From Akkermansiaceae bacterium (GTDB lineage: Bacteria; Verrucomicrobiota; Verrucomicrobiia; Verrucomicrobiales; Akkermansiaceae): a stretch of DNA of 64,000 bases. Below are positions 1-64,000 of the stretch, piece by piece. Location of the stretch: assembly GCA_947462535.1 (NCBI GenBank), contig CANHPN010000008.1:4514-68513 (forward strand), written 5' to 3'. The notes beneath the pieces were generated by a model that was given only the letters and a program-made list of their open reading frames with translations, had not been told where the DNA came from and did not search any database. How positions within the stretch are numbered: the stretch's first letter is position 1; each line of letters begins with the position of its first letter. The position numbers and the translations under genes were made by a program.

Positions 1-868
1 TTTCCGGCTGGATCACCCACGCGGGACGTCCGCGTCGCAAGGCCACTGCGCGATGGCCGGAGGCACTTGATTCCAACGCGACGCCGGGAGCTTCAATGCC
101 CATGTGTTCGGTGCGCGGCGTATCGAGGGTGTCCTCGCACTCACCGTTGACGATCATCTCGTCCTTGCCCGGAGCCGCGAGGATTGTTAGCAGATGCTCA
201 TCACTCGCCAATGGCCGCATCTTGCCACCCCCTTCGACCAGTGGCTTGCACGTGACTTTGAGGAGGCAGTGGCCGGGAGGAATGGACGTGGTGTCGAGCT
301 GGTAAACCAGGCGCCAGAAGGGTCCGTCTAGCGGAGGAAACGCCTCGACTGCGGCGAGTTTTCTGCCGTCGGGCAGATGGAGAAACGCTTCAGGTTTCGC
401 CGTGCGATCGACGCCCGGCACGCCCACCCAGATGTCCACGCCGACGGCTACGGTGCCCCAGACACAACTGCCTTCCGAGGGACTGGTGAAACGCGGCCGC
501 ATTTTTTGCAGCAGCGACAAGGGACGCTCGTTGAGGACCTTGAGGCGCAGGCGCGAGCCGCCGGCGCGCAGACTCACCTCGCCGGGCGCAAGTGTGCGGA
601 TGCGGGCAAATCCAGTGGTTTGGCCTTGCAGGAATTCCGGCTGGCGCAGCACTTCGATCACTCCCGGCTTGTCGGATTGGAGGTCCGCAGACGCCGCTTC
701 CCCGGCCGCGTTTGTCGCTCGCACGGGAATCATCACGCTTTCCCCAAGCCGGTATTCGACCGCATCGGTGAAAAACTCCACCTGTAGCGCGAGTCCCACG
801 CCCAGCGATGCCGCCCACGCCGAAACCACGAGGCCCAACCGATCAAAGCTCCCGAGTCTTGTTTGCAT
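1..868 (-). CDS. Secreted/membrane-anchored hypothetical protein, 5' part only (runs off the window edge)
   Basis: Manual translation from ATG at 868 (MQTRLGSFDRLGLVVSAWAASLGVGLALQVEFFTDAVEY...) stays open to position 1. The N-terminus is hydrophobic and signal-like. Absent from the ORF track because it has no stop in the window. Confidence 0.75.
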   Translation of the reverse strand, partial: MQTRLGSFDRLGLVVSAWAASLGVGLALQVEFFTDAVEYRLGESVMIPVRATNAAGEAASADLQSDKPGVIEVLRQPEFLQGQTTGFARIRTLAPGEVSLRAGGSRLRLKVLNERPLSLLQKMRPRFTSPSEGSCVWGTVAVGVDIWVGVPGVDRTAKPEAFLHLPDGRKLAAVEAFPPLDGPFWRLVYQLDTTSIPPGHCLLKVTCKPLVEGGGKMRPLASDEHLLTILAAPGKDEMIVNGECEDTLDTPRTEHMGIEAPGVALESSASGHRAVALRRGRPAWVIQPE

Positions 869-1098
869 CAAACGAACATTACGGCAGATCCGGGCAGGAT
901 CTTTTCAAAAATTTGCAGAGGCTCTTGGAAGCCGCGCTTCCGCCAACACCAGGCGACCAAATCAGTGGCATCGGCACGCTTTGGATCGCTGCATCGGACA
1001 ACAGCAACGGCGAAGTCAGACTCCAAAACACGTCCAACAACCACACCGGTCCGATTCGTGTCAGTGAGGGTGGCCAATGACGGCAACCTGATCGTCTC

Positions 1099-1416
1099 GT
1101 GTCTTGCGGACGGCTCCGGTCCCATCGAATTCGGTGGCACCACCAGTTCTGGAAACCTGACGATTGCAGAAAACTGCTGGTGGTTTGCGACCGGGTTTTC
1201 ATCGTCGGCGGTGCGGGTGAATCTTCCTGCGAGGCCTTGGTGGAAACCGTGCTGCGGCGGGGGAAGCCGGCTCTTGTGGTGGCGACGCCGGCAGAGCTGG
1301 AGGCGGCGGAGATCCGGGGCGGAGAGAAAATTGCGCTCACCGCCGGGGCGTTCGCCACGGACGAGGCGATCCGCGAGGTGGCGCGGGGGTGTTGGGGTTG
1401 TGTTAGAATTTGTTAA
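1099..1416 (+). pseudogene. C-terminal remnant of a degenerate IspH/LytB-like protein
   Basis: LLVVCDRVFIVGGAGESSCEALVE...RGKPALVV...IALTAGAFATDEAIREVAR follows the IspH C-terminal pattern (VLVVGSKNSSNSNRLAE...GKRAFLI...VGVTAGASAPD). Only about 85 aa match; in-frame TGA at 1078-1080 upstream and no IspH N-terminus. Confidence 0.6.
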
Positions 1417-1520
1417 GCAAGCTGCCTCGGGCCGGGTTTCGCCACGTTCGAAACGCGTATCCCGTCAGCGGTGGTGGCTGGAGGTTACGCCGCGCTAGAA
1501 CTCATCCCGGTTTCCTGAAA

Positions 1521-2237
1521 TCATGAAGCCGCAGTTGCCGATAGATTCTCGCTGCCAGCAATTCCTTGCAGCTTCTCCGCGAAGCGCAGTCTCAGCATCA
1601 GGCCACGCAGCTCGGAGAGACCTCGCATCCGGCCGATGCAGGAATAGCCGGGGGTGCTTCCCGCGGGCTTCGGCAGGTCGTCCATCATCGTGTGACCGTA
1701 GTCGGGGCGAAGCGGGATCTGCCAATCGCCACGCCCTTCCGCGCGGCGACGGTCTTGTTCATCGAGCAGGTTCCTGACGACGGCGGGCATGTCCACGGAG
1801 CCGGCGAGGTGGTCGGCTTCGTAAAACGATCCGTCCGGCAGTCGTTGCGTGCTGCGGAGGTGGGTGGCGTGGATGCGCGGCGCGAATTCCCTAACCATCT
1901 CTGGCAGGTCGTTGTCCGCCCGCGCGCTGAACGAGCCGGTGCAGAAGCACAGGCCGTTCGCCGGGCTGACGGCCATTCCGAAAATCGCCTCGATGTCGCG
2001 CGCCTGCGAGACGATGCGCGGCAGGCCGAGCACGTCGGCGACGGGGCCGATGCATTGGGCGCCCGGGGTGGTGGCGCGGCACTTGGCGAGCGCGGCGTCG
2101 AGTTTTTCCTGGCTGCGTCCGAGGTAGGCGATGCGCGCGCCCTAGGCTGCCAGATAGTCGGCGGCGGAGCCTGCGAGGGCACCGGTGGCTCCGGTGATGA
2201 CGAATACGCGGTCGGTGAGGTCGAAGAGGTTTTCCAT
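1521..2237 (-). pseudogene. uxuA: Chimeric pseudogene: SDR oxidoreductase (UxuB-like) N-terminus fused in frame to the mannonate dehydratase (UxuA) C-terminal half
   Basis: From ATG 2237: MENLFDLTDRVFVITGATGALAGSAADYLAA*GARIAYLGRS...PVADVL, then directly GLPRIVS...GLCFCTGS...HLRST...RPDYGH...PGYSCIGR (UxuA motifs). Nonsense TAG at 2144-2142. Confidence 0.85.
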
Positions 2238-2321
2238 GGATGTGGAGTGTGGTTTGCGAATGGGCGGTTATGAGAAGAGTTTAAATTTCCGGGAGCGATT
2301 TTTTTGAAAACGACGTCGGTA

Positions 2322-3707
2322 TCAAGCCAGTGCCGCTAACAATTTCTCGTGGATGCCGCCGAAGCCGCCGTTGCTGAGGACTGCGATGATATCGCCGGGC
2401 TCGGCGGTTTCCGTGACTTTGGCGATGATGGATTCGAGGTTGGGCAAATAGAAGCCCCGGCCGCCGAGGCGGGCGATGTCGGCGGAGAGTTGGTCGGGAT
2501 CGAGCCGGTCGTTTTCCGGGATTTTGTGGAGGTCCGGGATGGCGGCGACGACTGCGAAATCGGCGGCGGCGAGGGCTTCTGCCAGCTCGGTTTGAAAGAC
2601 GGCGCGACGGGTGGTGTTAGAGCGTGGTTCGAACAGGATCCACAGCCGCGAGTCCGGGTGGCGCTGGCGCAGGCTCTGCACGGCGAGGCGGATGGCGGTG
2701 GGGTGGTGCGCGAAGTCGTCGATGACCTTGATGCCACGGACCTCGCCACGGAGTTCCTGGCGGCGGGCGACGCCGTCGAAGGATTCGAGCCCGGCGCGGA
2801 TTTCATCCGGCGTGAGTCCGGCGAAGGTGGCGGCGGCGATGGCCATGGCGGCGTTGCGCACGTTGAACTCGCCGGTCATGCCGGTGGAGTAGGGGACGCC
2901 ACCGAGGGTGAAGGAGCTGCGGTCGGGCTGGTAGCTGACGTTTTCGATGCGCAGCGCGCAATTTTCGCCGAAGCCGATGGTGCTGACGGGGCAGGGCGCG
3001 CCCTTCGCGACGTCGAGGCAGTTTTGTTCGTCGCCATTGATGAGGGCGACGCCGCGGCGGGGCACGATGTTGAGGAGGCGGCGGAAGGTGAGTTTGATTT
3101 CGTCGAGGTTGTTATAGATGTCGGCGTGGTCGAACTCGACGTTGTTCACCACCACGCACTCGGGCAGGTAGTGGAGGAATTTCGAGCGCTTGTCGAAGAA
3201 GGCGGTGTCGTATTCGTCGCCCTCGAGCACGTTGAATTCCGAGTCGGTGAAATGCGCGCCGTGTCCGAGGTTTTTCGGCAGTCCGCCGATCATGTAGCCG
3301 GGATCGCGGCCGGCGTTTTTGAGAATCCACGCCAGCATCGAGGAGGTGGTGGTCTTGCCGTGCGTGCCGGAGACGACGAAGTTGCGTTTGCCGCGCAGGA
3401 AGAACTCCTTCATCACCTCGGGCAGGGAATGATAGAGCAGCTTGCGGTCGAGCGCGGCCTCGGCCTCGGGATTGCCGCGGGAAATGGCGTTGCCGATGAT
3501 GACGACGTCGGTGTCGGCGGGGATGTTTTCCTCGGCGTAGCCTTCGGTAAGGGTGATGCCTTGGCCGCGGAGGAAGTCGGACATCGGCGGATAGACGTTG
3601 GCGTCGGAGCCGGTGACGGTGAAGCCGCGTTGTTTCATCGCGGCGGCGACGGCTCCCATGGCCGTGCCACAGATCCCTGTGAAGTGAAAATGGTTCTTGT
3701 CGGACAT
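2322..3707 (-). CDS. mpl: UDP-MurNAc:L-Ala-gamma-D-Glu-meso-DAP ligase (murein peptide ligase)
   Basis: GICGTAMG, SGTHGKTTTSSM, EGDEYDTAFFDKRSKFLHY, DDFAHHPTAI, FEPRSNT motifs. Confidence 0.92.
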   Translation of the reverse strand: MSDKNHFHFTGICGTAMGAVAAAMKQRGFTVTGSDANVYPPMSDFLRGQGITLTEGYAEENIPADTDVVIIGNAISRGNPEAEAALDRKLLYHSLPEVMKEFFLRGKRNFVVSGTHGKTTTSSMLAWILKNAGRDPGYMIGGLPKNLGHGAHFTDSEFNVLEGDEYDTAFFDKRSKFLHYLPECVVVNNVEFDHADIYNNLDEIKLTFRRLLNIVPRRGVALINGDEQNCLDVAKGAPCPVSTIGFGENCALRIENVSYQPDRSSFTLGGVPYSTGMTGEFNVRNAAMAIAAATFAGLTPDEIRAGLESFDGVARRQELRGEVRGIKVIDDFAHHPTAIRLAVQSLRQRHPDSRLWILFEPRSNTTRRAVFQTELAEALAAADFAVVAAIPDLHKIPENDRLDPDQLSADIARLGGRGFYLPNLESIIAKVTETAEPGDIIAVLSNGGFGGIHEKLLAALA

Positions 3708-3772
3708 CGAAGGGCGCGAGGCTATGCAGCGGAATCCGGCCTGCCAATCAGGAATAGCGGGTCGTAGAAGAG

Positions 3773-3799
3773 ATGGGTCGTATGGGGCTTATGGGACCG
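3773..3799 (+). repeat. Three degenerate 9-bp units (ATGGGtcgt/ATGGGgctt/ATGGGaccg)
   Basis: Seen directly in the intergenic gap. Confidence 0.4.
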
Positions 3800-3804
3800 A
3801 TTTC

Positions 3805-4686
3805 TCAGAAAGTCGGAGCCGCGACGGTGGCGTTTTCCCGCTCCTCGCTTCTGCGGCGGAGGATGCGGTCGGCGGTCTCGGTGACCATTTCCTGGAGCAG
3901 CAGCCAGAGGTGCGAGCCTTGGCGGTAGTCGGCGGGGGCGATGTGTTTGACGCGGCCGGCGTGGGTGGAGAGTTGGAAACATTTCCGGAAGGAACGGCCG
4001 GTGGCGTCCTCGGGATTGTAAACGGCGATGGCCTGGCCGCCGTTTCTCGCCATCACGGTGAAGCAGGGGACGTCGGTCGGGCCGTCGCCGACATAGACCA
4101 TGTTTTCAAAGGGAATCGGGCGCTGTTCGGCGGGCATGTGGTCGTTCACGTCCTGGTCGTAGCCGAGCATACCTTTGTTGATGCGGAAGAGATACTGCGT
4201 CTTGGTGGTGTGGGAAATGACGCGCTTGGGGAAGCTGATGCCGCCCTTGGAATCCTCGCCGAACTCGCAGCCGAACATCGCTTTGACGAAGGGCTGCAGG
4301 CGCGAGCCGTCGAGCAGGGCCTTGAGCCCGGAGGAGATGATGTAGTGCTCGACCTTGATGCCGGCGGCTTCGTGGTCGGGGCGGAGGGCGGCTTTCGGCA
4401 GGGCTTCGAAAAGCTCGGGCAGGCCGGGGAAAAACCGCAGGCCGGCACCGAGCTCGGTGAGGCGGGCGTTGCTGACGTTGTCCATGCCAAGGTAGTCGAG
4501 CAGGCACTTCAGGTAGGCGAGCTCGCCGTCCCATTTCTCGTCATGGACGAGGGCGTTGCACTTTTTCCAGAACTGCGCGGGATCGATCCCGAACTCGGGG
4601 AACAACACGTCGTCCTGCATGTAGCGGGGACTGAGCGTCTGGTCGTAGTCGTAAACCAGCGCGATGGTGTTTTGGGGAGCGGCCAT
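3805..4686 (-). CDS. HAD-superfamily hydrolase
   Basis: [10 protein letters not shown] (motif I DxD), IISSG (motif II), YVGDGPTD (motif IV). Start taken at ATG 4686. Confidence 0.85.
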
Positions 4687-4740
4687 TGGAGATGACGGAG
4701 GCTTGCAACGGCGGGCCTCCGCGACAAGGCGCAAATCCGG

Positions 4741-6477
4741 TCAGGGCGCTTCCTCGGGAGCCAGGAAGGATTTCTGGCAGAGCTCGGCGTATTTCCCGCC
4801 TTGGGCGAGGAGGGTGGCGTGGGTGCCCTGTTCGATGACCTCGCCTTTTTCCAGCACGTAGATGCGGTCGGCGTTCTGGATGGTGGAAAGCCGGTGGGCG
4901 ATGACGAAGGCGGTGCGGTTCTCCATCAGGCGGTCGAGGGCGTCTTGGATCTGGCGCTCGGTCTCGGAATCGACCGACGCGGTGGCCTCGTCCAATAACA
5001 GGATTGGAGCGTTCTTGAGCAGGGCGCGGGCGATCGAGAGGCGCTGCTTCTCGCCGCCGGAAAGTTTCACGCCGCGCTCGCCGACGTTGGTGTCGAGCTG
5101 CTCGGGGAGCTCCCTGACGAAGCGGTCGGCGTGGGCGGCTTCCAAGGCGGTCCAGAGATCGGCGTCGGAGGCGTCGCGTTTGGCAAGCTGGAGGTTTTCG
5201 CGGACGGTGCCGTTGAATAGGAACGGCTCCTGGGTGACGTAGGCGAGGCGGCCTCGCAGCGAGGATTTCGCAAGCGTGCCGATGTCAATCCCGTCGATGG
5301 TGATTTCGCCGGAGGTCGCTTCATAAAAGCGAGCCAGCAGGGACAGCATCGTGGTTTTTCCCGCTCCGGTCGAGCCGACCAGCGCGATGGTCTGGCCGGG
5401 TTGGGCGTCGAGCGTGACGCCGTGCAGCGTCGGTTGATCCTGATAGGCGAAGGTGACGTTTTCGAAACGCACGTGGCCCGCGATTTCTGCGGGGAGCTCG
5501 GTGCCGCGGGTGGAGTTGGGTTCCTCCTCGGCGTCCAGGATGTCGAACACCCGGTCCGCCGCCGCGCGACCTGACAGGATCATCTGATTGAGCGAGTTCA
5601 GGCGGTCGATCGGCTCGTAAAACAGCGAGAGGAACAGCAAGAATTTCGTGAAATCCCCGATGGTGAGCTCGCCTTTCATCACCGCGCCGCCGCCGAAGGC
5701 GAGGACCAGCACGTAGCCGGTCATCCGCAGGAACGACATGCCCGGTGAGTAAATCGCCCACCATTTCATCATCCGCAGCGTGGCGATTCGCAGCAGGTTT
5801 GAAAACTGGTTGAAGCGGGAATGCTCGGCGGACTCCGCCGCGTAGGCCTTGATCTGGCGCACGCCGGAAATGTTGTCGTGGAGCAGGGCGTTCAAATCGG
5901 AAGCGGCGTCGCGCTGGTTCCGGTAACGATCGCGGCCCTGGGTCGAATAGATCCACGCGCCCACCACCAGAAACGGCACCGGCAGCGTGGCCCACGCCGC
6001 CACGGTGGGATTCAGGAAAAACAGGAAAATCCCGATGCCAAGCACTTGCAGCGCGGCGATCAACCCCTGCTCGATGCCGTCGATGAGCACCCGCTCCATG
6101 TTGGTCACGTCCTCGACTACCCGCGTCATGATGTCGCCGGTCCGGCGCGTGTCGAACCACTGAAGTGGAAGGCGCTGGATTTTCTCATAAAGATCCGAGC
6201 GGATGTCGAAGATGACCTTCTGCTCGAAAATGTTATTGATGAAAATCCGGACCGCATTGAGCCCGTCCTTCGTCAAGAAACCGAGCAAGGCGACGACGAT
6301 CCAAAAAGAAAATTCATGATGGCGCGCGGGATTGGGGATGATTTTGTCGATCACGAAACCCGTCGCGTTCGGGAACACGAACACCGCCAGGGTCATGCCG
6401 ACCGCGCAGAAAAGCTGGGCGGCCGCTAGGCCCGGGTAGAGGCGCAGGTATGAAAAAACGCGGAGAATCGACTTCAT
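4741..6477 (-). CDS. ABC exporter, fused TMD + NBD (MsbA/MdlA-like)
   Basis: N-terminal TM helices, GSTGAGKT, LSGGEKQR, LLLDEATASVD, IAHRLST. Confidence 0.95.
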   Translation of the reverse strand: MKSILRVFSYLRLYPGLAAAQLFCAVGMTLAVFVFPNATGFVIDKIIPNPARHHEFSFWIVVALLGFLTKDGLNAVRIFINNIFEQKVIFDIRSDLYEKIQRLPLQWFDTRRTGDIMTRVVEDVTNMERVLIDGIEQGLIAALQVLGIGIFLFFLNPTVAAWATLPVPFLVVGAWIYSTQGRDRYRNQRDAASDLNALLHDNISGVRQIKAYAAESAEHSRFNQFSNLLRIATLRMMKWWAIYSPGMSFLRMTGYVLVLAFGGGAVMKGELTIGDFTKFLLFLSLFYEPIDRLNSLNQMILSGRAAADRVFDILDAEEEPNSTRGTELPAEIAGHVRFENVTFAYQDQPTLHGVTLDAQPGQTIALVGSTGAGKTTMLSLLARFYEATSGEITIDGIDIGTLAKSSLRGRLAYVTQEPFLFNGTVRENLQLAKRDASDADLWTALEAAHADRFVRELPEQLDTNVGERGVKLSGGEKQRLSIARALLKNAPILLLDEATASVDSETERQIQDALDRLMENRTAFVIAHRLSTIQNADRIYVLEKGEVIEQGTHATLLAQGGKYAELCQKSFLAPEEAP

Positions 6478-6631
6478 GGGAACCCACGAGCGATGCCCGC
6501 GCGTGAGTGCTTTGTAAAGCCAAGGTCGAGTGAAGTTTGAAAGTCTTTGAAATTTGGGGTTGCGGAGCCCAATTCCGTCTTCCTAATGTTCCCGCGCACA
6601 AGGAATTGACTGCTTACTACAAAAAAACCCC

Positions 6632-7423
6632 ATGTCCAAAGTCTTCGGAATTCTCACCGCTATCGTCCTCGCCCTCGCGGCTGTCGTGTCTTCTAAAAAC
6701 AAGGAGGAATTCGAGTCGCGCAAAGTAGCAACTCAGAACGAAAAGGATCTCCTCACCAAAAGCGAGGCTCGCCTCAAGGCGGCCAAGGAAGTCCTTGAAG
6801 CCTTGCCCATCGAAATCGCTGGCGTGGATGCGGATATCGAAAAGTTGACCGCCACCGAAGCGCCCAAACAAAAATCCAATGACGCCACCAAGGCGCAGAT
6901 CGACGCCGCCACCGCCAAGATCGCTGCAAACAAGGAGAAGCTCGATGGCATCCGTGACAAGACTTCCAAAATGGGAGATTTGAAGGAACTCTCCTCCAAG
7001 ATGCGCGCGACCAGCAGCGAGCTCGAGGAATTGGCCCAGTCCATCACCGCCAGCGAGGCCAAACTCTCCGACCTCACCGCCCGGGATACCGCGCTGAAAG
7101 CCGACATCGTAGGAACCAAATTCAAAGTCGATACTTTCGCCACCGGCCAGTCGCTTCCTTCCCTGAAAACCCGCATCCGCTCCATCTATCCGAACTGGGG
7201 CTTCGTCACCCTGGCCTCCGGCAACAACGTCGGCGTGATGACCAACTCGACCCTCGATGTCGTCCGCGACGGTGAGACCATTGCCAAGCTTCTGGTCACC
7301 GCCGTCGAGGCCGGTTCTTCATCCGCCAGCATCTTGCCGGATTCGCTCGCGCCGGACGTCACTCTCCAGGTCGGTGATCGCGTGATACCCGGTCAAGCGG
7401 CTGGAAAAGCCGCCAGCAACTGA
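6632..7423 (+). CDS. Membrane-anchored coiled-coil protein with C-terminal beta domain (paralog 1)
   Basis: N-terminal TM helix, long heptad-like K/E/A-rich region, C-terminal WGFV...GxN.G...LDVVRDG...LQVGDRV. Confidence 0.8.
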   Translation: MSKVFGILTAIVLALAAVVSSKNKEEFESRKVATQNEKDLLTKSEARLKAAKEVLEALPIEIAGVDADIEKLTATEAPKQKSNDATKAQIDAATAKIAANKEKLDGIRDKTSKMGDLKELSSKMRATSSELEELAQSITASEAKLSDLTARDTALKADIVGTKFKVDTFATGQSLPSLKTRIRSIYPNWGFVTLASGNNVGVMTNSTLDVVRDGETIAKLLVTAVEAGSSSASILPDSLAPDVTLQVGDRVIPGQAAGKAASN

Positions 7424-7461
7424 GCCCCGGAATTTTTCAAACTCCCTTTTAAGGACATCCC

Positions 7462-8271
7462 ATGAAACCCATTCTTTACTCTGTCGTCATCCTCGTCGCC
7501 TCTGGTGCGGCAGCCTTCTCCTATATTCAATACGAGGAATTTGTCGCTCTGGAAAAAGATCGGACTGAGACGATTGCCTCCAAAGAGCAGATCATCGCCG
7601 ATGCGGACGTTGCCGACAAAGACATCAAGGATGAGAAAAAGAAGCTCGCGACCTCCCAGGAAAAGCTCGAGGTGCTCACTCAGGCCGTGTCTTCTCTCAA
7701 GTCCACCGGAAACTCGCTCGCGAACGATCTCGCCAAATTGCAGGAAGATATCAAAAGCCAAGATGATGAGTTTGCCCAGCTCAACAAAGCCCTCGAGGAG
7801 GTCAACAACATTCTCGCAGATCTCGGCGGTGGCGTGACTCTCGATACATTACCGGAGAAAATCCTAGAGATTGAAGACGACAAGAAGGCCAAGCAGACGA
7901 AGCTTGAGGAACTCGGTGTCCTTTTGGAAGGTGCTGAAAAAAGCGTCACCACCAGCCGCGCGGAATCGGATCGCCTCGTCAATCGCCTGATCGATCGCAA
8001 CTCCCGCATCAGTCGCAATGCCATGGGCGCGGTCGTCACCGCAGTGAACCAGGATTGGGGATTCCTCGTCATCGGTGCCGGTTCGAATTCCGGCTTCGCT
8101 CCGCAAACCCCGCTCTTGGTCGAGCGCGACGGAAGGGTGATCGGCCGGGTGCGTCCGTCGGCCATCGAGGCGACCCAGACCATCGCAGAGATCGACCTTG
8201 AGAGCCTCTCTTCGGGCGTGCGTCTCCAGCCCGGTGACCGGGTGATCCTCGCCCAGCCGGTGACCAACTGA
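7462..8271 (+). CDS. Membrane-anchored coiled-coil protein with C-terminal beta domain (paralog 2)
   Basis: Same architecture; WGFLVIGAGSNSG...LLVERDG...LQPGDRV. Confidence 0.8.
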   Translation: MKPILYSVVILVASGAAAFSYIQYEEFVALEKDRTETIASKEQIIADADVADKDIKDEKKKLATSQEKLEVLTQAVSSLKSTGNSLANDLAKLQEDIKSQDDEFAQLNKALEEVNNILADLGGGVTLDTLPEKILEIEDDKKAKQTKLEELGVLLEGAEKSVTTSRAESDRLVNRLIDRNSRISRNAMGAVVTAVNQDWGFLVIGAGSNSGFAPQTPLLVERDGRVIGRVRPSAIEATQTIAEIDLESLSSGVRLQPGDRVILAQPVTN

Positions 8272-8288
8272 TTCAACTATTTATTCCC

Positions 8289-8326
8289 AAAAGCTCCGCA
8301 GGCTTGCATGCTGCGGGGCTTTTTTT
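8289..8326 (+). terminator. Rho-independent terminator
   Basis: aaaagctccgcag-gcttgcatg-ctgcggggct followed by a T tract. Confidence 0.75.
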
Positions 8327-8336
8327 ATGTTCGGGC

Positions 8337-8528
8337 ATGAAACGTAATTTCTGCCTGTTCCTCCTCGTCCTTTCCGCCGGCTTCGGCTTTACCTCCTGCG
8401 CCGAAGAGCCCGTCAAGAGGCCGGTGGGCCCGGTCTCCGAGACCAGCAAAATCCCGTGGAACAGCCCGGTGGCCGGTCAAGGTCAGGGCCAGTTCGGCAT
8501 GATGCCGCAGAACCAATACCGCCGCTGA
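8337..8528 (+). CDS. Small lipoprotein
   Basis: MKRNFCLFLLVLSAGFGFTSC lipobox-like signal. Confidence 0.7.
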   Translation: MKRNFCLFLLVLSAGFGFTSCAEEPVKRPVGPVSETSKIPWNSPVAGQGQGQFGMMPQNQYRR

Positions 8529-8541
8529 GTTTCCCGGCGGA

Positions 8542-8985
8542 TCAATCCCGGTGATAGGGCGATCCGCTTTTCAGCGACGCCACCCGGTAGAGCTGCTCTA
8601 GCAGCACCAGCAGCGCCAGCTCGTGCTGCAAGGTGAAAGGGGAAAGCGTGAGGATCAGGTCGCACTTCGCGCGCAGCTCCTCGTTGTGTCCGTCCGCCGC
8701 GCCGATGAGGAACGCCACGGTCTTGACGTCGCCGCGCATCTCTAACGATTCAAGCTTGTCGGCGAACCTGCGGGTGGTCAGGCACTCGCCGCGCTCATCC
8801 AGGGCGATCCGAAAGCAGCCCTGCGAACGCTCTAGCAAGCGTTCCGAAACCTCGTCACGGCTGCCCGCCTTGATCACGACCAACTCGTGCCCGCCGCCGC
8901 GCGACAGACGTTTCAAATACTCTTCCACTCCCGCCTTGGCATAAGCAAGCGCGGGTTTTCCGGCGACGATGAGACGAATTTGCAT
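8542..8985 (-). CDS. rlmH: 23S rRNA (pseudouridine1915-N3)-methyltransferase
   Basis: IALDERG, FLIGAADG, TLQHELALLVLLEQLYR, GSPYHR. Confidence 0.93.
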   Translation of the reverse strand: MQIRLIVAGKPALAYAKAGVEEYLKRLSRGGGHELVVIKAGSRDEVSERLLERSQGCFRIALDERGECLTTRRFADKLESLEMRGDVKTVAFLIGAADGHNEELRAKCDLILTLSPFTLQHELALLVLLEQLYRVASLKSGSPYHRD

Positions 8986-9035
8986 GCGGTGCTTCAAAGC
9001 TTGCCCGATCCCCGCCGCCGCGCCAGCCTCAATCC

Positions 9036-9368
9036 ATGATGAAGCTCTTGATTGTGCCGTTGATTTTCTCCGTCGCCGCCTGTGCCAGCGGCCCCGGACC
9101 TGTTACTCCTGAAAACCTGACCGAACGTCAGATGCTGGGACTGCTCGAAAAATTCGATCGTTGGGACGATGATGGCGATGGTGAGTTGACCGCGAAAGAG
9201 GTGGACCACGGCATCAATCGCTTCAAGGGCACGCCGATGAAGGTCCATTACACCGGCAAGCAGGTTGTCGATTTCTATGACACCGACCACAGCGGCACCG
9301 TCTCGCTGCGGGAAGCGCAGGCCGGCTATCACCGCGCGGACGAGGTGGAGGGGCGGCTTGCGCGATGA
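9036..9368 (+). CDS. EF-hand domain lipoprotein
   Basis: Lipobox SVAAC; two EF loops DDDGDGELTAKE and DTDHSGTVSLRE. Confidence 0.8.
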   Translation: MMKLLIVPLIFSVAACASGPGPVTPENLTERQMLGLLEKFDRWDDDGDGELTAKEVDHGINRFKGTPMKVHYTGKQVVDFYDTDHSGTVSLREAQAGYHRADEVEGRLAR

Positions 9369-10099
9369 GTTCCATTTACGAATCTGACAAGCTTGTCGCG
9401 GAATATCTGTTATTCCATTTCGGCGGGCCGGAGGAAATCCTGACGCCGGATCGCGCCTGGCCTTCGGGTATGCGCGAGGCCTTGGATTTCCCCCGTCGCA
9501 CGGTGGCGCATTTTTCGCCCGGAACCGTCGGACGCGGCCTCGACCTCGGATGTGCCGTGGGCCGCTCGACTTTTGAAATGGCGCGGAATTGCCGGACCGC
9601 GCTCGGCATCGACTACTCCCACGCCTTCATCCACGCCGCGGAATGCCTGAGGCGCGGCGAGACGGTTGCTTATGAACGCCGTGAAGAAGCGTCCGTTGTG
9701 ACGTGTCTCGAAGCGCGCGCGCCTGCGGAAATCGATGCCGCCAAGCTGGCCTTCCATCAGGGCGACGCGATGAACCTGCCGGCTGATTTGGGCACCTACG
9801 ACCGGGTCCATGCCGCGAATCTGATTTGCCGCCTGCCCGAACCGCTTCGTCTGCTAGGCCGGCTGCCGGACCTGGTGAAACCGGGCGGCGAGCTGGTCCT
9901 CGCCACTCCCTGCACGTGGCTTGAGGAATTCACCCCGCCGCAGAACTGGCCCGTTAGCGGGACTTTCGAGTGGCTGCAAGCGATGCTCGCGCCGTCCTTT
10001 ACGCTGTTGCGTCAGGCGGACGAACCCTTCCTGATCCGCGAAACCGCCCGCAAGTTCCAGTGGACCACCTCGCTGGTCACCGTCTGGCAGAAAAAATAG
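9365..10099 (+). CDS. SAM-dependent methyltransferase resembling the OvoA C-terminal (mercaptohistidine N-methyltransferase-like) domain
   Basis: YESDKLVAEYLLFHFG, LDLGCAVGRSTFE, GIDYS, GDAMNL, ANLICRLPEP, TPCTWLEEFTP, ETARKFQ. Confidence 0.75.
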   Translation: MSSIYESDKLVAEYLLFHFGGPEEILTPDRAWPSGMREALDFPRRTVAHFSPGTVGRGLDLGCAVGRSTFEMARNCRTALGIDYSHAFIHAAECLRRGETVAYERREEASVVTCLEARAPAEIDAAKLAFHQGDAMNLPADLGTYDRVHAANLICRLPEPLRLLGRLPDLVKPGGELVLATPCTWLEEFTPPQNWPVSGTFEWLQAMLAPSFTLLRQADEPFLIRETARKFQWTTSLVTVWQKK

Positions 10100-10108
10100 T
10101 CGAGGGCT

Positions 10109-10819
10109 TCAATCCGCGCTTCGGCTTTGAGAAACGGACCGAAGTCCTCGACTGTCTTGAGGCTTGGCCGGGGTGATGTGCGGGGGCCTGAGATACATCG
10201 GTTGCGGCGACTCGGTGAGCCATTTCTCACTGACTTCCGGGCGCGTCGCCTGCCACGCCTGCCACAGCCGTTCCGCATTCGGAAATTCGAGCCGCACCTG
10301 CGCTTGAAGCTTCGGCGGCAGGGGGAAGCGTCCGGGTTCCTCGAAGGAAATAACCGATAGTCCGTCAGCGATCGCCTCCGCGACGATGACTTCCAGCCCG
10401 CTCGCTTCGGTGAGCTCGGGCTCGGCCAGCAGCCGGGATTTCTCCATTCTAGCCGTCCAGAAACTGCCGCGCCGCGCGTCACCGATGGCCAGGCAAGCCG
10501 CTCCATTTTGAGCCGACGGCACCGCGAGGATCGACGGCACCGCCACCGCCGGACAACCGCAAGCGATCGCAACTCCCTGGGCGGCGGCGATTCCCACCCG
10601 TGTGCCGCTGTAACTCCCCGGCCCGCTGCCGACGAGGACGAGGCCGACCACGGACTCCTTCCTCGCGTCGAGCAGTTCCTTGAGCGGGGAGAATAGAACT
10701 GCGTTATGGCTGCGGTCGCTGGTGAATTCGCGTTGTTCCAGATGCCCGCCCGGCTCGATGGCCGCGAGCGAGGCGCGGGGCGTGGAGGTCTCAATCACTA
10801 GGGTGAAGGTGCCGATCAT
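10109..10819 (-). CDS. tsaB: tRNA threonylcarbamoyladenosine biosynthesis protein TsaB
   Basis: LVIETST, GSGPGSYSGTRVGIA, DARRG, PMYLRPP. Confidence 0.9.
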   Translation of the reverse strand: MIGTFTLVIETSTPRASLAAIEPGGHLEQREFTSDRSHNAVLFSPLKELLDARKESVVGLVLVGSGPGSYSGTRVGIAAAQGVAIACGCPAVAVPSILAVPSAQNGAACLAIGDARRGSFWTARMEKSRLLAEPELTEASGLEVIVAEAIADGLSVISFEEPGRFPLPPKLQAQVRLEFPNAERLWQAWQATRPEVSEKWLTESPQPMYLRPPHITPAKPQDSRGLRSVSQSRSAD

Positions 10820-11263
10820 GGCGCGAGGCTAATGGCCGACCCGCCGACCCGCCAGCCTGCTTTCAAATAATGGCTTCAGTCTTTGAAAAGCCAGTGTGCG
10901 GACATCGCGTGGGTTGCCATTTCGGACTGCGTGGGACAGGTCGGAAGCAGTCCAGATCGCCTCCTTTTTTGTCTACGCAACAAAAGATCGCGGGCACGGT
11001 CGGGTAGAACGCCGAAAATAGAGGTCTATCCCATCGAATCCATCGCATGCGGATTGCCACGCGTGCGCAGGCTGGTGGTCGTCACCAAGCAAACCTGGTT
11101 CACAATCTTCGAACTCCCAGGTCTCAGACCCGCAGTCCCCTACAACTTGGTCTGCAAAAAGGCCCTCAAATGAAAAAGCCGTGCGCCGCCGTCAGGAAAA
11201 TCCGCTATTGACCTTGACGGGGCGGGGGGGTGGCGGGCCTTATAGCCCATCCGTAATACCCGC

Positions 11264-13642
11264 ATGCGATTCCCTACAGCTCCCTCACTCCCCATGCCGC
11301 GCGGCGTGGGTCAATTCGCCGCCCTCACCTCACTCGCCCTTGTGGCGCTTGCAGGGACCCTGCACGCGCAGGATTTCGAGGGGAAAAACATTTCCGAAGT
11401 GGCGATCCGCTATCAGGGAGCAAAGACGGTGGACGAAGCCCGCTTGCGGAACCTCATGGCGTCCAAGACCGGCACGCCCTACCGCTCGGAGAATCTCGAT
11501 AACGACATCAAGTCGCTTTACGAGTCCGGCCTGGTGGACGACGTGCGTTTCCTCGCGGAGCCGGTGGGGGACAGCGTGAAGTTGATCGCCGAGGTGACGA
11601 CGCGTCCGGCGCTCGGTGGCGTGGGATTTGTCGGAAACTCCACTTTTACCGATCAGAAGCTCGCCAAGGAATCGAAGATCAAGGCGGGCGGCGCGCTCAG
11701 CGACGAGCAGATCCTCGAAGCGCGGCGCAACATCGAGAAATACTATCAGGGCTACGGCTACCCTGACGTGACGGTCACTCACCGCACGCAAGCGACCGGA
11801 CAGGCGGGATTGTCCGACCTGATTTTCGTGATCGACGAGGGTCAGAAGAACGAGGTTCGTAAAATCATTTTCCAAGGAAACAACGCGTTCACCGACCTAG
11901 AGCTCCGCAAGGAGATGAAGGTGAAGCAAAAAGGCTGGTTCTCGTGGCTGACCAAGTCCGGCCGTTTCGAGTCGAACGAGTTGGATTCCGATCTCGACAA
12001 GGTTCTCGATTACTATCGCAACAAGGGCTATCTCCGCGCGAACAGCCCCGGTATCAACCGCGTTCCCGTGGGCGACGGCAGCGTGGACCTGGTGATCCCG
12101 ATCAACGAGGGGGAGCGCTACACGGTCGCGGGTGTCGGCTTCGGCAAGATGACCGTCTTCAAACCCGAGGAACTCTATCCGTCACTGACTCTCGTCGGTG
12201 ACTCCGCCTACTCTTCCAAGAAGATGCGTGACGACATGACCATGATCCGCAGCTTCTACGGATCGCGCGGCTACGCCGATGTCCTGGTGACGCCGGATAT
12301 TCGCGACGCCGGTCCTAACCGGGTGAACATCACCTACCGTATCACCGAGGGATCGCGCTTCAAGGTAGGCCGCGTGAACATCGCGGGTAACACCAAGACC
12401 AAGGACAAGGTGATCCGCCGGGAAATCCCGCTTCAGCCGGGTGATATGTTCAACTCCGTCGAGCTCGAAACGACCAAGGCCCGTCTCACGAACCTGCAAT
12501 ATTTCAGCGACGTCCAAACCACTGGCTCGCCGGGCGGTTCCGGATACCGCGACGTGAACGTGCTCGTCGAGGAAAAGGCGACCGGCTCCGTGGGCGTGGG
12601 TGCGGGCTTCAGCTCGATCGACAGCATCGTGGGCTTCGTCACGCTTGAGCAGACCAACTTCGACTTGTTCAACCCATGGAATTTCACCGGTGGCGGCCAG
12701 CGCTTCGGGATGAATCTGCGTGCGGGTGCCGAGCGCTCCGAGTTCAGCGTCTCGCTGGTGGAACCTTGGTTCATGGACCAGCAGCTGTCTTTGGGTGGCG
12801 AGCTTTTCTTCAAGGAATCGTCCTATTTCAGCGACTACTACGACCAGACCAACATCGGTGGCGCGATCTCTCTCAGAAAGCCTCTCGGCGCGAAGAGCTC
12901 GATCAAGGGCGAATATCGCCTGGAGCAGGTCGAAATCGACTCGGAAGTGGATTCGAGCGACGTCTATCCGGCCGGTCCCAACGGTCCGAGCGGTGCCAAC
13001 TCCGAGCTTTCCGAGGAAAACATCGGCGGCGATTACCTGCGCAGCGCCCTGGCGGTGAACTATCTTTATGATAGCCGCGACAGCAGCATCCAGCCGCGCA
13101 CGGGGCACAAGGTTGACCTCGGTCTCACTTATGCCGGTTTGGGCGGCGACGTCGATACCTTCACGCTTTCCGCGCAAGGCCAGAAGCACTGGAACTTGAA
13201 GTGGGACACGATCCTTTCGCTCAGCGGGGAGCTTGCCTTCGTGGACAGCATCGATGGCGAGGTTCCGATTTTCGAGCGGATGTTCCTTGGCGGTGGCCGG
13301 ACGCTGCGCGGATTCGAGTTCCGCGATGTCGGACCGCGTGACACGGGCTACACCGACGAGGTTTACGGCGGCAACTCGCTGGGTTACGCCACGGTGGAAT
13401 ACACGGTTCCGATCATCGAAAACATCCGCGCTGCGGTGTTCTCCGACACGGGCTTCGTGAATGCCGACAGCTGGGATCCCAGCCCGAGCGATATCTACAG
13501 CGACGTAGGCGTCGGCATCCGCCTGAAGCTGCCAATCAGTCCGCTGCCGCTGGCGCTCGACTACGCGATTCCGATTTCCTCGCCGGATGACGAGGCGGAC
13601 AAGGGCGGCCAGTTCAACTTCTCGCTCAGCTCGCAGTTCTAA
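11264..13642 (+). CDS. bamA: Outer membrane protein assembly factor BamA (start may be ATG 11294)
   Basis: Signal peptide, POTRA repeats (GNTKTKDKVIRRE), GGGRTLRGF motif, terminal Phe. Confidence 0.95.
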   Translation: MRFPTAPSLPMPRGVGQFAALTSLALVALAGTLHAQDFEGKNISEVAIRYQGAKTVDEARLRNLMASKTGTPYRSENLDNDIKSLYESGLVDDVRFLAEPVGDSVKLIAEVTTRPALGGVGFVGNSTFTDQKLAKESKIKAGGALSDEQILEARRNIEKYYQGYGYPDVTVTHRTQATGQAGLSDLIFVIDEGQKNEVRKIIFQGNNAFTDLELRKEMKVKQKGWFSWLTKSGRFESNELDSDLDKVLDYYRNKGYLRANSPGINRVPVGDGSVDLVIPINEGERYTVAGVGFGKMTVFKPEELYPSLTLVGDSAYSSKKMRDDMTMIRSFYGSRGYADVLVTPDIRDAGPNRVNITYRITEGSRFKVGRVNIAGNTKTKDKVIRREIPLQPGDMFNSVELETTKARLTNLQYFSDVQTTGSPGGSGYRDVNVLVEEKATGSVGVGAGFSSIDSIVGFVTLEQTNFDLFNPWNFTGGGQRFGMNLRAGAERSEFSVSLVEPWFMDQQLSLGGELFFKESSYFSDYYDQTNIGGAISLRKPLGAKSSIKGEYRLEQVEIDSEVDSSDVYPAGPNGPSGANSELSEENIGGDYLRSALAVNYLYDSRDSSIQPRTGHKVDLGLTYAGLGGDVDTFTLSAQGQKHWNLKWDTILSLSGELAFVDSIDGEVPIFERMFLGGGRTLRGFEFRDVGPRDTGYTDEVYGGNSLGYATVEYTVPIIENIRAAVFSDTGFVNADSWDPSPSDIYSDVGVGIRLKLPISPLPLALDYAIPISSPDDEADKGGQFNFSLSSQF

Positions 13643-13670
13643 CGTGGCGGCGGTTTCCAACCGCCATGCC
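13643..13670 (+). repeat. REP-like hairpin (GTGG-CGGCGG-TTTCCAA-CCGCC)
   Basis: 28 bp identical to the reverse complement of 49040-49067; partial inverted copy at 14404-14423. Confidence 0.8.
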
Positions 13671-13679
13671 GGTTCTATC

Positions 13680-13712
13680 AAGCGGGGCCTTCTCACGAAG
13701 GCCCCGCTTTTT
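13680..13712 (+). terminator. Rho-independent terminator of bamA
   Basis: agcggggccttc-tcac-gaaggccccgct followed by tttt. Confidence 0.8.
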
Positions 13713-13778
13713 CGCGCAAGTGCGGCAGAGCCGCGTTTCCCATCTAGACAATACCCGTCAGCCGGGCTAAGGACATTC

Positions 13779-14396
13779 ATGATTTCCCCTGCGATGATCA
13801 CCGGTGAAACCTCATGGACACGGATGAGCGAAGGAATTGAAAAAGTTAAAGACCGTCTCCGCCGTGCCACCGCGCTGCTTGAAGCCGCTGGACTGCCTTA
13901 TGCCGTCATCGGTGGCAATGCCGTGGCCGCCTGGGTATCCCGGGTTGACGATTCCGTGGTTCGCAACACCCGCTCTGTGGATTTACTGGTGCGCCGCGAG
14001 GATATGGATGCGATTATCAATGTCATGGCCAGGGGCGGTTTCAGGTATCGGTCGGTTTCCATCCTCGGTGGAAAGGGCCGGATTGAAATGTTTCTGGATG
14101 GCCCCGGAGCGAAGGCCCGTGATGGCGTCCACCTGATTTTCTCGGGAGAAAAGGTCAGCCCGGAATCTCTCGAACCTTCCCCTGATGTAGAGGAAATCGA
14201 TGCTTCCCATTCGGATTTCCGGCTCGTCGATCTGGATGCGCTGGTCACGATGAAGCTCACTTCCAATCGCCGTAAAGATCAGGTGCATCTCTTGGATATG
14301 ATGGAAATCGGAATGCTGGATGAGAGCTGGTTAGAACGGGTTCCTATTTCGCTGCGGGACCGGCTGCAGGCCCTTCTGGATGATCCGGAGGGTTAG
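13779..14396 (+). CDS. Stand-alone nucleotidyltransferase-fold protein
   Basis: LEAAGLPYAVIGGNAV...RNTRSVDLLV...LVTMKL..NRRKDQVHL pattern of minimal NTase proteins. Confidence 0.7.
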   Translation: MISPAMITGETSWTRMSEGIEKVKDRLRRATALLEAAGLPYAVIGGNAVAAWVSRVDDSVVRNTRSVDLLVRREDMDAIINVMARGGFRYRSVSILGGKGRIEMFLDGPGAKARDGVHLIFSGEKVSPESLEPSPDVEEIDASHSDFRLVDLDALVTMKLTSNRRKDQVHLLDMMEIGMLDESWLERVPISLRDRLQALLDDPEG

Positions 14397-14398
14397 AC

Positions 14399-15982
14399 CT
14401 AGTGGTTGGAAACCGCCGCCACGGCGTCCGCGATGCGCAGGCCGTCCATCGCCGCGCTGACGATGCCGCCGGCGTAGCCCGCGCCTTCGCCGCAGGGATA
14501 GAGGCCTTGGATTTCCGGGTGCTCGAGAGTGTCGTCCCGGCGGGGGATTCGGACCGGTGAGCTGGTGCGGGTTTCAAATCCTAGCAGCAGGGCCTCGCTG
14601 GAGACGTAGCCGTGGATCTGCCGGCCGAACAAACGGAGTCCCTCGCGCATCCGGCTGGTGATCCACTCCGGCAGCAGGTCGTGTAGAGGTGCGGATTTGG
14701 TGCCTGGAAAATAACTGGTATCCGGCAGGCTTGAGGAAATTTTCCCGTCGAGGAAATCGGTGACGCGCTGGCCCGGAGCGACCTGGCCGCCGCCGCCGGC
14801 GATCTTGGCGGTGCGCTCGAGTTCCTTTTGGAAAACCAATCCGGCGAGCACGCCGTGTTCCTTGACGAGTTTCTGCAAGTCCTCGGGCTCGACGGTGGCG
14901 ACCATGCCGGAGTTCGCGAACGGCGAGTCGCGGCGCGACAGGCTCATGCCGTTGACGACCACCTCGTCATTCTCGGTGGACGCCGGGACGATCCAGCCCC
15001 CGGGGCACATGCAGAACGAATGCACGCCGCGGCCGCGGATCTTGGTGGCTAACCGGTAGCGCGCGGCGGGCAGCAGCCGCGGGCGTTCCTGGCCGAAGTT
15101 GAGATGATACTGCGTGCGGTCGATGAACGGCTGCGGGTGCTCGATGCGGAAGCCCACGGCGAAGGGTTTAGGATCTAGCAGGATGTTTTTTGCCGCCAGC
15201 AGGCGGTAGATGTCGCGCGCCGAGTGGCCGGTCGCGAGGATCACCGAGTCCGCCAGGATCTCCTCGCCGGATGCGGTGAGCACGCCGCGGATGTGGTTTC
15301 CGCTGATCAGGAAATCGGTGACCTTGGTTTGAAAGCGGACTTCGCCACCGGCGGCGATGATCGAGTTGCGGATCGCCTTGACGACGTTAGGCAGCAGGTT
15401 CGAGCCGATGTGCGGGTGGGCGTCGGTGAGGATTTCCTCCGGCGCGCCGTGGGCGACGAGCACTTCGTAAACCTTGGCGACCGGCCCGCGTTTGGTGGCG
15501 CGGGTGTAGAGCTTGCCGTCCGAGAAGGTGCCCGCACCGCCCTCGCCGAAGCAGTAGTTGGACTCCTCGATCACCCGGCCCTCGCGGAGCAGGGGTGCGA
15601 GGTCGAAGCGCCGGGCGCTGGCGTCCTTGCCGCGCTCCAACAGGATCGGTTTCAGTCCGTTTTCAAGGCAACGCAGCGCGGCGAACATTCCCGACGGGCC
15701 GCAGCCGACGATGACCACCGGCCGGACGTTAGGCGAGAGGGCTGGCACGGACCATTGCGGCGTCTCGTCCGGGGGGAGGGGGCCGTCGAGCGCCACATCC
15801 AGTCGGAGCTGCACCTTGACGGCGCGTTGGCGGGCGTCGATCGAATGCTTGCGCAGTTTGATCCCGCCGATGCGCGCGACCGGAATTCCAAGCTTGATCG
15901 CTGCGGCTTGGTGGCGGGCGGCATCGTCCTCGGATTTCTCCAACGGCAGGACGACATCGACGGTTTCTATCAGAGGTTCCAC
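14399..15982 (-). CDS. NAD(P)/FAD-dependent oxidoreductase (uncharacterised FAD dehydrogenase family)
   Basis: IVGCGPSG, FGEGGAGTFSDGKL, SFCMCPGG, ETRTSSPVRI, YPCGEGAGYAGGIVSAA. GTG start. Confidence 0.9.
   Translation of the reverse strand: MEPLIETVDVVLPLEKSEDDAARHQAAAIKLGIPVARIGGIKLRKHSIDARQRAVKVQLRLDVALDGPLPPDETPQWSVPALSPNVRPVVIVGCGPSGMFAALRCLENGLKPILLERGKDASARRFDLAPLLREGRVIEESNYCFGEGGAGTFSDGKLYTRATKRGPVAKVYEVLVAHGAPEEILTDAHPHIGSNLLPNVVKAIRNSIIAAGGEVRFQTKVTDFLISGNHIRGVLTASGEEILADSVILATGHSARDIYRLLAAKNILLDPKPFAVGFRIEHPQPFIDRTQYHLNFGQERPRLLPAARYRLATKIRGRGVHSFCMCPGGWIVPASTENDEVVVNGMSLSRRDSPFANSGMVATVEPEDLQKLVKEHGVLAGLVFQKELERTAKIAGGGGQVAPGQRVTDFLDGKISSSLPDTSYFPGTKSAPLHDLLPEWITSRMREGLRLFGRQIHGYVSSEALLLGFETRTSSPVRIPRRDDTLEHPEIQGLYPCGEGAGYAGGIVSAAMDGLRIADAVAAVSNH
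14404..14423 (-). repeat. Truncated REP-like element, inverted relative to 13643; supplies the last codons of the upstream FAD gene
   Basis: Reverse complement reads cgtggcggcggtttccaacc. Confidence 0.75.
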
Positions 15983-16000
15983 AGTGGTTTGGAATGGGCT

Positions 16001-16348
16001 TCAGCCACGGATGGCGCGCTTCTGGCCGGCGTCATCGACGCTGACAAAGGTCACCCGGGTCGAGAAAATGGGCATCGATCCGGCCTTTTCGTCGATGACC
16101 TTCACCGCGTAGGTGGTGCTGGTGTTGCCCTCGCTTTCGCGGTCGCAGGAAATTTTCAGGATCGTGCCGTCGCGCACGCTGTGGTGGAATTCCACGGTGT
16201 CCATCGCCACGGTGACGAACTGGCAATGCGGGTAGTCGAGGCTTGCGGCGATCCACGACGCCTCGTCGATCCACGCGAGCATGCGGCCGCCGAAGAGGAA
16301 TCCGTAGTGATTCAGGTCGCCGGGAAGAACAAGTCGGTGCGTGTCCAT
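16001..16348 (-). CDS. Acyl-CoA thioesterase (hotdog fold)
   Basis: DLNHYGFLFGGRMLAWIDE. Confidence 0.88.
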   Translation of the reverse strand: MDTHRLVLPGDLNHYGFLFGGRMLAWIDEASWIAASLDYPHCQFVTVAMDTVEFHHSVRDGTILKISCDRESEGNTSTTYAVKVIDEKAGSMPIFSTRVTFVSVDDAGQKRAIRG

Positions 16349-16350
16349 GG

Positions 16351-16821
16351 TCACCAGCGGCGGCGCTTGCTCTCCTTGTAAATGGCGGCGTCTAGCGAGT
16401 AGCCGCCGGCTCCTGACAGGATGATGGTGATCACCGGGATCAAATACATCAGCGCCAGTTCCTTCGATCCTCCGGCACCTGCGGAGAACCACGGGTCCGC
16501 CGCGTGCGCGCCGAAAGCGGCGACCACCATCGCGAAGCCGAACACGAACGCTGCGGGGCGCGTCATCAGCCCGAGGACTAGCAGTGCCGAAGCCACGACC
16601 TCCGCGCCGATGAGCATCAACAGGCTGACCTGCGGCGACATCAGGCTGAGAGGAAACACCTCCGATTGATAGAAACCCTTTTTGAGGATCGCCTGGAAAT
16701 TCTCGATCTTCGGAATGCCGTGACCGAAGAGCATCATCAGTCCGACCATGGCGCGGAGTGCGAAAGACCCGAGCGATGCGGTCGCGTCACGGGTGCCGCA
16801 GTCAAAGAGGAATTTTTTCAT
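16351..16821 (-). CDS. DoxX family membrane protein
   Basis: LRAMVGLMMLFGHG.PK, LGLMTR.AA, KELALMY, GAGGYSLD. Confidence 0.88.
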   Translation of the reverse strand: MKKFLFDCGTRDATASLGSFALRAMVGLMMLFGHGIPKIENFQAILKKGFYQSEVFPLSLMSPQVSLLMLIGAEVVASALLVLGLMTRPAAFVFGFAMVVAAFGAHAADPWFSAGAGGSKELALMYLIPVITIILSGAGGYSLDAAIYKESKRRRW

Positions 16822-17288
16822 GAGGCCGAGGAGGGTGCTTGTTTTGCGGAAATCGTGATTCGTTTGAGCCGGTTATCTCCTTGCGGAGAATTCGAGACGA
16901 TTTGCGGATCGTCGGCGAGGATATTGTGAACCAGGCGCCGGTAGTAAGCATTGAGCGGACGCATCTGGAGCGGCTTGCCGGTGGCTTTCACCCGCTCGGC
17001 GATTCCCTTGATTTCTCCGGCGAGGTGGTCTTCCTGGATGGACCGGAAATGCTCGCAGTCCACCTTGATGCGCTCCGCCTTGGGCGCGTGCCGGCGGACG
17101 ATCCGGTTGACGAGGTATTGGAGGTCGTCGAGGCGGTCTCCGTCCTTGCCGATGATCGCCTCGCTGTCTCCCGAGTGAATTTGCAGGCATGGGCCGTCAT
17201 GGGTTTCCTGGAGCTCGATTGTCGCCGTGAAGCCGAGGTGCCCGAGCATCGTGTCGAGCACCTTGGTTGCTGATTCCACCGTGGTCAT
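16818..17288 (-). CDS. Jag/KhpB-like RNA-binding protein (KH + R3H)
   Basis: IIGKDGDRLDDLQYL (KH), PLNAYYRRLVHNIL (R3H). Confidence 0.85.
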   Translation of the reverse strand: MTTVESATKVLDTMLGHLGFTATIELQETHDGPCLQIHSGDSEAIIGKDGDRLDDLQYLVNRIVRRHAPKAERIKVDCEHFRSIQEDHLAGEIKGIAERVKATGKPLQMRPLNAYYRRLVHNILADDPQIVSNSPQGDNRLKRITISAKQAPSSAS

Positions 17289-17318
17289 GGCGGGAGGTTA
17301 ATCACATCCTCGGCCGGG

Positions 17319-17771
17319 TCAATCACCCCGGGCTTCTTTGTGCTCGAAATGCCCGCCGATTTCCGCCGCGAAGTCCGCCAGCTTGTGCTTTTCCGCCGCC
17401 GTAAACTCGTAAGGCGCGAACTTCCCGATCCCGAGCGTGCCGATGACCTTGCCGGACGCTTTGGAGAAAACCGGCACTGCGAGCGAGCCTGACACGCCTG
17501 TTTCCCGCGCGTCGGGCTTGGCGACGCCGCCCAGGTCCTGTTGGAGATTGCAGAGTTCCACCGGTTCCCCGCGCTCGGCGGCGGCTCCGGCGATGCCTTT
17601 GCCGAAGGGGATCGTCGAAATTTTATCCATCAGGCTCTCCGGCACGCCGATCTGGCAGACGAGGGTTAGCGTTTGCCCGTTGGGCGCGGCCTGGTGAATG
17701 GTTCCGGTTTGGCAGCCGAAGTCGGCTAAAATGGAGCCCAGCATCGCTTTCCAGTCTGCATCGTTCGTCAT
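17319..17771 (-). CDS. Single GAF-domain protein
   Basis: IPFGKGIAGAAAERGEPV, SLAVPV, IGTLGIG. Confidence 0.8.
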   Translation of the reverse strand: MTNDADWKAMLGSILADFGCQTGTIHQAAPNGQTLTLVCQIGVPESLMDKISTIPFGKGIAGAAAERGEPVELCNLQQDLGGVAKPDARETGVSGSLAVPVFSKASGKVIGTLGIGKFAPYEFTAAEKHKLADFAAEIGGHFEHKEARGD

Positions 17772-17870
17772 GGCCTTGGAACTATCACGGGTTAGCCGCT
17801 TCGTCATCATCCATTTGAGTGGTGAATTACGCTTGGCACCGCCCCTCATCTTGGCCAAAGCTCCCGCGGC

Positions 17871-19010
17871 ATGAAGAAACCCAAAGCATTTTTCTTCGCG
17901 CTGGCAACCTGTGTGCTCGTCTTACAATCAAAAACCGCAATGGCCGCTGGAGCTGAAATCAAAGAGGAGCATTATGGATCGATGCCCGACGGGCGAAAAG
18001 TGAGGATTTTCACACTCACCAACCCAAACGGACTCCGGGCCAAGGTCACCGAATACGGGGCGATCCTGGTCTCGATGGAAGCCCCCGACAAATCCGGGAA
18101 ATCCGCGGATCTCACCCACGGTTATGATAGTTTGGACGGCTGGTTGACCAACACGTCTTATTTCGGCGCGACGGTGGGTCGTTTCGGAAACCGCATCAAG
18201 GACGGCAAGTTCACCCTCGATGGCAAAAATCACACTCTTGCCACTAACAACGACCCCGGCGGCATCCCGTGCCACCTGCACGGCGGTCTGACCGGCTTCG
18301 ACAAGGTGCTCTGGTCGGGAAAGATCACCGGCGAAAACCAAGTCGAGTTCTCCTATACCGCCAAGGACGACGAGGAAGGCTATCCCGGAAACCTTGCGGT
18401 CAAAGTCACCTACACTCTCACCGACGACAACGAGCTCAAGTGGGAGGCGCGCGCGACCACCGACGCGCCGACGATCCTCAACCTCGTCCATCACACCTAC
18501 TGGAACCTCGCGGGCGATCCCGCCAAGTCGATCGCCGACCACGTCCTGATGATCGATGCGGACGCGTATCTTCCCACCGACGCCGGTCTCATCCCGACCG
18601 GGAAAATTGATCCCGTGGCCGGGAATCCCATGGACTTCACCAAGCCGGCGACCATCGGTGACCGCATCGACGCCGACTTCGAAGCCCTGAAATTCGGTGG
18701 CGGTTACGACCATGCGTGGGTGCTGAAAAAAGGCGGTGGAGTACGTCTCGCGGCTAGATTGAAGGATCCCAAGAGCGGGCGGGTGATGGAGGTTTTCACC
18801 AATCAGCCGGCCATCCAGTTTTATGCCGGTAATTTCCTCGATGGTAAAGCTGTCGGCAAAGGCGGAGTCGCTTACGCCCGCCGCACCGCCCTCTGTCTGG
18901 AGACCGAGGGATTCCCCGACGCCCCTAACCAGCCGTCATTCCCGTCTCCGGTACTCCGCCCCGGCGAGACCTACAAGCACACGATGATCCACAAGTTCTC
19001 CGCCGAGTAA
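17871..19010 (+). CDS. galM: Aldose 1-epimerase (galactose mutarotase family) with signal peptide
   Basis: GRFGNRI, HLHGG, NLVHHTYWNL, GYDH, CLET.GFPDAPN. Confidence 0.92.
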   Translation: MKKPKAFFFALATCVLVLQSKTAMAAGAEIKEEHYGSMPDGRKVRIFTLTNPNGLRAKVTEYGAILVSMEAPDKSGKSADLTHGYDSLDGWLTNTSYFGATVGRFGNRIKDGKFTLDGKNHTLATNNDPGGIPCHLHGGLTGFDKVLWSGKITGENQVEFSYTAKDDEEGYPGNLAVKVTYTLTDDNELKWEARATTDAPTILNLVHHTYWNLAGDPAKSIADHVLMIDADAYLPTDAGLIPTGKIDPVAGNPMDFTKPATIGDRIDADFEALKFGGGYDHAWVLKKGGGVRLAARLKDPKSGRVMEVFTNQPAIQFYAGNFLDGKAVGKGGVAYARRTALCLETEGFPDAPNQPSFPSPVLRPGETYKHTMIHKFSAE

Positions 19011-19094
19011 TCCGGTCCACCCCGGCGCTCGGACTCTGATCCCCCCAACGCATCCTGTCTCCTTACGAACCCCAAGTAGAAACCTGATATTAAT

Positions 19095-20897
19095 ATGCTT
19101 AATTTATTCATTGTTCCTTTCATCGCCTCGATCAGCGGCAGCGGAGGCGGCACCATGGGAAGCGGCCTCAAGTTCGATCTCGATCTGGTCGATTGGGTCA
19201 TCCTCGCCATCTATTTGGTGTTTGTCATCGGTATCGGCTTTGCGCTGAAACGCCAGAGCAAGACCGCGGAGGATTTCCTGCTTTCGGGCCGTTCGATCCC
19301 CGGTTGGATCACCGGTCTCGCGTTTATTTCGGCGAACCTCGGCGCGCAAGAACTCATCGGAATGGCGGCATCCGGCGCCGAGTATGGTATCATGACCTCC
19401 CACTTTTATTGGGTGGGGGCGATTCCGGCGATGGTGTTCCTCGGTATATTCATGATGCCGATGTATTATGGGTCCAAGGCCAAGTCGGTGCCTGAGTATT
19501 TGAAAATGCGCTACGACGAGCGCACCCGCGTTTTCAACTCGGTCTCGTTCGCATTCATGACGATTTTTTCGTCCGGTATCTCGATGCACGCGCTCGCCGA
19601 TTTGCTCACCACGCTGGTCGGGTGGAATTACTATGGCTGGCTCGTCGTCACTTCGGTGATCGTCCTGGCCTATGTCCTCAAAGGCGGCTTGAGCTCGGCG
19701 ATCTATAACGAAGTGCTGCAATTCTTCATGATCGTCTTCGGCATCGCGCCGCTGGCCTATCTGGCCCTGAAAAATGTCGGTGGCTGGGACGGCCTCGTTA
19801 CCAAGCTGCAGGCATCCCCGCTCGGTGATGGAGCCATTCATTCGTGGGCGCAAACCGCCACCGGCGACAATCCGATGGGTGTGCCGTGGTATGGCATCAT
19901 CTTCGGCCTCGGCTTTGTTCTTTCCTTCGGTTACTGGACCACGAACTTCGCAGAAGTGCAGCGCGCGCTGGCCGCGAACTCGATGGGAGCAGCCCGCCGC
20001 ACACCTATCGTCGGAGCGATTCCTAAAATGTTGTTCCCGGCGATCGTCATCCTTCCCGGCATGATCGCCTACGCGCTCACCTTGGACGGCGCCTCTAGCG
20101 GCTACGCGATTCCTGCGAAGCTTGATGCAAATGGTGTTGCCATGCTCGACAGCGCGGGCAGAGCGGTGATGAATTACAATCAGGTGCTGCCCTCGATGAT
20201 CCTCCACTATTTCCCGAACGGGCTGTTGGGACTGGCGCTTACCGCGCTCATGGCATCCTTCATGTCCGGCATGGCGGCGAACGTGACTGCGTTCAATACC
20301 GTATGGACCTATGACCTCTACTCGCAGATGACGGGCGGCAAGAAGACCGACCGGCAGCTTTTGAACATGGGCAAAGTCGCCACCATCGCCGGCATCATCC
20401 TGGCCATGGGTTGCGCGCTGATCGCGGCGAAGTACAACAACATCATGGCGATTCTCCAGTTGGTCTTCGGCTTCGTGAACGCACCGTTGTTCGCAACTTT
20501 CCTGTTGGGGATGTTCACCAGGCGTTCCAACAATGCGGGGGCGTTCTGGGGCCTGTTGATTGGCACTGGCACCGCGGTGGTTTTCCATGGCCTGTCCTGG
20601 GTCACCGGCAATGGACCTGGTGTCAAGGGTGCATGGATTTCCCAGGTTTTCGAGTATCCAAAGGATCTCTCGCAAAGCTTCATGGTGGCCATTGTCGCCT
20701 TCAGCGTTACCTTCATCATCAACGCCGGCCTCTCGCTCACTTCCGGGCGCAACAAGACGGATGAGGAACTTGCCGGTCTGGTTTATTCTCTCACACCCAA
20801 ACAACTGTCAGGTCACGAAGCATGGATCATGCGGCCCGCAGTGCTTGGGACCATCGTCATGATCGCTGCGATCGCTCTCAATATCATCTTCTGGTAA
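19095..20897 (+). CDS. Sodium:solute symporter (SGLT-like sugar transporter; start may be ATG 19155)
   Basis: FLLSGRS, SANLGAQELIGMAASGAEYG, EYLKMRY, ASFMSG; many TM helices. Confidence 0.93.
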   Translation: MLNLFIVPFIASISGSGGGTMGSGLKFDLDLVDWVILAIYLVFVIGIGFALKRQSKTAEDFLLSGRSIPGWITGLAFISANLGAQELIGMAASGAEYGIMTSHFYWVGAIPAMVFLGIFMMPMYYGSKAKSVPEYLKMRYDERTRVFNSVSFAFMTIFSSGISMHALADLLTTLVGWNYYGWLVVTSVIVLAYVLKGGLSSAIYNEVLQFFMIVFGIAPLAYLALKNVGGWDGLVTKLQASPLGDGAIHSWAQTATGDNPMGVPWYGIIFGLGFVLSFGYWTTNFAEVQRALAANSMGAARRTPIVGAIPKMLFPAIVILPGMIAYALTLDGASSGYAIPAKLDANGVAMLDSAGRAVMNYNQVLPSMILHYFPNGLLGLALTALMASFMSGMAANVTAFNTVWTYDLYSQMTGGKKTDRQLLNMGKVATIAGIILAMGCALIAAKYNNIMAILQLVFGFVNAPLFATFLLGMFTRRSNNAGAFWGLLIGTGTAVVFHGLSWVTGNGPGVKGAWISQVFEYPKDLSQSFMVAIVAFSVTFIINAGLSLTSGRNKTDEELAGLVYSLTPKQLSGHEAWIMRPAVLGTIVMIAAIALNIIFW

Positions 20898-20918
20898 AAC
20901 CACCAACCCACTACTCCC

Positions 20919-21113
20919 ATGGACCTTCGACTTCCGATTGGCATCATCTTCACCATCTACGGATTTATCCTGATCGGGTATGGACTCATCACAAAAGGCA
21001 GTAAGATTTACGAGAAATCGCTCAATATCAACGTCAACATCTGGTGGGGAATCCTACTCCTCATCTTCGGTCTGGTGATGTATTATTACGCAAAACGCGG
21101 CAAAAAATCCTGA
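20919..21113 (+). CDS. Small 2-TM membrane protein downstream of the symporter
   Basis: MDLRLPIG...NVNIWWG; two hydrophobic segments. Confidence 0.8.
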   Translation: MDLRLPIGIIFTIYGFILIGYGLITKGSKIYEKSLNINVNIWWGILLLIFGLVMYYYAKRGKKS

Positions 21114-21131
21114 GGTCGAATCACCGCACTT

Positions 21132-21740
21132 GTGAAGATTTCCCTCTATACCGGCGGCCTCGTCCAGACGAACGGCTACCTCGTCGAGACTCCCGACGGC
21201 AATCTCCTCATCGACGCGCCCGAGGGAATCGCCGAGTGGATCACCCGCCGCGGCGTGCGCGTCGATGACGTGCTGCTCACCCACCAGCACTACGACCACG
21301 TCACCGACGCCGCGGCGCTCAGAGCCCTCGGTGCCCGGCTTTACGCTTACGCCGACTATTCCAAGGACCTCACCTTGGAATCGATGGCCCGCTCGTGGGG
21401 GCTGCCGATCTCGGTGACTCCCTATCAAATCGACCGGTTGTTCGTGATGACCCAACCGCTGCGGATCGCGGGGCTGGAAATCTCCCTCGCCCACGTCCCC
21501 GGTCACTCGTCCGACAGCGTGACGTTCTATCTGGCGGATCACGGGGTTGTGTTCTCGGGCGACACGCTTTTCGCCGGCTCCATCGGCCGGACGGATCTTC
21601 CGGGCGGCAGCACCACGGAGTTGCTAGACGGCATCGCCAGCCACCTCATGACCTTGCCTTCCGAGACGCGCGTGCTGCCGGGGCACGGGCCTGGGACGAC
21701 CATTGGCGGGGAAGCGGTGGGAAATCCCTATCTGGATTGA
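21132..21740 (+). CDS. MBL-fold metallo-hydrolase (glyoxalase II-like)
   Basis: LLTHQHYDH, PGHS, SGDTLFAGSIGRTDLPGG, PGHGP. Confidence 0.9.
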   Translation: MKISLYTGGLVQTNGYLVETPDGNLLIDAPEGIAEWITRRGVRVDDVLLTHQHYDHVTDAAALRALGARLYAYADYSKDLTLESMARSWGLPISVTPYQIDRLFVMTQPLRIAGLEISLAHVPGHSSDSVTFYLADHGVVFSGDTLFAGSIGRTDLPGGSTTELLDGIASHLMTLPSETRVLPGHGPGTTIGGEAVGNPYLD

Positions 21741-21775
21741 GGCTCCCAACTGAGACAGCCGGGACATATTCCCGC

Positions 21776-22912
21776 TCACAGCGCGGCGGCGATTTTCTCC
21801 AGGCCTTCGAGCATCCGCGCGCGCGGGCAGCCGAAGTTGAAGCGGATCCAGCCGGGCCAGCCGAAGTAGGCTCCGTCGGATAGAAAGAGTCCGGCATATT
21901 TCTCGAAGTGCTGCGCGGGGTTCTCCACACCCATGCCGCGCGCGTCGATCCAGGCGAGGTAGGTGGCCTCGCCGGCCCGCACGGACAATCCGGGGCAGCG
22001 GGTGTTGATGAAGTCGACGAGGAGGTCGCGGTTGGCTTTCAGGTAGTCCATCAGCTCCAATCGCCACGGTTCGCCCTCGCGGTAGGCGGCCTCGGCGGCG
22101 TAGTAGGAGAGGGCGCTGATCTCGGAAAGCGTGTGGCCGCGCACGGCGGCGAACTTGCGGCGGATGCTGTCGTCCGGGATCACGGCGAAGGCGTAACCGA
22201 GGCCGGCGATGTTCCACGTCTTGCTCGGGGCGAGCAGCGTGATCGTGCGCTTGGCGAGGTTTTCCGGCAGGTTCAACGCGGAGAAGTGCGGGGTGGCGGT
22301 CTCGTCGAAAACGAGGTCGCAGTGGATCTCGTCGGAGACGAGCACGAGGTCGTGGGTCTCGCAGAAGACGGCGAGTTTCTCCATCTCCGCAGCGGAGAAG
22401 ACGCGGCCTAACGGGTTTTGCGGGTTGCAGAGTAGAAAGACCTTTGTTTCCGCAGTCACGGCGTTTTCCATGGCCTCCCAGTCGAAGCTCCATTGTCCGT
22501 CGGCGAGCGCGTGATCGACAGTGATGAGCGAGACATGCGCGTCGTGATGGACGCCGATGAATGGCGGATAAACCGGGGTGCAGGTCATGACCGCGTCGCC
22601 GGGTTGGCAGAACGCCCGTGCGGCGAGCGAAAGCGCGGGCACCAGGCCGCCGAGGTGGATGATGTGCTCCAGCGGCACGCCCGCTCCACGGCGGTCTCGC
22701 AGATAAGTGATGACGGCCTCGTTCAATCCCTCATGCGGCTGGGCATAGCCGAAGACGCCGTGGTCCACGCGCTTGTGCAGCGCGTGGAGGATCGCGGGGG
22801 CGGAGGCGAAATCCATGTCCGCGACCCAGAACGGATCGAGCTCAGGACGGCGGTCGTATTTGATGCAGCCGGTCCCGCGGCGCTGAATCAGGGAGTCGAA
22901 GTCGAAATGCAT
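21776..22912 (-). CDS. PatB/MalY family PLP-dependent C-S lyase
   Basis: WVADMDF, CNPQNPLGRV, SDEIHCD, PSKTWNIAGL. Confidence 0.92.
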   Translation of the reverse strand: MHFDFDSLIQRRGTGCIKYDRRPELDPFWVADMDFASAPAILHALHKRVDHGVFGYAQPHEGLNEAVITYLRDRRGAGVPLEHIIHLGGLVPALSLAARAFCQPGDAVMTCTPVYPPFIGVHHDAHVSLITVDHALADGQWSFDWEAMENAVTAETKVFLLCNPQNPLGRVFSAAEMEKLAVFCETHDLVLVSDEIHCDLVFDETATPHFSALNLPENLAKRTITLLAPSKTWNIAGLGYAFAVIPDDSIRRKFAAVRGHTLSEISALSYYAAEAAYREGEPWRLELMDYLKANRDLLVDFINTRCPGLSVRAGEATYLAWIDARGMGVENPAQHFEKYAGLFLSDGAYFGWPGWIRFNFGCPRARMLEGLEKIAAAL

Positions 22913-23023
22913 GGCGCGGGACTTGTGGCGGTGCGGCGGGGAAGTTTCAAGTCCGGGGTTTTGCCAGGAGGACGGGCGACGGGATGATGAAGCGCGAGCC
23001 GGGTCGCTAACATATCATACCGG

Positions 23024-23785
23024 TCACTCGCCTTGCAGCACCTCGACTCCGCGCCCCTGGAGTTTCTCGATGAACTCTTTGTCAGCGGCTTTGTCAGTGA
23101 CAAGGCAACTGAGGTCCGCGACTTCCGCGAAGAAGAAGGCGGCCTTTTGACCCAGTTTGGAATGGTCGGCGAGGAACACCACGTCCTCCGAGTTGGCGAT
23201 GACCCGCTCTTTAAAGGCTGCCTGCCGGGCGTTGCTCTCGCTGGCACCGCGTTCGAGATGGAGCCCGTTTCCCGAGAAGAACATCCGGTGGATGTTATAG
23301 CGTTGCAGGGACTTTTCGGCCGTCAGTCCGATGAACGAGCGCGACTTGGGGTCGAACAAACCGCCGGTGCAGATCAGGTCGAGATTCGGCCGGTCGGCCA
23401 GCGCGGTGAACACGTTGAGCGCGTTGGTCAGGATGGTGAGTGGCAGGTCCGGCAGGAATTCCGCGAGCGTCAACACCGTCGAGCTCGCATCGAGGAAAAT
23501 CGTCTCGTTCGCCTGGATCCGGCTCGCCGCCAGACGGGCGATCGCCTGTTTGTCCTCTCGCCGGATCGCCTGGCGCTCGGTGAAGGGGAGTTCTCCGCGG
23601 ATTCGCTCCGGACGGCTCGCCCCGCCGTGGGTCCGGATCAGCTCGCCGCGTTTCTCGAGGATTTCGAAATCCTTGCGGACGGTTTCATCCGTGACGCCGA
23701 GATCCGCCGCAGTCTCCATGGTGCGCAAAGATCCCGTTCCGTTGAGGAGTTCTAAAATCCGGCGTTGGCGGTCGATGGCGAGCAT
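23024..23785 (-). CDS. DeoR/GlpR-family transcriptional regulator of the BMC operon
   Basis: GVTDETVRKD HTH, RTHGGA, IFLDASST, LADHSK; divergent from the BMC genes. Confidence 0.92.
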   Translation of the reverse strand: MLAIDRQRRILELLNGTGSLRTMETAADLGVTDETVRKDFEILEKRGELIRTHGGASRPERIRGELPFTERQAIRREDKQAIARLAASRIQANETIFLDASSTVLTLAEFLPDLPLTILTNALNVFTALADRPNLDLICTGGLFDPKSRSFIGLTAEKSLQRYNIHRMFFSGNGLHLERGASESNARQAAFKERVIANSEDVVFLADHSKLGQKAAFFFAEVADLSCLVTDKAADKEFIEKLQGRGVEVLQGE

Positions 23786-23869
23786 GATTGGGGAAAATCT
23801 TTGTTTTGTTGGGAATTTTTGGTTTTTAAGTTGACTTGTCAATCATATCCAACAAAAACAAACCCACAG
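23786..23869. promoter_or_regulatory. Divergent promoter/operator region
   Basis: Inverted pair tttgttttgttggga (23800-23814) / tccaacaaaaacaaa (23848-23862); central near-palindrome TTGACttGTCAA (23831-23842) giving back-to-back -35-like boxes. Confidence 0.6.
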
Positions 23870-24550
23870 ATGGCCGCACCGATTTCCCAATCCACGCCCC
23901 GCGCAGTCGTTGAGCACCTTGTTCGGGAGCAAGTTTACGCCAGCATGGGGCTCTCCCTACCCGCCGCGTCGAAGGCTCCCAACGCGTTGCTCGTCAACAT
24001 TTCCGCCCGCCACTGCCACCTGACGCAGGCCGCCGTTGAAGCGCTTTTCGGTCCCGGACACCAGCTCACGCCAATGAAGGGTCTCTATCAAAACGGCCAA
24101 TACGCCGCCAAGGAGTCCATCACCCTCATCGGACCGCGCAGCCGGATCATTTCCAATCTCCGCATCCTCGGTCCCTGCCGGGATCTCAACCAGGTCGAGC
24201 TCGCCTACACCGACGCGATTTCCCTCGGCTTCGACATTCCGGTCGCCATGTCCGGCGCGATCAAGGGCACTCCCGGCTGCATGCTGATGGGCCCGCACGG
24301 TTATTTCCAAATGGACGAGGGCGTCATCCGCGCCCAGCCGCACGTCCACATGCATCCTGATGACGCCGCTTTCTACGGCGTCAAGCACCTCGACACCATG
24401 AAACTGAAAGTCCACGGCCCGCTTGCCATGACTTTCGACAAACTCGTCGTCCGCGTGGATCCCTCGTTCAAACTCGAAGTCCACATCGACACCGACGAGG
24501 GCAACGCCTGCGGCCTCAAGCCCGACACTTTCTGCGAACTCACCAAGTAA
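23870..24550 (+). CDS. pduL: PduL-type phosphotransacylase
   Basis: ISARHCHL, LRILGP.R...QVEL...DA..LG, HVHMHP.DA, EVHIDTDEGNA. Confidence 0.92.
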   Translation: MAAPISQSTPRAVVEHLVREQVYASMGLSLPAASKAPNALLVNISARHCHLTQAAVEALFGPGHQLTPMKGLYQNGQYAAKESITLIGPRSRIISNLRILGPCRDLNQVELAYTDAISLGFDIPVAMSGAIKGTPGCMLMGPHGYFQMDEGVIRAQPHVHMHPDDAAFYGVKHLDTMKLKVHGPLAMTFDKLVVRVDPSFKLEVHIDTDEGNACGLKPDTFCELTK

Positions 24551-24583
24551 TCTCAATCCAATCCCACATCACCAACTAACATT

Positions 24584-24856
24584 ATGAGCACTGCACTCGG
24601 CATGATCGAAACCAAAGGCTACGTCGGCAGCGTCGAAGCCACAGACGCAATGGCCAAAGCTGCCAACGTCGAACTTGTGAAACAAATCCAAACCGGCGGT
24701 GGCTTCCTCACCGTCCTCGTCAAAGGCGACGTCGGCAGCGTGAAAGCTGCCGTTGACGCGGGTGCCGAAGCCGCCGGTCGCGTCGGCGAACTGGTTTCCT
24801 CGCACGTCATCGCCCGGCCGCACGCCGAGCTCCTCAGCCAGTTCGGCATCGCCTGA
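24584..24856 (+). CDS. BMC-H shell hexamer protein 1
   Basis: ALGMIETKG, DAMAKAANV, GDVGSVKAAVDAG, VIARPH. Confidence 0.95.
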   Translation: MSTALGMIETKGYVGSVEATDAMAKAANVELVKQIQTGGGFLTVLVKGDVGSVKAAVDAGAEAAGRVGELVSSHVIARPHAELLSQFGIA

Positions 24857-24890
24857 TCCTCAATTCCAACCAATCTAACTTACCACTACC

Positions 24891-25169
24891 ATGGCCAAGC
24901 AAGCAATCGGCATTATCGAAACCAAAGGTTTCGTCGCCCTCATCGAAGCCTCCGACGCCGCCCTCAAGGCCGCCGATATCAAAATGACCGGCTGGGATAA
25001 AATCGGCTCCGGCCTTGTCACTGGTTTCTTCACCGGCGACGTCGCCGCAGTGAAAGCCGGCCTCGACGCCGCCGCTGCGGCCGGATCCAAGATCGGCACT
25101 GTCACCTCGGTGCAAATCATCCCGCGTCCGCACGACGACCTGTCGAAGCTCGGCACCTGGATCGCCTGA
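24891..25169 (+). CDS. BMC-H shell hexamer protein 2
   Basis: AIGIIETKG, DAALKAA, GDVAAVKA, IIPRPH. Confidence 0.95.
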   Translation: MAKQAIGIIETKGFVALIEASDAALKAADIKMTGWDKIGSGLVTGFFTGDVAAVKAGLDAAAAAGSKIGTVTSVQIIPRPHDDLSKLGTWIA

Positions 25170-25182
25170 TATTTTTCCGGCG

Positions 25183-25206
25183 TTTCAGTATTTCAGTATT
25201 TCAGCT
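25183..25206 (+). repeat. 8-bp tandem repeat (TTTCAGTA)2 TTTCAGCT
   Basis: Seen directly. Confidence 0.8.
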
Positions 25207-25215
25207 TCTATCAAG

Positions 25216-26391
25216 ATGCTCGTCCTCGTCGCCAACCTCGGCTCGACCTCCTTCAAATACCGCCTCTTCCGCATGGATGAGAGCGGTGGCGAGGTGGTTG
25301 CCAAGGGCGGCTACGAGCGGGTGACCGATCATGCCGTCGTCATCGAAGACGCCTTGGGGACGCTTCAACGCGACGGGATCATCGCCAGCCCGGATGAAAT
25401 CGACGCCGTCGGATTCAAGACCGTTTTGGGCAAGGATCTCAGCGGCTGCGTGATCGCCGATCAAAAGACGATCGACGCGCTCGACGGCTTCACTGCGGTC
25501 GCTCCCGCCCACAATCCGCCTTACGCGGCCGGCATCCGGCAGTTTGAAAAAGCGCTGCCTAACGCCCGCCTCGTCGCGCTGTTTGAAACCGCCTTCTATC
25601 AGTGGACCCCGCCGGCGTTTCACAGCTACGCCATCCCGCAAGCCTGGCGCGACATCGGCATCCGCCGCTATGGATTTCACGGCGCGAGCCACAAGTTCAT
25701 CGCCGAGCGCTCCGCCGAGCTTTGCGGCCGCGACGACGTCGCGGAAATCGCCCGCCGCCTCTATCTGGATGGTCCGCAAGTCGTCAGCGGCAAACCGTTC
25801 CGCGTCATTTCCTGCCACCTCGGCGGTTCCAGTTCTGTTACCGGGATCCGCGATGGCGTGGCCATAGGATCCAGCATGGGATTTTCCCCGCAAAGCGGAC
25901 TCCCGCAAAACAACCGCGTCGGCGATCTCGATTCCGCCGCGATTCCCTTCGCCATGCGCACGCTGGGCATCTCGCTCGACGAGGCCGAGCGCCAGCTCAC
26001 CAAGGAGTCCGGGCTCCTCGGATTGTCGGGTGTCTCTAACGACGCACGCGACATCAGGACAGCCGCCGCCGAGGGAAACACCGCCGCCCAGCTCGCGATC
26101 GACGCCAACGTGCATTCGATCCGCCACTGGATCGGTGCCTTCCTCGTCGATCTTGGCGGGCTCGACGCTCTCGTTTTCACCGCCGGTATCGGCGAAAACG
26201 GCGTGGAGACCCGTGCCGCAGTCTGCAAGGACCTCGAAGCGTTCGGCATCCATCTCGATTCCTCGAAGAACGCGGCCTGCCGCGCCACCGAGGCCGTCAT
26301 CAGCACCGATGACTCGCCCGTGAAAATCATCGTCATCCCGGCGAACGAGGAGCTCGTTCTTGCCCGCGAAGTCTATCGCAAGCTTTCCTGA
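25216..26391 (+). CDS. ackA: Acetate/propionate kinase family protein (BMC-associated, variant active site)
   Basis: NLGSTSFKY, APAHNP, YGFHGASH, CHLGGSSS, FTAGIGEN, ANEEL. Confidence 0.9.
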   Translation: MLVLVANLGSTSFKYRLFRMDESGGEVVAKGGYERVTDHAVVIEDALGTLQRDGIIASPDEIDAVGFKTVLGKDLSGCVIADQKTIDALDGFTAVAPAHNPPYAAGIRQFEKALPNARLVALFETAFYQWTPPAFHSYAIPQAWRDIGIRRYGFHGASHKFIAERSAELCGRDDVAEIARRLYLDGPQVVSGKPFRVISCHLGGSSSVTGIRDGVAIGSSMGFSPQSGLPQNNRVGDLDSAAIPFAMRTLGISLDEAERQLTKESGLLGLSGVSNDARDIRTAAAEGNTAAQLAIDANVHSIRHWIGAFLVDLGGLDALVFTAGIGENGVETRAAVCKDLEAFGIHLDSSKNAACRATEAVISTDDSPVKIIVIPANEELVLAREVYRKLS

Positions 26392-26434
26392 TTCTCATTT
26401 CACCTCTCACAACTCACACCAAACTAATACTACC

Positions 26435-26743
26435 ATGGCCAAACAAGCAGTTGGACTCCTCGAAACCCGCGGCCTCGCCTGTCTCGTCGTCGGCGTTGAC
26501 GCGATGCTCAAATCCGCAAACGTCGAACTCGTCGGACCGATGAAACAAGTCGGCAGCGCCCTTTGCAACGCGGTCGTCTCCGGCGATGTCGCCGCAGTGA
26601 AAGCCGCCCTCGATGCCGGCGCCGCCGCCGCATCCGAATCCGGTGAAGTCGTCAGTGCTCACGTCATCGCCCGCCCGGACGATGCGATCGAAGGCGTCCT
26701 GCCGAAGGATGCCGGTGCCGCCGCCCGCGCTCCGCGCAAGTAA
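26435..26743 (+). CDS. BMC-H shell hexamer protein 3
   Basis: AVGLLETRG, DAMLKSANV, GDVAAVKAALDAG, VIARP. Confidence 0.93.
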   Translation: MAKQAVGLLETRGLACLVVGVDAMLKSANVELVGPMKQVGSALCNAVVSGDVAAVKAALDAGAAAASESGEVVSAHVIARPDDAIEGVLPKDAGAAARAPRK

Positions 26744-26804
26744 TTCCTCAACGCCCCGTCCGCGATCCTAACTGGTCGCGGGCGGGGCCTACCCTCAAGC
26801 CCGG

Positions 26805-27113
26805 ATGTTTCTCGCAGAAGTCATCGGACAAGTCGTATCGACGAAAAAGGACGAGCTCATGGTGGGGAGGAAACTTCTCCTGCTCCGTCCCAAGCTCGTT
26901 GACGACAAGGATCCGTCAAAGTTCAAGGACGGCCAAAATACCATTGTCGCGATCGACACGGTGGGCGCCGGTGAGGGCGAGCTCGTGCTCTTCTGCCAGG
27001 GCAGCTCGGCCCGCGCCGCGCAAGGGCTGAAACTCATTCCGGTGGATGCCGCCATCGTCGCGATCATCGACCGCGTCGAAGTCCTCGGCAAAACCGTTTA
27101 CAAAGGCGGTTAG
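26805..27113 (+). CDS. BMC-P pentamer (EutN/CcmL family) 1
   Basis: MFLAEVIGQVVSTKK, VAIDTVGAG.GE.VL, PVDAAIVAIID. Confidence 0.93.
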   Translation: MFLAEVIGQVVSTKKDELMVGRKLLLLRPKLVDDKDPSKFKDGQNTIVAIDTVGAGEGELVLFCQGSSARAAQGLKLIPVDAAIVAIIDRVEVLGKTVYKGG

Positions 27114-27173
27114 TCCGGCCAGTCGATTTAACCGACCAGGCCTCGCGCCATTTTAACAATTTCAATTTCCCGC

Positions 27174-28655
27174 ATGAAAACTCTCGATCCAGAAACCCTT
27201 CGCTCCGTCGTAGAATCTGTCATCTCCCGTCTCGCAACTACCGGTGTCCAGACCCCGCCCGCAGCGGCACCCGCCGCCGCCAAATCATCCTCCTGCGGCT
27301 GCGGTTGCAGCGGTGAAGCCGGCCAACGCGGGGTTTTTACCTGCGTTGACAAGGCCGCCCACGCCGCCACCGACGCCCACCTCCAGTTGAAAAAACTCGG
27401 AGTCGCCGGCCGCGCCAAGGTGATTGAAATCGTCAAAGGCCTGGCCGTCGCGAATGCCGAGCCATGGGGCAAGTTCGAAATGGAGGAGACCAAGATCGGT
27501 CGCCTCGATCACAAGATCGCCAAGCTCCAGATCACCAAGAACGTCCCCGGCACCGAGTGGCTTCAGCCCTACGCAATGAGCGGCGACGGCGGCATCACGC
27601 TCGAGGAATACGCGCCCTTCGGCGTGATCGGCGCGATTCTGCCAGTCACTCACTCGGTCCCGACTCTCACCGGCAACGTCATCAACATGGTGGCCGCCGG
27701 AAATTCCATCGTCTTCAATCCGCATCCCGGTGGCGCCCGCAGCGCCGCCATGGCCGTGCGCGCCTACAACGAAGCGATCTTCCGCGAGATCGGTATTGAT
27801 AACATCATCACCACCATCGAGTCGCCTAGCATCGAGTCCTTCGACCTGCTCTGCAAGAACCCGCTCGTCAATCTGCTCGCCATCACCGGCGGTCCGGCGG
27901 TCGTCAACGCGGCGATGAAATCCGGCAAGCGCGCGATCTGCGCGGGTCCGGGAAATCCCGTGGTCGTCGTCGATGCCACCGCCGACCTTGCCCGCGCGGC
28001 CCGCAACGTCATTGAGGGCGGCGCGTTCGATAACAACCTGCTCTGCATCGGGGAAAAAGTCGTCTTCGTCGTCGGTTCCGTCTTCAACAAATTCTGTGAG
28101 GAACTCACCAAGGCGGGTGCCGCCCGCCTCAACTCGCAGGAACTCGAACGCCTCACCGCCGCCGCATTTACGTTCAAGCCCGGCGAAGGCGGTGGTTGCT
28201 CGCACGCCTCCGTCAACCGCGCCCTCGTCGGTGCCGATCCAGGCGTCCTCGCCCAGCACGCCGGAGCTAACATTCCCGCAGGCACCCAGCTTCTTTTCGC
28301 CGAGACCGACGCCGACCATCCGTTCGTCCAGGAAGAACAAATGATGCCGATGATGCCGATCGTTTCGGTGCCCGACTTCGAAACCGGTGTCCGCGAGGCC
28401 AAGCGCGCCGAGCACAACTACCGCCACTCCGCCATCATCCACACCAAGGACGTCGATCACATGACCTACATGGCCAAGGAAATGGACACCACCATCTTCG
28501 TCAAGAACGGCGCGTCCGTCGCCGGCCTCGGCCTCGGTGGCGAGGGCTATCTTTCTTACTCCATCGCCACCACCACAGGCGAGGGGATTACCACTCCCAA
28601 GACCTTCACCCGCGTCCGCCGCTGCGTGCTCGTGGAAAACCTCCGCATTGTCTGA
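27174..28655 (+). CDS. CoA-acylating aldehyde dehydrogenase (EutE/PduP-like) with N-terminal encapsulation-like peptide
   Basis: PFGVIGAI.P.TH, TGGPAVV, AGPGNP, FDNNLLCIGEK, EEQMMP; N-terminal DPETLRSVVESVISRL amphipathic helix. Confidence 0.93.
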   Translation: MKTLDPETLRSVVESVISRLATTGVQTPPAAAPAAAKSSSCGCGCSGEAGQRGVFTCVDKAAHAATDAHLQLKKLGVAGRAKVIEIVKGLAVANAEPWGKFEMEETKIGRLDHKIAKLQITKNVPGTEWLQPYAMSGDGGITLEEYAPFGVIGAILPVTHSVPTLTGNVINMVAAGNSIVFNPHPGGARSAAMAVRAYNEAIFREIGIDNIITTIESPSIESFDLLCKNPLVNLLAITGGPAVVNAAMKSGKRAICAGPGNPVVVVDATADLARAARNVIEGGAFDNNLLCIGEKVVFVVGSVFNKFCEELTKAGAARLNSQELERLTAAAFTFKPGEGGGCSHASVNRALVGADPGVLAQHAGANIPAGTQLLFAETDADHPFVQEEQMMPMMPIVSVPDFETGVREAKRAEHNYRHSAIIHTKDVDHMTYMAKEMDTTIFVKNGASVAGLGLGGEGYLSYSIATTTGEGITTPKTFTRVRRCVLVENLRIV

Positions 28656-28688
28656 TTTCAGTTTTCAGCTTTTCAGTATTTCAGCTTT
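28656..28688 (+). repeat. TTTCAG(C/T)N tandem repeat, about 4 units
   Basis: Seen directly. Confidence 0.8.
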
Positions 28689-28695
28689 TACCCCA

Positions 28696-28950
28696 ATGTT
28701 TCTCGCTCAAGTCGTCGGCCACGCGGTCAGCAGTCATTCCCACCCCTCCCTCAAGGGACACAAGATGATGCTGTGCCAGGCCATCGACCCCGAGCTCGGA
28801 CCGATCGGCGCGCCGATGGTCGCCATCGACCTCTTCGGAGCCGGCCTTCATTCGAAGGTGATGGTTTCCACCGACGGTCTCGGTGCCCGCCACATCGTCC
28901 ACGACGACAAATCTCCCATCCGCAACTTCATCCAAGGCATCGTTGATTGA
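28696..28950 (+). CDS. BMC-P pentamer (EutN/CcmL family) 2
   Basis: MFLAQVVGHAV, VAIDLFGAG...VMV, GIVD. Confidence 0.9.
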   Translation: MFLAQVVGHAVSSHSHPSLKGHKMMLCQAIDPELGPIGAPMVAIDLFGAGLHSKVMVSTDGLGARHIVHDDKSPIRNFIQGIVD

Positions 28951-28951
28951 G

Positions 28952-29057
28952 AAAAAGCTGAAAAGCTGAAAAGCTGAGAAAAGAAACCATGACACCCCAT
29001 TCACAGATTCAACGCTCTTCCATTTCAGCGTTTCAGCGTTTCAGCGTTTCAGCATTT
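28952..29057. repeat. Inverted pair of 8-bp repeat tracts: (AAAGCTGA)n at 28952-28983 and (TTTCAGCG)n at 29023-29057
   Basis: Seen directly; the two tracts are near reverse complements. Confidence 0.75.
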
Positions 29058-29065
29058 ACCCACTA

Positions 29066-29377
29066 ATGCGCGTAGCCCAAGTCATCGGTCGAGTGACCCT
29101 GAGTATCCAAGACCCCTCCTTCAAAGGCGGTCGCTGGCTCATGGTCAATCCGCTGGACGCAGGGCAATTCAACGACGCTTGCCAAAACGCACCGGCCCTA
29201 ACCAGCCAGTCCACCCTCGTCGCCTACGACAACATGGGCGCCGGAGACGGCGACATCGTCGGCATTGTCGAGGGTGCCGAAGCCACCGCGCCCTTTGATT
29301 TTCCAATCCCCATCGACGCCATCACCGTCGCCATTTTCGACTCGCTTTCCTACGAACCACCTTCACCTAACCGCTGA
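29066..29377 (+). CDS. BMC-P pentamer (EutN/CcmL family) 3
   Basis: MRVAQVIGRVTLS, VAYDNMGAG.GD, PIDA..VAIFD. Confidence 0.9.
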   Translation: MRVAQVIGRVTLSIQDPSFKGGRWLMVNPLDAGQFNDACQNAPALTSQSTLVAYDNMGAGDGDIVGIVEGAEATAPFDFPIPIDAITVAIFDSLSYEPPSPNR

Positions 29378-29382
29378 ACCAC

Positions 29383-30471
29383 ATGAGCAACAAAGTCTTC
29401 ACCGCCGCTGATATCGAAGCCCACCTGAAATCCGGGAAAACCGCTGCCGATCTCCCGAAAGGCTCGGTTCTCACGCCATCCGCCAAGGACGTCCTCCGCG
29501 ACGGCATCGGTCCGGTCCGCGCCGGTGGCTCATCTGCCAGTTCGTCCGCGCCAGCCGCCTACGCCGAGCCGATCCTTCCCGACTACGAGTTCAAGTGGAC
29601 TCCCGGCAAGGACCCGAAGACCCCGGCTGAAATCCACGCGTTCTTCCACTCACCGGCCATCGTCGAGCTCAAGCAGCGGATGGTCGACATCGGCAAGCGC
29701 ATGTGGGCCCGCGAATACACCGACGGCAATGGCGGCAACCTTACCATTCGCGTCGGCGACAACCTCGTGCTCTGCACTCCGACCCTCGTTTCCAAGGGTT
29801 TCATGACGCTCGAGCAAATGTGCCTGGTGGACATGGAAGGCGTCCAACTTGCCGGCAAATACAAGCGCACTTCCGAGTGCATGACCCACCTCGCGATCAT
29901 GAAGCGCCAGCCCAAGGCCAAGGCCTGCTGCCACGCCCACCCGCCGCACGGCACCGCCTTCGCCGTCGCCGGTGTCCAGCCGCCGACCTGCATGATTCCC
30001 GAAGCGGAAGTCTTCCTCGGTCAGATCGGTCTCTCCAAATATGAAACTCCCGGCACGCCCGCGAACGCGGTGGCTGTTGGAGATGCCGCCGTCGATCACA
30101 TGGCTGTTCTGATGGTCAACCACGGTGTCATCACCTGGGGCAAGGACATCGAGGATTCCTATTGGAAAATGGAAAACGTCGAGTCCTACTGCAAAACCAT
30201 CTGGGTCGCCTCGCAGCTCAACGGCGGCAAGCTTCTCACCATCACCGGTGGCCAGGCCAAGGAACTCATCGCGCTCCGAAAGGTGCTCGGCATGGAAGAC
30301 AAGCGCGCCAACTGGCAGGAATGCCAGCTCTGCGACAACGCCGAATTCAGCCCGGGCACCGTCTGCCAGATTCCTGACAAATCCGCTCCGTCCGGCGGCG
30401 GCAAGCTCGACCCGGAAGCGGAAAAACTCGTGCAAATGCTCACTGAGCAGATCCTGGCCGCGGTCAAATAG
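29383..30471 (+). CDS. Class II aldolase (fuculose/rhamnulose-1-P aldolase-like) with N-terminal extension and C-terminal encapsulation-like peptide
   Basis: GGNLTIR, TPT.VSKG, TSE...HL, HAHPP, NHG; C-terminal [20 protein letters not shown]. Confidence 0.92.
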
Positions 30472-30493
30472 TAAATCAGCTACACCACTTCTC

Positions 30494-31483
30494 ATGAAAA
30501 CTCCCATTACCGTCTCCATCACCGGCGCGGCTGGCCAGATCGGCTATGCGCTTCTTTTCCGCATCGCTTCCGGATTCGTCTTCGGCCCGGACCAGCCGGT
30601 CAACCTCCGCCTGATCGAGATCGAGCCCGGCATGGCGGCGCTCCAAGGAGTGATGATGGAGCTCGATGACTGTGCCTTCCCGCTCCTCAACGAAGTCGTC
30701 GGCACCTCGGATCTCAACGAAGGATTCAAGGGCGCGAACTGGGCGCTGCTCGTCGGCTCCGTGCCGCGCAAGGCCGGGATGGAACGCGCCGACCTGCTCG
30801 GCATCAACGGCAAGATTTTCACCGGCCAGGGCAAAGCGATTGCCAGAAACGCCGCGAGGGACGTCCGTGTGTTAGTGGTCGGAAATCCCTGCAACACCAA
30901 CGCGCTCATCGCCATGAACAACGCCGAGGGAATTCCGAAGGACCGCTTCTTTGCAATGACCCGGCTCGATGAAAACCGCGCCAAGAGCCAGCTCGCCAAG
31001 AAGGCCAGCGTGCATCAATCCAAGGTCACCAACCTCTGCATCTGGGGCAACCACTCGGCCACCCAGTATCCGGATTTCACCAACGCCAAGATCAACGGCC
31101 GCCCCGTCACCGACGTGATTTCCCACGTCGCATGGCTCAAGGGCGACTTCATCAGCACCGTCCAGCAGCGCGGTGCCGCCATCATCAAGGCCCGCGGCGC
31201 ATCCTCCGCCGCCTCCGCCGCGAATGCCGCGCTCGACACCGTGAAAAGCCTGATCACCCCGACTCCGGCCGGCGACTGGCATTCCGTCGCGGTCTGCTCG
31301 GACGGTTCTTACGGGATTGAAAAAGGCCTCATCGCCTCGATGCCGATCCGCACCATCGAGAACGGCAAATGGGAAGTCGTCCAAGGCCTGCCCATCGACG
31401 CGTTCAGCCAGGAGAAGATCGATCTCACCATCAGCGAGCTCATGGAAGAGCGCGACGCGGTGAAGCACCTGATTCCCGGCTGA
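30494..31483 (+). CDS. mdh: Malate dehydrogenase (cytosolic-type MDH clade)
   Basis: [44 protein letters not shown]. Confidence 0.93.
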
Positions 31484-31506
31484 GCCAACACGGTTAGTCT
31501 TTCCTG

Positions 31507-31542
31507 AAATGCCTGCTGCCATCCGGTGGCAGGCATTTTTTG
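31507..31542 (+). terminator. Rho-independent terminator ending the BMC operon
   Basis: aaatgcctgc...gcaggcattttt. Confidence 0.7.
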
Positions 31543-31543
31543 C

Positions 31544-32215
31544 TCAGCGGGTGCCCTCGTAAATGGTGACCACGCCGAGGGTGATCGGAGTGAAGTCGGT
31601 TCTTCCGAAGCCGCAGGTTTCGAGCAAGTCAGTCATCGCTCTGCCGGAGGGAAATTGCTCGATGGAGCCGCCGAGGTATTCGTAGGCGTCCTTCTGGCCG
31701 GTGAGCCAGCCCGCCATGTGCGGCAGGACGTGATGGAGATACCAGCGGTAAGGTCTGCGCAGGATGCCGTCGGGCAGCGAGAAATCCAGGATGACGAGGC
31801 GGCCGCCGGGCTTGAGGACGCGGTGCATCTCGCGCAGCGCGGCGGGGTAGTCCGCCATGTTGCGCAGGCCGAAGGCGACGGTGACGACGTCGAATTCCTG
31901 GTCTTTGAATGGCAGCTGCAGCGCGTCTGCAACGATGGTTTTCGCGATGCCGCGGCTGGCGGCGTGGGCGAGCATTTCCGCGCAGAAGTCGGAGGCGATC
32001 ACCTCGCACTGCGGGCACTCGTCCTGGATTTCCAAGGCAAGGTCGCCGGTGCCGCTGGCGACGTCGAGCAGGCGGGCGGGTTTCCATTTCCGGATGCGGG
32101 AGGTGACGACCTTGCGCCACCAAATGTCCATGCCGCAGCTCAGGACGTGATTGGTGAGCACGTAGCGGTCGGCGATTCTCGCGAAGGCATCATGGACGTA
32201 GACGGCATCGGGCAT
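31544..32215 (-). CDS. ubiE: UbiE/MenG quinone-biosynthesis methyltransferase
   Basis: YVLTNHVLS.G.D..WR, LDVASGTGD, VAFGLRN, AYEYL..SI..FP. Confidence 0.88.
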   Translation of the reverse strand: MPDAVYVHDAFARIADRYVLTNHVLSCGMDIWWRKVVTSRIRKWKPARLLDVASGTGDLALEIQDECPQCEVIASDFCAEMLAHAASRGIAKTIVADALQLPFKDQEFDVVTVAFGLRNMADYPAALREMHRVLKPGGRLVILDFSLPDGILRRPYRWYLHHVLPHMAGWLTGQKDAYEYLGGSIEQFPSGRAMTDLLETCGFGRTDFTPITLGVVTIYEGTR

Positions 32216-32358
32216 GCGGGATGGGTAAACCGGATGGGATTTCCGACAAGCGCGAAGTGCGGGCGGGATAAGATCCCGCTTTTCCGCCGCGCCGGGTCCT
32301 TGGAAATATCCTATTTTCCTCTTGCCAAGAGGGTGCCGATCCCTAGTTTGCCCGTCCC

Positions 32359-32571
32359 ATGCCAAGAGTCGGAGGAAAAGCAAAAACACGGAAAGCCGTT
32401 GCCAAGCGTTTCAAAGTCACTGGGACAGGGAAAATTCTTCGTCGGAAACAAGGGGCTCGCCACTTGTTGCAAGGCAAGAACAGCAAACGCAAGCGTCGTC
32501 TTGGCCAAGCTGCTCTCGTCTCCGATGCTGACCTTCGCAACGTCAGGGAGAATCTTCCTTTTTCCCGGTAA
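32359..32571 (+). CDS. rpmI: 50S ribosomal protein L35
   Basis: [23 protein letters not shown]. Confidence 0.95.
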
Positions 32572-32714
32572 ACTGGAAATCGCAGCAACGAATAATAGCC
32601 CCGTCCGCGAATCGGACGGCCTTTACACAGCCTGATCCCGCGAGGGAGACACGAACAGTCGAGACTGTGGAAGGAAATGAAATCAACGGTCTGTTCAAAC
32701 TGAAATAACACAAA

Positions 32715-33095
32715 ATGCCACGTGCCACCAACTCACCGGCCAGCCGGGCCCGCCGCAAGCGGACTCTGCTCCGTGCCAAGGGTTTCCGCGGTTTCCGCTC
32801 GAAACTCTTCCGTTACGCCAAGGACGCTGTCCGCAAGGCGATGACGTATGAATATCGCGACCGGAAGCGGCGCAAAGGTCAGTTCCGCCGCCTGTGGACC
32901 CAGCGTATCAACGCTGCCGTCCGCAACGAGGACATGACCTACTCGCGCTTCATCGAGGGCCTGAAAGCCGCCGGTATCGAAGCTGACCGCAAGATCCTCT
33001 CGGATCTCGCGATCACCGATGCCGCAGCGTTCTCCGCCATCGTCGCCCAGGCTAAGAAAGCCCTCGAAGCGAAACACGCTTCGAAAGCCGCCTGA
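32715..33095 (+). CDS. rplT: 50S ribosomal protein L20
   Basis: AKGFRG, YRDRKRRK..FRRLW..RINAA, YSRFI.GLK.AGIE.DRKILSD. Confidence 0.97.
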   Translation: MPRATNSPASRARRKRTLLRAKGFRGFRSKLFRYAKDAVRKAMTYEYRDRKRRKGQFRRLWTQRINAAVRNEDMTYSRFIEGLKAAGIEADRKILSDLAITDAAAFSAIVAQAKKALEAKHASKAA

Positions 33096-33117
33096 TCCTC
33101 GGAACCGAAACATCCAC

Positions 33118-33154
33118 ACGCCGTCCGGCTTCATGCCGGGCGGCGTTTTTTTTT
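33118..33154 (+). terminator. Rho-independent terminator of rpmI-rplT
   Basis: acgccgtccggc-ttcat-gccgggcggcgt followed by a T tract. Confidence 0.85.
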
Positions 33155-33163
33155 GCGCGAATC

Positions 33164-34111
33164 TCAATCAGCGGGGTTGCGCGGATTGAATTTCGAAATC
33201 CCGCGCAGTTTCTCCCAGATTTCGAGCTCCTCGGCGCTGGATTTTGTCGGCAGATGCACGGTGATGGTGGCGTGGAAATCCCCGCGCTCGCCGGTTTTTC
33301 CCTTGGGCAGGCCGCGGCCGCGGACCCGGAGTTGCTGGCCGTTTTCGCTGCCGGCGGGGATGCGGAGTTTGATCGGGCCGTCCAGCGTCGGCACGCTGAG
33401 TTGGGTGCCGAGCACCGCTTCCCACGGCGCGAGGTCGAGGTCGTAATAAAGATCCGAGCCCTCGGTGTGGAAATCCGGGTGGGCGGCATGGCGCACTCGC
33501 AGATACAGATCGCCCGGCGGACCGCCGCCGCTGCCGGCCTCGCCCTGGCCTGTGACGCGGATGCGTTTGCCGTCGGTCACGCCCGCCGGGATTCTCACTT
33601 GGAAGGAGCGTGTCTCGGCCTTGCCGGTGCGCGGGTTGGTGATCTGGAGGGTAATCGGCCGGACGTCGCCAATCATGATTTCCTCCAAGGTGACGAGGAT
33701 GTCGCCCTCGATGTCGTTGCCGCGGCGCTCGCGGGCGGTTGGAGGCGGACCGGTTTCGTAACGGCCGCTGCCGCCGAAGAATTGCTCGAAAAAGTCGCTG
33801 AAGCCGGTGCCGCCGAAGTTGACCTCGCGTTCCTCGAACGGCGCGCCACCTCGCCGCCGCCCGCCCGCAGCGGCGTAGGGATTTTGCCAGTCCGCCCCGA
33901 GGTCGTCGTATTTCTGGCGCTTTTCGGGATCGCTCAGCACCTCGTTGGCCTCGTTGATCTCCTTGAATTTCGCCTCGGCGGCCTTCTTGTCCTTGGCGAC
34001 GTCCGGGTGATGCTTCCGCGCCAGTTTGCGGAAAGCCTTCTTGATGTCGGCGGCGCTGGCGTCGCGCGGCACGCCGAGGGTGGCGTAGTAGTCTTTGAAT
34101 TCGGCGGACAT
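33164..34111 (-). CDS. DnaJ-class chaperone (CbpA-like: J domain plus C-terminal domain, no Zn fingers)
   Basis: [35 protein letters not shown]. Confidence 0.92.
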
Positions 34112-34184
34112 GGCGGTTTTTGGGAGAATCGGACGACTTCGCTTATAGTCCCGATTCCGCCGGGTGTCGAGTCCGCAAGATTAC

Positions 34185-34357
34185 CCGGACATCGCGCACA
34201 TGTGCCCATGCATCGCGCACGGGCACCCGAACATCGCGTAACGGGGGTCCGTACATGGGGAACAGGCACCCGTTCCACGCGTAACGGGGGTTCGAACATC
34301 GCGTAACGGGGGTCCGGACATCGCGTAACGGGGTGCCTGACATCGCGCACAGGCAGT
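34185..34357 (+). repeat. Array of 8 degenerate 21/22-bp tandem repeats (consensus ccgNACATCGCGtAaCgGGggt)
   Basis: Units start at 34185, 34206, 34227, 34249, 34270, 34292, 34314, 34336. Confidence 0.85.
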
Positions 34358-34497
34358 GGAAACACGGGCCGGTGGCCTCGGGATCGAATTATTCGCGCCC
34401 GTGCATTGCGAATTCCGGCGTCTGCATCGCGGACCCTGAACCGGTCTTTGCGAGCCCTTTGCAGTCCCTCTGCAACGGGTTGCTTGCCGCGTGCGCC

Positions 34498-34533
34498 GTG
34501 GCGGCGATCACCGGTCGCCGCGAAATCCCGTCC
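34498..34533 (+). repeat. REP-like hairpin, left direct repeat of the TA module
   Basis: GTGG-CGGCGA-TCACCGG-TCGCCG-cgaaatcccgtcc; 34502-34533 identical to 35885-35916. Confidence 0.85.
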
Positions 34534-34647
34534 TCGTCATCCCGCTCGTTCCCATCGCCCACCGCCACCCCGAAGCCATCCACCCCGAAGAAGCCAGTGC
34601 GGCACGGGTGCTGCGGGAATGGGTGAAAAACCAAGGCGGGGTGAAAA

Positions 34648-35127
34648 TCAGTCGTTGGCTGGCAAGTTGCGAAGCACCGTAATCAAGGATTTTTGGTTTA
34701 CCCTCAGCTCGAAGCCGGTGACATCGCCTTTCTGACTGGTTTCACCAAGTTTCACTTGGGTGCCAGGTGGCAGGCGGTGAAGCTGAAACAGCTGTTCCCA
34801 GACCCCTGCAACCGCGTTCTTCTGGGTGACAAAACCTTTGCTGATGATCCCTGAAGTGAAGACGATGTGAGTGATACCCCATTCGCGACAAATCAGCGGC
34901 AGCTTTTCCTGAGCTGAATTCTTCCCAGCGTCTTTGGTGATAACGATCCACGAGGGATCCTGTCGAAGTGCTTCGAGCCACTGGCTGTCGGGCGTCCCGG
35001 CGGTCCAATCGTCCATCAGATGGCGGATTTGCAAAGCCGGATAGTCGCGCTGGTAAAAGTCACGGAGTTCACGGGGCAGCCGCGGGCTGCAACATTCATC
35101 GAAGAGCAGCTTGAGCCCGGCGCTCAT
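34648..35127 (-). CDS. PIN-like toxin (VapC45/PIN_10-like)
   Basis: LLFDECC, TPDSQWL, IVITKD; ATG overlaps the antitoxin stop (ATGA). Confidence 0.75.
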   Translation of the reverse strand: MSAGLKLLFDECCSPRLPRELRDFYQRDYPALQIRHLMDDWTAGTPDSQWLEALRQDPSWIVITKDAGKNSAQEKLPLICREWGITHIVFTSGIISKGFVTQKNAVAGVWEQLFQLHRLPPGTQVKLGETSQKGDVTGFELRVNQKSLITVLRNLPAND

Positions 35128-35819
35128 GCGGCATTGCCGATTTCCTGATTCCAGTAGCGATAGGCGGCCTCCACGGCGGCCTCCGGCACCTCGTAAAGCT
35201 CGGCGGCCTTCTCGATGCTGCCTTCCGTGACCGCAGCCCGCCACAGGGTTTCCGCGGAATAGCCGGAGCCGGCGACACTCGGTGCCCCAAAGCGGACTTT
35301 CGGATTCAACACAATTTCCTGATCGCCGAAGGTAAAGGCCCGATAGAGCACCGCCAGGCCGTCGGCGTCATAATCGAGATCCTTCATGTAGGCCTCGATG
35401 CATGGCTTCATGGACTTCTGCCCAAGATCGGGGCCCGTGAGGCCGACCGGGTTTTCGGCATCCTCCTTGAGAAAGATGTGGAGATCCTTGCCGATGAGCA
35501 CCGTGCGGTGATCTTGGCGGGCGAAGGGATGCTCGATCCGGTAGTGATCGCGGGCATTGCGGATCGCTTCTTTGATTTTCGGCAGGGGCACCCCGTAATC
35601 CGCCCGCAGGGACCGGATCGCCAGAGCTTCCACAAAGTCCGTGAAGCTGATGCGCTTGGCTCCGTCATCCGTGATGCCACTTCGGCTCATCGGTTCGGTC
35701 TGATTCGTGCCGAAAAACCAGCGGCTCAGGGTCGCAGGCGGCATCCGGGCATAACGCGCCGCCTCTGCGACGCTATAAACGCCGAGTCCTTGGGTAGCAG
35801 CTTGGAATGTGGTGACCAT
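35124..35819 (-). CDS. Antitoxin with HTH + DUF433 (VapB45-like)
   Basis: YSVAEAARYARMP.ATLSRW, SFTDFVE, LNPKVRFGAP.V.G, AAELYEV....VEAA. Confidence 0.8.
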   Translation of the reverse strand: MVTTFQAATQGLGVYSVAEAARYARMPPATLSRWFFGTNQTEPMSRSGITDDGAKRISFTDFVEALAIRSLRADYGVPLPKIKEAIRNARDHYRIEHPFARQDHRTVLIGKDLHIFLKEDAENPVGLTGPDLGQKSMKPCIEAYMKDLDYDADGLAVLYRAFTFGDQEIVLNPKVRFGAPSVAGSGYSAETLWRAAVTEGSIEKAAELYEVPEAAVEAAYRYWNQEIGNAA

Positions 35820-35880
35820 TGGAAGAAGTTGTCGGAAACTAGCCTCGAAGCGCGACGCCGCCAAGCGCCAAGTGTCTCCC

Positions 35881-35916
35881 GTAACGGCGATCACCGGTCG
35901 CCGCGAAATCCCGTCC
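35881..35916 (+). repeat. REP-like hairpin, right direct repeat of the TA module
   Basis: GTAA-CGGCGA-TCACCGG-TCGCCG-cgaaatcccgtcc. Confidence 0.85.
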
Positions 35917-35968
35917 AGTCCTCTTCGCCCCGCCCGGCACCACCACCACTTTCGCGGCGACCCGAAAA

Positions 35969-36017
35969 GTGGCTGCCGGGTCTCGCGGCAGACCGTTGCC
36001 GAGGCGTCTCGCCTCGT
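35969..36017 (+). repeat. REP-like doublet (loops GGTCTCG and CGTCTCG)
   Basis: GTGG-CTGCCG-GGTCTCG-CGGCAG then GTTG-CCGAGG-CGTCTCG-CCTCG; homologous to 39922-39971. Confidence 0.75.
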
Positions 36018-36069
36018 GCCTTCTGGCCCAGCGCATTTCCGCCAAACATGAGGCGCGCTGTTTTCCTCT

Positions 36070-36453
36070 TCAGCGCCCGCCGCGCTTCTTCTCCGCCAGA
36101 ATCCCCTCCGCTCTCTGCAGAATCGCCGCCCGGCAGAACTCCGTCAGGCTCTCCGCCTTCACCAAGCGGCTGGCACGGTCCGCCTTGTCGAATTCCTCCG
36201 CCGTCCGGAAAATCAGGTTCCACGGCGGTGCCTCGGGCTGCACCTCGCGCTGCCGCGCCGTCTCCAAGGTGATCACCCGCTCGATGTCGTCCATGAACTC
36301 CTTCGTCCGCTTGCCCTTCGGCTGGAGGTATTGACGAATCGTGTGCTCGCTCATCTTGAGCTGCACGGCAAGCCACTTCCGATCCTTCCCGATCGCCGCA
36401 AGTCGCCGCCGAATCTCCTGATGCTCGCTCACAATTTGAGCATACCGATACAT
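36070..36453 (-). CDS. Small XRE-like HTH regulator
   Basis: IRRRLAAIGKDRKWLAVQLKMSEHTIRQYL; divergent from the helicase. Confidence 0.6.
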   Translation of the reverse strand: MYRYAQIVSEHQEIRRRLAAIGKDRKWLAVQLKMSEHTIRQYLQPKGKRTKEFMDDIERVITLETARQREVQPEAPPWNLIFRTAEEFDKADRASRLVKAESLTEFCRAAILQRAEGILAEKKRGGR

Positions 36454-36621
36454 CCGTGTTTCGGGAGCTTTCAGGAAGAACCCGCTAATTCAAATCGTGT
36501 TTCAATGCCGTCATTCATTGGATTCAAAGATCTAAAATCAATCGCGCGCGTCATATGGCTTGCGAAATGTCGCTAGTTTTTGTCTTTATCCGCTACAGCA
36601 ACCCGCCTCCGAAACTCGGAT

Positions 36622-39600
36622 TTGACCCTCCTCGACAACATCACCAGCCTGCTCGGCGACGATCTGAAACGCACCGTCACCCCCGGCGCGAAGCTCAAGA
36701 TCGCCGCCTCGTGCTTTTCCATCTACGCCTACGAGGCGCTGAAGAAGGAGCTGGAGCAGATCGATTCCCTCGAATTCATCTTCACCTCGCCCACGTTCGT
36801 CCCGAACGACGTTTCCGACAAACTCCGCAAGGAGCATCGCGAGTTCCACATCCCTAAAATGGAGCGCGAGCGCAGCCTCTACGGCAGCGAATTCGAAGTC
36901 CGCCTGCGCAACGAGCTGACCCAAAAGGCCATCGCCAAGGAATGCGCCGAGTGGATGCGGAAAAAAGCCACCTTCCGCTCCAACAGAGGCCGCGCCCCGA
37001 TGCAGCAGTTTGCCTGCGCCAAAGGACTGGAAAACGAGAGCATTTACATGCCCCTTCACGGTTTCACCGCCGTGGACCTCGGTTACGAAAAGGGCAACGC
37101 TGTCTCCAACTTCGTCAACAAGTTCGACGAGCAGCCGATGACCGGCACCTGGCTCTCCCTCTTCGACCAGATCTGGAACGACCCCGATAAGCTCGAAGAC
37201 GTCACCGACCGTCTCTGCGACCACATCGCCTCGGTTTATCAGGAGAACTCGCCGCAGCGCATCTATTTCCTGATGCTCTACAACATTTTCAGCGAGTTTC
37301 TGGAGGACATTTCCGAAGACGTCCTGCCCAACGACCTCACCGGCTATCAGGACAGCCTGATCTGGCAGAAGCTCTTCAACTTCCAGCGCGATGCCGCCAC
37401 CGGCATCATCAACAAGCTGGAAACCTACAACGGCTGCATCCTCGCCGACAGCGTGGGCCTCGGCAAAACCTTCACCGCCCTCGCTGTCGTCAAATACTAC
37501 GAGTTGCGCAACCGCTCGGTCCTCGTCCTCTGCCCGAAAAAACTCGCGGACAACTGGCTGAACTACAACCGCAACTACGTCACCAACCTCTTCGCCAAGG
37601 ACCGCTTCAACTACGACGTCCTCTGCCACACCGACCTCCTCCGCACCCGCGGCGAGTCGCTCGGCACTGACCTTCGGAAGGTGAACTGGGGAAACTACGA
37701 CCTCGTCGTCATCGATGAATCCCACAACTTCCGCAACAACAACCCCGGCGAGGAGGAGCGCGAATCGCGCTACGCCCGGCTGATGAACAAGGTGGTGAGG
37801 GCCGGTGTGAAAACGAAGGTCCTCATGCTTTCCGCCACCCCGGTGAACAACCGCTTCACCGACCTCCGCAACCAGCTCGCCCTCGCCTACGAAGGCGAGC
37901 CGGACCAACTCCAATCGAAGCTCCGTTCGGAAAAGAACATCGACGAAATCTTCCGCCGCGCCCAGACCGCCTTCAACGCGTGGTCCACCCTGCCACCCGA
38001 GGAGCGCACGGCCACCGCCATTCTCAACGCGCTCGACTTCGATTTCTTCGAGCTGTTGGACAGCGTCACCATCGCCCGCTCGCGCCGCCACATCCAGACC
38101 TTCTACGACACCAAGGATATCGGCGAGTTCCCTGAACGCCTCAAGCCGCTCTCGTTCCACTGCCAGCTCACCCAGCGCGAGGATGTCATCGGCTTCAATG
38201 AAATTTTCAACCGCCTCAGGGCGCTGACCCTCGCCGTCTATGCGCCGCTCGCCTACGTCCATCCGAGCCGCCTGTCAAAATATCAGGACCTCTACGATCC
38301 CGATGGCGACGGACGCACCCGCAACCTCAGCCAGATCGGCCGCGAGGAAGGCATCCAGGCGTTGATGACCGTCAATCTCCTCAAGCGCCTCGAAAGCTCC
38401 GTGCATTCCTTCCGGCTCACGCTGGAGAGCCTCGAAGGAAACCATCAGCGCACCCTTGCGAAAATCGCCGTCTATCAGAAAACAGGCCGCGACGCCACTT
38501 TTGCCGATGTCGCCCCGGCCTTCGCCGAATACGAGCCGGAGGAGGACGATGAAATTCCCATCCCCGACAGCGAAACCATCGGCTCGAAAGTCCAGATCAG
38601 CCTTTCCGACATGGATCTCCCGCGCTGGAAACAGGAACTCGAAGCCGACCTAACGATCATCGGCAGCCTGCTCGATGAAATGCGGAAAGTCACACCGTCC
38701 GATGACGCGAAGCTCCAGCACCTGAAGACCACCGTCCTCAGCAAGCTCGCCTCGCCCATCAATCCGGGGAACAAGAAAGTCCTCATCTTCACCGCCTTCG
38801 CCGACACTGCGGATTACCTCTACGAGCACCTCGCGCCCTATTTCCTAGAAAACCAGAACCTGCACTCCGGCAAAGTCACCGGCTCTAACTCACCGAAATC
38901 CACCCTGCCGAAGAGCTACGATTTCCAATCCCTGCTCACGCTGTTCTCCCCGCGCTCCAAGGAAAAAGCCGCCATCCTGCCCCAGGAAACCGGCGAGATC
39001 GACATCCTCATCGGCACCGACTGCATTTCGGAAGGCCAGAACCTCCAGGACTGCGATTACCTGATCAATTACGACATCCACTGGAATCCGGTGAGGATCA
39101 TCCAGCGCTTCGGGCGGATCGACCGCATCGGCTCGCAGAACAAATTCATCCAGCTCGTCAACTACTGGCCGGACATCACGCTCGACGAATACATCAATCT
39201 CAAGGAGCGCGTCGAGGCCCGCATGATCATCGCCGACGTCACCGCCACCGGCGATGACAACCCGCTCGACTCGAAGTCCAACGATGTCTCCTACCGCCGC
39301 GAGCAACTTCGCCGGCTTCAGGATGAAGTCATCGATCTGGAGGATGTGAAAACCGGCATTTCCATCACCGATCTCGGCCTCAACGATTTCCGGATGGACC
39401 TTCTCAACCACGTGAAGGCCCATGGCGATCTATCGAATTTTCCCAACGGCATGCACGCCGTCGCTCCCGCCGCTCCCGAGCGCGGCCTCCCGCCCGGAGC
39501 CATCTTCGCCCTGCGGAACCGCAACGACGGCGTGAACATCAACCAGCAGAACCGTCTCCATCCCTACTACCTCGTTTACGTCGCGCAGGATGGACAAATC

Positions 39601-39903
39601 CTCGTCAACCACACCGAGCCCAAGCGCCTGCTGGATCTGGTTCGAGCCGCTTGCAAGGAGCGCGGCGAAGCGATTCCCGAAGCCTATCAGCCCTTCAACA
39701 AGGCGACGAAGGATGGCAGGAAAATGGAAACCTATTCCAATCTCCTCAACACCGCCATCCGCTCGATGATAGCGATCAAGGAGGGGAAGGACATCGACAG
39801 CCTCTTCACCGGGGGCCGCACCAGCGCCCTACTCAACACCATCACCGGCATCGAGGACTTCGAACTCATCGCCTTCCTCGTCGTCCAGGAGGTGACCTCA
39901 TGA
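36622..39903 (+). CDS. SNF2-family helicase with N-terminal PLD-like domain lacking an HKD motif
   Basis: ILADSVGLGKT, IDESHNFRN, LSATPVNN, EGQNLQDC, QRFGRIDRIG. TTG start at 36622 inferred (the ORF track starts at 36580). Confidence 0.88.
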   Translation: MTLLDNITSLLGDDLKRTVTPGAKLKIAASCFSIYAYEALKKELEQIDSLEFIFTSPTFVPNDVSDKLRKEHREFHIPKMERERSLYGSEFEVRLRNELTQKAIAKECAEWMRKKATFRSNRGRAPMQQFACAKGLENESIYMPLHGFTAVDLGYEKGNAVSNFVNKFDEQPMTGTWLSLFDQIWNDPDKLEDVTDRLCDHIASVYQENSPQRIYFLMLYNIFSEFLEDISEDVLPNDLTGYQDSLIWQKLFNFQRDAATGIINKLETYNGCILADSVGLGKTFTALAVVKYYELRNRSVLVLCPKKLADNWLNYNRNYVTNLFAKDRFNYDVLCHTDLLRTRGESLGTDLRKVNWGNYDLVVIDESHNFRNNNPGEEERESRYARLMNKVVRAGVKTKVLMLSATPVNNRFTDLRNQLALAYEGEPDQLQSKLRSEKNIDEIFRRAQTAFNAWSTLPPEERTATAILNALDFDFFELLDSVTIARSRRHIQTFYDTKDIGEFPERLKPLSFHCQLTQREDVIGFNEIFNRLRALTLAVYAPLAYVHPSRLSKYQDLYDPDGDGRTRNLSQIGREEGIQALMTVNLLKRLESSVHSFRLTLESLEGNHQRTLAKIAVYQKTGRDATFADVAPAFAEYEPEEDDEIPIPDSETIGSKVQISLSDMDLPRWKQELEADLTIIGSLLDEMRKVTPSDDAKLQHLKTTVLSKLASPINPGNKKVLIFTAFADTADYLYEHLAPYFLENQNLHSGKVTGSNSPKSTLPKSYDFQSLLTLFSPRSKEKAAILPQETGEIDILIGTDCISEGQNLQDCDYLINYDIHWNPVRIIQRFGRIDRIGSQNKFIQLVNYWPDITLDEYINLKERVEARMIIADVTATGDDNPLDSKSNDVSYRREQLRRLQDEVIDLEDVKTGISITDLGLNDFRMDLLNHVKAHGDLSNFPNGMHAVAPAAPERGLPPGAIFALRNRNDGVNINQQNRLHPYYLVYVAQDGQILVNHTEPKRLLDLVRAACKERGEAIPEAYQPFNKATKDGRKMETYSNLLNTAIRSMIAIKEGKDIDSLFTGGRTSALLNTITGIEDFELIAFLVVQEVTS

Positions 39904-39921
39904 GCGCTAGCAGCGCGAAAC

Positions 39922-40015
39922 GTGGCTGCGGCGTCTCGCCGCAGGCCGTGCTGGGAGCGTCTCGCTCCCAGTCTTCGGGCGTAAGCCCCAAGGAGCGGCG
40001 ATCTCCAAACCGCCG
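39922..40015 (+). repeat. Cluster of three REP-like hairpins
   Basis: GTGG-CTGCGG-CGTCTCG-CCGCAG; GTG-CTGGGAG-CGTCTCG-CTCCCAG; GGAG-CGGCG-ATCTCCAAAC-CGCCG. Confidence 0.75.
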
Positions 40016-40141
40016 AAGCCCATGGGTAGCCGATGAAAAGCGCTTTGCTCACCTCATCGTCACCTCATGGACCAAGGCGGATCGGAGTCCGCCTCTCCTT
40101 GATGTGTCATCACTCCAACATGCTACTGCCTAACACCACGC

Positions 40142-40957
40142 ATGTTTTTCTACCCTCCCCAGACCCTGTTCAACCGCGTGCTCCCCAAGAGCAAGATCTA
40201 CGCGCATGCCAAGCCGGGCCGGGCCGTAAAGGAGCTCTTCGTCTCCCGCATCGGCGAGATCGTCTGGAAACACAAACTTTCGCCGGAAACGCTCAAGCTT
40301 CCCGCCCGCCGCGGCATCACGGAAATCCAAGTCTTCGAGATCGCTCTGAAATCCGAAGAATGCGAGGCCGTCCTGCTTCGGACGATCGACAAGGCGATCC
40401 CGTTTCCCATCCTCTTCCAACTCACCCACGCCGACCGCATCCGCTTCGCCGCCTCTTTCAAGCGCCCCAGCGATGCCGATGCCAGCCAATGGGTGATCGA
40501 GGCCTCCTTCCTCTCTGAATGGTTTCATCATTCATCCTTCATACTTCATCCTTTGCCCGTCGCCCTCGATCTGGCAGCGCTCTACGACCAGCTCATCCGC
40601 CGCCACATATCGCTGGCATCGCGTCTCGGTGAATCCATCCGCGACCACGTCGCCCGCCATCTTTCCATCGAGGCGAAACAACGCGAAGCCCAACAACTGG
40701 AGAGCCGACTCGCCAAGGAAAAACAGTTCAACCGCAAGGTGGAATTGAACGCCCAGCTCCGCGCTCTCCGACAGCAGATCCTCGATCTGGATGGGGAGCG
40801 CACGCGCCCTCGCGTGCAGTCTCCGGCGCCCTCGCCGGAGACATGCGTCGATGAATCACCGGAGCTTTCCCCGCCATCCAGACCACCGTGCCGCGAGGGC
40901 GCGACCCGGAACACGCGAGGGCGCGTGTGCTCCCCAAATCAAGAATCCCACCCATGA
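40142..40957 (+). CDS. DUF4391 protein, C-terminally extended through a repeat element
   Basis: FNRVLPKSKIY, I.WKHKL, EIQVFEI, IDKAIPFPILF, EKQFNRKVELN. Confidence 0.82.
   Translation: MFFYPPQTLFNRVLPKSKIYAHAKPGRAVKELFVSRIGEIVWKHKLSPETLKLPARRGITEIQVFEIALKSEECEAVLLRTIDKAIPFPILFQLTHADRIRFAASFKRPSDADASQWVIEASFLSEWFHHSSFILHPLPVALDLAALYDQLIRRHISLASRLGESIRDHVARHLSIEAKQREAQQLESRLAKEKQFNRKVELNAQLRALRQQILDLDGERTRPRVQSPAPSPETCVDESPELSPPSRPPCREGATRNTRGRVCSPNQESHP
40793..40935. mobile_element. 143-bp MITE/REPIN-like element with 24-bp terminal inverted repeats
   Basis: ggggagcgcacgcgccctcgcgtg (40793-40816) versus cacgcgagggcgcgtgtgctcccc (40912-40935), 1 mismatch; internal hairpin gtctccggcg-ccct-cgccggagac. 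Confidence 0.8.
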
Positions 40958-42843
40958 CCAAACTCAAACTCCACACCCCGGACCTCACCGCCGGGAACGT
41001 CGAACGCATCGCCGCGCTGTTTCCTAACTGCGTCACCGAAGCGACGGATGAAACGGGGAAGCTCAAACGCGCCATCGACTTCGATCTACTTAAACAGGAG
41101 CTCTCCGCCGATCTCGTCGAAGGCCCGCAGGAACGCTACCGCCTCGACTGGCCCGGCAAGCGCGAGTCGCTCGCCCTCGCCAACACGCCCGTCGCCCTGA
41201 CGCTGCGTCCGTGCCGCGAGGAGTCGGTGGATTTCGAGAACACCAAAAACCTCTACATCGAGGGCGACAACCTCGACGCACTCAAACTCCTCCAGGAAAC
41301 CTACCTCGGGAAGGTGAAGATGATCTACATCGACCCGCCCTACAACACCGGCAACGACTTCATCTACGATGATGACTTTTCAATGAGTCGTAGCGCATAC
41401 CAAGAAAGATCAGGTGAAGTGGACGAAGACGGTCGAGCCCTTTTTGATGAGGAAAGGTGGAAGCAGAATAACTCCAGCAATGGCCGCTTTCATTCTGACT
41501 GGCTGTCAATGATGTATCCAAGGTTGAAACTGGCGCGAAATTTACTCAGAGACGACGGAGTGATCTTTATTTCTATTGATGATAGCGAAGTGCACAATCT
41601 GCGTCGAATCTGCGATGAAATCTTTGGAGCGCAAAACTTTGTCGCAAATATTGTATGGCAAAAGGTTTTTGCTCCCAAGAATTCCGCAAAATGGTTATCA
41701 GAAGATCACGATCATATTCTGCTTTATGCTCGTTTGAAGGACGAATGGCGTCCCGTTTCTTTGCCTCAAACCGAAGAGATGCTGGCACGCTACAAGAATC
41801 CTGACGCTGATCCACGTGGCGACTGGAAATCTGACGATTTGACCGCGAGGAATCGCTATGACGCCGGCTTATACGCTGTTACCTGTCCTTCTGGACGCAT
41901 TATTGATGGGCCTCCACGTGGGAGATATTGGGTAATTAGCGAGCCTTCTTTTCGGCGATTAGATTCCGAAAATAGAATATGGTGGGGTGAGGATGGTAAT
42001 AATATGCCGCGTCTCAAACGATTCTTATCGGAAGTTAAAGCTGGTAAAACCCCGCAAACGATTTGGCCATGGAACGAGGTTGGTCACACGCAGGATGCCA
42101 AAAAGGAGCTTCTTAAGTATGTGCCTTTTGAAAACACCGAGAATGTCCTGAATTCGGTTAAGCCTATTGCTCTTATCAGGAGAATGCTGCAACTTGCCAC
42201 GAACCATTCAGACAATTGTTTAGTTCTCGATTTCTTTAGTGGAAGCGCCTCAACCGCCCATGCTGTAGTGGCGATGAATGCGGAGGATCATGGTAATCGT
42301 CGCTTTATAGCTGTCCAGATCAACGAGCCGCTGCCGACTGCTGAAACAGGGATTAAAACGATATTTGATATTGGTGCAATGCGTCTTCGAACTCTTCGCG
42401 CCGAATACGCTGAGGGCACAAGAAATCACATGCCCGACATCGGCTTCCGCGTGCTCAAGATCGACAGCTCGAATTTCGCGGACATCCACCGCACGCCGGA
42501 CGAGTTGAACCAGAAGGAACTGGCCTTGCACACCGAGCATATCAAGCCGGAGCGCACGCCGGAGGATTTGTTATTCCAAGTGCTGGTCGATTGGGGCGTG
42601 GATCTTGCGTTGCCGATCACCGAGGAAGTCATCGATGGACAGCAGGTCTTCTTCGTCGATGGCAATGCACTCGCCGCGTGTTTCGACACCGGCCTGACGG
42701 ACGAGTTGATCAAGGCCATCGCCGCCCGCCAGCCGTTGCGCGCCGTTTTCCGCGACGAGAGCTACGGCGATGACAGCACCCGCATCAACGTCGGCCAGTT
42801 GTTCAAACTCCTGAGCCCGAACACCGAACTGAAGTCGCTGTAA
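40954..42843 (+). CDS. mod: Type III R-M methyltransferase (Mod)
   Basis: IEGDNLDALKLL, IYIDPPYNTG, HSDWLSMMYPRL, VLDFFSGSASTAHAV. Confidence 0.93.
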   Translation: MTKLKLHTPDLTAGNVERIAALFPNCVTEATDETGKLKRAIDFDLLKQELSADLVEGPQERYRLDWPGKRESLALANTPVALTLRPCREESVDFENTKNLYIEGDNLDALKLLQETYLGKVKMIYIDPPYNTGNDFIYDDDFSMSRSAYQERSGEVDEDGRALFDEERWKQNNSSNGRFHSDWLSMMYPRLKLARNLLRDDGVIFISIDDSEVHNLRRICDEIFGAQNFVANIVWQKVFAPKNSAKWLSEDHDHILLYARLKDEWRPVSLPQTEEMLARYKNPDADPRGDWKSDDLTARNRYDAGLYAVTCPSGRIIDGPPRGRYWVISEPSFRRLDSENRIWWGEDGNNMPRLKRFLSEVKAGKTPQTIWPWNEVGHTQDAKKELLKYVPFENTENVLNSVKPIALIRRMLQLATNHSDNCLVLDFFSGSASTAHAVVAMNAEDHGNRRFIAVQINEPLPTAETGIKTIFDIGAMRLRTLRAEYAEGTRNHMPDIGFRVLKIDSSNFADIHRTPDELNQKELALHTEHIKPERTPEDLLFQVLVDWGVDLALPITEEVIDGQQVFFVDGNALAACFDTGLTDELIKAIAARQPLRAVFRDESYGDDSTRINVGQLFKLLSPNTELKSL

Positions 42844-42888
42844 ACGTTCCACCTTGCCAAGCGCCCACATTCCTGTATTTGTGGGTGT

Positions 42889-43128
42889 ATGAAAACAACC
42901 ATTGACCTGCCCGACGACGTGTTTTTGAAAGCCAAGATTCTCGCAGCCGAGCGCAGCATGACGTTTAAGGATGTTGTGGTCCAAGGTCTGAAACTCGTCA
43001 CCGAAACGCCTCCTGAAGCCGACCAGAAGAAACGAAAGGCGGCGCTCAAGAGTCTCCTCAAAGCCATGCAGGCGAGCAATACCGAACCGATGGTTCCTCT
43101 GAAACGGGAGGAGATTTATGACCGCTGA
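42889..43128 (+). CDS. Antitoxin (RHH-like)
   Basis: MKTTIDLPDD..; overlaps the PIN gene; upstream inverted repeat cccaca/tgtggg at 42864-42885. Confidence 0.8.
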   Translation: MKTTIDLPDDVFLKAKILAAERSMTFKDVVVQGLKLVTETPPEADQKKRKAALKSLLKAMQASNTEPMVPLKREEIYDR

Positions 43129-43531
43129 GGTGTTTTTGGATTCCAACGTGCTGCTCTATTCCTGTTCGGCGGCACCGGATGATGCCCGCAAACGTCAGGT
43201 GGCAGAGGATCTCATCCTGAACCGCCCGTTCGCGATCTCCGCCCAAGTGCTTCAGGAGTTCATCGCCAACGCGCTTCGCAAGCCACGACTCGGCATCACG
43301 GAATCCAACATCGACGCCACCCTCCAACTTGCGGCCATGGTGCGGGTGCAGCCGGTGACCCATGAGCTGGTCGTTTCCTCAGTAATGCTCCGCCGGCGTT
43401 TTCAGTTGTCGCAGTGGGATGCGACGATCATTGCCGCTGCGGCGGAACTCGGCTGCAAGACCGTTTATTCGGAGGACATGAATGACGGACAGGACTATGC
43501 GGGTGTCCGGGTGGTAAATCCCTTCAAGTAA
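43118..43531 (+). CDS. PIN-domain (VapC-like) toxin
   Basis: VFLDSNVLLY, SAQVLQEF, WDATIIAAA, YSEDM. Confidence 0.9.
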   Translation: MTAEVFLDSNVLLYSCSAAPDDARKRQVAEDLILNRPFAISAQVLQEFIANALRKPRLGITESNIDATLQLAAMVRVQPVTHELVVSSVMLRRRFQLSQWDATIIAAAAELGCKTVYSEDMNDGQDYAGVRVVNPFK

Positions 43532-43549
43532 CTGCGACGACCCGACCTC

Positions 43550-46500
43550 ATGAAACTCAAATTCAAGCACCAAGCCTATCAGGCGGACGCCGTAAAGGCG
43601 GTTGTGGATTGTTTCCAAGGCCAACCGAAATCCAGCGGCCTGAAATACGCCGTCGATCCGGGTGCGGCTCACCCCGCAGGTTTTGTCGCGCTGCCCGGCA
43701 CCGAGGTGGAAGGTTTCGCGAACGCGTCGCTCTCGATTTCCCCGGCGGCCATCCTCAAGAACCTCCAGGAGATCCAGCGCGAGCAGAAGATCCCCGTTTC
43801 TGAGAGTCTCAAGGTCACGGACGTTTCCAAGCTGAACTTCGACATCGAGATGGAGACCGGCACGGGCAAGACCTACTGCTACATCAAGACGATGTTCGAG
43901 CTGAACGCCAAATACGGCTGGAGCAAGTTCATCGTCGTGGTGCCAAGCATCGCCATCCGCGAAGGCGTCTCGAAATCCTTCGAGGTGATGGCCGAGCATT
44001 TCCTCGAACAATACGGCAAGCGCGCCCGCCCGTTCATCTACAACTCCAAGCAGCTCCACCAATTGGAAAGCTTTTCCTCGGACGCGGGGATCAACGTGAT
44101 GATCATCAACCAGCAGGCCTTCGCCACCCGTGGTGAGGATTCGCGCCGGATCTATCTGGAGCTCGATGATTTCCAGTCGCGCAAGCCGATCGATGTCATC
44201 CGCAAGAATCGCCCCATTCTGATTCTCGACGAGCCGCAGAAGTTGGAAGGCGCTGCCACGGTCACCAAGCTCAAGGAGTTCGATCCGCTGATGATCCTGC
44301 GCTACTCCGCCACGCACAAGACGGAGCACAACAAGGTCTATCGACTCGACGCGCTGGACGCCTACAACCAGAAGTTGGTGAAAAAGATCGCCGTGCGCGG
44401 CATCGCGGCGAGAGGACTCGCGGGCACCAATGCCTATGTTTACCTCGACTCGATTCGGATCTCGCCAAACAAACCGCCGGAAGCGGTGGTCGAGTTCGAG
44501 GTGATGCAGGGCACCGGCATCAAGCGGGTGCGGAAGATCCTCGGCAAGGGCGATGACTTGCACGCGCTTTCGGGAAACCTCGAACAATATCGCGACGGCT
44601 ACGTCGTTTCCGAGATCAACGCGAACGACGAGATCGTGATGTTCACCAACGGCCTCGTGCTGTGCGCACGGAAGGCGCTGGGTGACGTGAACGAATCCCT
44701 GCTGCGCCGCATCCAGATCCGCGAGGCGGTGAAGGCGCACTTCGAGAAGGAGCAGCGTTTGTTTTCCAAAGGCATCAAGGTGCTCAGCCTGTTCTTCATC
44801 GATGAGGTGGCGAAATACCGCCAATACACGCCGGACGGCCATGACCCCGGTGAGTATGCGAAGATTTTCGAAGAGGAATACGATCTGCGCCTCAACGAGG
44901 TGCTGACCATCGAGGACACGCCGTATAACAACTACCTCAAGGCGATCCGGACCTCGGTCACGCACGATGGCTATTTCTCGCAGGACAAGAAGACGAGGCG
45001 TTTCGTCGATTCCAAATCGGCTGCCAGAGGCGAGACCGCCGGCGAGGCGGACGATGTGGACGCCTACGATCTGATCCTGAAGGACAAGGAGACGCTGTTG
45101 TCGTTTCCCGGGCCGAACGATGACGATCGAACCCACCTGAAGAAGCAGGTGCGCTTCATCTTTTCCCACTCCGCCCTGCGCGAGGGATGGGACAATCCGA
45201 ACGTGTTTGTCATTTGCGCGCTAAAGCACAGCGACAACACGGTGACGCGCCGCCAGGAAGTGGGCCGCGGCATGCGGCTGGCAGTGGATTCCAACGGCGA
45301 GCGCGTCGATGATCCGGCCATCGTCCATCAGGTGAACGTGCTGACCGTGGTGGCGAGCGAGAGCTACAAGGACTTCGTTGCGGGGCTCCAGTCGGACATC
45401 AGCAAATCCATTTCCTCCCGCCCGCGTGAGGCCAATGCCGGATACTTCAATGGCAAGCTGCTCAAGACGGAAACGGGTGAGGTTGAGGTCACGGCAAAAC
45501 TCGCGAAGCAGATCGAATTCTATCTGATCGAGAACCGCTACGTGGATTTCGACCACCACATCACCACCGCCTATCACGAAGCGAAGGAGAAAGGCGAACT
45601 CGCAAAACTGCCGCCCGAGCTGGAACCACTCAAGGAACCGGTGTTTGCATTGATCGACAGCGTCTTCAGCGATGCCGACATCCCGCAGCCGGAAAATGAA
45701 TTCACGCTCAAGGAGAACCGGCTGAATGCGAACTTTGAAAAGAAGGAGTTCCAAGAGCTGTGGCACAAGATTAACCACAAGGCGGTCTATTCCGTGCACT
45801 TCGATTCCGAGGAACTCATCGCGAAGAGCATCAAGACCATCGACAAGGAGCTGAACATCGCGCCGCTGCAATATGTCGTCACCGCCGGTGAACAAAGGGA
45901 CGAGACGAGTTATGAAGAACTCCAGCAGGGTGAGGGATTCGTCTTGAGGGAGAACCGCACCGAGCAACTCGCGACTTCCGTGCTCTCGGTGGTGAAATAT
46001 GATCTCATCGGCAAGATCGCCGAAGCCACGGTGCTCACCCGGAGCACCGTTTCACGCATTCTATCCGGCATCAACGTCGCCGTCTTCGGCCAATACAAGC
46101 GAAACCCGGAGGATTTCATCCTGAAGGCCGGCAAGCTGATCAACGAACAGAAAGCGACGGTGATCGTCGAGCATCTGGAATACGACACCACCACCGGTGT
46201 CCACGAAACGCCCGATATCTTCACCCAGCGCAAGGAAGACCTCGGCAAGGGATTCAAGGCGGAGCATCACATTTATGATTACGTTTTCACCGATTCGACG
46301 ATCGAGCGGAACTTCGTCGGCGAGCTCGACGCCAGCGCGGAAGTGGTCGTTTACGCCAAGCTGCCAAAGACCTTTTTCATCCCCACGCCGGTCGGTAATT
46401 ACAACCCGGATTGGGCCATCGCCTTCAAACAGGACAAGGTGAAACACATCTACTTCATCGCCGAAACCAAGGGTGACATGTCGTCGATGCAGCTCCGCAA

Positions 46501-46615
46501 GATCGAGGCTTCCAAGATCGAATGCGCCCGCAAGTTCTTCGCGAAGATCACGAACGAGCAGGTCCGCTACGAGGTCGTGGACGGATACGGGAAGCTGATG
46601 GAGCTGGTGAAATGA
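43550..46615 (+). CDS. res: Type III restriction endonuclease (Res)
   Basis: EMETGTGKTY, ILDEPQ, LRYSATH, LREGWDNPNV, QEVGRGMRL, YNPDWAIAF...ETKG. Confidence 0.94.
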   Translation: MKLKFKHQAYQADAVKAVVDCFQGQPKSSGLKYAVDPGAAHPAGFVALPGTEVEGFANASLSISPAAILKNLQEIQREQKIPVSESLKVTDVSKLNFDIEMETGTGKTYCYIKTMFELNAKYGWSKFIVVVPSIAIREGVSKSFEVMAEHFLEQYGKRARPFIYNSKQLHQLESFSSDAGINVMIINQQAFATRGEDSRRIYLELDDFQSRKPIDVIRKNRPILILDEPQKLEGAATVTKLKEFDPLMILRYSATHKTEHNKVYRLDALDAYNQKLVKKIAVRGIAARGLAGTNAYVYLDSIRISPNKPPEAVVEFEVMQGTGIKRVRKILGKGDDLHALSGNLEQYRDGYVVSEINANDEIVMFTNGLVLCARKALGDVNESLLRRIQIREAVKAHFEKEQRLFSKGIKVLSLFFIDEVAKYRQYTPDGHDPGEYAKIFEEEYDLRLNEVLTIEDTPYNNYLKAIRTSVTHDGYFSQDKKTRRFVDSKSAARGETAGEADDVDAYDLILKDKETLLSFPGPNDDDRTHLKKQVRFIFSHSALREGWDNPNVFVICALKHSDNTVTRRQEVGRGMRLAVDSNGERVDDPAIVHQVNVLTVVASESYKDFVAGLQSDISKSISSRPREANAGYFNGKLLKTETGEVEVTAKLAKQIEFYLIENRYVDFDHHITTAYHEAKEKGELAKLPPELEPLKEPVFALIDSVFSDADIPQPENEFTLKENRLNANFEKKEFQELWHKINHKAVYSVHFDSEELIAKSIKTIDKELNIAPLQYVVTAGEQRDETSYEELQQGEGFVLRENRTEQLATSVLSVVKYDLIGKIAEATVLTRSTVSRILSGINVAVFGQYKRNPEDFILKAGKLINEQKATVIVEHLEYDTTTGVHETPDIFTQRKEDLGKGFKAEHHIYDYVFTDSTIERNFVGELDASAEVVVYAKLPKTFFIPTPVGNYNPDWAIAFKQDKVKHIYFIAETKGDMSSMQLRKIEASKIECARKFFAKITNEQVRYEVVDGYGKLMELVK

Positions 46616-46776
46616 ATTTCCTAACGAGCCAAACCATGCCCCTGCACCCCGCCGCGCAACAGATGATCCGGAAAGTCGAAGCGCTTTCCGGCAGGCCGGT
46701 GCATGTGGCGGAGGATGCGGGATTGCAGGTGATGCCTAAAGGGGCTAAATGGTCGGAAATTTTTCAAAATTGCTGA
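46612..46776 (+). pseudogene. Truncated 5' fragment of gene X (copy A), coupled to the res stop
   Basis: ATG 46612 overlaps res TGA; 46636-46734 is a 99-bp repeat of 48701-48799 with 7 mismatches. Confidence 0.75.
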
Positions 46777-46832
46777 AAATTCATCAAATTTAGCGTGATT
46801 TCATCGAATTAAGGGTAGAGAGTCCTTTTGCC

Positions 46833-48059
46833 ATGCTCCGCCAACTGACCCTTGAGAACTTCTGCTCCTTCCGCGAGCGCGGCGATCTGACGCTCACCAC
46901 TGGAGCCAAGACGCCGACCGACGATTCCTTCGTGGAGTCGCGCTGCGGAGACAAGATCACGGTGTTATGTGGTGTCTTCGGCGCGAATGCCTCGGGCAAG
47001 ACCAACTTGCTCAAGGCGCTGGCGTTCCTGAATTTTTTCATCCGGCACTCCTACCGCAACCTCAAGCCGGACGCGCCGATCCCGGTGGATCCGTTCATCG
47101 ATGGCGATGGCAAGCCGGTGAAACTCTCCGTCGAATTTGAAGGGCAGGGGCGGCTCTACCGCTACGAGCTGACGCTCACCGCTGCCGCCGTGGTCGAGGA
47201 ACGCCTCCAACAACGCTCGGATGACACCCGTTCCTTCCGCACGCTCTTGCTGAGAAAAGCCGGGAAACGCGGCCCGCTGCTGTCCCAACCGGAGGATTTC
47301 ACCGATCTCGATGCTCTCCGCGCCTTGCTGAAGGACCGCCCGAACGCTTCGGTGCTCTCCGCCGGGCTGGTCACTGGGCGGCCGGAATTCAACAAGGTTC
47401 TCGCCTCCTTCGGCCGCTTCGAGACGAATGTGGATCGTTTCGGCAAGGCGGAGATCGTACAGGGAAACCGCGCTTCCGAGGTCATCGATTGCGCCCGCTA
47501 TTTTCAGGAAAACCCGCATTTCAAGGACGATGTCGAGGATCGCCTGAAGCGCGCCGATCTGGGAATCGACGCGTTCTTTATCCGGGATGTGGAGGTGCCG
47601 GATGCGGAAACCGGGAAGATGCACACGGTTCCCATCCCCTTCGTCGCGCACCAGTCGGGCAAGCGGCGCTTCGAGCTGCCGCTCACGCATGAGTCGTCGG
47701 GAACGAAGCGTTTGTTCGTGCTGTTGGGAGCGTTTCTCCCGGTCCTCACGGAAGGTGGCATGGCGGTGATCGATGAAATGGAGTCCGACCTCCACCCGCA
47801 TCTCATTCCGCTGCTGCTGGACCTGTTTGTGGATGCGGCGACGAATCCCAAGCGTGCCCAACTCCTCTTCACCTGCCACCACGTCGAGATCCTCAACCAG
47901 CTCTCCAAAGAACAAATCGTCCTGGTGCAGAAGGATGCCGACTGCGTGAGCAGCCTGCGCCGCCTCGTGGATCTCAAAGGCGTGAAGCGGGAGGAAAACT
48001 TCTTCGCCAACTACAACGCCGGCCGCTACGAGGCGGTGCCATCCCCGTCGCTTTTCTGA
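46833..48059 (+). CDS. AAA/ABC-type ATPase (AAA_21; RloA/AbiLi-like)
   Basis: LENFCSF, FGANASGKTNLL, ESSGTKRL, IDEMESDLHP, QLLFTCH. Confidence 0.88.
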   Translation: MLRQLTLENFCSFRERGDLTLTTGAKTPTDDSFVESRCGDKITVLCGVFGANASGKTNLLKALAFLNFFIRHSYRNLKPDAPIPVDPFIDGDGKPVKLSVEFEGQGRLYRYELTLTAAAVVEERLQQRSDDTRSFRTLLLRKAGKRGPLLSQPEDFTDLDALRALLKDRPNASVLSAGLVTGRPEFNKVLASFGRFETNVDRFGKAEIVQGNRASEVIDCARYFQENPHFKDDVEDRLKRADLGIDAFFIRDVEVPDAETGKMHTVPIPFVAHQSGKRRFELPLTHESSGTKRLFVLLGAFLPVLTEGGMAVIDEMESDLHPHLIPLLLDLFVDAATNPKRAQLLFTCHHVEILNQLSKEQIVLVQKDADCVSSLRRLVDLKGVKREENFFANYNAGRYEAVPSPSLF

Positions 48060-48061
48060 AC

Positions 48062-48583
48062 ATGGCGCGGCGCGAAAGCATCATCCTGTTTGGAGAGGGC
48101 AAGACGGAGGCCGTTTTTCTCCAGCATTTGCACACGCTCTACCGGGATGGGATCGCCGCCCGCGTGAAGGTGGATGCCGGCCAGGGAGGCTCGCCCAAAC
48201 AAGTGGCGGAGCGCCTCATCAAAAAGCACCTCAATCTCGGAGCCTACGACCGCAGCCTGCTCTTGATCGACAGTGATCTGCCGCTGGATGAAATCCCGGC
48301 AAGCTTGCTAGTGAAGCATCGCATCACGCTGGTCACTTCCATCCCCTGCTTGGAGGGAGTTTTCCTGAGTCTCCTGGACGACCGACCACCTGCGAAAGAG
48401 CGCCATCAGTCCCGAAACTGGAAACGACGCTTTCAAAAGAATCATCTGGGAACGGACCGGAACGCGGAAATCGTTTCCAAACTCCGCGGCAAGTGCCCGT
48501 CTTTGTTTCCCAAGCAACTCGTCGAATCGACTCGATCCTCGCAACCAACCCTGCACAACATCCTTGAGTTCCTTGGGCTTTGA
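48062..48583 (+). CDS. RloB-like protein
   Basis: ILFGEGKTEAVFL, LLIDSD, SIPCLE (Toprim-like RloB pattern); 2 bp after the ATPase. Confidence 0.75.
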   Translation: MARRESIILFGEGKTEAVFLQHLHTLYRDGIAARVKVDAGQGGSPKQVAERLIKKHLNLGAYDRSLLLIDSDLPLDEIPASLLVKHRITLVTSIPCLEGVFLSLLDDRPPAKERHQSRNWKRRFQKNHLGTDRNAEIVSKLRGKCPSLFPKQLVESTRSSQPTLHNILEFLGL

Positions 48584-48700
48584 TGTTCTCCCTATTTCAT
48601 AAACTTTCGAATTGCGTGGGAAAGCTAATTAAAAAAGTCCTCTAAACTCCCGTCACGCCCGCTGTCGCGTGATGACCAAGCGACCAACAAAACCATTTTC

Positions 48701-48994
48701 ATGCCCCTGCACCCCGCCGCCCAGCAGATGATCCGGAAAGTCGAAGCGCTTTCCGGCAGGCCCGTGCATGTGGCGGAGGATGCGGATTTGAAAGTGATGG
48801 CGGCGATCACCACCGCCCGGGGCAGCGCTCCGGCGCATTTCCTGCGCTACCGGCCGGGGACGCGGGCGGTGGATTATCTGGTCGCCTATCAGCTTGGGTT
48901 TCTGGTGCGCTTGTTTTCCTGTCCGGCAGAGAATCGCTGGGATGTGGTGTCGAGCGCCGCCGAGCAGGCGCACGCGATGTTCGGGGAGGGGTAG
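48701..48994 (+). pseudogene. Gene X copy B (97 aa), probably truncated at the adjacent REP pair
   Basis: MPLHPAAQQMIRKVEALSGRPVHV...ARGSAPAHFLRY...YQLGFLVRLF; stop falls 1 bp before the REP at 48996. Confidence 0.65.
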
Positions 48995-48995
48995 G

Positions 48996-49067
48996 CGTGG
49001 CGGCGGTTTTCAACCGCCAGGCCGGATGAGGAATTCTTGGGCATGGCGGTTGGAAACCGCCGCCACG
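48996..49067. repeat. REPIN-like inverted REP pair with 24-bp spacer
   Basis: cgtggcggcggttttcaaccgcca (48996-49019) and tggcggttggaaaccgccgccacg (49044-49067). Confidence 0.85.
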
Positions 49068-49189
49068 GTTGTGGGTTATGCCGGCGGCGGCTTGGCTGGA
49101 AGATCGCGTGAGTTGCGAGAGTCTGACTGAGGACGCGCTTTAGGCTGCAGAGCGCCTTTTGAGTTCCCGTAACCGATTGAAAATCAGGC

Positions 49190-49264
49190 TGGTGCACGCT
49201 GCAGGGTTCGAACCTGCGACCCCATCCGTGTGAAGGATGTGCTCTACCACTGAGCTAAGCATGC
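49190..49264 (-). tRNA. tRNA-Val(CAC)
   Basis: Reverse complement GCATGCTTAGCTCAGTGGTAGAGCA-CATCC-TTCACAC-GGATG-GGGTCGCAGGTTCGAACCCTGCAGCGTGCACCA. Confidence 0.95.
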
Positions 49265-49417
49265 TTTAACCAGAAAAGGCCGCGGAACCCGCGACCGGGC
49301 CAAAGAGTGGAGGAACGCGGACTGACTTGGCAAGCAATTCGATGCTTTCGCGCGGATTTTAAAATTCGACTTCTTTCGGGTGGCCCGCGGGGCGTAGTCT
49401 GCCGGCCAGCAAGACCC

Positions 49418-51325
49418 GTGGCCCAGATTCCCAAAGACAGTGTTGAGAAAGTGCTCGAAGCGACGGACATCGTCGATTTGATCGGTTCTTACATTCAGGT
49501 GAAAAAGGCGGGCTCGGCGTTCCGCGCGAACTGCCCGTTTCACAACGAGAAGACGCCGTCGTTTTACATCACGCCTTCCACCCAGCGCTTCCATTGCTTC
49601 GGCTGCGGCGCGGGCGGGGACGCGATCTCCTTCGTCCGCGATCATGAAAACCTGCCCTTCGTGGATGCCGTGCGCAAACTCGCGTCGCGGGCGGGGATTC
49701 ACCTCGTCGAGGAGGAGTCCGACCCGAACGCCGACCAATCCCGCCGCACGCGCGGGCGCTTGCTAGATATTCATCGCGAGGCGACCGCGTTTTTCCACGA
49801 GCAGCTGATGCAAAATCCGGCGGCGGCCCATGCCCGGGATTACATGAAGTCGCGCGGCTTCGGCAGCGCGATGGCGGTGAGCTGGTCGGTCGGCTGGATG
49901 CCGGACCACCCGAAGGTTTTCCTCGATTGGGCGCGCTCGCGGAAATTCACCGGCCGCGAGCTGGTAGATTCGGGGATCGTCAAGCTGAAGGAGGACAACC
50001 AGCCGCAATCCGGGCTGTTCGTGCGCTTCCAGGACCGCCTGATGTTTCCCATCCGCAACGAGATCGGCGACGTGATCGCGTTCAGCGGTCGGCAGCTCCG
50101 GGAGAACAAGAACAGCGGGAAATACATCAACTCGCCGGAGACGGCGATTTTCAAGAAGTCGCGGGTGTTCTTCGGCCTGGACCGGGCGAAGAAGCCGATC
50201 CTCAAGGAAAAGGCAGCGCTGTTATGCGAGGGTCAGATCGATGCGATTTGTTGTCACGAGCTGGGCATCGGGCACGCCATCGCCACCTGCGGCACGGCTT
50301 GCACGCGGGAGCACGCGAGGTTGCTCAAACGCTACACCAACAACGTGCTGGTCTGTTATGACGCGGACAAGGCCGGGCTGGCGGCGACGGAGAAGGCGTA
50401 TCGCGAGCTCGTTCCGGAAGGTCTTTCGGTGCGGGTGGTGGAGATGCCGGCGGGGGATGATCCGGACACCTTTCTCAAGGCGCACGGCGAGGAGGCCTTC
50501 CGGCAGCTCCTCTCTAACGCGAAGGAGTTTTTCCACTTCAAACTCGAAAGGGCGAAGGCCACGGGAGTTTTCGATTCACCCACCGAGCGGGCCGCAGCCC
50601 TGAGCGAGTGCGCCGAACTGTTATCCCTGATCACGGACTTCGCGGTGCAGGACAACCAGCTCAACATCGTGGCCGTGCATCTCCAGACATCGACGAGCTC
50701 CCTGCGCGAGGCGATCGCCAAAGCGAAGGCGCAGCCGAAGCGGGTGTATGCCGAGAAGACGGCGGGAGAAGGGGAGATCCCGTCGCCCGCCGAGCCGACG
50801 CGGTTGCACCGGATCGTCGCGTTCCTCTGTCATCTCGCGCTTTCCTCTGGCCCGGCGCAGCGGTTCCTGGCCGAGCAATTTGAAACCCTGCACGAGGCTA
50901 ACCGATGGTTGGAGGGAATCCCGCTGTTGGAAACCATCCTGGGCGCCGCTCCGGACCCGTCGTCGAGCGCGGCGGTGAACACCTTCATGAGCGGTCTATC
51001 CGAATCCGACCGGCTCGCGCTGGCTCATGAGACTTCGAGTCTGGACGGAGTCTCGCTGGATGGCATGCAAGCCGCCGAGCAAGCGCTGGCATTGCTTTCC
51101 GGCACGGTGCTGCAACGCCGCGACGCCGCAGTGAAGGCGGAGCTCAAGCAGGCAGGTCTATCCGCCGCGCGGATGGTGGAGCTTCTGCACGAGGCTAAGG
51201 AAATCAGCGGCCTCATGCGCGGCATCGGCCAGCGCTCGGAGTTCGACGACGAGCTGCCAGCGTCCACCTTCAAGGAGAAGCTGCCACCGTGGAAGAAGCG
51301 GTTCGATCCTGCGAAGAAGGGCTGA
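49418..51325 (+). CDS. dnaG: DNA primase
   Basis: CPFHNEKTPSF, HCFGCGAGGD, RLMFPI, KYINSPET, CEGQIDA, YDADKAG, DPD. GTG start. Confidence 0.95.
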   Translation: MAQIPKDSVEKVLEATDIVDLIGSYIQVKKAGSAFRANCPFHNEKTPSFYITPSTQRFHCFGCGAGGDAISFVRDHENLPFVDAVRKLASRAGIHLVEEESDPNADQSRRTRGRLLDIHREATAFFHEQLMQNPAAAHARDYMKSRGFGSAMAVSWSVGWMPDHPKVFLDWARSRKFTGRELVDSGIVKLKEDNQPQSGLFVRFQDRLMFPIRNEIGDVIAFSGRQLRENKNSGKYINSPETAIFKKSRVFFGLDRAKKPILKEKAALLCEGQIDAICCHELGIGHAIATCGTACTREHARLLKRYTNNVLVCYDADKAGLAATEKAYRELVPEGLSVRVVEMPAGDDPDTFLKAHGEEAFRQLLSNAKEFFHFKLERAKATGVFDSPTERAAALSECAELLSLITDFAVQDNQLNIVAVHLQTSTSSLREAIAKAKAQPKRVYAEKTAGEGEIPSPAEPTRLHRIVAFLCHLALSSGPAQRFLAEQFETLHEANRWLEGIPLLETILGAAPDPSSSAAVNTFMSGLSESDRLALAHETSSLDGVSLDGMQAAEQALALLSGTVLQRRDAAVKAELKQAGLSAARMVELLHEAKEISGLMRGIGQRSEFDDELPASTFKEKLPPWKKRFDPAKKG

Positions 51326-51408
51326 TTTGTGGCGGTTGGAGGGCAACTCTTGCATTTTCTGGCGTCGGCAGTCTTGACATCCGCGCTGTGTCCCCTGAAA
51401 TCCTCCGC

Positions 51409-51738
51409 ATGGCCAAGAAATCAGCACCCATCAAAGACAAGCTCAACAAGACCCAGATCCTCGACCAGATCGCGGAAAGCACAGAACTCAGCCGCAAGCA
51501 AGTGGCTGCCGTTCTCGACAGCCTGACCGACGTCATCGAAGCCCACGTGAAGAAGAACGCCGTCGGCGAATTCGTCCTCCCGGGCTTGATGAAGATCAGC
51601 ACCGTGCGCAAGCCTGCGACCAAGGCGCACAAGGGCATCAACCCTTTCACCAAGGAGGAAGTGATGTTCAAAGCCAAGCCAGCCACCACGGTTGTCAAGG
51701 TGCGTCCGCTCAAGAAGCTCAAGGACATGGCTCTCTGA
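51409..51738 (+). CDS. HU/IHF-family histone-like DNA-binding protein
   Basis: LNKTQILDQIAESTELS, GINPFTKEE...AKP; TTGACA at 51374-51379. Confidence 0.9.
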   Translation: MAKKSAPIKDKLNKTQILDQIAESTELSRKQVAAVLDSLTDVIEAHVKKNAVGEFVLPGLMKISTVRKPATKAHKGINPFTKEEVMFKAKPATTVVKVRPLKKLKDMAL

Positions 51739-51778
51739 GAGCTGCTCTAACTTGTGGTTCGCCCGCAAGTCACTCACG

Positions 51779-51814
51779 GCGGTCCCCGGTTTTTCCGAGG
51801 GCCGCTTGTTTTTT
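51779..51814 (+). terminator. Rho-independent terminator
   Basis: gcggtccccgg-ttttt-ccgagggccgc followed by ttgtttttt. Confidence 0.65.
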
Positions 51815-51921
51815 ACCCGTCACGACAGCGGTGCTTTTTGCTAGAATTCCCCCGGCACCGCGACTTTCTTCCGAGGCGGGCTGTCCTTGCGGTTCCGGGA
51901 ATGTGCCGCTACAACCGCGCC

Positions 51922-52815
51922 GTGGAACCGATCCGCTATTTCAACCGTCACACGCAATCCCTCGAAACCGAACAGGTTTACGGCGAGGGATTCCTGCGTT
52001 GGACTTACGGCCACCCTCTCGGGGCGATCTCTCTCAACGCCTTCGTGAAGCGCCCGTTTTTCTCAAAATGGTACGGCCGCCGGATGAGCACGCCGGAATC
52101 TGCGGCGCGGGTGAAGCCATTCATCACGCAATACGGCCTCGATCCGGCGGATTTCGCAGACGCGCCGGAGAGCTACCGGAGTTTCAACGAGTTTTTCTAC
52201 CGGAAACTCAAGCTCGCCGCGCGGCCGATCGACTCGGACGATGACAGCGTCGTCTTCCCGGCGGACGGGCGTCATCTCGGTTTCGAGCGGGCCTCGGCCA
52301 TCGAGGGGGTTTTCGTCAAAGGCCAGAAATTCGATCTGCCCGCCCTGCTAGGCGATCGTAAACTTGCGGAGCGCTACGCGGACGGCGCGCTGGTCCTCTC
52401 GCGGCTGTGCCCGGTGGATTACCATCGTTTCCATTTCCCGGCAGCGGGCGTTCCGGGTGAAACCCGCTTGATCGAGGGGCCGTTGTTTTCCGTGTCACCC
52501 ATCGCCCTGCGCCAGCGCCTCGCCTACCTGTGGACGAACAAACGGACGATCACCGAGCTCAAGACCGGGCGCTTCGGCACGGTGCTTTGCCTGGAAATCG
52601 GCGCGACCTGCGTGGGCACGATCGGTCAGACATTCACGCCCGGCCAGCCCGTCGCGAAGGGCGCGGAGAAGGGCTATTTCGCCTTCGGCGGCTCGTCCAC
52701 GCTCACGCTTTTCGAGCCGGGAGTGGTCCGCTTGGAGACGGATCTCCTTGAAAACTCGCGCGAGCAAATCGAGCTCTACGCGCGGATCGGCAGTCGGATG
52801 GGCCACTCCGCTTGA
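51922..52815 (+). CDS. psd: Phosphatidylserine decarboxylase
   Basis: SFNEFFYRKLK, FPADG, RLCPVDYHRFHFP, IGATCVG, KGYFAFGGS. Confidence 0.92.
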   Translation: MEPIRYFNRHTQSLETEQVYGEGFLRWTYGHPLGAISLNAFVKRPFFSKWYGRRMSTPESAARVKPFITQYGLDPADFADAPESYRSFNEFFYRKLKLAARPIDSDDDSVVFPADGRHLGFERASAIEGVFVKGQKFDLPALLGDRKLAERYADGALVLSRLCPVDYHRFHFPAAGVPGETRLIEGPLFSVSPIALRQRLAYLWTNKRTITELKTGRFGTVLCLEIGATCVGTIGQTFTPGQPVAKGAEKGYFAFGGSSTLTLFEPGVVRLETDLLENSREQIELYARIGSRMGHSA

Positions 52816-52853
52816 CCTTCCCCGATAAGGGAACACCTTTTCATCAATCGCAG

Positions 52854-55610
52854 ATGCAGAATCACCTCAAGACCCTCAAGGAACACGCCGCAGAGGCGCT
52901 CAAACCGGCGCTGGAAGGCCAGCTCTCGCCTGCCGAACGGATCGCGCTGTATAAGAAATTCCTCAAGATCGAGGAGCACCGCATCCAACTCCATCACCGC
53001 TCCGGTGCCGGGGGGCTGGAAATCGCCCGCGCGCGCGCGGCCCTGCTAGACATCACCCTCGGCTCTATCCTCGAAGCGTCGCTCCGCGCCAGCAATGGCA
53101 AAATGCTGCCCATCGCGCTCGTCGCCACCGGCGGCTACGGCCGCGGCATGCTCAACCCGCGCTCGGACATCGACATCCTTTTCCTGCTGCCGCGGGCGTC
53201 CACCAAGTTGCCGCAGCTCCTTCAGGAACTCGTCCAAAACGTGCTCTATCTGTTATGGGACGTGGGGTTCAAGGTCGGCCAGGCCTGCCGCTCGATCCCG
53301 GAATGCATCGAGCAGGCGAAGATCGACCAGGAAAACAAGACCTCGCTGATGGACGCGCGCCTGATCGCCGGTGACGTGGCCCTGTTCGCGCAATTCCAGA
53401 CCCGCTTCGCCAAGGAGTGCATCAGCAAGGGCCAAGCCGCCTTCTTCGACCTCCGCAGCAAGGACCTGCGGAGCCGGCACGAAAAGTACTCCCGCACCGT
53501 TTTCCTCCAGGAGCCTAACGTCAAGGAAAGCTGCGGCGGCATGCGCGACTACCACAACATCGAGTGGGTCGCCCGCGTCAAAACCGGCAGCAACAAACTC
53601 CAGGAGCTCGTGGAGAAAAAAATACTCACAGTATCCGCCTTCAAGGAAATCGAGGAGGCATACGATTTCCTCCACCGCGTCCGCAACGAGCTTCATTATC
53701 ACACGGGCAAGGCCACCGACCAGCTCACCCTCCAGCTTCAAGGAGTCGTCGCCACCGCGTTCAACTACCCGCAGCGCAACATCCTGCGCAGCACGGAGGC
53801 CTTCATGCGCGACTACTACCGCCACACGCGCCACCTCTATCAGCACGCCACCTCCCTGATGGAGGCGTTCCAGATCGAGGCGGAATCACGCGCCGAGTCC
53901 GGCATCCGCTCGTTCCTGACATTTCGCAAGAAAAGCCGCGAGGAGTTCGACGGCTTCATCGCCCGCGACGGCCGCCTGTTCCCCGCCAGCCAGGATATTT
54001 TCAAAGACGATCCGCAGCGCCTGATGCGGCTCTTCCAACACTGCCAGGTCCGCAACCTCAGGCTCAGTCCGCAGATCCGGCGTCTCATCGCCAGTCATTG
54101 GGAGGACATCGACCGCCCGTTTCGTTATTCAAAGGCCAACCGCCAGGTCTTCCAGGCGATCCTCGAACGCAAGGGCGACGCCGCCCGCGCCCTCAGGCAG
54201 ATGCACCGCATCGGCTTCCTCGGCCGCTATCTGCCAGAATTCGGCGCGCTCGACTGCCTCGTCCAGCACGAGTTCTTCCACCGCTACACTGCGGACGAGC
54301 ACACGCTCCGCTGCGTCGAGCAGCTCGACCAGCTCATCGCCGAGACCAACCCCCGGCGGGAGATCTATCGGCGCTTGTTCCGCGAAATCCATGATTCCTA
54401 CGCGCTCTATCTGGCCGTCATCCTGCACGACACCGGCCGCGCCGAGAACGTCCGCGAACACATCGATGGTTCCGCCATGCTTGCCGCGCGGCTTTGCACG
54501 CGCCTGCAGATCCAGGGTGCGCGGCGCTCGCTGATCATGTTCCTGGTAGATAACCACCTGAGCTTCTGGCGCACCGCCACCACCCGGAATCTCGACGATC
54601 CCGAGGTCATCGCAGAGTTCGCCAACGTCGTCAAAACCCCGTCGAATCTCGACGCGTTGTTCCTCTTCACCTTCGCCGATTCCAACGCTACCTCACCCGA
54701 AGGTTGGACCGGCTGGAAGGAAAGCCTGATGCTCCAGCTCCACACCGCCACCCGCAGCTTCCTCGAAGGCGGCCGCGAGAAATACTCGCAGAAACTCGAC
54801 GCCGAACGCCTCGTCCTGCGCGACGAAGTCCTCGGCATCATGCGCGAGGACTATCACCCGGACGTCCACCGCCACTTCGAGCTGATGCCGGCCCCGGCCT
54901 TCCACTTCCGGCAGGCCGCCCACATCGTCACTCAGGTCCGCACCGTCCGCCATTTCCTCCAGCGTGAGGCCGACACGTCCGCCCCCTTCGCCTCCTGCAT
55001 CAAGTGGATCGACCACACCGACAGGGGCTACACCGAGCTCGTGCTCGCCACCCGCGACAAGCCGCTGCTGTTGGAGAAAATCTGCTGCGCCCTCGCCTCG
55101 GAGCAAATCAACATCCTCTCCGCCGACCTCTTCACCCGCACCGACAAGATCGTCGTCAATATCTTCCGCGTCTGCACCACCAACTTCGAACCGGTCTCCG
55201 CGGCGTCCACCCGCAAGCGCTTCCTGGATACCTTCGAAGCCATCCTCGCCGCTGATAGTTACGACCCCGAGAAATACCTCCGCCGCAAGGTCAATTTCCT
55301 CAAGCCCCGCTCGGACAACGGCATCACCGTGCCGGTCCGCGCCTTTGTGAGCAACGACCTGCACCCGACCTGCACCACCGTCGAAATCCAGGGCCTCGAC
55401 CGCATCGGGCTGCTTCACGATCTTTTCCACACTATCAACAAACACGGCTTGAACACCGCCCACGCCCGGATCTGCACCGAGAAGGGCGTGGCGATGGACA
55501 CCCTTTACATCACCACCGCGGCTGGGGAAAAGATCCGGGACCCGGAGCTTCTCAAGCAGCTGGAAGAGGAGTTCTCCGCCCTCGTCGCCCGCCCCGAAAC
55601 TCCGGGCTGA
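52854..55610 (+). CDS. glnD: [Protein-PII] uridylyltransferase
   Basis: GGYGRG.LNPRSDID, EPNVKE..GG.RD, QHEFFHRYTADEHT, LHDTG, two C-terminal ACT domains. Confidence 0.93.
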   Translation: MQNHLKTLKEHAAEALKPALEGQLSPAERIALYKKFLKIEEHRIQLHHRSGAGGLEIARARAALLDITLGSILEASLRASNGKMLPIALVATGGYGRGMLNPRSDIDILFLLPRASTKLPQLLQELVQNVLYLLWDVGFKVGQACRSIPECIEQAKIDQENKTSLMDARLIAGDVALFAQFQTRFAKECISKGQAAFFDLRSKDLRSRHEKYSRTVFLQEPNVKESCGGMRDYHNIEWVARVKTGSNKLQELVEKKILTVSAFKEIEEAYDFLHRVRNELHYHTGKATDQLTLQLQGVVATAFNYPQRNILRSTEAFMRDYYRHTRHLYQHATSLMEAFQIEAESRAESGIRSFLTFRKKSREEFDGFIARDGRLFPASQDIFKDDPQRLMRLFQHCQVRNLRLSPQIRRLIASHWEDIDRPFRYSKANRQVFQAILERKGDAARALRQMHRIGFLGRYLPEFGALDCLVQHEFFHRYTADEHTLRCVEQLDQLIAETNPRREIYRRLFREIHDSYALYLAVILHDTGRAENVREHIDGSAMLAARLCTRLQIQGARRSLIMFLVDNHLSFWRTATTRNLDDPEVIAEFANVVKTPSNLDALFLFTFADSNATSPEGWTGWKESLMLQLHTATRSFLEGGREKYSQKLDAERLVLRDEVLGIMREDYHPDVHRHFELMPAPAFHFRQAAHIVTQVRTVRHFLQREADTSAPFASCIKWIDHTDRGYTELVLATRDKPLLLEKICCALASEQINILSADLFTRTDKIVVNIFRVCTTNFEPVSAASTRKRFLDTFEAILAADSYDPEKYLRRKVNFLKPRSDNGITVPVRAFVSNDLHPTCTTVEIQGLDRIGLLHDLFHTINKHGLNTAHARICTEKGVAMDTLYITTAAGEKIRDPELLKQLEEEFSALVARPETPG

Positions 55611-55634
55611 ACCAAAGAATGTGTCCCGACGGTC

Positions 55635-55990
55635 TCAGTCGGGAGATTTTCTAGCCGGCCGCTTCACCCCAACCATCCCGCCTAGCAGTAAACAGAGCAG
55701 GATGGCAAGCGAGGCGGACCCGCCGCCGCTGCGCTTCAGGTCGGGCGTGATGGACATCGGCCGCTGGCCATCCACCTGCACGCTGCGGCCGAAGGTGAGC
55801 ACGGTGCCGCGCTGCGGCAGCATCACCTGCCGAAGCGCCGGCGAGCAGCGTGCCGAGCTCCAGTTTCGCCACGGCGTAGCCGAGAAACTTGCGTCCGTTG
55901 GAATTGTCCACCGCCACGAGCCCTTCGGCTTTCTCCACGAGCAGCTCGACACCGGATTCGGTGGTTATGAAGACACGGACGGGGGGATTT
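55635..55990 (-). pseudogene. Frameshifted C-terminal remnant of a larger membrane-anchored protein
   Basis: One frame reads VRVFITTESGVELLVEKAEGLVAVDNSNGRKFLGYAVAKLELGTLLAGAS; the next reads QVMLPQRGTVLTFGRSVQVDG...SLAILLCLLLGGMVG. No start codon. Confidence 0.45.
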
Positions 55991-56063
55991 CCTTAGGAAA
56001 AAGTTCAAAGAAAAATGAAGCGGCTTGTCATGCCGCGCGGGATTGCCGCACCCTCCGCCGCTC

Positions 56064-56537
56064 ATGAAGCGCGTGATCATTCATACCGACGGTGGCTGCA
56101 AGGGAAACCCGGGACCGGGCGGATACGGGTCGGTGATGGTTTGCGGAAAGCACCGGATGGAGCTTTCCGCCGGCTACCGGCTGACGACGAACAACCGGAT
56201 GGAGCTGCGGGCGGCGATCGCGGCGCTGGAGTCGCTCAACGAGCCTTGCGAGGTGGAATTGCACTCGGACTCGAAATACCTGATCGACGCGATTTCCAAG
56301 AAATGGATCGAGGGCTGGAAAAAACGCGGCTGGCAGACGGCGGACAAGAAACCGGTGAAAAACCAGGACCTCTGGCTGCTGCTGCTGGCGGCGATCGGTT
56401 CGCACAAGATCGACTGGCGCTGGGTGAAAGGCCACGCCGGACACGCGGAAAACGAGCGCTGCGACGAACTGGCGAACATCGCCGTGGCGGGCAGGAATCT
56501 GATGGAGGACGCGGGCTTCGAGGCTGCGCGGAGTTGA
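56064..56537 (+). CDS. rnhA: Ribonuclease HI
   Basis: [47 protein letters not shown]. Confidence 0.96.
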
Positions 56538-56595
56538 TCCGGATTTCCATGAATGTTCACTTTGCTCCGTTTGGAAATTCGGCTAAGGGTGATTC

Positions 56596-57552
56596 ATGAA
56601 TTTGAAAACGCTCGGCCTGTTGCTGGCATTCACCGCATTCCCCCAGCACGGGGCGTTCGCTCAAAAGCCGGTCCCGCCGCCGTCCGGTCCACGGCTGCCG
56701 CTCGCGACGGTTTTTCAGGGTGAGTCGAAGTTCCATGCGATCGTCGCCAAGGCGGAGCGCGAGAACTGGCGGAATCTGCCGCTTGGCGAGCGGACCATCC
56801 GCGTGGCTCGAGAACTGGTAGGCACGCCCTACGTGAATTACACGCTGGAAGTCGATGACCGGACCGAGTCGCCGGTGGCAAATCTCAAGGCCATGGACTG
56901 CTGGACGTATTATGAAAACTCGCTGGCTCTGGCCCGCATGCTTCGCTACAAGCCCGCGCCTTACAAGCCGCAGGACCTGCTGCACATGGTGGAAATCGAG
57001 CGCTACCGTGGCGGCGTCTGCACCGGGAACTACCTGAGCCGGATGCACCATCTCGAGGAGGTTTTCCACGACAACCAGCGCCGCGGCTATGCGACTAACA
57101 TCACCTCGCGGATTCCCGGAGCCGAGAGAATCCGCCGCGAGATCAAGGAAATGACCGTGCAGTGGAAGGCATACCGCTACCTGCGGTCCAATCCGTCGCT
57201 GATCGAACCGATGGGGAAGATCGAGGCGCAAGTCTCGGACCTGCCGGTCTATCACGTCCCCAAATCCAAGGTGCGCGGCGCGGAGAAATACCTCCAGAAC
57301 GGCGACGTCTGCGCGATCACCACACATGGCCCCGGCGGCTACACCTCGCACGTCGGGCTGATCATCAGGCTGCGGGACCGGGCCTATTTCGCCCACGCGA
57401 CTTCTGACACTGACAAGGGGCGGATGACGGTGATCGACCGGCCGATCGCCGATTACGTCAACGGTGCCTCCAAGCACGCCGGCATCGTCATTTGCCGCCC
57501 TAACGACGTGCCGCAGTCTTCATTGTGGCAGAGCAACGTGGCGCGCCAGTAG
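56596..57552 (+). CDS. DUF1460 (AmiA-like, NlpC/P60-related) peptidoglycan amidase with signal peptide
   Basis: VGTPYV..TLE, MDCWTYYE, SRMHHL, SHVG, HATS. Confidence 0.8.
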   Translation: MNLKTLGLLLAFTAFPQHGAFAQKPVPPPSGPRLPLATVFQGESKFHAIVAKAERENWRNLPLGERTIRVARELVGTPYVNYTLEVDDRTESPVANLKAMDCWTYYENSLALARMLRYKPAPYKPQDLLHMVEIERYRGGVCTGNYLSRMHHLEEVFHDNQRRGYATNITSRIPGAERIRREIKEMTVQWKAYRYLRSNPSLIEPMGKIEAQVSDLPVYHVPKSKVRGAEKYLQNGDVCAITTHGPGGYTSHVGLIIRLRDRAYFAHATSDTDKGRMTVIDRPIADYVNGASKHAGIVICRPNDVPQSSLWQSNVARQ

Positions 57553-57566
57553 GCCGCGCCGCCGGG

Positions 57567-59147
57567 TCAGGCTTTGGCCGGATTTTCGACCAGACTCTCG
57601 GCGATCGACTTGATGAACTCGCCGGACTCCTTCTCGACTAACGGCCGCGCGAGCATCTCCTCGTAAATGTTGATGTAGCGGCGGGCCACCTCCTTGTGGC
57701 TGAATTCCTGCTCGCTCTCGATCATCACCCGGCGGATCTCCCGGTCGCGGATTTCCTGCGGCAACGCGTAAAACTCCATGGCCCGGTCGATGGCCCAGCG
57801 GAACGCTCCCGCGTTGTAGTGGTCGAAGCGGAAACCGTTGCCGGTCGAATCCTCGACATCCAGCGGCCTAACGGTGTCGTAAAGCCCGCCGGTCGAGTGC
57901 ACCACCGGCAGCGATCCATAAAGCGGCGATGTCATCTGCGGCAGTCCGCATGGCTCGAACAAGGAAGGCATCAGCATGAAATCCGACGCCGCGTAGGCGA
58001 GACGGGAAAGCCGCTCCTCGAAATCGACGATCGCCACCCGCTCGCGCAGGTCGAACGCGCTGACGATCTTGTCGATCCAGTGTTGGTGCGGACCGTTGGC
58101 GACGATGACCACCTGCAAGTCCCGATCCCAGTAATCCGAGATCAGGCTGTGCAGGATTTCCGTGAGAAGCTGGGGGCCTTTCTGCACCGGGTCGAGGCGG
58201 GAGGGCCAGAAGAAGATCGGCGCGTTGACGTCCTCCTTGAGCTGGAGCTCGCGTTGCAGCGCGAGCTTGTTAGCCGCCTTGCCTTCGGCGAAATCCGCGA
58301 CGCCGAAATTGCGGGCCAGAGCGTCATCCGTGAGTGGATTGTAGGAAACATCCGGCGCGTTGAGAATCCCCGCGGAACATCCGGCCGCATACTTGGCGCG
58401 CAGCTCGGCGCGCACCGAGTCAGGCACCACCGAGTGCCAGCCCTCGACGATTTCCCAGAGGAAGCGCGGGCTCACCGTGTTGATGAAGTGGGCGGCAAAA
58501 ATCCCGGACGTTAGGAGATCGACCGGCACGTGCGAGCGGGCGTGGTCGTAGTTGGCGGGAGGTCCGGTGAAATACAAATTCATCCAGAACTCGGCGGCGT
58601 CGATGCCCGCCTCCTCGACGCGCGCGAGCGACACTTGCCGGGTGTGGATGTTGTGCACGGTGAACAGGCACTTGATGCCGCGGCGGCGGGCCATCGCCGG
58701 GATCAGCGCGGTCATCCAGTCGTTGCAATGAATCAAATCCGGCATCACGCGCGGCACGATGTGGTTGATCAACTCGCGCTGGAACACCAAGGCGATCCGC
58801 ATCGATTCGTCGGAGTGATTGCTGTAAACCTCGTCGCGATAATAAAAAATCCGGTCCTCCGCCAAGTGGATGTGCGCTTCCGGCAGGACTTCATGATATT
58901 TCCGCAACTCTCTCTCGTGGAGGCTGAAAATGTCGCCGTGAAACATCCGCCGGTAGTTCGGCATCGCCACATGGACGTCCGCTCCCAGCTCGAACAGCGC
59001 GGAAACGAGCGATGCGGAAACATCCGCCAGGCCACCCGCTTTCGCCGACATCCGTTGCGCCATGTTCCCCATGCCCGAGGGCAAATAGGTGATCTCCGGC
59101 GTGACAATGAGGATTCGCGGCTTGGCAGGTTTGGACATGGCTGACAT
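57567..59147 (-). CDS. glgA: Glycogen/starch synthase (GT5)
   Basis: KAGGLADV, HCNDW.T, FTVHN, MPSLFEPCGL.Q, TGGLYDTV. Confidence 0.9.
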   Translation of the reverse strand: MSAMSKPAKPRILIVTPEITYLPSGMGNMAQRMSAKAGGLADVSASLVSALFELGADVHVAMPNYRRMFHGDIFSLHERELRKYHEVLPEAHIHLAEDRIFYYRDEVYSNHSDESMRIALVFQRELINHIVPRVMPDLIHCNDWMTALIPAMARRRGIKCLFTVHNIHTRQVSLARVEEAGIDAAEFWMNLYFTGPPANYDHARSHVPVDLLTSGIFAAHFINTVSPRFLWEIVEGWHSVVPDSVRAELRAKYAAGCSAGILNAPDVSYNPLTDDALARNFGVADFAEGKAANKLALQRELQLKEDVNAPIFFWPSRLDPVQKGPQLLTEILHSLISDYWDRDLQVVIVANGPHQHWIDKIVSAFDLRERVAIVDFEERLSRLAYAASDFMLMPSLFEPCGLPQMTSPLYGSLPVVHSTGGLYDTVRPLDVEDSTGNGFRFDHYNAGAFRWAIDRAMEFYALPQEIRDREIRRVMIESEQEFSHKEVARRYINIYEEMLARPLVEKESGEFIKSIAESLVENPAKA

Positions 59148-59216
59148 CGGGCGGGGAACTGAAGGCTGTGACTCTATCCGGTGCTATAGTGGCGGGATTT
59201 CCAAATGATCGCCAAC

Positions 59217-59894
59217 TCAATCTTTCCGAATTCCGGATTTATTTTCACGTTCCGGAAGCGTGGAAGCACGACTGGGACCGGCCTCGGACAAGTGCCGGAT
59301 GCAGAACTGCGACCACGTTTCCAAGCGCTCGAACAACGCCCCGTTGAGCTCGGCAAGCGGCGTGAAGCCCAGATCCGTGAGCGCGTCCTCACGCGAGTTC
59401 ACCGCGTCGGATTTCAAATCCACCACGTGGACGATGCCCAGGTGGACCTGCCCCACCGGATTGGATTCATCATTGAGCAAGGCGATGATCCGGTGCTCGT
59501 GCTCCTCGGGAAGATCGAGCTCCTCCTCGATTTCACGGGTCACCGCCGCGTGGTAGGCGTCCGATCCCGTGCGACCGCCACCGGTATCGACCGGGTTGAC
59601 GTGACCGCCCACGCCGACGGAGATTTTCGCGTGAAGCCGGCTTTCACCGCCGGATTTTCCTCGGGTGTAATGAAGGATGCGATCCCCGCAGCGGAAAATG
59701 CAGTAAGGAATCAGCTGCTTGTGGCTCGGGTCGTTTTCCGCCGCCGCCCGGTCCATGAAAAAATGGTTCGCGGGATCGAGCAAACGCGCGACGGCCGCAT
59801 CCAGCCCCGCCGTTTGGATTCCCTCAAACGCCCCGATTTCATCCAGCAACGCACGCGGCACCACCAGCACTTCCTCTCCTGAATACTTCGACAT
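59217..59894 (-). CDS. NUDIX-like phosphoesterase (COG4112-type)
   Basis: AENDPSHKQLIPY, GESRLH.K.SVGVGGH, REIEEEL, VGQVHLG. Confidence 0.82.
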   Translation of the reverse strand: MSKYSGEEVLVVPRALLDEIGAFEGIQTAGLDAAVARLLDPANHFFMDRAAAENDPSHKQLIPYCIFRCGDRILHYTRGKSGGESRLHAKISVGVGGHVNPVDTGGGRTGSDAYHAAVTREIEEELDLPEEHEHRIIALLNDESNPVGQVHLGIVHVVDLKSDAVNSREDALTDLGFTPLAELNGALFERLETWSQFCIRHLSEAGPSRASTLPERENKSGIRKD

Positions 59895-60093
59895 GCGCGG
59901 GAGAATAAATATCCACCCGCCTTCGCCAAGCCCTCATCCAGAAGATTGGAATGCGGAACCACACACTGCTGATCCCTCTCCGCCGCAGGCGCTGAAAGTC
60001 GCGACCGATGGAGAAACCCGGCAATCGCGAAAATTTCCAAAAATCGTCTTGCCCACCCGGAGGTCCGCGAATAAACCTCCGCCCCACCCGCAA

Positions 60094-60169
60094 GGGGCGT
60101 TAGCTCAGTTGGTAGAGCACTTGCATGGCATGCAAGGGGTCAGCGGTTCGAATCCGCTACGCTCCACCA
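60094..60169 (+). tRNA. tRNA-Ala(GGC)
   Basis: GGGGCGTTAGCTCAGTTGGTAGAGCA-CTTGC-ATGGCAT-GCAAG-GGGTCAGCGGTTCGAATCCGCTACGCTCCACCA. Confidence 0.96.
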
Positions 60170-60534
60170 TTCATTTTTTCAATGAGTTACGGGGATTTAA
60201 TAGGTGCACTACCCCCTAAAGTAGCTCCAAGCCCATCACTCGATCAATCTGCATTGAGGATTCCAGCCGCGGATCACACCTCCCGCACCACCGGGCTAAC
60301 GCCTCCGCAGGCCGCCGAGAAAGGCGGCTCGGAAGGAAGCGCCTGCTGGCTACCCGGCACCGCCACCGGAACTCCTCGATCTGCACCTGGCGACCCACCA
60401 CACCCGGGCGGCCCAGAAAGCAGGAGTGCCCATCTTTGGCTCAGTCACTGGCGCGCGGGATCTTTAGGGTTGCTATTGTCCCGGAAAGGAAACAAAACCT
60501 GCCCCGGAAATAGTAAGCGTTTCCGTAGCAACCG

Positions 60535-60732
60535 ATGAATACCCGCCGTTTTGTCAGTGGTTCGTCCGTCATCCTCGCGGGGTGGCTCGGAGCGACGTTT
60601 TTCAACGAAGTGCCCGCCCAAAGGTATCCCAAGCTGGATAGAAAACCGGTCGCCGCCGCAGTGGACAGCGCAGCCGGCCTGCTCGTCGCGGAGGTAAAAC
60701 CAGCGGCATCGCCCACTTCAGTTTCCCGCTAA
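60535..60732 (+). CDS. Small hypothetical protein
   Basis: 65-aa ORF just upstream of the CDGSH gene with a hydrophobic stretch; no motif. Confidence 0.35.
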   Translation: MNTRRFVSGSSVILAGWLGATFFNEVPAQRYPKLDRKPVAAAVDSAAGLLVAEVKPAASPTSVSR

Positions 60733-60744
60733 CTTTTCAAAATC

Positions 60745-60993
60745 ATGGCTGAACAACCCGTTATTTGTGACGTCAAGCCGCTGGCGCTCGAAGTGGAGGC
60801 CGGCACCCATTGGTGGTGTTCCTGCGGCCGCTCGAGCCACCCGCCGTTTTGCGACGGCTCGCACAAGGGCACCGGATTGCAGCCGGTGAAATACGAAGTC
60901 GCCGAGAAAAAAACCATCTGGTGGTGCCAGTGCAAGCACACCGCGAACCCGCCGCTATGCGACGGCTCGCACAAGAACCTACCGGGTCAATAG
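60745..60993 (+). CDS. CDGSH iron-sulfur domain protein (two CDGSH motifs)
   Basis: WCSCGRSSHPPFCDGSH and WCQCKHTANPPLCDGSH. Confidence 0.95.
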   Translation: MAEQPVICDVKPLALEVEAGTHWWCSCGRSSHPPFCDGSHKGTGLQPVKYEVAEKKTIWWCQCKHTANPPLCDGSHKNLPGQ

Positions 60994-61094
60994 GTCTTCA
61001 TCCACTGGACGACGTCCGCCACGTCTTGGGCGGTCGTGCCGAGTTGGTCCGCATTGAGCATGAGAGAACGGTCCAAGCCCTTGCGGCTGGCGAT
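60987..61094 (-). pseudogene. 36-codon orphan C-terminal fragment, possibly from a PVC-type heme-binding/cytochrome c protein
   Basis: IASRKGLDRSLMLNADQLGTTAQDVADVVQWMKTY*; no start, begins right after the toxin stop. Confidence 0.45.
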
Positions 61095-61464
61095 TTACAA
61101 CTGGGGAATCATGGATACCTGCAGCTGATCCAGTTCGACCAGTGTGCAACTCGCCAACGCCGCTTCAATGGCAGGCAGGTGGGTTTCAAACATCAACTTG
61201 GTTGCCTTCAATCCCAGATTCCCGGTGCGCACCAACACCAGCTTCCAGGGGCGGCCATTTAGGAGGTGGGAGTAATAGAAATCGGTGTCCTTCGTCACGA
61301 GCACCCGCATCTCGGTCATCGAGACTTCGTTCAGGATTCCATCGCGCGTGGCATTTTGATCCTGCAGGTCCAGCGTGTGGATCGCATCATGCCCTGCTGC
61401 CTGAAACACGCCACGGAGGCTGGGTGGGGCTGGGTGGCAAATGCGCGTCGATCAGAAACTTCAT
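61095..61464 (-). pseudogene. DUF5615 PIN-like toxin frameshifted by a 10-bp tandem duplication
   Basis: ATG 61464 gives MKFLIDAHLPPS; ggctgggtgg is duplicated at 61418-61427 and 61428-61437. Removing one copy restores MKFLIDAHLPPSLRGVFQAAGHDAIH...LVTKDTDF (119 aa). Confidence 0.88.
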
Positions 61465-61715
61465 GCGGCCACGACGTGCAGGCTTTTTAGTTTGAGGGAC
61501 TGTGCCGCAAATTGAATGCAGGCCAGCAGATTCTCCCGCTCCAAGTCGGGGAACTCCGCCAACACGTCCTCAACACTATCGCCCCCGGCAAGATACACGA
61601 GCATCAACTCCACGGGATAGCGTAACCTGCGGATCGTGGGCTTGCCATGGCACACGGAGGGATCGATCGTAATCCGGCTCAGAAGTGTCGCATGGTCTTT
61701 GGAGGTGGGAGGCAT
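61461..61715 (-). CDS. DUF433 antitoxin
   Basis: RITIDPSVCHGKPTIR.LRYPV...LAGG....VLAEFPDL. Confidence 0.92.
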   Translation of the reverse strand: MPPTSKDHATLLSRITIDPSVCHGKPTIRRLRYPVELMLVYLAGGDSVEDVLAEFPDLERENLLACIQFAAQSLKLKSLHVVAA

Positions 61716-61750
61716 GTGGGAAAGCTACCCGCCTGCCTTCGTGTCGTCAA
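61716..61750 (-). promoter_or_regulatory. Sigma70-like promoter for a probably leaderless DUF433 mRNA
   Basis: TTGACG (61750-61745), 17 bp, TAGCTT (61727-61722), 6 bp, ATG. Confidence 0.65.
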
Positions 61751-61752
61751 TA

Positions 61753-61800
61753 CCGCCGCTCTGCGACGGCTCGCACAAAAATCTGCCGAAGCCTGAGTAA
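61753..61800 (+). repeat. Second copy of the CDGSH gene 3' end (PPLCDGSHKNLPKPE*)
   Basis: 61753-61788 versus 60949-60984: 32 of 36 identical, all 4 changes synonymous. Confidence 0.85.
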
Positions 61801-62121
61801 GGGTTTTGAGCCCGGGACTCGGTGGCCGCGGTGAGGCGACCCGGGTTCACAGACGGAAGTCGTCCGGCAGTGACCGAAGCCGACAGCTGTTGGAGTGGGT
61901 TTGGGAGTGCGCGATTCTTCGGCGCGCCATGCGTTTGAGCGGGTTTGGAGCTTTCGAACCCGGCCCGGAATGGGTCGCCGGCATCCGCAGCTGTAGCGGC
62001 GGTCACGCCGTCTTCCTGCCGAAAAAAGTCAAATGGTTGATAATGAGCGGTCTGCGAGTTTTGAATCGCGGTCAGGGTCTTCTTGTGTTCCGGGCGGTCC
62101 AGCGACCTAAATAATCACGGC

Positions 62122-62194
62122 AATCTGATTGTTATCAGATACTTATCTGATTTTATCTAATTTTTATCAGATACTTATCTGATTTTTATCTGAT
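62122..62194. promoter_or_regulatory. AT-rich array of ATCAGATA/TATCTGAT sites upstream of the adhesin
   Basis: Two 18-bp sites ATCAGATA-CT-TATCTGAT with perfect 8-bp inverted arms at 62134-62151 and 62166-62183, plus half-sites at 62122, 62154, 62187. Confidence 0.75.
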
Positions 62195-62240
62195 TTTTTT
62201 CTTGCGGAGCAGTAACCGGTTAGTAAGGTGCCCCCCGCCT

Positions 62241-63743
62241 ATGAAAATCAAATCAAAATATCACCACTTCCTAATCATCGCAGCAGCTGCCTCGACCGCA
62301 GGTCAACTGCAAGCCCTCACCGTTGTGGGCGACACTGTAACCCCTAATGCTCCTGGTAGCACGACGGTTACCGTCGCTGGCAACGCCAACGTGCAAGGCA
62401 CGCTGAGTGTTCAACTTCCGAATGCTGCTCCGGTTTCCACTGGCACGGCACCGGCACCGACCAGCCCGATCGGTAATGCCCAGAACACTGGATTTACCGT
62501 TCCTCCTGCCTCGACTGGTCAGATCTTCGCTTATTCGACAAACGGATCGGGTCTGCAAACGCAAGTCGTGCAAACCAATGGCGGCGTCATCGCCCAGGCA
62601 AACGGGGACCTCACCCTGCAACAGCAAAAATCGCAGACAAATACTGCGACATACACCATTGAATCCCGCGATATCAAGGTGTCCGACCCAGCCGGCTTCA
62701 CCGACACTCTGGGCACATTCGGCCCAATTGGCGCGTTTTATGCGAATGGCACCTCGCTCCCGGGAACGGCAGTGATCGTGGCAACCGTCCGCGACGGGAG
62801 CGGCAATTTGCTTTCCGTGCTTTCCGACATCCCCGGAGTGGGTCCAGTGACAGCAACTGACGGATCGGGCTTCCCGATTCTCACACCGGCCCAGGTCACT
62901 GCGGCCGTGGCTGGAGGTGCCCCCGCCAGTTTTCTTGTGGCAGGACCCTCAATAACGACAGCTGGCACCGGTGATCTCGTGGTAGAGGGAAGCACCACCA
63001 CTAACGGCATCGACAACAACGGCCAGACAATCACCGAACTTGCAGCTGGTGTCGCTCCTACGGATGCAGCCAACGTGGGCCAAGTGACCGCCGGAGATGC
63101 AGCAGTCACCACGGCCTTCCAAGCTGCCGATGCAGTGCTGACGACCGGCCTCGCCACCGAGGTTGCAGATCGCATCGCCGACGTGAACGCAGAAGAAGCC
63201 CGCGCGCTCGCTGCAGAAGGTGTGCTGACGACCAACCTCGCCAGCGAGGTTACCAACCGCATCGCCGACGTGAACGCAGAAGAAGCCCGCGCGCTCGCCG
63301 CAGAAGGTGTGCTGACGACTAACCTCGCCAGCGAGGTTACCAACCGCACCAATGCTGACCTCAGCATTCGTAATGACTACACCGCAGCCGACACCCTGGA
63401 ACGGAATGCCCGCATCGCAGCGGACACCAGCATCCGCACTGACTTCGCTGCGGCTGACAACAGCATCCGCAGTGATTACCAAGCCGCCGACCGCGGACTG
63501 CGTAGCGATATCGATCAAAACACCCGCGGTATTGCCATGGTCGCCGCCATGACGAACACCACGGTTGCAGCCGGCAAGACCCATGGCGTGGACTTCAACG
63601 TCGCCCAGTTCCAAGACGAAACGGGCATGTCCTTCGGTTATGCCAACCGCATCAATGAGAACCTCCAAATCCATGCAGCAGCTGCCTCGACGACCGACTT
63701 CGACGAAGCTGTCGGCCGCATCGGTGTGAGCTATCAGTGGTAA
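62241..63743 (+). CDS. YadA-like trimeric autotransporter adhesin
   Basis: Signal peptide (..GQLQA), neck motif ITELAAGVAPTDAANVGQV, coiled-coil stalk repeats, anchor region RGIAMVAAM...GVSYQW. Confidence 0.85.
   Translation: MKIKSKYHHFLIIAAAASTAGQLQALTVVGDTVTPNAPGSTTVTVAGNANVQGTLSVQLPNAAPVSTGTAPAPTSPIGNAQNTGFTVPPASTGQIFAYSTNGSGLQTQVVQTNGGVIAQANGDLTLQQQKSQTNTATYTIESRDIKVSDPAGFTDTLGTFGPIGAFYANGTSLPGTAVIVATVRDGSGNLLSVLSDIPGVGPVTATDGSGFPILTPAQVTAAVAGGAPASFLVAGPSITTAGTGDLVVEGSTTTNGIDNNGQTITELAAGVAPTDAANVGQVTAGDAAVTTAFQAADAVLTTGLATEVADRIADVNAEEARALAAEGVLTTNLASEVTNRIADVNAEEARALAAEGVLTTNLASEVTNRTNADLSIRNDYTAADTLERNARIAADTSIRTDFAAADNSIRSDYQAADRGLRSDIDQNTRGIAMVAAMTNTTVAAGKTHGVDFNVAQFQDETGMSFGYANRINENLQIHAAAASTTDFDEAVGRIGVSYQW
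63135..63347 (+). repeat. 87-bp (29-aa) coding tandem repeat, about 2.4 copies
   Basis: gtgctgacgac starts at 63135, 63222, 63309. Confidence 0.9.
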
Positions 63744-63778
63744 GAAAAATCGCAGTAAGTAGTTGGTGAATTGCAATT

Positions 63779-63816
63779 GGGGCGCGGTGCTTTTTTAGCG
63801 CCGCGTCCCTCTTTTT
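63779..63816 (+). terminator. Rho-independent terminator
   Basis: ggggcgcggtgc-tttttta-gcgccgcgtccc followed by tcttttt. Confidence 0.7.
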
Positions 63817-63869
63817 AGCCAGTGATTCCCGGCTTAAAAACCATCAAAGATCTCACACCACCCTGTTGC

Positions 63870-64000
63870 ATGACCGCCCGTTTCTCCGGCAGCCCTCTCT
63901 TCCGACTCCTATGGATCGCTCTTCGGTGTTTTGCATTCACAATTTGGCTGGCTTCCTGCGCGACAAAGCCCGCGAAACCCGCAGAATCCAAGACTGGCTC
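63870..64000 (+). CDS. Lipoprotein, 5' part only
   Basis: MTARFSGSPLFRLLWIALRCFAFTIWLASC (lipobox LASC); runs off the window edge. Confidence 0.55.
   Translation, partial: MTARFSGSPLFRLLWIALRCFAFTIWLASCATKPAKPAESKTG

Follow-up and report, generated by a model that had tools for sequence, protein, structure and literature searches.

The pvmA-pvmO locus of Planctopirus (Planctomyces) limnophila is reportedly the one described by Erbilgin et al. in 2014. For catabolic microcompartments, a central question is how their trapped NAD+ is recycled, and the PVM (Planctomycetes-Verrucomicrobia) type is abundant, with 285 loci in a 2021 catalogue (PMC8217296). The aldolases of this type have been described as carrying a C-terminal encapsulation peptide (PMC4594438). 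Apart from the aldehyde dehydrogenase, the gene in the pvmO position codes for the sole oxidoreductase of the locus and is the only candidate for NAD+ regeneration (PMC4207490); the scheme in which lactaldehyde is disproportionated has been restated for PVM loci since (PMC6620236). The accepted answer for this type depends on a putative reading of the last gene, which takes its product for a lactaldehyde reductase.

Gene content and boundaries of the operon

The window, i.e., the whole stretch of 64,000 nucleotides analysed here, comes from an uncultured, Luteolibacter-like freshwater MAG lineage. Its microcompartment locus has the same gene set and order as that of P. limnophila in the passages of PMC4207490 and PMC6620236 that describe the latter (Table 1). 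Common to both are the divergent DeoR gene, the PduL-type phosphotransacylase, BMC-H proteins, the acetate-kinase-family gene, three BMC-P proteins and the acylating aldehyde dehydrogenase, followed by the class II aldolase with terminal extensions and, in the last place, an LDH/MDH-superfamily gene. With this aldolase, three BMC-H and three BMC-P genes in one operon, together with a metabolosome core of acylating aldehyde dehydrogenase, PduL-type phosphotransacylase and acyl kinase and a DeoR regulator, the locus is a standard PVM fucose/rhamnose microcompartment operon. Its pvmO position holds a second copy of an ordinary NAD-malate dehydrogenase (MDH). The absence of an alcohol dehydrogenase, which the sequence-only reading had noted for the locus, extends to the whole contig of the window, on which neither an Fe-ADH nor a Zn-ADH gene was found.

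The 5′ end of the DeoR-family ORF overlaps the longest ORF of the phosphotransacylase, the start codons of both being uncertain; the latter protein has an N-terminal extension of ~76 aa. The aldolase is extended by ~95 aa at its N-terminus and by a linker at its C-terminus, where an amphipathic helix (read by eye) resembles an encapsulation peptide.

Table 1. Features of the PVM operon and its borders (positions in the window)
Feature	Position	Strand	Evidence and remarks
DeoR-family regulator (pvmA position), divergent from operon	23024..23842	-	PF00455 E 5e-47, PF08220 E 3e-15
Phosphotransacylase, PduL/PvmB type	23765..24550	+	PF06130 E 7e-69, residues 77-252; NF011652 235 bits
BMC-H shell protein	24584..24856	+	PF00936 E 2e-27
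BMC-H shell protein	24891..25169	+	PF00936 E 1e-24
Acetate/propionate-family kinase (PvmG position)	25216..26391	+	PF00871 E 1e-94; TIGR00016 310.7 bits
BMC-domain shell protein	26360..26743	+	PF00936 E 3e-22, residues 30-106; true start probably later
BMC-P (EutN/CcmL) vertex protein	26805..27113	+	PF03319 E 3e-28
CoA-acylating aldehyde dehydrogenase (PvmJ position), NADH-producing step	27174..28655	+	NF011927 566.8 bits (cut-off 403); PF00171
BMC-P vertex protein	28537..28950	+	PF03319 E 9e-21, domain from residue 54; true start probably near 28696
BMC-P vertex protein	29066..29377	+	PF03319 E 3e-18
PVM signature class II aldolase, 362 aa	29383..30471	+	PF00596 E 2e-41, residues 98-272
Aldolase-mdh spacer, 22 nt	30472..30493	+	No hairpin, no promoter-like site
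Operon-linked malate dehydrogenase mdh, 329 aa, canonical dimeric NAD-MDH with Arg102	30494..31483	+	NF003916 519.6 bits
Intrinsic terminator, hairpin and U-run, operon end	31506..31539	+	dG -25.3 kcal/mol, z -3.6; terminator scan
ubiE-type methyltransferase, convergent; terminator common to operon and this gene	31544..32389	-	

The sequence-only reading had placed mdh 22 bp behind the aldolase stop codon, with a terminator following mdh only, and both points proved exact. No significant fold was found in the region of the spacer (dG -9 kcal/mol, z +0.16), and a promoter scan gave no sigma-70-like site in it. The only terminator found is the 15-bp hairpin with U-run downstream of mdh, for which none of 200 shuffled sequences scored as well. 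A spacer of 16-57 nt separates the two genes in 15 of 21 related loci, while four others have spacers of 189-204 nt, long enough for a promoter. Downstream of the linked mdh, at least 11 unrelated contexts occur among the 21 loci, indicating that the conserved block ends after this gene. Based on the spacing and on the absence of a terminator or promoter consensus, we infer that the linked mdh shares a transcript with the rest of the operon.

Identity and origin of the linked malate dehydrogenase

The sequence-only reading had taken the last enzyme for a true MDH of the dimeric 'cytosolic-type' clade, and profile scores, motifs and solved structures bear this out. The protein scores far above the cut-off (271 bits) of the NCBIfam equivalog NF003916 'malate dehydrogenase' and also passes TIGR01759 (479.5 bits, cut-off 345.65). 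LDH models score far under their cut-offs, and the NADP-MDH model TIGR01757 reaches 416 bits, under its cut-off of 598. The best solved relatives are dimeric MDHs, e.g., 6pbl and the Thermus enzymes 1bmd/1iz9 (E 8e-126, nearly full-length alignment). The GAAGQIGY and PRKAGMER motifs are both present, and the alignment places Arg102, Arg109, Asp168, Arg171 and His195 (LDH numbering) in the sequence; the MTRLDENRA and IWGNHSAT motifs and the substrate loop align with those of the solved MDHs and of the housekeeping paralogue. The linked gene thus codes for an NAD-malate dehydrogenase of this clade, with predicted oxaloacetate/malate activity. Enzymes of the LDH/MDH family anchor the carboxylate of their substrate on Arg171, and lactaldehyde has no carboxylate.

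The enzyme was also said to be free of an encapsulation-like extension. This is the case: it aligns without gaps with the other MDH of the genome (329 vs 329 aa), from which it differs at 35 of 329 residues, and neither terminus carries an amphipathic peptide with a linker. Some microcompartment cargo enters the shell by binding other cargo, so the lack of an extension does not exclude encapsulation.

Whether the linked gene is the only mdh of its genome had been put forward as a check, and it is not. A copy 89% identical to it lies on another contig of the same genome (G000:C14:17255-18241), in a housekeeping neighbourhood of RluD-like, GNAT and LpxI genes, and all nine searched genomes of relatives with a linked mdh hold an unlinked copy as well. 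The explanation of the second copy by an assembly or strain artefact was rejected, since the two copies lie in different, well-assembled neighbourhoods and both neighbourhoods recur in a relative, G001. The closest linked copies have dN/dS values of 0.02-0.06, and unlinked copies of 0.06-0.09; the linked copies are under purifying selection no weaker than that on the unlinked ones. No residue distinguishes the linked copies from all unlinked copies of the genus, and the eight positions enriched in linked copies are all shared with unlinked copies from the clade of origin. Specialisation of the linked copy marked by its residues was accordingly discarded, and because no diagnostic residue exists, nothing in the sequence says that the linked copy enters the shell.

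Among the 80 closest PVM loci (all from close relatives, with aldolases at least 75% identical and none from Planctomycetes), 26 species-level loci have a linked mdh, and 43 others with enough flanking sequence have no LDH/MDH gene after the aldolase. G012, G018 and G442, taken as whole genomes, lack a linked gene and have one LDH/MDH-family gene each. A dedicated linked copy is thus dispensable, since these 43 loci and three genomes do without it.

Trees and AU tests showed that the linked copy nests inside the mdh diversity of its own genus, and the linked copy of G000 and G001 is not sister to their own unlinked copy. A recent duplication within the genome was rejected, as the AU test refuses a single clade for the copies of G000/G001, linked and unlinked together (p 8e-5). 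A single origin of all linked copies of the genus was likewise rejected (p 6e-4); the groups were named after the tree was seen, and gene conversion, as in the G011 pair, could contribute to the latter rejection. In genome G438, a GNAT gene (-) lies between the aldolase (+) and mdh (+), and this mdh is the sole copy of the genome. Natively, as in G000, G001, G009 and G014, mdh is paired with a divergent GNAT gene, and the mdh of G438 has kept this partner. The G438 arrangement looks like an intermediate stage and allows an accidental origin of the linkage by adjacency. Additionally, a PVM+mdh block that is 82-92% identical to that of the genus occurs on a contig that was binned in another family (G039). 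Taken as sequences, these relationships suggest that the linked copy arose within the genus and later travelled with the PVM block.

The pvmO slot across Verrucomicrobiota

Full-length PVM aldolases were found in 56 of 401 Verrucomicrobiota genomes, and these 56 loci formed our survey of the phylum. Just after the aldolase, 41 of them have an Ldh_1_C gene, which belongs to the PvmO class in 24 and to the dimeric MDH class in 17. Unlike the pvmA-pvmO locus, the operon of the window ends in a dimeric MDH of the NF003916 family; the LDH-clade type of ~308 aa fills the place in the 24 loci of the PvmO class, and the Planctopirus gene is known by description. In public records, proteins of the PvmO type are named L-lactate dehydrogenase or lactate/malate dehydrogenase family protein.

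The two enzymes have in common their position directly after the PVM aldolase, the predicted specificity determinant Arg102, the catalytic set and the lack of a terminal extension. Nevertheless, they share only 25.5% identity, and the linked MDH scores 29-42 bits against PvmO-type proteins, which score 430-506 bits among themselves. The PvmO type forms another clade, with the invariant loop AGLRRKPDESRLDLI, and the linked MDH falls outside it; PvmO is probably also of another quaternary type (best solved relative LDH 1a5z). PvmO-type sequences are highly conserved across families (67-89% identity), whereas the MDH of the window is a young copy of the MDH of its host genus. By its sequence, then, the enzyme of the window occupies the pvmO slot as a non-member of the PvmO type.

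The sequence-only reading had set a true MDH against the LDH-like enzyme of described loci and had proposed a different redox-balancing design. The first statement stands as far as the clades are concerned and fails as to substrate type, because PvmO itself is malate-type: position 102, which determines specificity, is Arg and not Gln in 11 of 11 sequences from eight families. A different design is not supported, given this Arg102 and an LDH-clade enzyme of P. limnophila with MDH activity. The latter (UniProt D5SXK9), which may be the pvmO product, appears in a listing within PMC10583557 (citing Brochier-Armanet & Madern 2021). The oxaloacetate/malate idea, as far as these determinants indicate, probably applies to PVM loci in general. 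What is new here is the repeated refilling of the pvmO slot by canonical MDH.

In the family f11 (and in G261 of family f13), the PVM-linked paralogues are likewise canonical dimeric MDHs of ~331 aa with a PRK.GMER loop, directly after the aldolase. Unlike the copy of the window, those of f11 date from a separate and older duplication: each shares 68-70% identity with the unlinked MDH of its own genome, and together they make up a distinct clade with a long stem (SH-aLRT 100). The phylogeny against PVM-locus dehydrogenases that had been suggested as a check groups the linked MDH of the window with the mdh genes of its own genus, apart from the f11 clade. Since the f11 paralogues form a clade of their own while the linked copies of the genus nest within the genus, MDH was recruited on two separate occasions, and AU tests agree. 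Four small f11 genomes have no LDH/MDH-family gene besides that of the PVM-linked MDH, which must therefore take part in central metabolism as well.

Possible roles of the linked enzyme

We put at roughly one half the probability that the linked MDH, co-transcribed with the operon, re-oxidises the NADH of the aldehyde dehydrogenase through a shuttle from oxaloacetate to malate. The aldehyde dehydrogenase would make NADH inside the microcompartment, and the linked MDH would re-oxidise it by reducing oxaloacetate. The reducing equivalents would then travel as malate to the unlinked MDH and on to the respiratory chain, and PEP carboxylase and a pyruvate-carboxylase-type enzyme could supply oxaloacetate. 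All lactaldehyde could go to lactate with a gain of ATP, and half of it would no longer be sacrificed as 1,2-propanediol. Genes for PEP carboxylase and the pyruvate-carboxylase type were found in the genome of the window; in this 95%-complete genome, neither malate:quinone oxidoreductase (Mqo) nor ATP-PEPCK was found.

The functional analogy that we propose is with the malate/oxaloacetate shuttles of peroxisomes and glyoxysomes (yeast Mdh3p, PMC5605654), with a trapped NAD pool, reduction of oxaloacetate to malate, a second MDH outside and two paralogues per genome. The peroxisomal MDH has a targeting signal and a demonstrated location, whereas the MDH of the window has no targeting signal and is known from sequence alone. 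Our literature search found no MDH-based recycling scheme for microcompartments. We propose more tentatively that PVM microcompartments in general would not disproportionate lactaldehyde and would export reducing equivalents through this shuttle. The pvmO slot would then have gained MDH activity at least three times (through an LDH-clade enzyme with Arg102, through an old paralogue of dimeric MDH in one family and through a young paralogue in this genus), under selection for a reduction of oxaloacetate that is coupled to the aldehyde dehydrogenase inside the shell.

The extra MDH might instead be induced with the operon only to raise the cytosolic malate/oxaloacetate capacity while fucose or rhamnose floods the cell with carbon, with no direct part in the cofactor balance of the microcompartment. 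The carbon would in this case run from DHAP and lactate to pyruvate or PEP and on to oxaloacetate. The missing encapsulation signal, the 89% identity to the housekeeping MDH without residues specific to the linked copy, the many close loci that cope without one, the small f11 genomes whose PVM-linked MDH stands alone and the presence of both carboxylating enzymes are all compatible with such a dosage effect. Nevertheless, it leaves unexplained why an LDH-clade enzyme with Arg102 is kept beside a normal housekeeping MDH in 24 sampled loci of many families, and why MDH paralogues refilled the slot twice, and we consider it rather unlikely.

It is improbable that the gene is a redundant passenger, taken along when a PVM block beside a native mdh lost the intervening GNAT gene and carried the mdh between species. 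The gene order of G438 with its only mdh, the native GNAT-mdh pairs of four genomes, the separate placement of the linked and unlinked copies of G000/G001 and the block on the G039 contig fit this history. A neutral passenger is, however, expected to decay or be lost, and the gene is intact in 26 species-level loci, with dN/dS values below those of the unlinked copy; most loci keep the tight spacing of 16-57 nt, and other lineages fill the pvmO slot independently. Least of all do we expect a lactaldehyde reductase that regenerates NAD+ by making 1,2-propanediol, the role that work on microcompartments has suggested for the gene in the pvmO slot: the lack of any other oxidoreductase beside the aldehyde dehydrogenase and the repeated disproportionation scheme speak for it, but the enzyme has all determinants for binding a 2-oxo-dicarboxylate, its compared active-site motifs are unchanged from a housekeeping MDH 89% identical to it, and lactaldehyde offers no carboxylate to Arg171.

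For the shuttle through oxaloacetate and malate, the locus and its relatives amount to a natural experiment, in which most species of the genus had the slot emptied, a plain MDH later refilled it, and the slot enzymes of other lineages also carry the malate-type determinant. This filling of the slot by malate-type enzymes makes the malate/oxaloacetate hypothesis directly testable, and it points to a simple module for cofactor recycling in engineered shells. The sequences suggest that the organelle may balance its NADH by oxaloacetate and malate rather than by propanediol formation, with a different malate-type dehydrogenase in the same place in its relatives. If this is true, aerobic degraders of fucose and rhamnose would convert lactaldehyde fully to lactate and ATP.

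The operon and its terminal gene

The microcompartment genes of the window form a co-directional run on the plus strand, divergent from a DeoR regulator, with the same gene set and order as the Planctomycetes-Verrucomicrobia microcompartment (PVM) locus (PMC4207490, PMC6620236). The longest ORFs of the regulator and the phosphotransacylase overlap at their 5′ ends (23765-23842); at least one of the two start codons therefore has to be an internal one, leaving the divergent promoter region without firm limits. The Pfam profile match of the acetate-kinase-family gene begins only at position 57, indicating that its N-terminus is shortened or diverged.

Features of the PVM operon in the window, with the unlinked mdh elsewhere in the genome
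Feature	Position	Strand	Remarks
DeoR regulator	23024-23842	-	divergent from the operon
PduL-type phosphotransacylase	23765-24550	+	first gene of the run
Two BMC-H (shell) genes		+	after the phosphotransacylase
Acetate-kinase-family gene	25216-26391	+	
Third BMC-domain gene		+	after the acetate-kinase-family gene
BMC-P (shell) gene		+	after the third BMC-domain gene
CoA-acylating aldehyde dehydrogenase	27174-28655	+	NF011927, 567 bits
Two further BMC-P genes		+	between aldehyde dehydrogenase and aldolase
Class II aldolase	29383-30471	+	362 aa, terminal extensions
LDH/MDH-superfamily gene (linked mdh)	30494-31483	+	329 aa, last of the run
15-bp hairpin running into a U-run	31506-31539		dG -25.3 kcal/mol; 0/200 shuffles fold as well
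Unlinked mdh	G000:C14:17255-18241 (= L003:10253-11242)	-	89% identical to linked mdh

The sequence-only reading held that the operon ends in a true malate dehydrogenase (MDH) gene lying 22 bp behind the aldolase gene, with a terminator after it and none before, and every part of that observation holds. A spacer of 22 nt separates the aldolase stop codon from the mdh ATG, the junction folds no better than shuffled sequence, and a consensus scan found neither a promoter-like nor a terminator-like site in it. The terminator corresponds to the hairpin and U-run, located just ahead of where a convergent gene for a ubiE-type methyltransferase ends. The identification as MDH was right: the product scores 519.6 bits against the NF003916 equivalog (cut-off 271), the solved structures closest to it are those of dimeric MDHs, and the proposed Arg-containing PRKAGMER loop provides Arg102 and Arg109 (lactate dehydrogenase, LDH, numbering; at 102, Arg is the malate type and Gln the lactate type), with the other catalytic motifs also present. 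The locus has no alcohol dehydrogenase, as stated; Fe- and Zn-type genes are absent from the whole contig.

Whether this is the only mdh of the source genome (2.82 Mb, 95% complete) had been left to be checked, and it is not. The unlinked copy also encodes a 329-aa MDH, and since the two proteins align without gaps, the linked one has no extension able to act as an encapsulation peptide, in agreement with the earlier claim. The unlinked gene is alone on its strand among the genes for an RluD-like pseudouridine synthase, a GNAT acetyltransferase and lpxI, a housekeeping setting that recurs in relatives.

Distribution and origin of the linked copy

An mdh is present in all 41 related genomes, the PVM aldolase in 16 of them. 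The mdh gene is directly behind the aldolase gene in G000 (the source genome), G001, G004, G023, G021, G024 and G017, about 720 nt from it in G011, and behind a PVM aldolase on a contig of G039, which is binned in another family; each of these genomes also carries a second, unlinked mdh. The PVM loci of G012, G009, G018 and G019 stop at the aldolase, with no linked mdh, and G012, G018 and G442 each have a single LDH/MDH-family gene, which is unlinked. The linked mdh of the G039 locus (G039:C27:20000-31806) is 82-92% identical to the linked copies of the window genus, compared with only 73% for the mdh native to that genome; this locus represents either horizontal transfer of the whole PVM block or a misbinned contig.

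The 80 closest PVM loci, all taken from species-representative genomes (freshwater MAGs labelled Luteolibacter or Akkermansiaceae), include 26 with a linked mdh and 43 that show no LDH/MDH gene after the aldolase over a downstream flank of 1 kb or more. The aldolase-mdh spacer measures 16-57 nt in 15 of the 21 full-length cases, 189-204 nt in four (L045, L048, L050 and L053) and about 720-730 nt, with one gene in between, in two. The 189-204-nt spacers share sequence, such as a GACCAC.GA core; they look like a small inserted element and could also contain a promoter. Downstream of mdh, the 21 loci show at least 11 unrelated contexts, which places the end of the conserved block after mdh, not before it.

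A DNA tree of the mdh genes of the genus has three groups. In one, the unlinked copies of G000, G001, G004, G023 and G017 join the single copies found in species that lack PVM; a second brings together all linked copies and the unlinked copies of G009, G012, G018, G019 and G011. AU tests rejected monophyly of the linked plus unlinked copies of G000 and G001 (p 8e-5), and also that of the linked copies as a whole (p 6e-4). The G438 locus (L055:2257-5063) reads aldolase(+), GNAT(-), mdh(+); its mdh, of which the genome has no other copy, still has its native divergent GNAT neighbour. This arrangement is likely an intermediate stage of the PVM block acquiring mdh: the block would have come to adjoin a native mdh, the GNAT gene would then have been lost, and the block including mdh would have spread into species keeping their own. 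Strong purifying selection acts on the linked copies of the four closest genomes (dN/dS 0.02-0.06); the unlinked copies of these genomes give higher values (0.06-0.09). No residues exclusive to linked copies were found.

The slot behind the aldolase across Verrucomicrobiota

A full-length PVM aldolase occurs in 56 of 401 evenly sampled Verrucomicrobiota genomes, with an Ldh_1_C gene no more than about 1 kb behind it in 41. Score class and ORF length assign 24 of these genes to an LDH-like type (about 308 aa; the PvmO type) and 17 to the dimeric MDHs (about 330 aa), the latter from 15 genomes of survey family f11, one of f13 and the window; sequences were checked in 10 of the 24 genomes, plus G029 from the search of relatives, and in seven of the 17. 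The closest solved structure to the PvmO type is the LDH 1a5z, and public records name it L-lactate dehydrogenase. Nevertheless, the loop AGLRRKPDESRLDLI is invariant across the 11 sequences read and puts Arg at the position of the LDH Gln102, and one of these sequences passes the threshold of PRK06223, an MDH subfamily model. On this residue evidence, the L-lactate dehydrogenase label is probably systematically wrong. The family (P0001, with matches P0002-P0120) is large and highly conserved, with at least 75% identity across more than 100 clusters. One PvmO-type gene after a PVM aldolase (G270:C117:32562-33059) contains an in-frame TGA and may be a pseudogene or reflect a sequencing error. 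According to PMC10583557, an LDH-to-MDH reversion of activity has been documented for Planctopirus limnophila (Brochier-Armanet & Madern 2021); the paper lists the enzyme, which may be the pvmO product, as MDH-type.

A quick tree places the PVM-linked MDHs of f11, which share 68-70% identity with the unlinked MDH of their own genome, in a separate long-stemmed clade (SH-aLRT 100), and in it the linked copies of the window genus nest within that genus's own clade. Together with the PvmO type, these represent three sources of MDH-type enzymes for one slot. In four small f11 genomes of 1.7-2.1 Mb (G112, G049, G165 and G267; loci L124, L125, L126 and L132), the linked dimeric MDH is the sole Ldh_1_C match, which argues for a working MDH; there, the linked copy has apparently assumed the housekeeping role.

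Proposed redox role of the linked MDH

The sequence-only reading proposed NADH re-oxidation via oxaloacetate/malate as a different redox design. Of the explanations considered, the first part accounts best for the comparative pattern, but such re-oxidation is probably what PVM loci do in general, rather than something that sets this one apart. The genome has PEP carboxylase and pyruvate-carboxylase-type genes for oxaloacetate supply; no malate:quinone oxidoreductase was found in it at 95% completeness, so the outside partner of the shuttle would be the unlinked MDH. The peroxisomal Mdh3p shuttle (PMC5605654) would be an analogous arrangement. A direct role of the linked MDH inside the organelle is weakened by the lack of a targeting extension and of linked-specific residues, and by the many close PVM loci without a dedicated mdh. 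If the linked MDH were a mere passenger, or had a simple dosage role, it would not be expected to be kept under strong constraint in 26 species-level loci, nor the slot to be filled repeatedly by malate-determinant enzymes, even beside a housekeeping MDH.

The linked mdh is thus a real feature, an ordinary enzyme in a telling place within a known locus type. What the window contributes is that canonical MDH paralogues have taken the place of PvmO, together with the pattern of two copies per genome and a likely route for the origin of the young copy.

What the first reader, a model, noticed from the sequence alone, without database searches (positions are those of the whole stretch)
34498..49067. 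Defence modules are bracketed by matched pairs of REP-like hairpins: a possible hairpin-delimited cassette system
Seen: the PIN/DUF433 TA pair lies between 32-bp perfect direct repeats (34502-34533 = 35885-35916). The HTH+SNF2 block lies between two homologous hairpin doublets in the same orientation (35969-36017 and 39922-39971). DUF4391 lies between a hairpin at 39992-40015 and a TIR element at 40793. The island ends in a REP pair (48996-49067). Most of these share one architecture despite different sequences: GTGG/GTAA/GTTG, a 5-7 bp stem and usually a 7-nt loop, with compensatory stem changes (CTGCCG/CGGCAG versus CTGCGG/CCGCAG; CGGCGA/TCGCCG). Known: GTAG/GTGG plus hairpin is the substrate of HUH REP-associated tyrosine transposases (RAYT). 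Inference: these hairpins may act like integron attC sites, as ssDNA recombination boundaries that let defence cassettes be gained and lost without an integrase in cis.
Basis: partly seen in the sequence, partly recalled or inferred. Interest (0 to 1): 0.72.

Follow-up and report, generated by a model that had tools for sequence, protein, structure and literature searches.

The report
REP repeats littering a defence island
The hairpins are ordinary genome-wide REP and MITE repeats that have accumulated between the genes of a defence-gene hot spot in a freshwater Verrucomicrobiota genome. Only one toxin-antitoxin pair is gained or lost at such a repeat, so this is not an integron-like cassette system.

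Summary
The named repeats are real, but they are not cassette boundaries. They belong to at least three GTRG-tagged REP families plus a 142-bp MITE. I call the REP families REP_A, REP_B and REP_C.

- **They occur genome-wide.** REP_B occurs about 14 times per genome equivalent. In related MAGs it sits mostly beside or inside housekeeping genes such as purL, uvrA and a DEAD-box helicase gene. REP_A also follows bamA in this window.
- **The island is a variable slot.** It lies between cbpA and tRNA-Val/dnaG, and four haplotypes from related strains were recovered.
- **The large cargo swap does not break at hairpins.** It breaks at the start of a small HTH-like gene and at the ATG of a small conserved gene.
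- **Some hairpins stay put.** The REP_C doublet at 35969 and the REP_A pair persist in strains that carry different cargo.
- **SNF2–DUF4391–Mod–Res is one operon.** It is conserved elsewhere, and the hairpins inside it are passengers. A relative carries a different MITE in every junction of the same operon.
- **There is one exception.** The PIN_10/DUF433 toxin-antitoxin pair is present or absent exactly at REP_B. It is 98.8% identical between lineages whose flanks are 92.8% identical. Recombination between REP_B copies explains this best.

No RAYT gene could be tested. Interest is modest.

The parts
34183..34355 (+). Array of about 8 tandem 21-22-nt units upstream of cbpA. It forms the left edge of the variable region and its copy number differs between haplotypes.
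   Evidence: (family D2). A similar array lies upstream of SNF2 in L133.
34498..34533 (+). REP_B copy 1: GTGG, then hairpin CGGCGA-TCACCGG-TCGCCG, then CGAAATCCCGTCC.
   Evidence: It is present as a single copy at the same place in haplotype H2.
34534..34575 (+). Diverged 'tail' after REP_B copy 1. It is homologous to the tail after the single REP_B of H2. The duplication that flanks the TA pair therefore spans about 75 nt, of which only the first 32 are identical.
   Evidence: Alignment A1.
34648..35127 (-). PIN_10-domain toxin gene (159 aa).
   Evidence: Pfam PF18478, E = 4.6e-10. The exact protein is found on L092-L095 and L130.
35124..35819 (-). Putative antitoxin (231 aa) with weak HTH_66 and DUF433 matches. 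Its stop overlaps the toxin start as ATGA.
35881..35916 (+). REP_B copy 2, tagged GTAA. It travels with the TA module in both haplotypes H1 and H3.
35969..36017 (+). REP_C doublet 1: two hairpins with GTCTC loops. It is conserved in H2, which lacks SNF2. Only its first hairpin is present in H3.
36070..36453 (-). Small HTH-like ORF (127 aa) with no family match. It is conserved next to different cargo in H1, H2, H4 and L140.
36622..39903 (+). SNF2-family helicase, 1093 aa from the start used in L130.
   Evidence: Homology to L133 and an X2 loose end both begin at 36622.
39922..39971 (+). REP_C doublet 2, inside the SNF2|DUF4391 junction of the operon.
   Evidence: The same junction is 58 nt with two hairpins in L140 and holds a different MITE in L133.
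40075..40094 (+). Further hairpin in the same junction (fold z -2.4). The one at 39996-40015 is not better than chance.
40142..40957 (+). DUF4391 gene. The domain ends near 40790 and the reading frame runs on into the MITE. Typical homologues are 217-220 aa.
40793..40935 (.). MITE-like element with 24-bp terminal inverted repeats. It is multicopy in the metagenomes and no target-site duplication is visible.
   Evidence: (loose ends at 40793, 40843 and 40935).
40954..42843 (+). Type III methyltransferase (Mod). Its central part, 41629-42432, is not homologous to that of related systems.
42889..43531 (+). VapB-like (42889-43128) and PIN VapC (43118-43531) pair lodged between mod and res, with no REP hairpins beside it.
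   Evidence: The pair lies after res in L133.
43550..46615 (+). Type III restriction subunit (Res).
46635..46734 (+). Remnant of a small gene (nt -1 to +99), the left copy of a 100-nt direct repeat that is 93% identical.
   Evidence: The same remnant follows Res in L133.
46833..48583 (+). AbiLi-like ATPase (46833-48059) and AbiLii/RloB-like gene (48062-48583).
48701..48994 (+). Small conserved gene (97 aa). In this window its 3' end is fused to the last codons of the next gene by a deletion of about 540 bp relative to L005. It marks the right edge of the variable cargo.
48997..49066 (.). REP_A inverted pair (REPIN-like): 48997-49018 on the + strand and 49045-49066 on the - strand.
   Evidence: It is present at the same place in L005 and L007 and absent in L004.
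49190..49264 (-). tRNA-Val(CAC), the right flank of the slot, followed by dnaG.
13644..13665 (+). REP_A copy outside the island, 2 nt after the bamA stop codon.
14401..14422 (-). REP_A copy outside the island, with 2 mismatches.
   Evidence: (family D12).
55620..55644 (+). REP_C-like single hairpin (GTG, TCCCGAC, GGTCTCA, GTCGGGA) just after the glnD-like gene, outside the island.

Best explanation
The hairpins are members of several families of small non-autonomous repeats native to this freshwater Verrucomicrobiota lineage. There are three GTRG-tagged REP families (REP_A, REP_B, REP_C) and a MITE.

The repeats spread through the genome. They survive wherever an insertion does little harm, which means short gaps after stop codons, between the genes of dispensable operons, and occasionally in frame inside genes. 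The region between cbpA and tRNA-Val/dnaG is a hot spot where defence cargo turns over, so it offers many such gaps and has collected many repeats. The repeats therefore sit at gene junctions because that is where they can sit, not because they define cassettes.

Cargo in this slot is exchanged mainly by recombination in or next to two conserved framework genes: the small HTH-like gene on the left and a small gene of about 97-99 aa on the right. This step is inferred from the positions of the breakpoints.

The one real link between a hairpin and a gain or loss is the PIN_10/DUF433 toxin-antitoxin module. It carries its own REP_B copy and lies between REP_B direct repeats. It most likely entered, or can leave, by recombination between REP_B copies acting as short portable homology. 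This step is also inferred. Whether it uses RecA-type recombination, a replication slip or a dedicated enzyme is not known.
For: **The families are multicopy and occur in housekeeping contexts**
- REP_A has 4 copies in the window, 2 of them beside bamA and the next gene.
- The 24-nt REP_B core occurs in 15 stretches from about 10 related MAGs.
  - These sit after a DEAD-box helicase gene, ThuA, an EF-like GTPase and a deacetylase, and before DAHP synthase and a Y-family polymerase.
  - They also sit in frame inside purL in 3 MAGs and inside uvrA.
  - Inverted REPIN-like pairs occur in L101, L104 and L109, and a REP_B+REP_A cluster in L110.
- Summed depth over the REP_B core is 135 against 9.4 for single-copy DNA in the source run, so about 14 copies. 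REP_A reaches 588 against about 8 in run X4.
- GTAG/GTGG-tagged REPs, coexisting families and intragenic copies in repair genes are already described, including in Verrucomicrobia (PMC3733652).

**Breakpoints**
- H2 (L004, L005, L007) shares flanks at 94-95% identity. It keeps REP_B, the REP_C doublet, the HTH gene, the small gene and (in L005 and L007) the REP_A pair. It carries an SLFN-type helicase instead of the 12-kb cargo.
- Homology with H2 ends at the HTH start and resumes 1 nt before the small gene's ATG.
- H4 (L111-L118) has neither REP_B nor REP_C between cbpA and the HTH gene.

**The operon is one unit**
- HTH, SNF2, DUF4391, Mod, VapBC and Res recur in the same order in L140, which is another species and another genomic context.
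- SNF2, DUF4391, Mod and Res recur in the same order in L133-L139, where a different MITE occupies every junction.

**The TA module**
- H1 has a duplicated REP_B where H2 has a single copy.
- The module is 98.8% identical between H1 and H3, while cbpA on the same contigs is 92.8% identical.
Against: - Family members are enriched 6- to 10-fold per intergenic base in the island (p = 0.0015 to 0.009). A boundary role would also predict this.
- Two junctions coincide with a hairpin to within a few bases. One is the TA insert at REP_B. The other is the point where H3 departs from H2, directly after the first REP_C hairpin plus ACC.
- REP_B is identical in all 32 nt across haplotypes whose flanks differ by 5-17%. 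This suggests constraint or conversion.
- Only four haplotypes were available. No complete genome was available, so copy numbers come from depth and from fragmented MAGs.
- No RAYT gene could be looked for genome-wide.
Confidence: 0.7

Rival explanations
1. The REP hairpins are single-strand recombination sites, comparable to integron attC sites. A HUH/RAYT enzyme encoded elsewhere acts on them to excise and insert defence cassettes.
For: - The TA module is flanked by direct REP_B copies, is absent exactly there in H2, and is nearly identical in two diverged lineages.
- In H3 it sits at a different REP-adjacent position, right after the first REP_C hairpin.
- The REP elements carry the GTRG tag typical of RAYT substrates.
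- REP family members are enriched in the island.
Against: - Three of the four proposed cassettes fail.
  - The 35969 doublet and the REP_A pair stay in place while the cargo changes.
  - The 39922 doublet and the MITE lie inside an operon with fixed gene order.
  - The VapBC and AbiL modules have no REP at their junctions.
- Most REP_B copies sit at housekeeping genes.
- The TA duplication extends about 40 nt beyond the hairpin in diverged form. This fits homology-driven exchange better than a precise cut next to a hairpin.
- No integrase or HUH gene lies in the island, and none was found in 1.33 Mb of held DNA, although that test was weak.
Confidence: 0.12
2. The hairpins are functional RNA elements of the operons. 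They would be intercistronic stem-loops that stabilise or terminate transcripts, kept by selection rather than being selfish repeats.
For: - The REP_C hairpins have an invariant GTCTC loop with very different, mostly complementary stems. 93% of cells are paired, against 56% in shuffles.
- All copies in the window lie on the sense strand of the adjacent genes.
- The SNF2|DUF4391 junction carries GTCTC-type hairpins in both the window and L140.
- REPs are reported to act as RNA elements (PMC3733652).
Against: - The pair counts are circular, because the copies were collected by requiring a stem around GTCTC.
- L133 has a different MITE at that junction instead.
- The orthologous copies in L004 carry uncompensated stem mismatches.
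- There is no Rfam match.
- This reading does not explain REP_A or REP_B beside unrelated genes, or the copies inside coding sequences.
Confidence: 0.15
3. The matched hairpins are chance similarities in GC-rich DNA, or artefacts of metagenome assembly.
For: - The total number of hairpins with stems of 6 bp or more is close to the shuffle expectation, 28 against 24.5.
- One named hairpin (39992-40015) is no better than chance.
Against: - The exact 32-mer occurs twice.
- The same elements occur on independent assemblies from other samples.
- Depth profiles peak sharply on the cores.
Confidence: 0.02

Closest known systems
REP / REPIN elements of the GTAG-tagged superfamily (Di Nocera et al. 2013, PMC3733652; Bertels and Rainey 2011, PMC3116915)
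   Same: - A 20-35-nt GC-rich hairpin preceded by GTAG or GTGG.
- Many dispersed copies, mostly just after stop codons.
- Inverted pairs and mixed clusters.
- Several families in one genome.
- Occasional in-frame copies inside repair genes.
- The GTGG variant of the tag is already reported for Opitutus terrae.
   Different: - These particular sequences and this freshwater lineage are not in that survey.
- The cognate RAYT gene was not found or tested here.
- The REP_C family keeps its loop (GTCTC) and varies its stems more than is usual.
Integron gene cassettes with attC sites
   Same: - Short imperfect palindromes at the ends of small promoterless or self-contained modules.
- One module (the TA pair) is present or absent at such a site.
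   Different: - There is no intI, attI or Pc.
- The hairpins are 20-30-nt REPs without the R''-L''/L'-R' organisation.
- They occur at housekeeping genes and inside a fixed operon.
- Most cargo differences between strains do not break at them.
Minimal mobile elements and defence hot spots between conserved core genes (Neisseria MMEs, Saunders and Snyder 2007; recalled from my own knowledge)
   Same: - A fixed chromosomal slot, here cbpA / HTH gene ... small gene / tRNA-Val-dnaG, holds different cargo in different strains.
- The breakpoints lie in or next to conserved flanking genes.
- No integrase is present.
   Different: - Natural transformation is not known for this lineage.
- The framework genes themselves are more diverged (about 82%) than the outer flanks (94%).
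REP-mediated chromosomal rearrangement (join points of duplications at REP sequences in Salmonella, Shyamala et al. 1990; recalled from my own knowledge)
   Same: Dispersed REP copies serve as short homologies, which leaves a segment flanked by direct REP repeats. This matches the TA module.
   Different: Here the segment is a horizontally shared TA module rather than a tandem duplication of resident genes.
MITEs
   Same: - The unit at 40793-40935 is 142 bp with 24-bp terminal inverted repeats.
- It has no ORF of its own.
- It is multicopy in the metagenomes.
   Different: - No target-site duplication is visible.
- No parent IS element was identified.

Membership tests
REP/REPIN (GTAG-tagged) | A short GC-rich palindrome with a 5' GTAG-type tetranucleotide that is not part of the stem. 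| tested here: met
   - REP_B copies are preceded by GTGG or GTAG in 15 of the 18 different sequence contexts aligned. The exceptions are GTAA beside the TA module, ATAG in L097 and GCGG in L109.
- REP_A copies carry GTGG.
- Both first hairpins of the REP_C doublets carry GTGG.
REP/REPIN (GTAG-tagged) | Many dispersed copies per genome, mainly extragenic and close to the 3' ends of genes. | tested here: met
   - Depth indicates about 14 copies of REP_B and about 70 of REP_A.
- 15 exact REP_B cores occur in related MAGs, most of them 0-7 nt after a stop codon.
REP/REPIN (GTAG-tagged) | Inverted pairs of REPs (REPINs). | tested here: met
   - REP_A pair at 48997/49045, fold z -10.7.
- REP_B inverted pairs in L101, L104 and L109.
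REP/REPIN (GTAG-tagged) | A cognate single-copy RAYT (Y1_Tnp) gene flanked by the same REPs. | tested here: inconclusive
   No RAYT-like ORF was found in the window or in 1.33 Mb of fetched loci. The test was phmmer with one E. coli sequence recalled from memory. The rest of the genome was not available.
Integron cassette array | An intI tyrosine recombinase with an adjacent attI site and Pc promoter. | tested here: not met
   All island ORFs were annotated and none is an integrase. No repeat of the tRNA 3' end was found.
Integron cassette array | Every cassette ends in an attC site, and strains differ by whole cassettes bounded by attC. | tested here: not met
   - Only the TA pair behaves this way.
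- The VapBC pair, the AbiL pair and the 12-kb cargo swap break elsewhere.
- Hairpins lie inside a fixed operon.
MITE | Terminal inverted repeats, small size, no transposase gene, multiple copies. | tested here: met
   The terminal inverted repeats are 24 bp with 1 mismatch. Loose ends at both edges in runs X1 and X3 show other copies.
MITE | Target-site duplication. | tested here: not met
   The flanks are ...CTGGATG on the left and AAATCAA... on the right, with no duplication.
Defence hot spot / minimal mobile element | The same conserved flanking genes with unrelated cargo in related strains. | tested here: met
   - H1 carries SNF2-DUF4391-type III RM-VapBC-AbiL.
- H2 carries an SLFN-type helicase.
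- H4 carries a 971-aa SNF2.
- Flanks are 94-95% identical.
Type III restriction-modification with SNF2 and DUF4391 accessory genes | The order SNF2-DUF4391-Mod-Res is conserved in unrelated genomic contexts. | tested here: met
   L140 and L133-L139 show the same order. PADLOC matches: MTase_III E = 1.5e-215 and REase_III E = 0.

The most novel reading that the evidence does not exclude
REP_B is more than passive homology. A TA module that carries one REP_B copy would be excised as a circle and re-inserted at other REP_B copies, possibly by the lineage's RAYT acting in trans. REPs would then serve as portable attachment sites for at least small addiction or defence modules.
Probability: 0.12. 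Interest if true: 0.65.

Novelty: new member of a known kind. Interest (0 to 1): 0.3.

Why it matters
- **It removes an attractive false lead.** Regularly spaced hairpins between defence genes resemble a cassette system. Here they are the ordinary fallout of REP and MITE spread into a dispensable, fast-changing region.
- **It documents new sequence families.** These are three REP families and two MITE families in a poorly studied freshwater Verrucomicrobiota lineage.
- **It describes an integrase-free defence hot spot.** The slot next to tRNA-Val has conserved framework genes on both sides.
- **It gives one clean case of a REP-flanked module.** The toxin-antitoxin module is flanked by direct REP repeats and is shared almost unchanged between diverged strains. 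This offers a tractable test of whether REPs promote gene movement.

Tried and rejected
- **Classical tRNA-integrated island.** No integrase is present, and no repeat of 12 nt or more of the tRNA-Val sequence occurs elsewhere in the window. Rejected.
- **Scan of metagenome contigs with CbpA.** It returned nothing closer than 75% identity, so it was useless for mapping breakpoints.
- **Exact look-up of ribosomal protein L20.** The protein is too conserved, so the contexts were mixed, but the search did yield haplotype H2.
- **Exact look-up of the 231-aa antitoxin.** It found nothing because the gene was called with another start. The toxin look-up worked.
- **Contig ending at 34525 and the joints.**
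  - These first looked like TA-less variants.
  - The X3 joint 34557->35946 turned out to be the H3 arrangement.
  - The X1 joint 34525->35989 is probably another genomic REP_B+REP_C cluster at the same depth.
- **REP_B-like stretch in the small gene.**
  - A 14-nt match to REP_B (TGGCGGCGATCACC) lies right at the AbiL junction, around 48797.
  - This looked like a third hairpin-adjacent breakpoint, but it folds no better than shuffles (z -0.2). I do not count it.
- **Covariation count on REP_C.** The numbers are high but circular, because the copies were selected for having a stem.
- **Rfam.** Only the two tRNAs matched.
- **Metatranscriptome contigs from run X2.** They do not show whether transcripts cross the hairpins.
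- **RAYT search.** It used a single sequence recalled from memory and found nothing. It is too weak to count as absence.

Full report
**What the region is.**
- The window comes from a GC-rich (about 61%) freshwater bacterium.
  - Its CbpA homologues are named Luteolibacter or Verrucomicrobiota.
  - The MAGs that share its repeats are labelled Akkermansiaceae or Verrucomicrobiales.
  - The DNA is found in lake, river and estuary metagenomes.
- The finding lies in a 15-kb stretch between a cbpA/DnaJ-like gene (33164-34111, -) and tRNA-Val(CAC) (49190-49264, -), which is followed by dnaG.
- The genes in this stretch, in order:
  - a PIN_10 / DUF433-like toxin-antitoxin pair
  - a 127-aa HTH-like ORF on the minus strand
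  - SNF2 helicase
  - DUF4391
  - type III Mod
  - a VapBC pair
  - type III Res
  - a 100-nt gene remnant
  - AbiLi and AbiLii
  - a small 97-aa gene
- There is no integrase, and no repeat of the tRNA 3' end.

**Checking the observation.**
- Confirmed features:
  - The 32-nt direct repeat is exact.
  - The two doublets with GTCTC loops, the 142-bp element with 24-bp terminal inverted repeats, and the terminal inverted REP pair are all present and fold far better than shuffles.
- Weak points:
  - The hairpin at 39992-40015 does not fold better than shuffles.
  - Two further modules in the island contradict the pattern.
    - VapBC sits in gaps of 45 and 18 bp without REP hairpins.
    - AbiL is bracketed by a 100-nt repeat, 93% identical, of a gene's 5' end rather than by hairpins.
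- Density:
  - Hairpins as such are no commoner in the window than in shuffled sequence.
  - Members of the repeat families are enriched in the island's intergenic DNA (p = 0.0015 to 0.009).

**What the hairpins are.** I distinguish three REP families.
- **REP_A** (GTGGCGGCGGTTTYCAACCGCC)
  - It has four copies in the window. One lies 2 nt after the bamA stop codon and one lies at 14401, both outside the island.
- **REP_B**
  - Its generic core is GTRG + CGGCGATCACCGGTCGCCGCGAAA.
  - An exact-match scan of one genome per species found 15 stretches in about 10 related MAGs. Flanks are conserved only up to ...CGCGAAA.
  - Neighbours are mostly housekeeping genes:
    - a DEAD-box helicase gene, at the same place in three MAGs
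    - purL, with the REP lying in frame inside the gene in three MAGs
    - uvrA, also intragenic
    - an EF-like GTPase, DAHP synthase, a Y-family polymerase and a deacetylase
  - Inverted pairs and a REP_B+REP_B+REP_A cluster occur.
  - In the source run the summed depth over the REP_B core is 135 against 9.4 for unique DNA. In another lake REP_A reaches 588 against about 8.
- **REP_C**
  - These are hairpins with a constant GTCTC loop and very varied stems.
  - They are found after recQ in L004, after an Mrp antiporter gene in L111, after the glnD-like gene in the window, and elsewhere.
- All of this matches the published picture of GTAG-type REPs. That picture includes GTGG tags in a verrucomicrobium, coexisting families, and intragenic copies in repair genes (PMC3733652).

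**Do strain differences break at the hairpins?** Exact-protein look-ups recovered four haplotypes of the slot.

| Haplotype | Loci | Structure |
|---|---|---|
| H1 | window, L130 | as listed above |
| H2 | L004, L005, L007, L008, L010, L108 (flanks 94-95% identical) | cbpA, tandem array, one REP_B, REP_C doublet, HTH gene, SLFN-type helicase, small gene, a 160/180-aa gene, REP_A pair (L005 and L007 only), tRNA-Val, dnaG |
| H3 | L092 | cbpA, REP_B, first REP_C hairpin, then the TA module with its own GTAA-tagged REP_B, then unrelated sequence |
| H4 | L111-L118 | only 142 nt between cbpA and the HTH gene, with neither REP_B nor REP_C, then a different 971-aa SNF2 |

From these comparisons:
1. 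The 12-kb cargo difference between H1 and H2 breaks at the start of the HTH gene and 1 nt before the ATG of the small gene. Neither point has a hairpin.
2. The REP_C doublet at 35969 and the REP_A pair are kept while the cargo changes, so they are not cassette ends.
3. REP elements are themselves insertion/deletion polymorphisms, as shown by H4 and by L004 against L005.
4. The TA pair is the exception. H2 has a single REP_B exactly where H1 has two copies flanking the pair.

**The operon argument.**
- DUF4391 homologues are normally 217-220 aa.
- In L140, which is another species and another chromosomal context, the order is:
  - HTH on the minus strand, then SNF2
  - a 58-nt gap with two hairpins
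  - DUF4391
  - a 30-nt gap
  - Mod, VapBC, Res
- In L133-L139 the order is SNF2-DUF4391-Mod-Res, followed by the small-gene remnant and then VapBC.
  - A different MITE (TTGGACTGCGGCAGCCTGCTGCCGCTTT...) sits upstream of SNF2 and in each of the three junctions.
- The gene order never changes, while the junction fillers differ between lineages. The 39922 doublet and the 40793 MITE are therefore passengers inside one transcription unit.
- VapBC did move. In L133 it drags about 30 nt of a mod 3' end with it and joins directly to the small-gene remnant. That is an illegitimate join in coding DNA, not at a hairpin.

**The TA module.**
- The duplication that flanks it is 32 identical nt plus about 40 nt of diverged tail, including a 16-nt indel.
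- Both REP_B copies at this locus share 8 extra bases (TCCCGTCC) that generic copies lack.
- The module (34562-35916) is 98.8% identical between H1 and H3, whereas cbpA on the same two contigs is 92.8% identical. It has therefore been exchanged recently between lineages.
- In H3 its left end carries a degenerate REP_B remnant, and it lies one hairpin further right.
- The simplest reading is recombination between REP_B-plus-tail sequences, one on the incoming DNA and one in the chromosome. This leaves direct repeats.
- A site-specific, hairpin-dependent reaction is not excluded, but nothing here requires it.

**Comparison with known systems, and verdict.**
- As sequence elements these are new members of the known GTAG/GTGG REP superfamily and of MITEs. 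One defining feature, the cognate RAYT gene, could not be tested (one search is only a weak negative).
- They fail the tests for integron cassettes: no intI or attI, no cassette-by-cassette variation, and copies at housekeeping genes.
- The slot itself behaves like an integrase-free hot spot, or 'minimal mobile element', with conserved framework genes.
- I put 0.7 on the passenger-repeat explanation with REP_B-mediated recombination for the TA pair. I put about 0.12 on a true hairpin-dependent cassette mechanism.
- Interest is modest (0.3). The pattern is real but ordinary. The TA/REP_B case is the only part worth an experiment.

Noticed in passing
window 34183-34355; L133 188-328: An array of about 8 tandem 21-22-nt units (consensus about CATCGCGTAACGGGGGTCCGGA) lies upstream of cbpA. 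H4 has two units, one X2 contig lacks one unit, and a similar array lies upstream of SNF2 in L133. It could be an operator or iteron array, or the left edge of the variable slot.
   Followed up: partly
window 46635-46734 and 48700-48799: A 100-nt direct repeat (93/100 identical) equals nt -1 to +99 of the small 97-aa gene and brackets the AbiLi/AbiLii pair. The same remnant, ending at the same position, follows Res in L133. The type III unit therefore carries this remnant as its right end.
   Followed up: yes
window 42889-43531; L133 10575-11217; L140 12719-13446: A VapBC pair is lodged between mod and res of the type III system in the window and in L140. In L133 it lies after res, where it carries about 30 nt of a mod 3' end.
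   Followed up: partly
window 41629-42432: The central part of Mod, presumably the target-recognition domain, has no nucleotide homology to L133 or L138, while both ends are 82-92% identical. X2 contigs break at 42433. The source-run contigs leave a gap at 41142-41331 where depth is doubled. This suggests swapping of the specificity domain.
   Followed up: no
L133 1-115, 395-560, 4183-4350, 5000-5170, 7190-7340: A second MITE family of about 165 bp, with terminal inverted repeats TTGGACTGCGGCAGCCTGCTGCCGCTTT / AAAGCGGCAGCAGGCTGCCGCAGTCCAAG, fills every intergenic junction of the SNF2-DUF4391-Mod-Res operon in a related strain. It extends the SNF2 and DUF4391 reading frames.
   Followed up: partly
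L098 4806, L102 6138, L105 4946; L099 638: REP_B copies lie inside long open reading frames. They are at the same position of purL (FGAM synthase) in three MAGs, and inside uvrA in a fourth.
   Followed up: partly
window 13644-14422: Two REP_A copies in inverted orientation flank a 205-aa ORF (13779-14396) that has only a weak nucleotidyltransferase match (NTP_transf_5, E = 2e-4). The ORF lies between bamA and the next gene, and a strong terminator hairpin lies at 13680-13709.
   Followed up: partly
L120-L126, about 160 nt upstream of cbpA: In a related species (CbpA 92% identical), an IS91-family transposase gene (Zn_Tnp_IS91), a rolling-circle HUH type, lies directly next to cbpA where the island sits in the window.
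   Followed up: no
window 25175-25210, 28663-28698, 29023-29058: Short tandem runs of the 8-nt unit TTTCAGYR occur in three intergenic gaps of the microcompartment (BMC) gene cluster at 23.7-30.5 kb.
   Followed up: no
window 62123-62208 and 60841-61788: An AT-rich 11-nt repeat array (ATCTGATTTTT / ATCAGATACTT) lies upstream of the gene at 62202. Three copies of a 36-nt motif (CCGCCGCTMTGCGACGGCTCGCACAAGA) lie downstream of tRNA-Ala.
   Followed up: no
window 48968-48994 vs L005 14457-14996: The 97-aa ORF of the window is a fusion. A deletion of about 540 bp relative to L005 and L007 joins the small gene to the last codons of the neighbouring 160-aa gene.
   Followed up: partly
L092 (reverse complement) about 900-1100: H3 carries an extra AT-rich insert between cbpA and the tandem array. 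The insert has inverted ends GACCACTGATTTCACTGATTTCAC ... GTGAAATCAGTGGTC, which makes it a third MITE-like element.
   Followed up: no

What the first reader, a model, noticed from the sequence alone, without database searches (positions are those of the whole stretch)
36070..46776. Extended type III R-M cluster: HTH / SNF2 helicase - DUF4391 - Mod - Res - gene X
Seen: a 1,090-aa SNF2 helicase with intact motifs and an N-terminal PLD-like segment without HKD, then DUF4391, Mod and Res on one strand. There are ATGA couplings at DUF4391/mod (40954-40957) and res/gene X (46612-46615). Known: classical type III systems need only Mod and Res. I am not aware of a mechanism for the SNF2+DUF4391 pair, although the neighbourhood recurs in bacteria. 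Inference: a 4-5 component restriction-like defence system in which helicase and DUF4391 add a second layer or regulate Res, with gene X as an unrecognised fifth member.
Basis: partly seen in the sequence, partly recalled or inferred. Interest (0 to 1): 0.68.

Follow-up and report, generated by a model that had tools for sequence, protein, structure and literature searches.

The report
Four-gene type III restriction cassette
This is a widespread but unstudied four-gene version of a type III restriction-modification system (SNF2 motor, a small protein of unknown fold, methylase, nuclease), here carrying inserted toxin modules; the proposed fifth gene is only a broken gene fragment.

Summary
The helicase, DUF4391, mod and res genes are real, intact and on one strand. 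The linkage is far beyond chance. In 80 DUF4391-seeded loci from several phyla, an SNF2 helicase lies directly upstream in 72 of 74 informative loci, and Mod and Res each lie downstream in 53 of 54. In res-seeded metagenome loci, 28 of 31 informative loci carry the helicase. I read this as one conserved four-gene type III-like cassette. I found no paper on its function.

DUF4391 folds confidently (pLDDT 97) into an alpha/beta domain plus a helical hairpin, with no structural match in PDB or BFVD.

Gene X is a duplicated 5' fragment of a 247-aa neighbouring gene, created when an AbiL-like gene pair inserted. The upstream "HTH" ORF has no family match and occurs only in the closest relatives.

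A VapBC-like toxin-antitoxin pair sits between mod and res. The DUF4391/mod ATGA overlap results from read-through of a 145-bp MITE-like insert. The cassette's gene junctions are recurrent insertion slots for toxin and abortive-infection modules.

The mechanism is inferred, not shown: SNF2 plus DUF4391 act as an accessory ATP-driven module for Mod-Res. Novelty: a new variant of a known kind.

The parts
36070..36453 (-). I judge it not to be part of the conserved cassette.
   Evidence: No Pfam, PADLOC or NCBIfam match. Homologues occur only in L003 and L020. No conserved ORF family lies upstream of the helicase in 85 loci.
36622..39903 (+). SNF2-family ATPase/translocase, 1093 aa from TTG 36622 (the ORF is open from TTG 36580). 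It has a conserved N-terminal domain of about 250 aa lacking an HKD motif, and a conserved C-terminal domain of about 215 aa.
   Evidence: Pfam SNF2-rel_dom, Helicase_C and ResIII. PADLOC C3a139 'HKD+Snf2' 2.7e-120 over residues 194-1103. The motifs are at least 90% conserved in 58 homologues. The start was inferred from homologues. Neither terminal domain has a PDB sequence match.
40142..40957 (+). DUF4391 protein. The core is residues 1-219 (40142-40798); a 52-aa tail is added by read-through of an inserted element.
   Evidence: Pfam PF14335 5.3e-55. Most homologues are about 218 aa. AF2 pLDDT 97.2, pTM 0.90. No Foldseek match in PDB or BFVD.
40524..40551 (+). Imperfect heptanucleotide tract, (TTCATCC) x 4, inside a DUF4391 loop. 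It encodes FHHSSFILHP.
   Evidence: It is the only such tract in the 64-kb window, with 0 expected by chance. The same unit occurs in or beside DUF4391 in L009, L040, L049 and L066.
40792..40936 (.). MITE-like 145-bp element with 25-nt terminal inverted repeats, inserted at the 3' end of DUF4391.
   Evidence: Inverted repeat I3, 96% complementary. The repeat arms encode the GERTRPRV and TRGRVCSP parts of the tail, which are shared by P0001 and P0019. A variant with a different interior is seen in run X4.
40954..42843 (+). Type III Mod methyltransferase (beta-class; the DPPY motif precedes FxGxG). Probably makes m6A.
   Evidence: PADLOC MTase_III 1.6e-215; Pfam N6_N4_Mtase 5.5e-34. Motifs seen. 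GC is low, 0.52 against about 0.60, and Mod correlates only weakly with the other three genes, which points to exchange of the specificity region.
42889..43128 (+). VapB-like antitoxin candidate, 79 aa. Embedded cargo.
   Evidence: It overlaps the PIN gene start by 11 nt. Homologous AT+PIN pairs occur in L002, L004, L020 and L066 at different positions in the cassette. It has no Pfam match. The N-terminus MKTTIDLPDD is typical of VapB-type antitoxins (from my own knowledge).
43118..43531 (+). PIN-domain (VapC-like) toxin, 137 aa. Embedded cargo.
   Evidence: Pfam PIN 1.1e-10. PIN is the commonest cargo family in the cassette's insertion slots, with 12 of 87 cargo ORFs.
43550..46615 (+). Type III Res: an SF2 ATPase plus a C-terminal PD-(D/E)XK endonuclease.
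   Evidence: PADLOC REase_III E=0 over the full length; Pfam ResIII and RE_endonuc 7.4e-35. Motifs TGTGKT, DEPQ, QEVGRGMR, and NPD...AETK. NCBIfam PRK15483 scores 376 bits, below its 564 cut-off.
46612..46776 (+).
   Evidence: tblastn with full-length X from L004 matches only residues 1-33 here. The 100-nt direct repeat 46635-46734 / 48700-48799 is 93% identical.
46833..48583 (+). AbiLi-like AAA_21 ATPase (46833-48059) plus AbiLii/RloB-like protein (48062-48583). This is an inserted abortive-infection-type gene pair.
   Evidence: PADLOC AbiLi 1.1e-67 and AbiLii 3.9e-07; Pfam AAA_21 7e-34 and RloB 1.8e-06. The pair is flanked by the 100-nt direct repeat. A contig in run X4 joins 46613 to 48700 without the pair.
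48701..48994 (+). Second, also truncated copy of gene X (residues 1-89 of 247).
   Evidence: tblastn gives 96.6% identity over residues 1-89 and nothing beyond. No other X sequence is present in the window.
49190..49264 (-). tRNA-Val(CAC), marking the right edge of the island. Housekeeping genes (dnaG, psd, glnD) follow.
   Evidence: ARAGORN; Pfam on the flanking ORFs.

Best explanation
The locus encodes one conserved four-gene type III-like restriction-modification cassette, in the order SNF2 ATPase, DUF4391, Mod, Res. Selfish or second-line modules have been inserted into it: a vapBC-like pair between mod and res, and an AbiL-like pair in the 5' end of the downstream gene.

Well supported by conserved motifs and family matches, though not assayed: Mod is an intact beta-class methyltransferase that should mark short asymmetric host sites. 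Res is an intact SF2 ATPase with a PD-(D/E)XK nuclease that should cut unmarked DNA. The SNF2 protein keeps every motor motif, has no recognisable nuclease motif, and is the most conserved protein of the four.

Inferred: SNF2 and DUF4391 form an obligate accessory module. DUF4391, through its helical hairpin, acts as an adaptor or co-regulator. It tethers the SNF2 dsDNA translocase to Mod-Res, or loads and activates Mod-Res on DNA. ATP-driven translocation by SNF2 then supplies site-to-site communication or clears DNA-bound proteins, and Res makes the cut. This logic parallels MANTIS, where an ATPase (MtsA) and a small partner (MtsB) load the methyltransferase and a second ATPase-nuclease restricts.

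My confidence that the four genes form one system is about 0.65. My confidence in the specific loader/adaptor mechanism is about 0.25.
For: Linkage.
- SNF2 lies directly upstream on the same strand in 72 of 74 DUF4391-seeded genome loci. Mod lies downstream in 53 of 54 and Res in 53 of 54. The loci come from Verrucomicrobiota, Proteobacteria, Planctomycetota, Acidobacteriota and Desulfobacterota.
- Reciprocally, 28 of 31 res-seeded metagenome loci with at least 5 kb upstream of mod carry the helicase, down to 48% Res identity.
- The arrangement holds at 32% DUF4391 identity (L082) and on E. coli plasmids.
- Where the order is rotated (L149, L153), the SNF2-DUF4391 pair and the Mod-Res pair each stay together.

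Shared history. Pairwise distance matrices of SNF2, DUF4391 and Res correlate at r = 0.81, p = 0.001. Mod correlates only at 0.39-0.47, as expected if specificity regions are exchanged.

Selection. Median identity to the window is 74% for SNF2, 65% for Res, 53% for DUF4391 and 52% for Mod. All motor motifs are at least 90% conserved.

No separate effector. The helicase has no HKD motif, and none of the 10 ORFs scanned in this window matches PLD or HKD.

DUF4391. A confident model shows an alpha/beta domain plus a long antiparallel helical hairpin, which fits an interaction role.

Co-decay. Res is damaged in 4 of 6 loci with a split SNF2, but in only 2 of about 48 with an intact SNF2 (read off).

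Expression. Metatranscriptome contigs at least 99% identical cover res and abiLi, and contigs about 95% identical cover the helicase and the mod/vapB junction.

Precedent. MANTIS, bioRxiv 10.64898/2026.09.23.753747.
Against: - There is no experimental or interaction evidence for any contact between SNF2, DUF4391, Mod and Res.
- Classical type III enzymes work with Mod and Res alone.
- 3 of 31 res-seeded loci show no helicase within 5-6.7 kb.
- Rotated gene orders show that the cassette is built of two separable two-gene modules.
- The DUF4391 fold gives no functional clue.
- Correlated distances can arise from physical linkage alone.
- The co-decay signal may reflect assembly quality.
- Metatranscriptome contigs can contain carried-over DNA.
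Confidence: 0.6

Rival explanations
1. These are two independent neighbouring systems: an ordinary two-subunit type III R-M, plus a separate SNF2+DUF4391 defence (or anti-plasmid) pair that merely travels with it in defence islands.
For: Classical type III systems need only Mod and Res. The rotated order Mod-Res-SNF2-DUF4391 in L149 and L153 shows two separable modules. Unrelated defence modules are often inserted between the cassette genes. SNF2 helicases occur in several other defence systems, as the PADLOC matches to DrmD, BrxH, ZorD and HmaA show.
Against: The linkage is nearly obligate in both directions (72/74, 53/54, 28/31) and persists across phyla and down to about 30-50% identity. 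Mere island neighbours do not keep a fixed order and tight or overlapping junctions: gaps are 60 nt or less in 54 of 76 helicase-DUF4391 junctions and 52 of 72 DUF4391-mod junctions. SNF2+DUF4391 have no recognisable effector domain of their own. No SNF2+DUF4391 pair was seen without Mod-Res where the flanks were long enough, apart from the decayed loci L020 and L054.
Confidence: 0.2
2. SNF2+DUF4391 are a control or safety module rather than part of the attack. They limit self-cleavage, for example by removing Res-Mod from host DNA after replication or during establishment. Alternatively they switch the system on and off, with the heptanucleotide tract in DUF4391 acting as a phase-variation switch.
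For: Type III systems hemimethylate and need protection against autoimmunity (established knowledge; discussed in the MANTIS preprint). SNF2 enzymes such as RapA displace proteins from DNA, and RapA is among the closest solved relatives. A unique (TTCATCC)n tract lies in DUF4391, the same unit recurs in or beside DUF4391 in other loci, and P0107 has an in-frame +3-unit allele.
Against: The tract is imperfect here and absent from most homologues: 122 of 124 loci lack it. No frameshifted allele was found. No regulator-type domain is detectable in either protein. Such extreme conservation of a 1093-aa motor seems excessive for a purely regulatory role.
Confidence: 0.12
3. This is the first reader's five-component system, with gene X (and the HTH ORF) as functional members.
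For: The ATGA overlap of res with the X ORF is real. It is also present in L004 and L020, where a longer X follows res.
Against: In this window X is a fragment of about 41 codons, duplicated by the AbiL-pair insertion. The second copy stops at residue 89 of 247. Full-length X was found in only 2 of 163 loci, both Akkermansiaceae. The HTH ORF occurs in only 2 loci, and no conserved upstream ORF family exists.
Confidence: 0.03

Closest known systems
Classical type III restriction-modification (EcoP1I, EcoP15I, StyLTI)
   Same: The Mod is a beta-class methyltransferase with DPPY before FxGxG. The Res has an SF2 ATPase and a C-terminal PD-(D/E)XK nuclease. mod precedes res. The type-specific PADLOC models match over the full length.
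   Different: This clade is almost always preceded by two further conserved genes, SNF2 and DUF4391. Its Res scores below the NCBIfam equivalog cut-off for the classical enzyme, 376 against 564 bits. The gene junctions serve as insertion slots for other modules.
MANTIS / Gao_RL (BREX-related type 2), bioRxiv 10.64898/2026.09.23.753747
   Same: It is a four-gene methylation-based system with two ATPases, a small enigmatic partner protein, a hemimethylating adenine methyltransferase and a helicase-nuclease effector. This is the best precedent for an ATPase plus small protein acting on the methyltransferase.
   Different: None of the proteins are homologous by family. MANTIS uses a DUF499 AAA+ ATPase, a small DUF3870 protein (called DUF3780 in PMC12839542) and a PLD-SF2 effector. 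This cassette uses an SNF2 ATPase, DUF4391 and a PD-(D/E)XK Res, and its helicase lacks the HKD motif.
Class 1 DISARM (DrmD SNF2 helicase + DrmMI + DrmABC)
   Same: An SNF2-family helicase is paired with an adenine methyltransferase in a methylation-based defence. DrmD models are the next-best named matches for the helicase (PADLOC 9.9e-35; NCBIfam 1e-42).
   Different: None of the 10 ORFs scanned between 36070 and 48583 matches DrmA, DrmB or DrmC, and the flanking genes scanned are housekeeping or TA-like. The DrmD equivalog score is 146.6 against a cut-off of 610. The methyltransferase here is of the type III Mod class, and a Res nuclease is present.
'HKD+Snf2' protein C3a139, an accessory gene of type III CRISPR-Cas loci (Shah et al. 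2018, PMC6546367)
   Same: It is the best PADLOC model for the helicase, 2.7e-120, covering the motor and the C-terminal region.
   Different: The model's N-terminal HKD part does not align with this protein, which has no HxK motif. No CRISPR array is present in the window.
R-linked ORFs and guard toxins embedded in type I R-M loci (rloA-H, PrrC in EcoprrI)
   Same: Toxin, Abi and ATPase modules are inserted between R-M genes and co-oriented with them. An RloB-domain pair and AAA_21 ATPases are among the cargo.
   Different: That precedent is from type I hsd loci (from my own knowledge). Here the host operon is the four-gene type III-like cassette, and no functional coupling has been tested.

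Membership tests
Type III restriction-modification | Mod subunit: a beta-class N6/N4 DNA methyltransferase with catalytic motif IV (DPPY) before the AdoMet motif I (FxGxG) | tested here: met
   IDPPYNT at about residue 126 and DFFSGSAST at about residue 425. Pfam N6_N4_Mtase 5.5e-34 and PADLOC MTase_III 1.6e-215 over the full length.
Type III restriction-modification | Res subunit: an SF2 helicase-like ATPase fused to a C-terminal PD-(D/E)XK endonuclease | tested here: met
   TGTGKT, DEPQ, SAT and QEVGRGMR motifs, plus NPD...AETK. Pfam ResIII and RE_endonuc 7.4e-35; PADLOC REase_III E=0.
Type III restriction-modification | Res reaches the curated equivalog score of the classical enterobacterial enzyme (NCBIfam PRK15483) | tested here: not met
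   376.4 bits against a cut-off of 564. This is a separate clade, although RefSeq names the E. coli plasmid homologue 'type III restriction-modification system endonuclease'.
Type III restriction-modification | The system is composed of Mod and Res only | tested here: not met
   SNF2 and DUF4391 accompany this Mod-Res clade in 28 of 31 res-seeded loci. Mod and Res each follow DUF4391 in 53 of 54 DUF4391-seeded loci.
Type III restriction-modification | Hemimethylation of an asymmetric site; ATP-dependent cleavage that needs two inversely oriented unmodified sites | not testable with these tools
   This needs methylome sequencing and cleavage assays.
DISARM class 1 | The core genes drmA, drmB and drmC are present alongside drmD and drmMI | tested here: not met
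   None of the 10 ORFs scanned between 36070 and 48583 matches DrmA, DrmB or DrmC. The flanking ORFs scanned are dnaJ-like, dnaG, psd, glnD and TA-like genes.
DISARM class 1 | The helicase reaches the DrmD equivalog score | tested here: not met
   NF038317 scores 146.6 bits against 610. NF038318 scores 104.8 against 950.
MANTIS / Gao_RL (BR type 2) | A DUF499 AAA+ ATPase (MtsA) and the small MtsB protein (DUF3870 in the MANTIS preprint, DUF3780 in PMC12839542) | tested here: not met
   No such Pfam or PADLOC match for any of the 10 ORFs scanned. The small protein here is DUF4391.
MANTIS / Gao_RL (BR type 2) | An effector with an active HKD/PLD nuclease fused to an SF2 helicase | tested here: not met
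   The helicase has no HxK(x)4D motif and no PLDc match. PADLOC PLD_Helicase matches only the motor's C-lobe, residues 698-894.
   No Pfam match even at E = 10, and no PDB sequence match with a 45-sequence profile.
DUF4391 (Pfam PF14335) | Pfam gathering score | tested here: met
   187.3 bits against 29.9. The family has 1534 clusters at 50% identity with E <= 1e-3.
VapBC type II toxin-antitoxin (embedded pair) | A PIN-domain toxin preceded by a small overlapping antitoxin gene | tested here: met
   PIN scores 42.6 bits against 23.6. The 79-aa upstream ORF overlaps it by 11 nt. The antitoxin family itself is not confirmed by any HMM.

The most novel reading that the evidence does not exclude
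SNF2+DUF4391+Mod+Res would be a mechanistically distinct class of ATP-dependent restriction enzyme. A second motor (SNF2) and an adaptor of a previously unseen fold (DUF4391) would load, activate or drive a type III Mod-Res. In addition, the defined junctions of the operon (DUF4391|mod, mod|res, res|downstream) would act as docking slots. Toxin-antitoxin and abortive-infection modules (PIN, Fic, DarTG, SIR2-HerA, OLD, AbiL) would be captured there and co-expressed as guard or back-up layers.
Probability: 0.3. Interest if true: 0.8.

Novelty: new variant of a known kind. Interest (0 to 1): 0.6.

Why it matters
DUF4391 is a large family (1534 clusters at 50% identity), and in the loci examined it is found almost only inside this cassette. 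The cassette spans many phyla, human-gut metagenomes and E. coli plasmids. Even so, I found no paper that addresses its function.

If the SNF2 motor and DUF4391 are required, classical type III R-M would be only one end of a spectrum. This would add a second case, after MANTIS, in which an extra ATPase and a small partner govern a hemimethylating restriction system.

The confident but unmatched DUF4391 model is a candidate new fold. The cassette also shows clearly how R-M operons collect toxin and Abi modules at fixed junctions.

Natural E. coli plasmid copies make the question directly testable.

Tried and rejected
- Literature. Seven searches (DUF4391; C3a139; SNF2 with type III R-M, PLD and anti-phage; Mod/Res/defence island; phage-plasmid/SSU5; DrmD/accessory; COG numbers) found no description of this cassette. 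The two papers that contain 'DUF4391' mention it only in an enrichment table or apparently by mistake for DUF7941. The BREX-related (BR), Hma and MANTIS systems are DUF499-centred and are not this system.
- First DUF4391 model. A 26-sequence alignment gave a useless model, pLDDT 51. It was repeated with 131 diverse sequences.
- Fold search. Foldseek against PDB and BFVD gave nothing significant; the best E-values were 0.08 and 0.1, with TM no higher than 0.26. A PD-(D/E)XK reading of DUF4391 (conserved E61, D83, K107) was considered and dropped. The predicted strand and helix order does not fit that fold, and no ExK motif exists.
- PLD fold of the helicase N-terminus. No Pfam or PDB sequence support was found. 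A search for bona fide HKD proteins among the cargo, to use in a profile-profile comparison, found none.
- Helicase C-terminal domain. No PDB sequence match.
- Fusion proteins as Rosetta stones. P0154 is an internal-deletion fusion in a decayed locus. P0208 is DUF4391 plus a 500-aa region without a family match. Neither is informative.
- Conserved upstream regulator. None was found in 85 loci.
- Promoter and terminator scan. The counts were no better than in shuffled sequence.
- Frameshifted alleles at the heptamer tract. None were found.

Full report
**What is in the sequence**

On the + strand between 36.5 and 48.6 kb lie, in order:
- an SNF2-family ATPase (ORF 36580-39903);
- DUF4391 (40142-40957);
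- a type III Mod (40954-42843);
- a 79-aa ORF (42889-43128) overlapping a PIN-domain ORF (43118-43531);
- a type III Res (43550-46615);
- an AAA_21/AbiLi-like ATPase (46833-48059) and an RloB/AbiLii-like protein (48062-48583).

A 127-aa ORF with no family match lies divergently upstream at 36070-36453. tRNA-Val (49190-49264, - strand), followed by dnaG, psd and glnD, marks the return to housekeeping genes. On the left, a dnaJ-like gene and a PIN_10/HTH_66-like pair precede the locus. The window comes from a lake-water metagenome. The closest relatives are Akkermansiaceae and Luteolibacter MAGs.

**Check of the observation**

The four main genes are intact.
- The helicase carries GLGKT, DESH, SATP and QRFGRIDRIGS.
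- Mod carries DPPY before FxGxG.
- Res carries Walker A, DEPQ, motif VI and a PD...ExK nuclease motif.

The helicase has no ATG start. Homologous ORFs begin at the residue aligned to TTG 36622, which gives 1093 aa. Both ATGA overlaps exist at the stated coordinates.

1. mod and res are separated by a VapBC-like pair.
2. The DUF4391/mod overlap is secondary. Most homologues are about 218 aa. Here a 145-bp element with 25-nt inverted ends (40792-40816 / 40912-40936, 96% complementary) is inserted at the end of the gene. It is read through and adds 52 residues whose GERTRPRV and TRGRVCSP parts are encoded by the repeat arms.
3. The N-terminal 250 aa of the helicase have no HxK motif and no Pfam or PDB match. 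The PADLOC 'HKD+Snf2' model aligns only from residue 194. 'PLD-like' therefore remains unproven, although the conserved stretch PLHGFTAVDLGYxxGNAVSN looks like a degenerate HKD signature.

**Is the gene association real?**

I seeded a search of one genome per species with a DUF4391 alignment and obtained 80 loci at 46-89% identity. They come from Verrucomicrobiota, Beta-, Gamma- and Alphaproteobacteria, Planctomycetota, Acidobacteriota and Desulfobacterota.
- An SNF2 helicase lies directly upstream on the same strand in 72 of the 74 loci with at least 1 kb upstream.
- Mod and Res each lie downstream in 53 of the 54 loci with at least 6.5 kb downstream.
- The order is always SNF2-DUF4391-Mod-Res.

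As a reciprocal test I seeded a metagenome scan with a Res alignment and obtained 80 loci at 48-80% Res identity, many from human gut. Of the 31 loci with at least 5 kb upstream of mod, 28 carry the helicase. Two loci have the rotated order Mod-Res-SNF2-DUF4391.

The arrangement persists at 32% DUF4391 identity (L082). It also occurs in E. coli: 10 of 5426 complete genomes carry it, mostly on plasmids of about 110-160 kb. RefSeq annotates the genes only generically there, as helicase-related or SNF2-related protein, DUF4391 domain-containing protein, site-specific DNA-methyltransferase, and type III R-M endonuclease.

Pairwise distance matrices of SNF2, DUF4391 and Res correlate at r = 0.81 (Mantel p = 0.001). 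Mod correlates only at 0.39-0.47. The mod region also has lower GC, 0.52 against about 0.60. This is what exchange of specificity regions would produce. The helicase is the most conserved protein, with median identity of 74% across phyla, against 65% for Res, 53% for DUF4391 and 52% for Mod.

**DUF4391**

The family is large: 1534 clusters at 50% identity with E <= 1e-3. With a 131-sequence alignment AlphaFold2 gives pLDDT 97.2 and pTM 0.90. The model has an alpha/beta domain (residues 1-155) followed by a long antiparallel helical hairpin (166-218). Foldseek finds nothing significant in PDB (best E 0.08, TM no higher than 0.22) or in BFVD (best E 0.1). A profile search of PDB sequences finds nothing either. 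Residues nearly invariant across the family are P5, K16, W42, L46, T50, E61, L79, D83, P89, K107, P139, L147, Y148, R172 and Q195. I see no catalytic signature. The hairpin suggests an interaction or dimerisation role, which is inference.

**Gene X and the HTH ORF**

In the related locus L004 a 247-aa protein follows res. Its first 33 residues match 46636-46734 in the window, and its first 89 residues match 48701-48967. Nothing else in the window matches it. A 100-nt direct repeat (46635-46734 / 48700-48799, 93% identical) flanks the AbiL-like pair. A contig from another lake metagenome joins 46613 directly to 48700 without that pair.

Gene X is therefore a duplicated 5' fragment created by insertion of the AbiL-like module, and the second copy is also truncated. 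Full-length X was found only in two Akkermansiaceae loci and has no Pfam match. The HTH ORF recurs only in L003 and L020. No conserved small ORF family lies upstream of the helicase in 85 loci. Neither gene belongs to the conserved system.

**Insertion slots**

The gap between DUF4391 and mod exceeds 500 nt in 17 of 72 loci. The gap between mod and res exceeds 500 nt in 29 of 60. About nine loci carry a 136-aa PIN ORF between the helicase and DUF4391.

The inserted ORFs match these families:
- PIN (12);
- SLFN/AlbA_2 with HATPase_c_4 (9);
- Fic (8);
- AAA_15 and AAA_21 ATPases (6 each);
- DUF1016/YhcG nucleases (5);
- ParE, RloB, OLD-TOPRIM, DUF2130 and a deaminase.

Elsewhere DarT with a Macro-domain protein sits between mod and res, and SIR2 with a HerA-like protein sits between DUF4391 and mod. 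The window's vapBC-like pair and AbiL-like pair are two instances of this pattern. In another population the same vapBC segment appears downstream of res, at contig level only. This resembles the R-linked ORFs and PrrC in type I loci (from my own knowledge). Whether the cargo guards the R-M system or merely hitchhikes is untested.

**How it most likely works**

Supported by conserved motifs: Mod marks host DNA and Res cuts unmarked DNA. The SNF2 protein is an active motor under strong purifying selection and has no nuclease motif of its own.

Inferred: SNF2 and DUF4391 are an obligate accessory module. DUF4391 tethers or co-regulates. SNF2 supplies ATP-driven translocation for loading or activating Mod-Res, for communication between sites, or for clearing DNA-bound proteins.

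The nearest mechanistic precedent is MANTIS/Gao_RL. There an AAA+ ATPase and a small partner load the methyltransferase, and a second ATPase-nuclease restricts (bioRxiv 10.64898/2026.09.23.753747). The proteins are not homologous to those here.

Weak supporting observations:
- Res is damaged in 4 of 6 loci where the helicase is split, against 2 of about 48 where it is intact. I read this off, and assembly quality is a confounder.
- Metatranscriptome contigs at least 99% identical cover res and abiLi, and contigs about 95% identical cover the helicase and the mod/vapB junction. DNA carry-over is possible.

The rivals are two independent neighbouring systems, or a control/anti-autoimmunity/phase-switch module. 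They are listed with the tests that would separate them.

**Comparison with known systems and novelty**

The Mod-Res pair passes the sequence tests for type III R-M. It fails two criteria: the classical Res equivalog score (376 against 564 bits) and the two-gene composition.
- It is not DISARM. No DrmA, DrmB or DrmC match was found among the ORFs scanned, and the DrmD score is 147 against 610.
- It is not MANTIS or a BREX-related (BR) system. There is no DUF499 or DUF3780/3870 protein and no HKD motif.
- It is not CRISPR-linked. No array is present.

Seven literature searches found no paper that treats this cassette or the function of DUF4391. Subscription journals are largely absent from the library, so prior description elsewhere cannot be excluded. 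I rate it a new variant of a known kind, with interest 0.6. It is widespread, has a conserved and probably new-fold component, is directly testable in E. coli, and its mechanism is still inferential.

Noticed in passing
window 40524-40551: An imperfect heptanucleotide tract, (TTCATCC) x 4, lies inside a DUF4391 loop and is translated as FHHSSFILHP. It is the only such tract in the 64-kb window, with 0 expected by chance. The same unit occurs in the DUF4391 loop of L009, as 7 perfect copies at the DUF4391 3' end in L066 (10651-10699), and at the DUF4391 5' end in L040 and L049. Protein P0107 has three extra units in frame. It could be a phase-variation tract or a recombination scar.
   Followed up: partly
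window 40792-40936: A 145-bp MITE-like element with 25-nt terminal inverted repeats is inserted in frame at the end of DUF4391. The same encoded tail occurs in relatives P0001, P0002 and P0019. A variant with a different interior is seen in run X4.
   Followed up: partly
A contig in run X4 places the same segment (42832-43531) downstream of res, so the pair seems to move between slots.
   Followed up: partly
window 46635-46734 and 48700-48799: A 100-nt direct repeat (93% identical) flanks the AbiLi/AbiLii-like pair. A contig in run X4 shows the empty site, joining 46613 to 48700.
   Followed up: yes
window 34648-35894 (- strand), with repeats at 34496-34533 and 35879-35916: A PIN_10-like ORF and a weak HTH_66-like ORF form another TA-like pair. 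The pair is flanked by 38-nt direct repeats (95% identical) that contain a GC-rich hairpin.
   Followed up: no
window 35994-36020 and 39921-39947; also 35908-35989: REP-like GC-rich hairpin elements (core CGGCGTCTCGCCG) lie in the intergenic regions on both sides of the helicase gene. A contig of run X1 itself lacks 80 nt at 35908-35989, so these elements vary within the population.
   Followed up: no
window 34183-34355: A tandem array with a 22-nt period and about 5.5 copies (consensus CCGAACATCGCGTAACGGGGGT) lies between the dnaJ-like gene and the PIN_10-like gene. Its function is unknown.
   Followed up: no
window 48996-49067: A strong inverted repeat (28-nt arms, 93% complementary, 16-nt loop) lies just after the truncated second copy of gene X. 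Many metagenome contigs break at its edges (about 49037-49071), so it may be a repeated element or an island boundary.
   Followed up: no
L007, L016, L017, L019, L023, L028, L043, L044 (between the helicase and DUF4391): A conserved 136-aa PIN-domain ORF exactly fills a gap of about 425 nt between the helicase and DUF4391 in several loci. No antitoxin ORF is visible beside it.
   Followed up: no
L083 (E. coli plasmid pLAO18, NZ_OP242248.1, 3154-12215): E. coli IncFIB plasmids of about 110 kb carry the complete four-gene cassette without cargo. It sits next to repA, a LAGLIDADG homing endonuclease gene and a 5'-3' exonuclease gene. This is a convenient natural model.
   Followed up: partly
window 63135-63348: An 87-nt tandem repeat, 2.5 copies at 92% identity, lies inside an ORF near the end of the window. 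It is unrelated to the finding.
   Followed up: no
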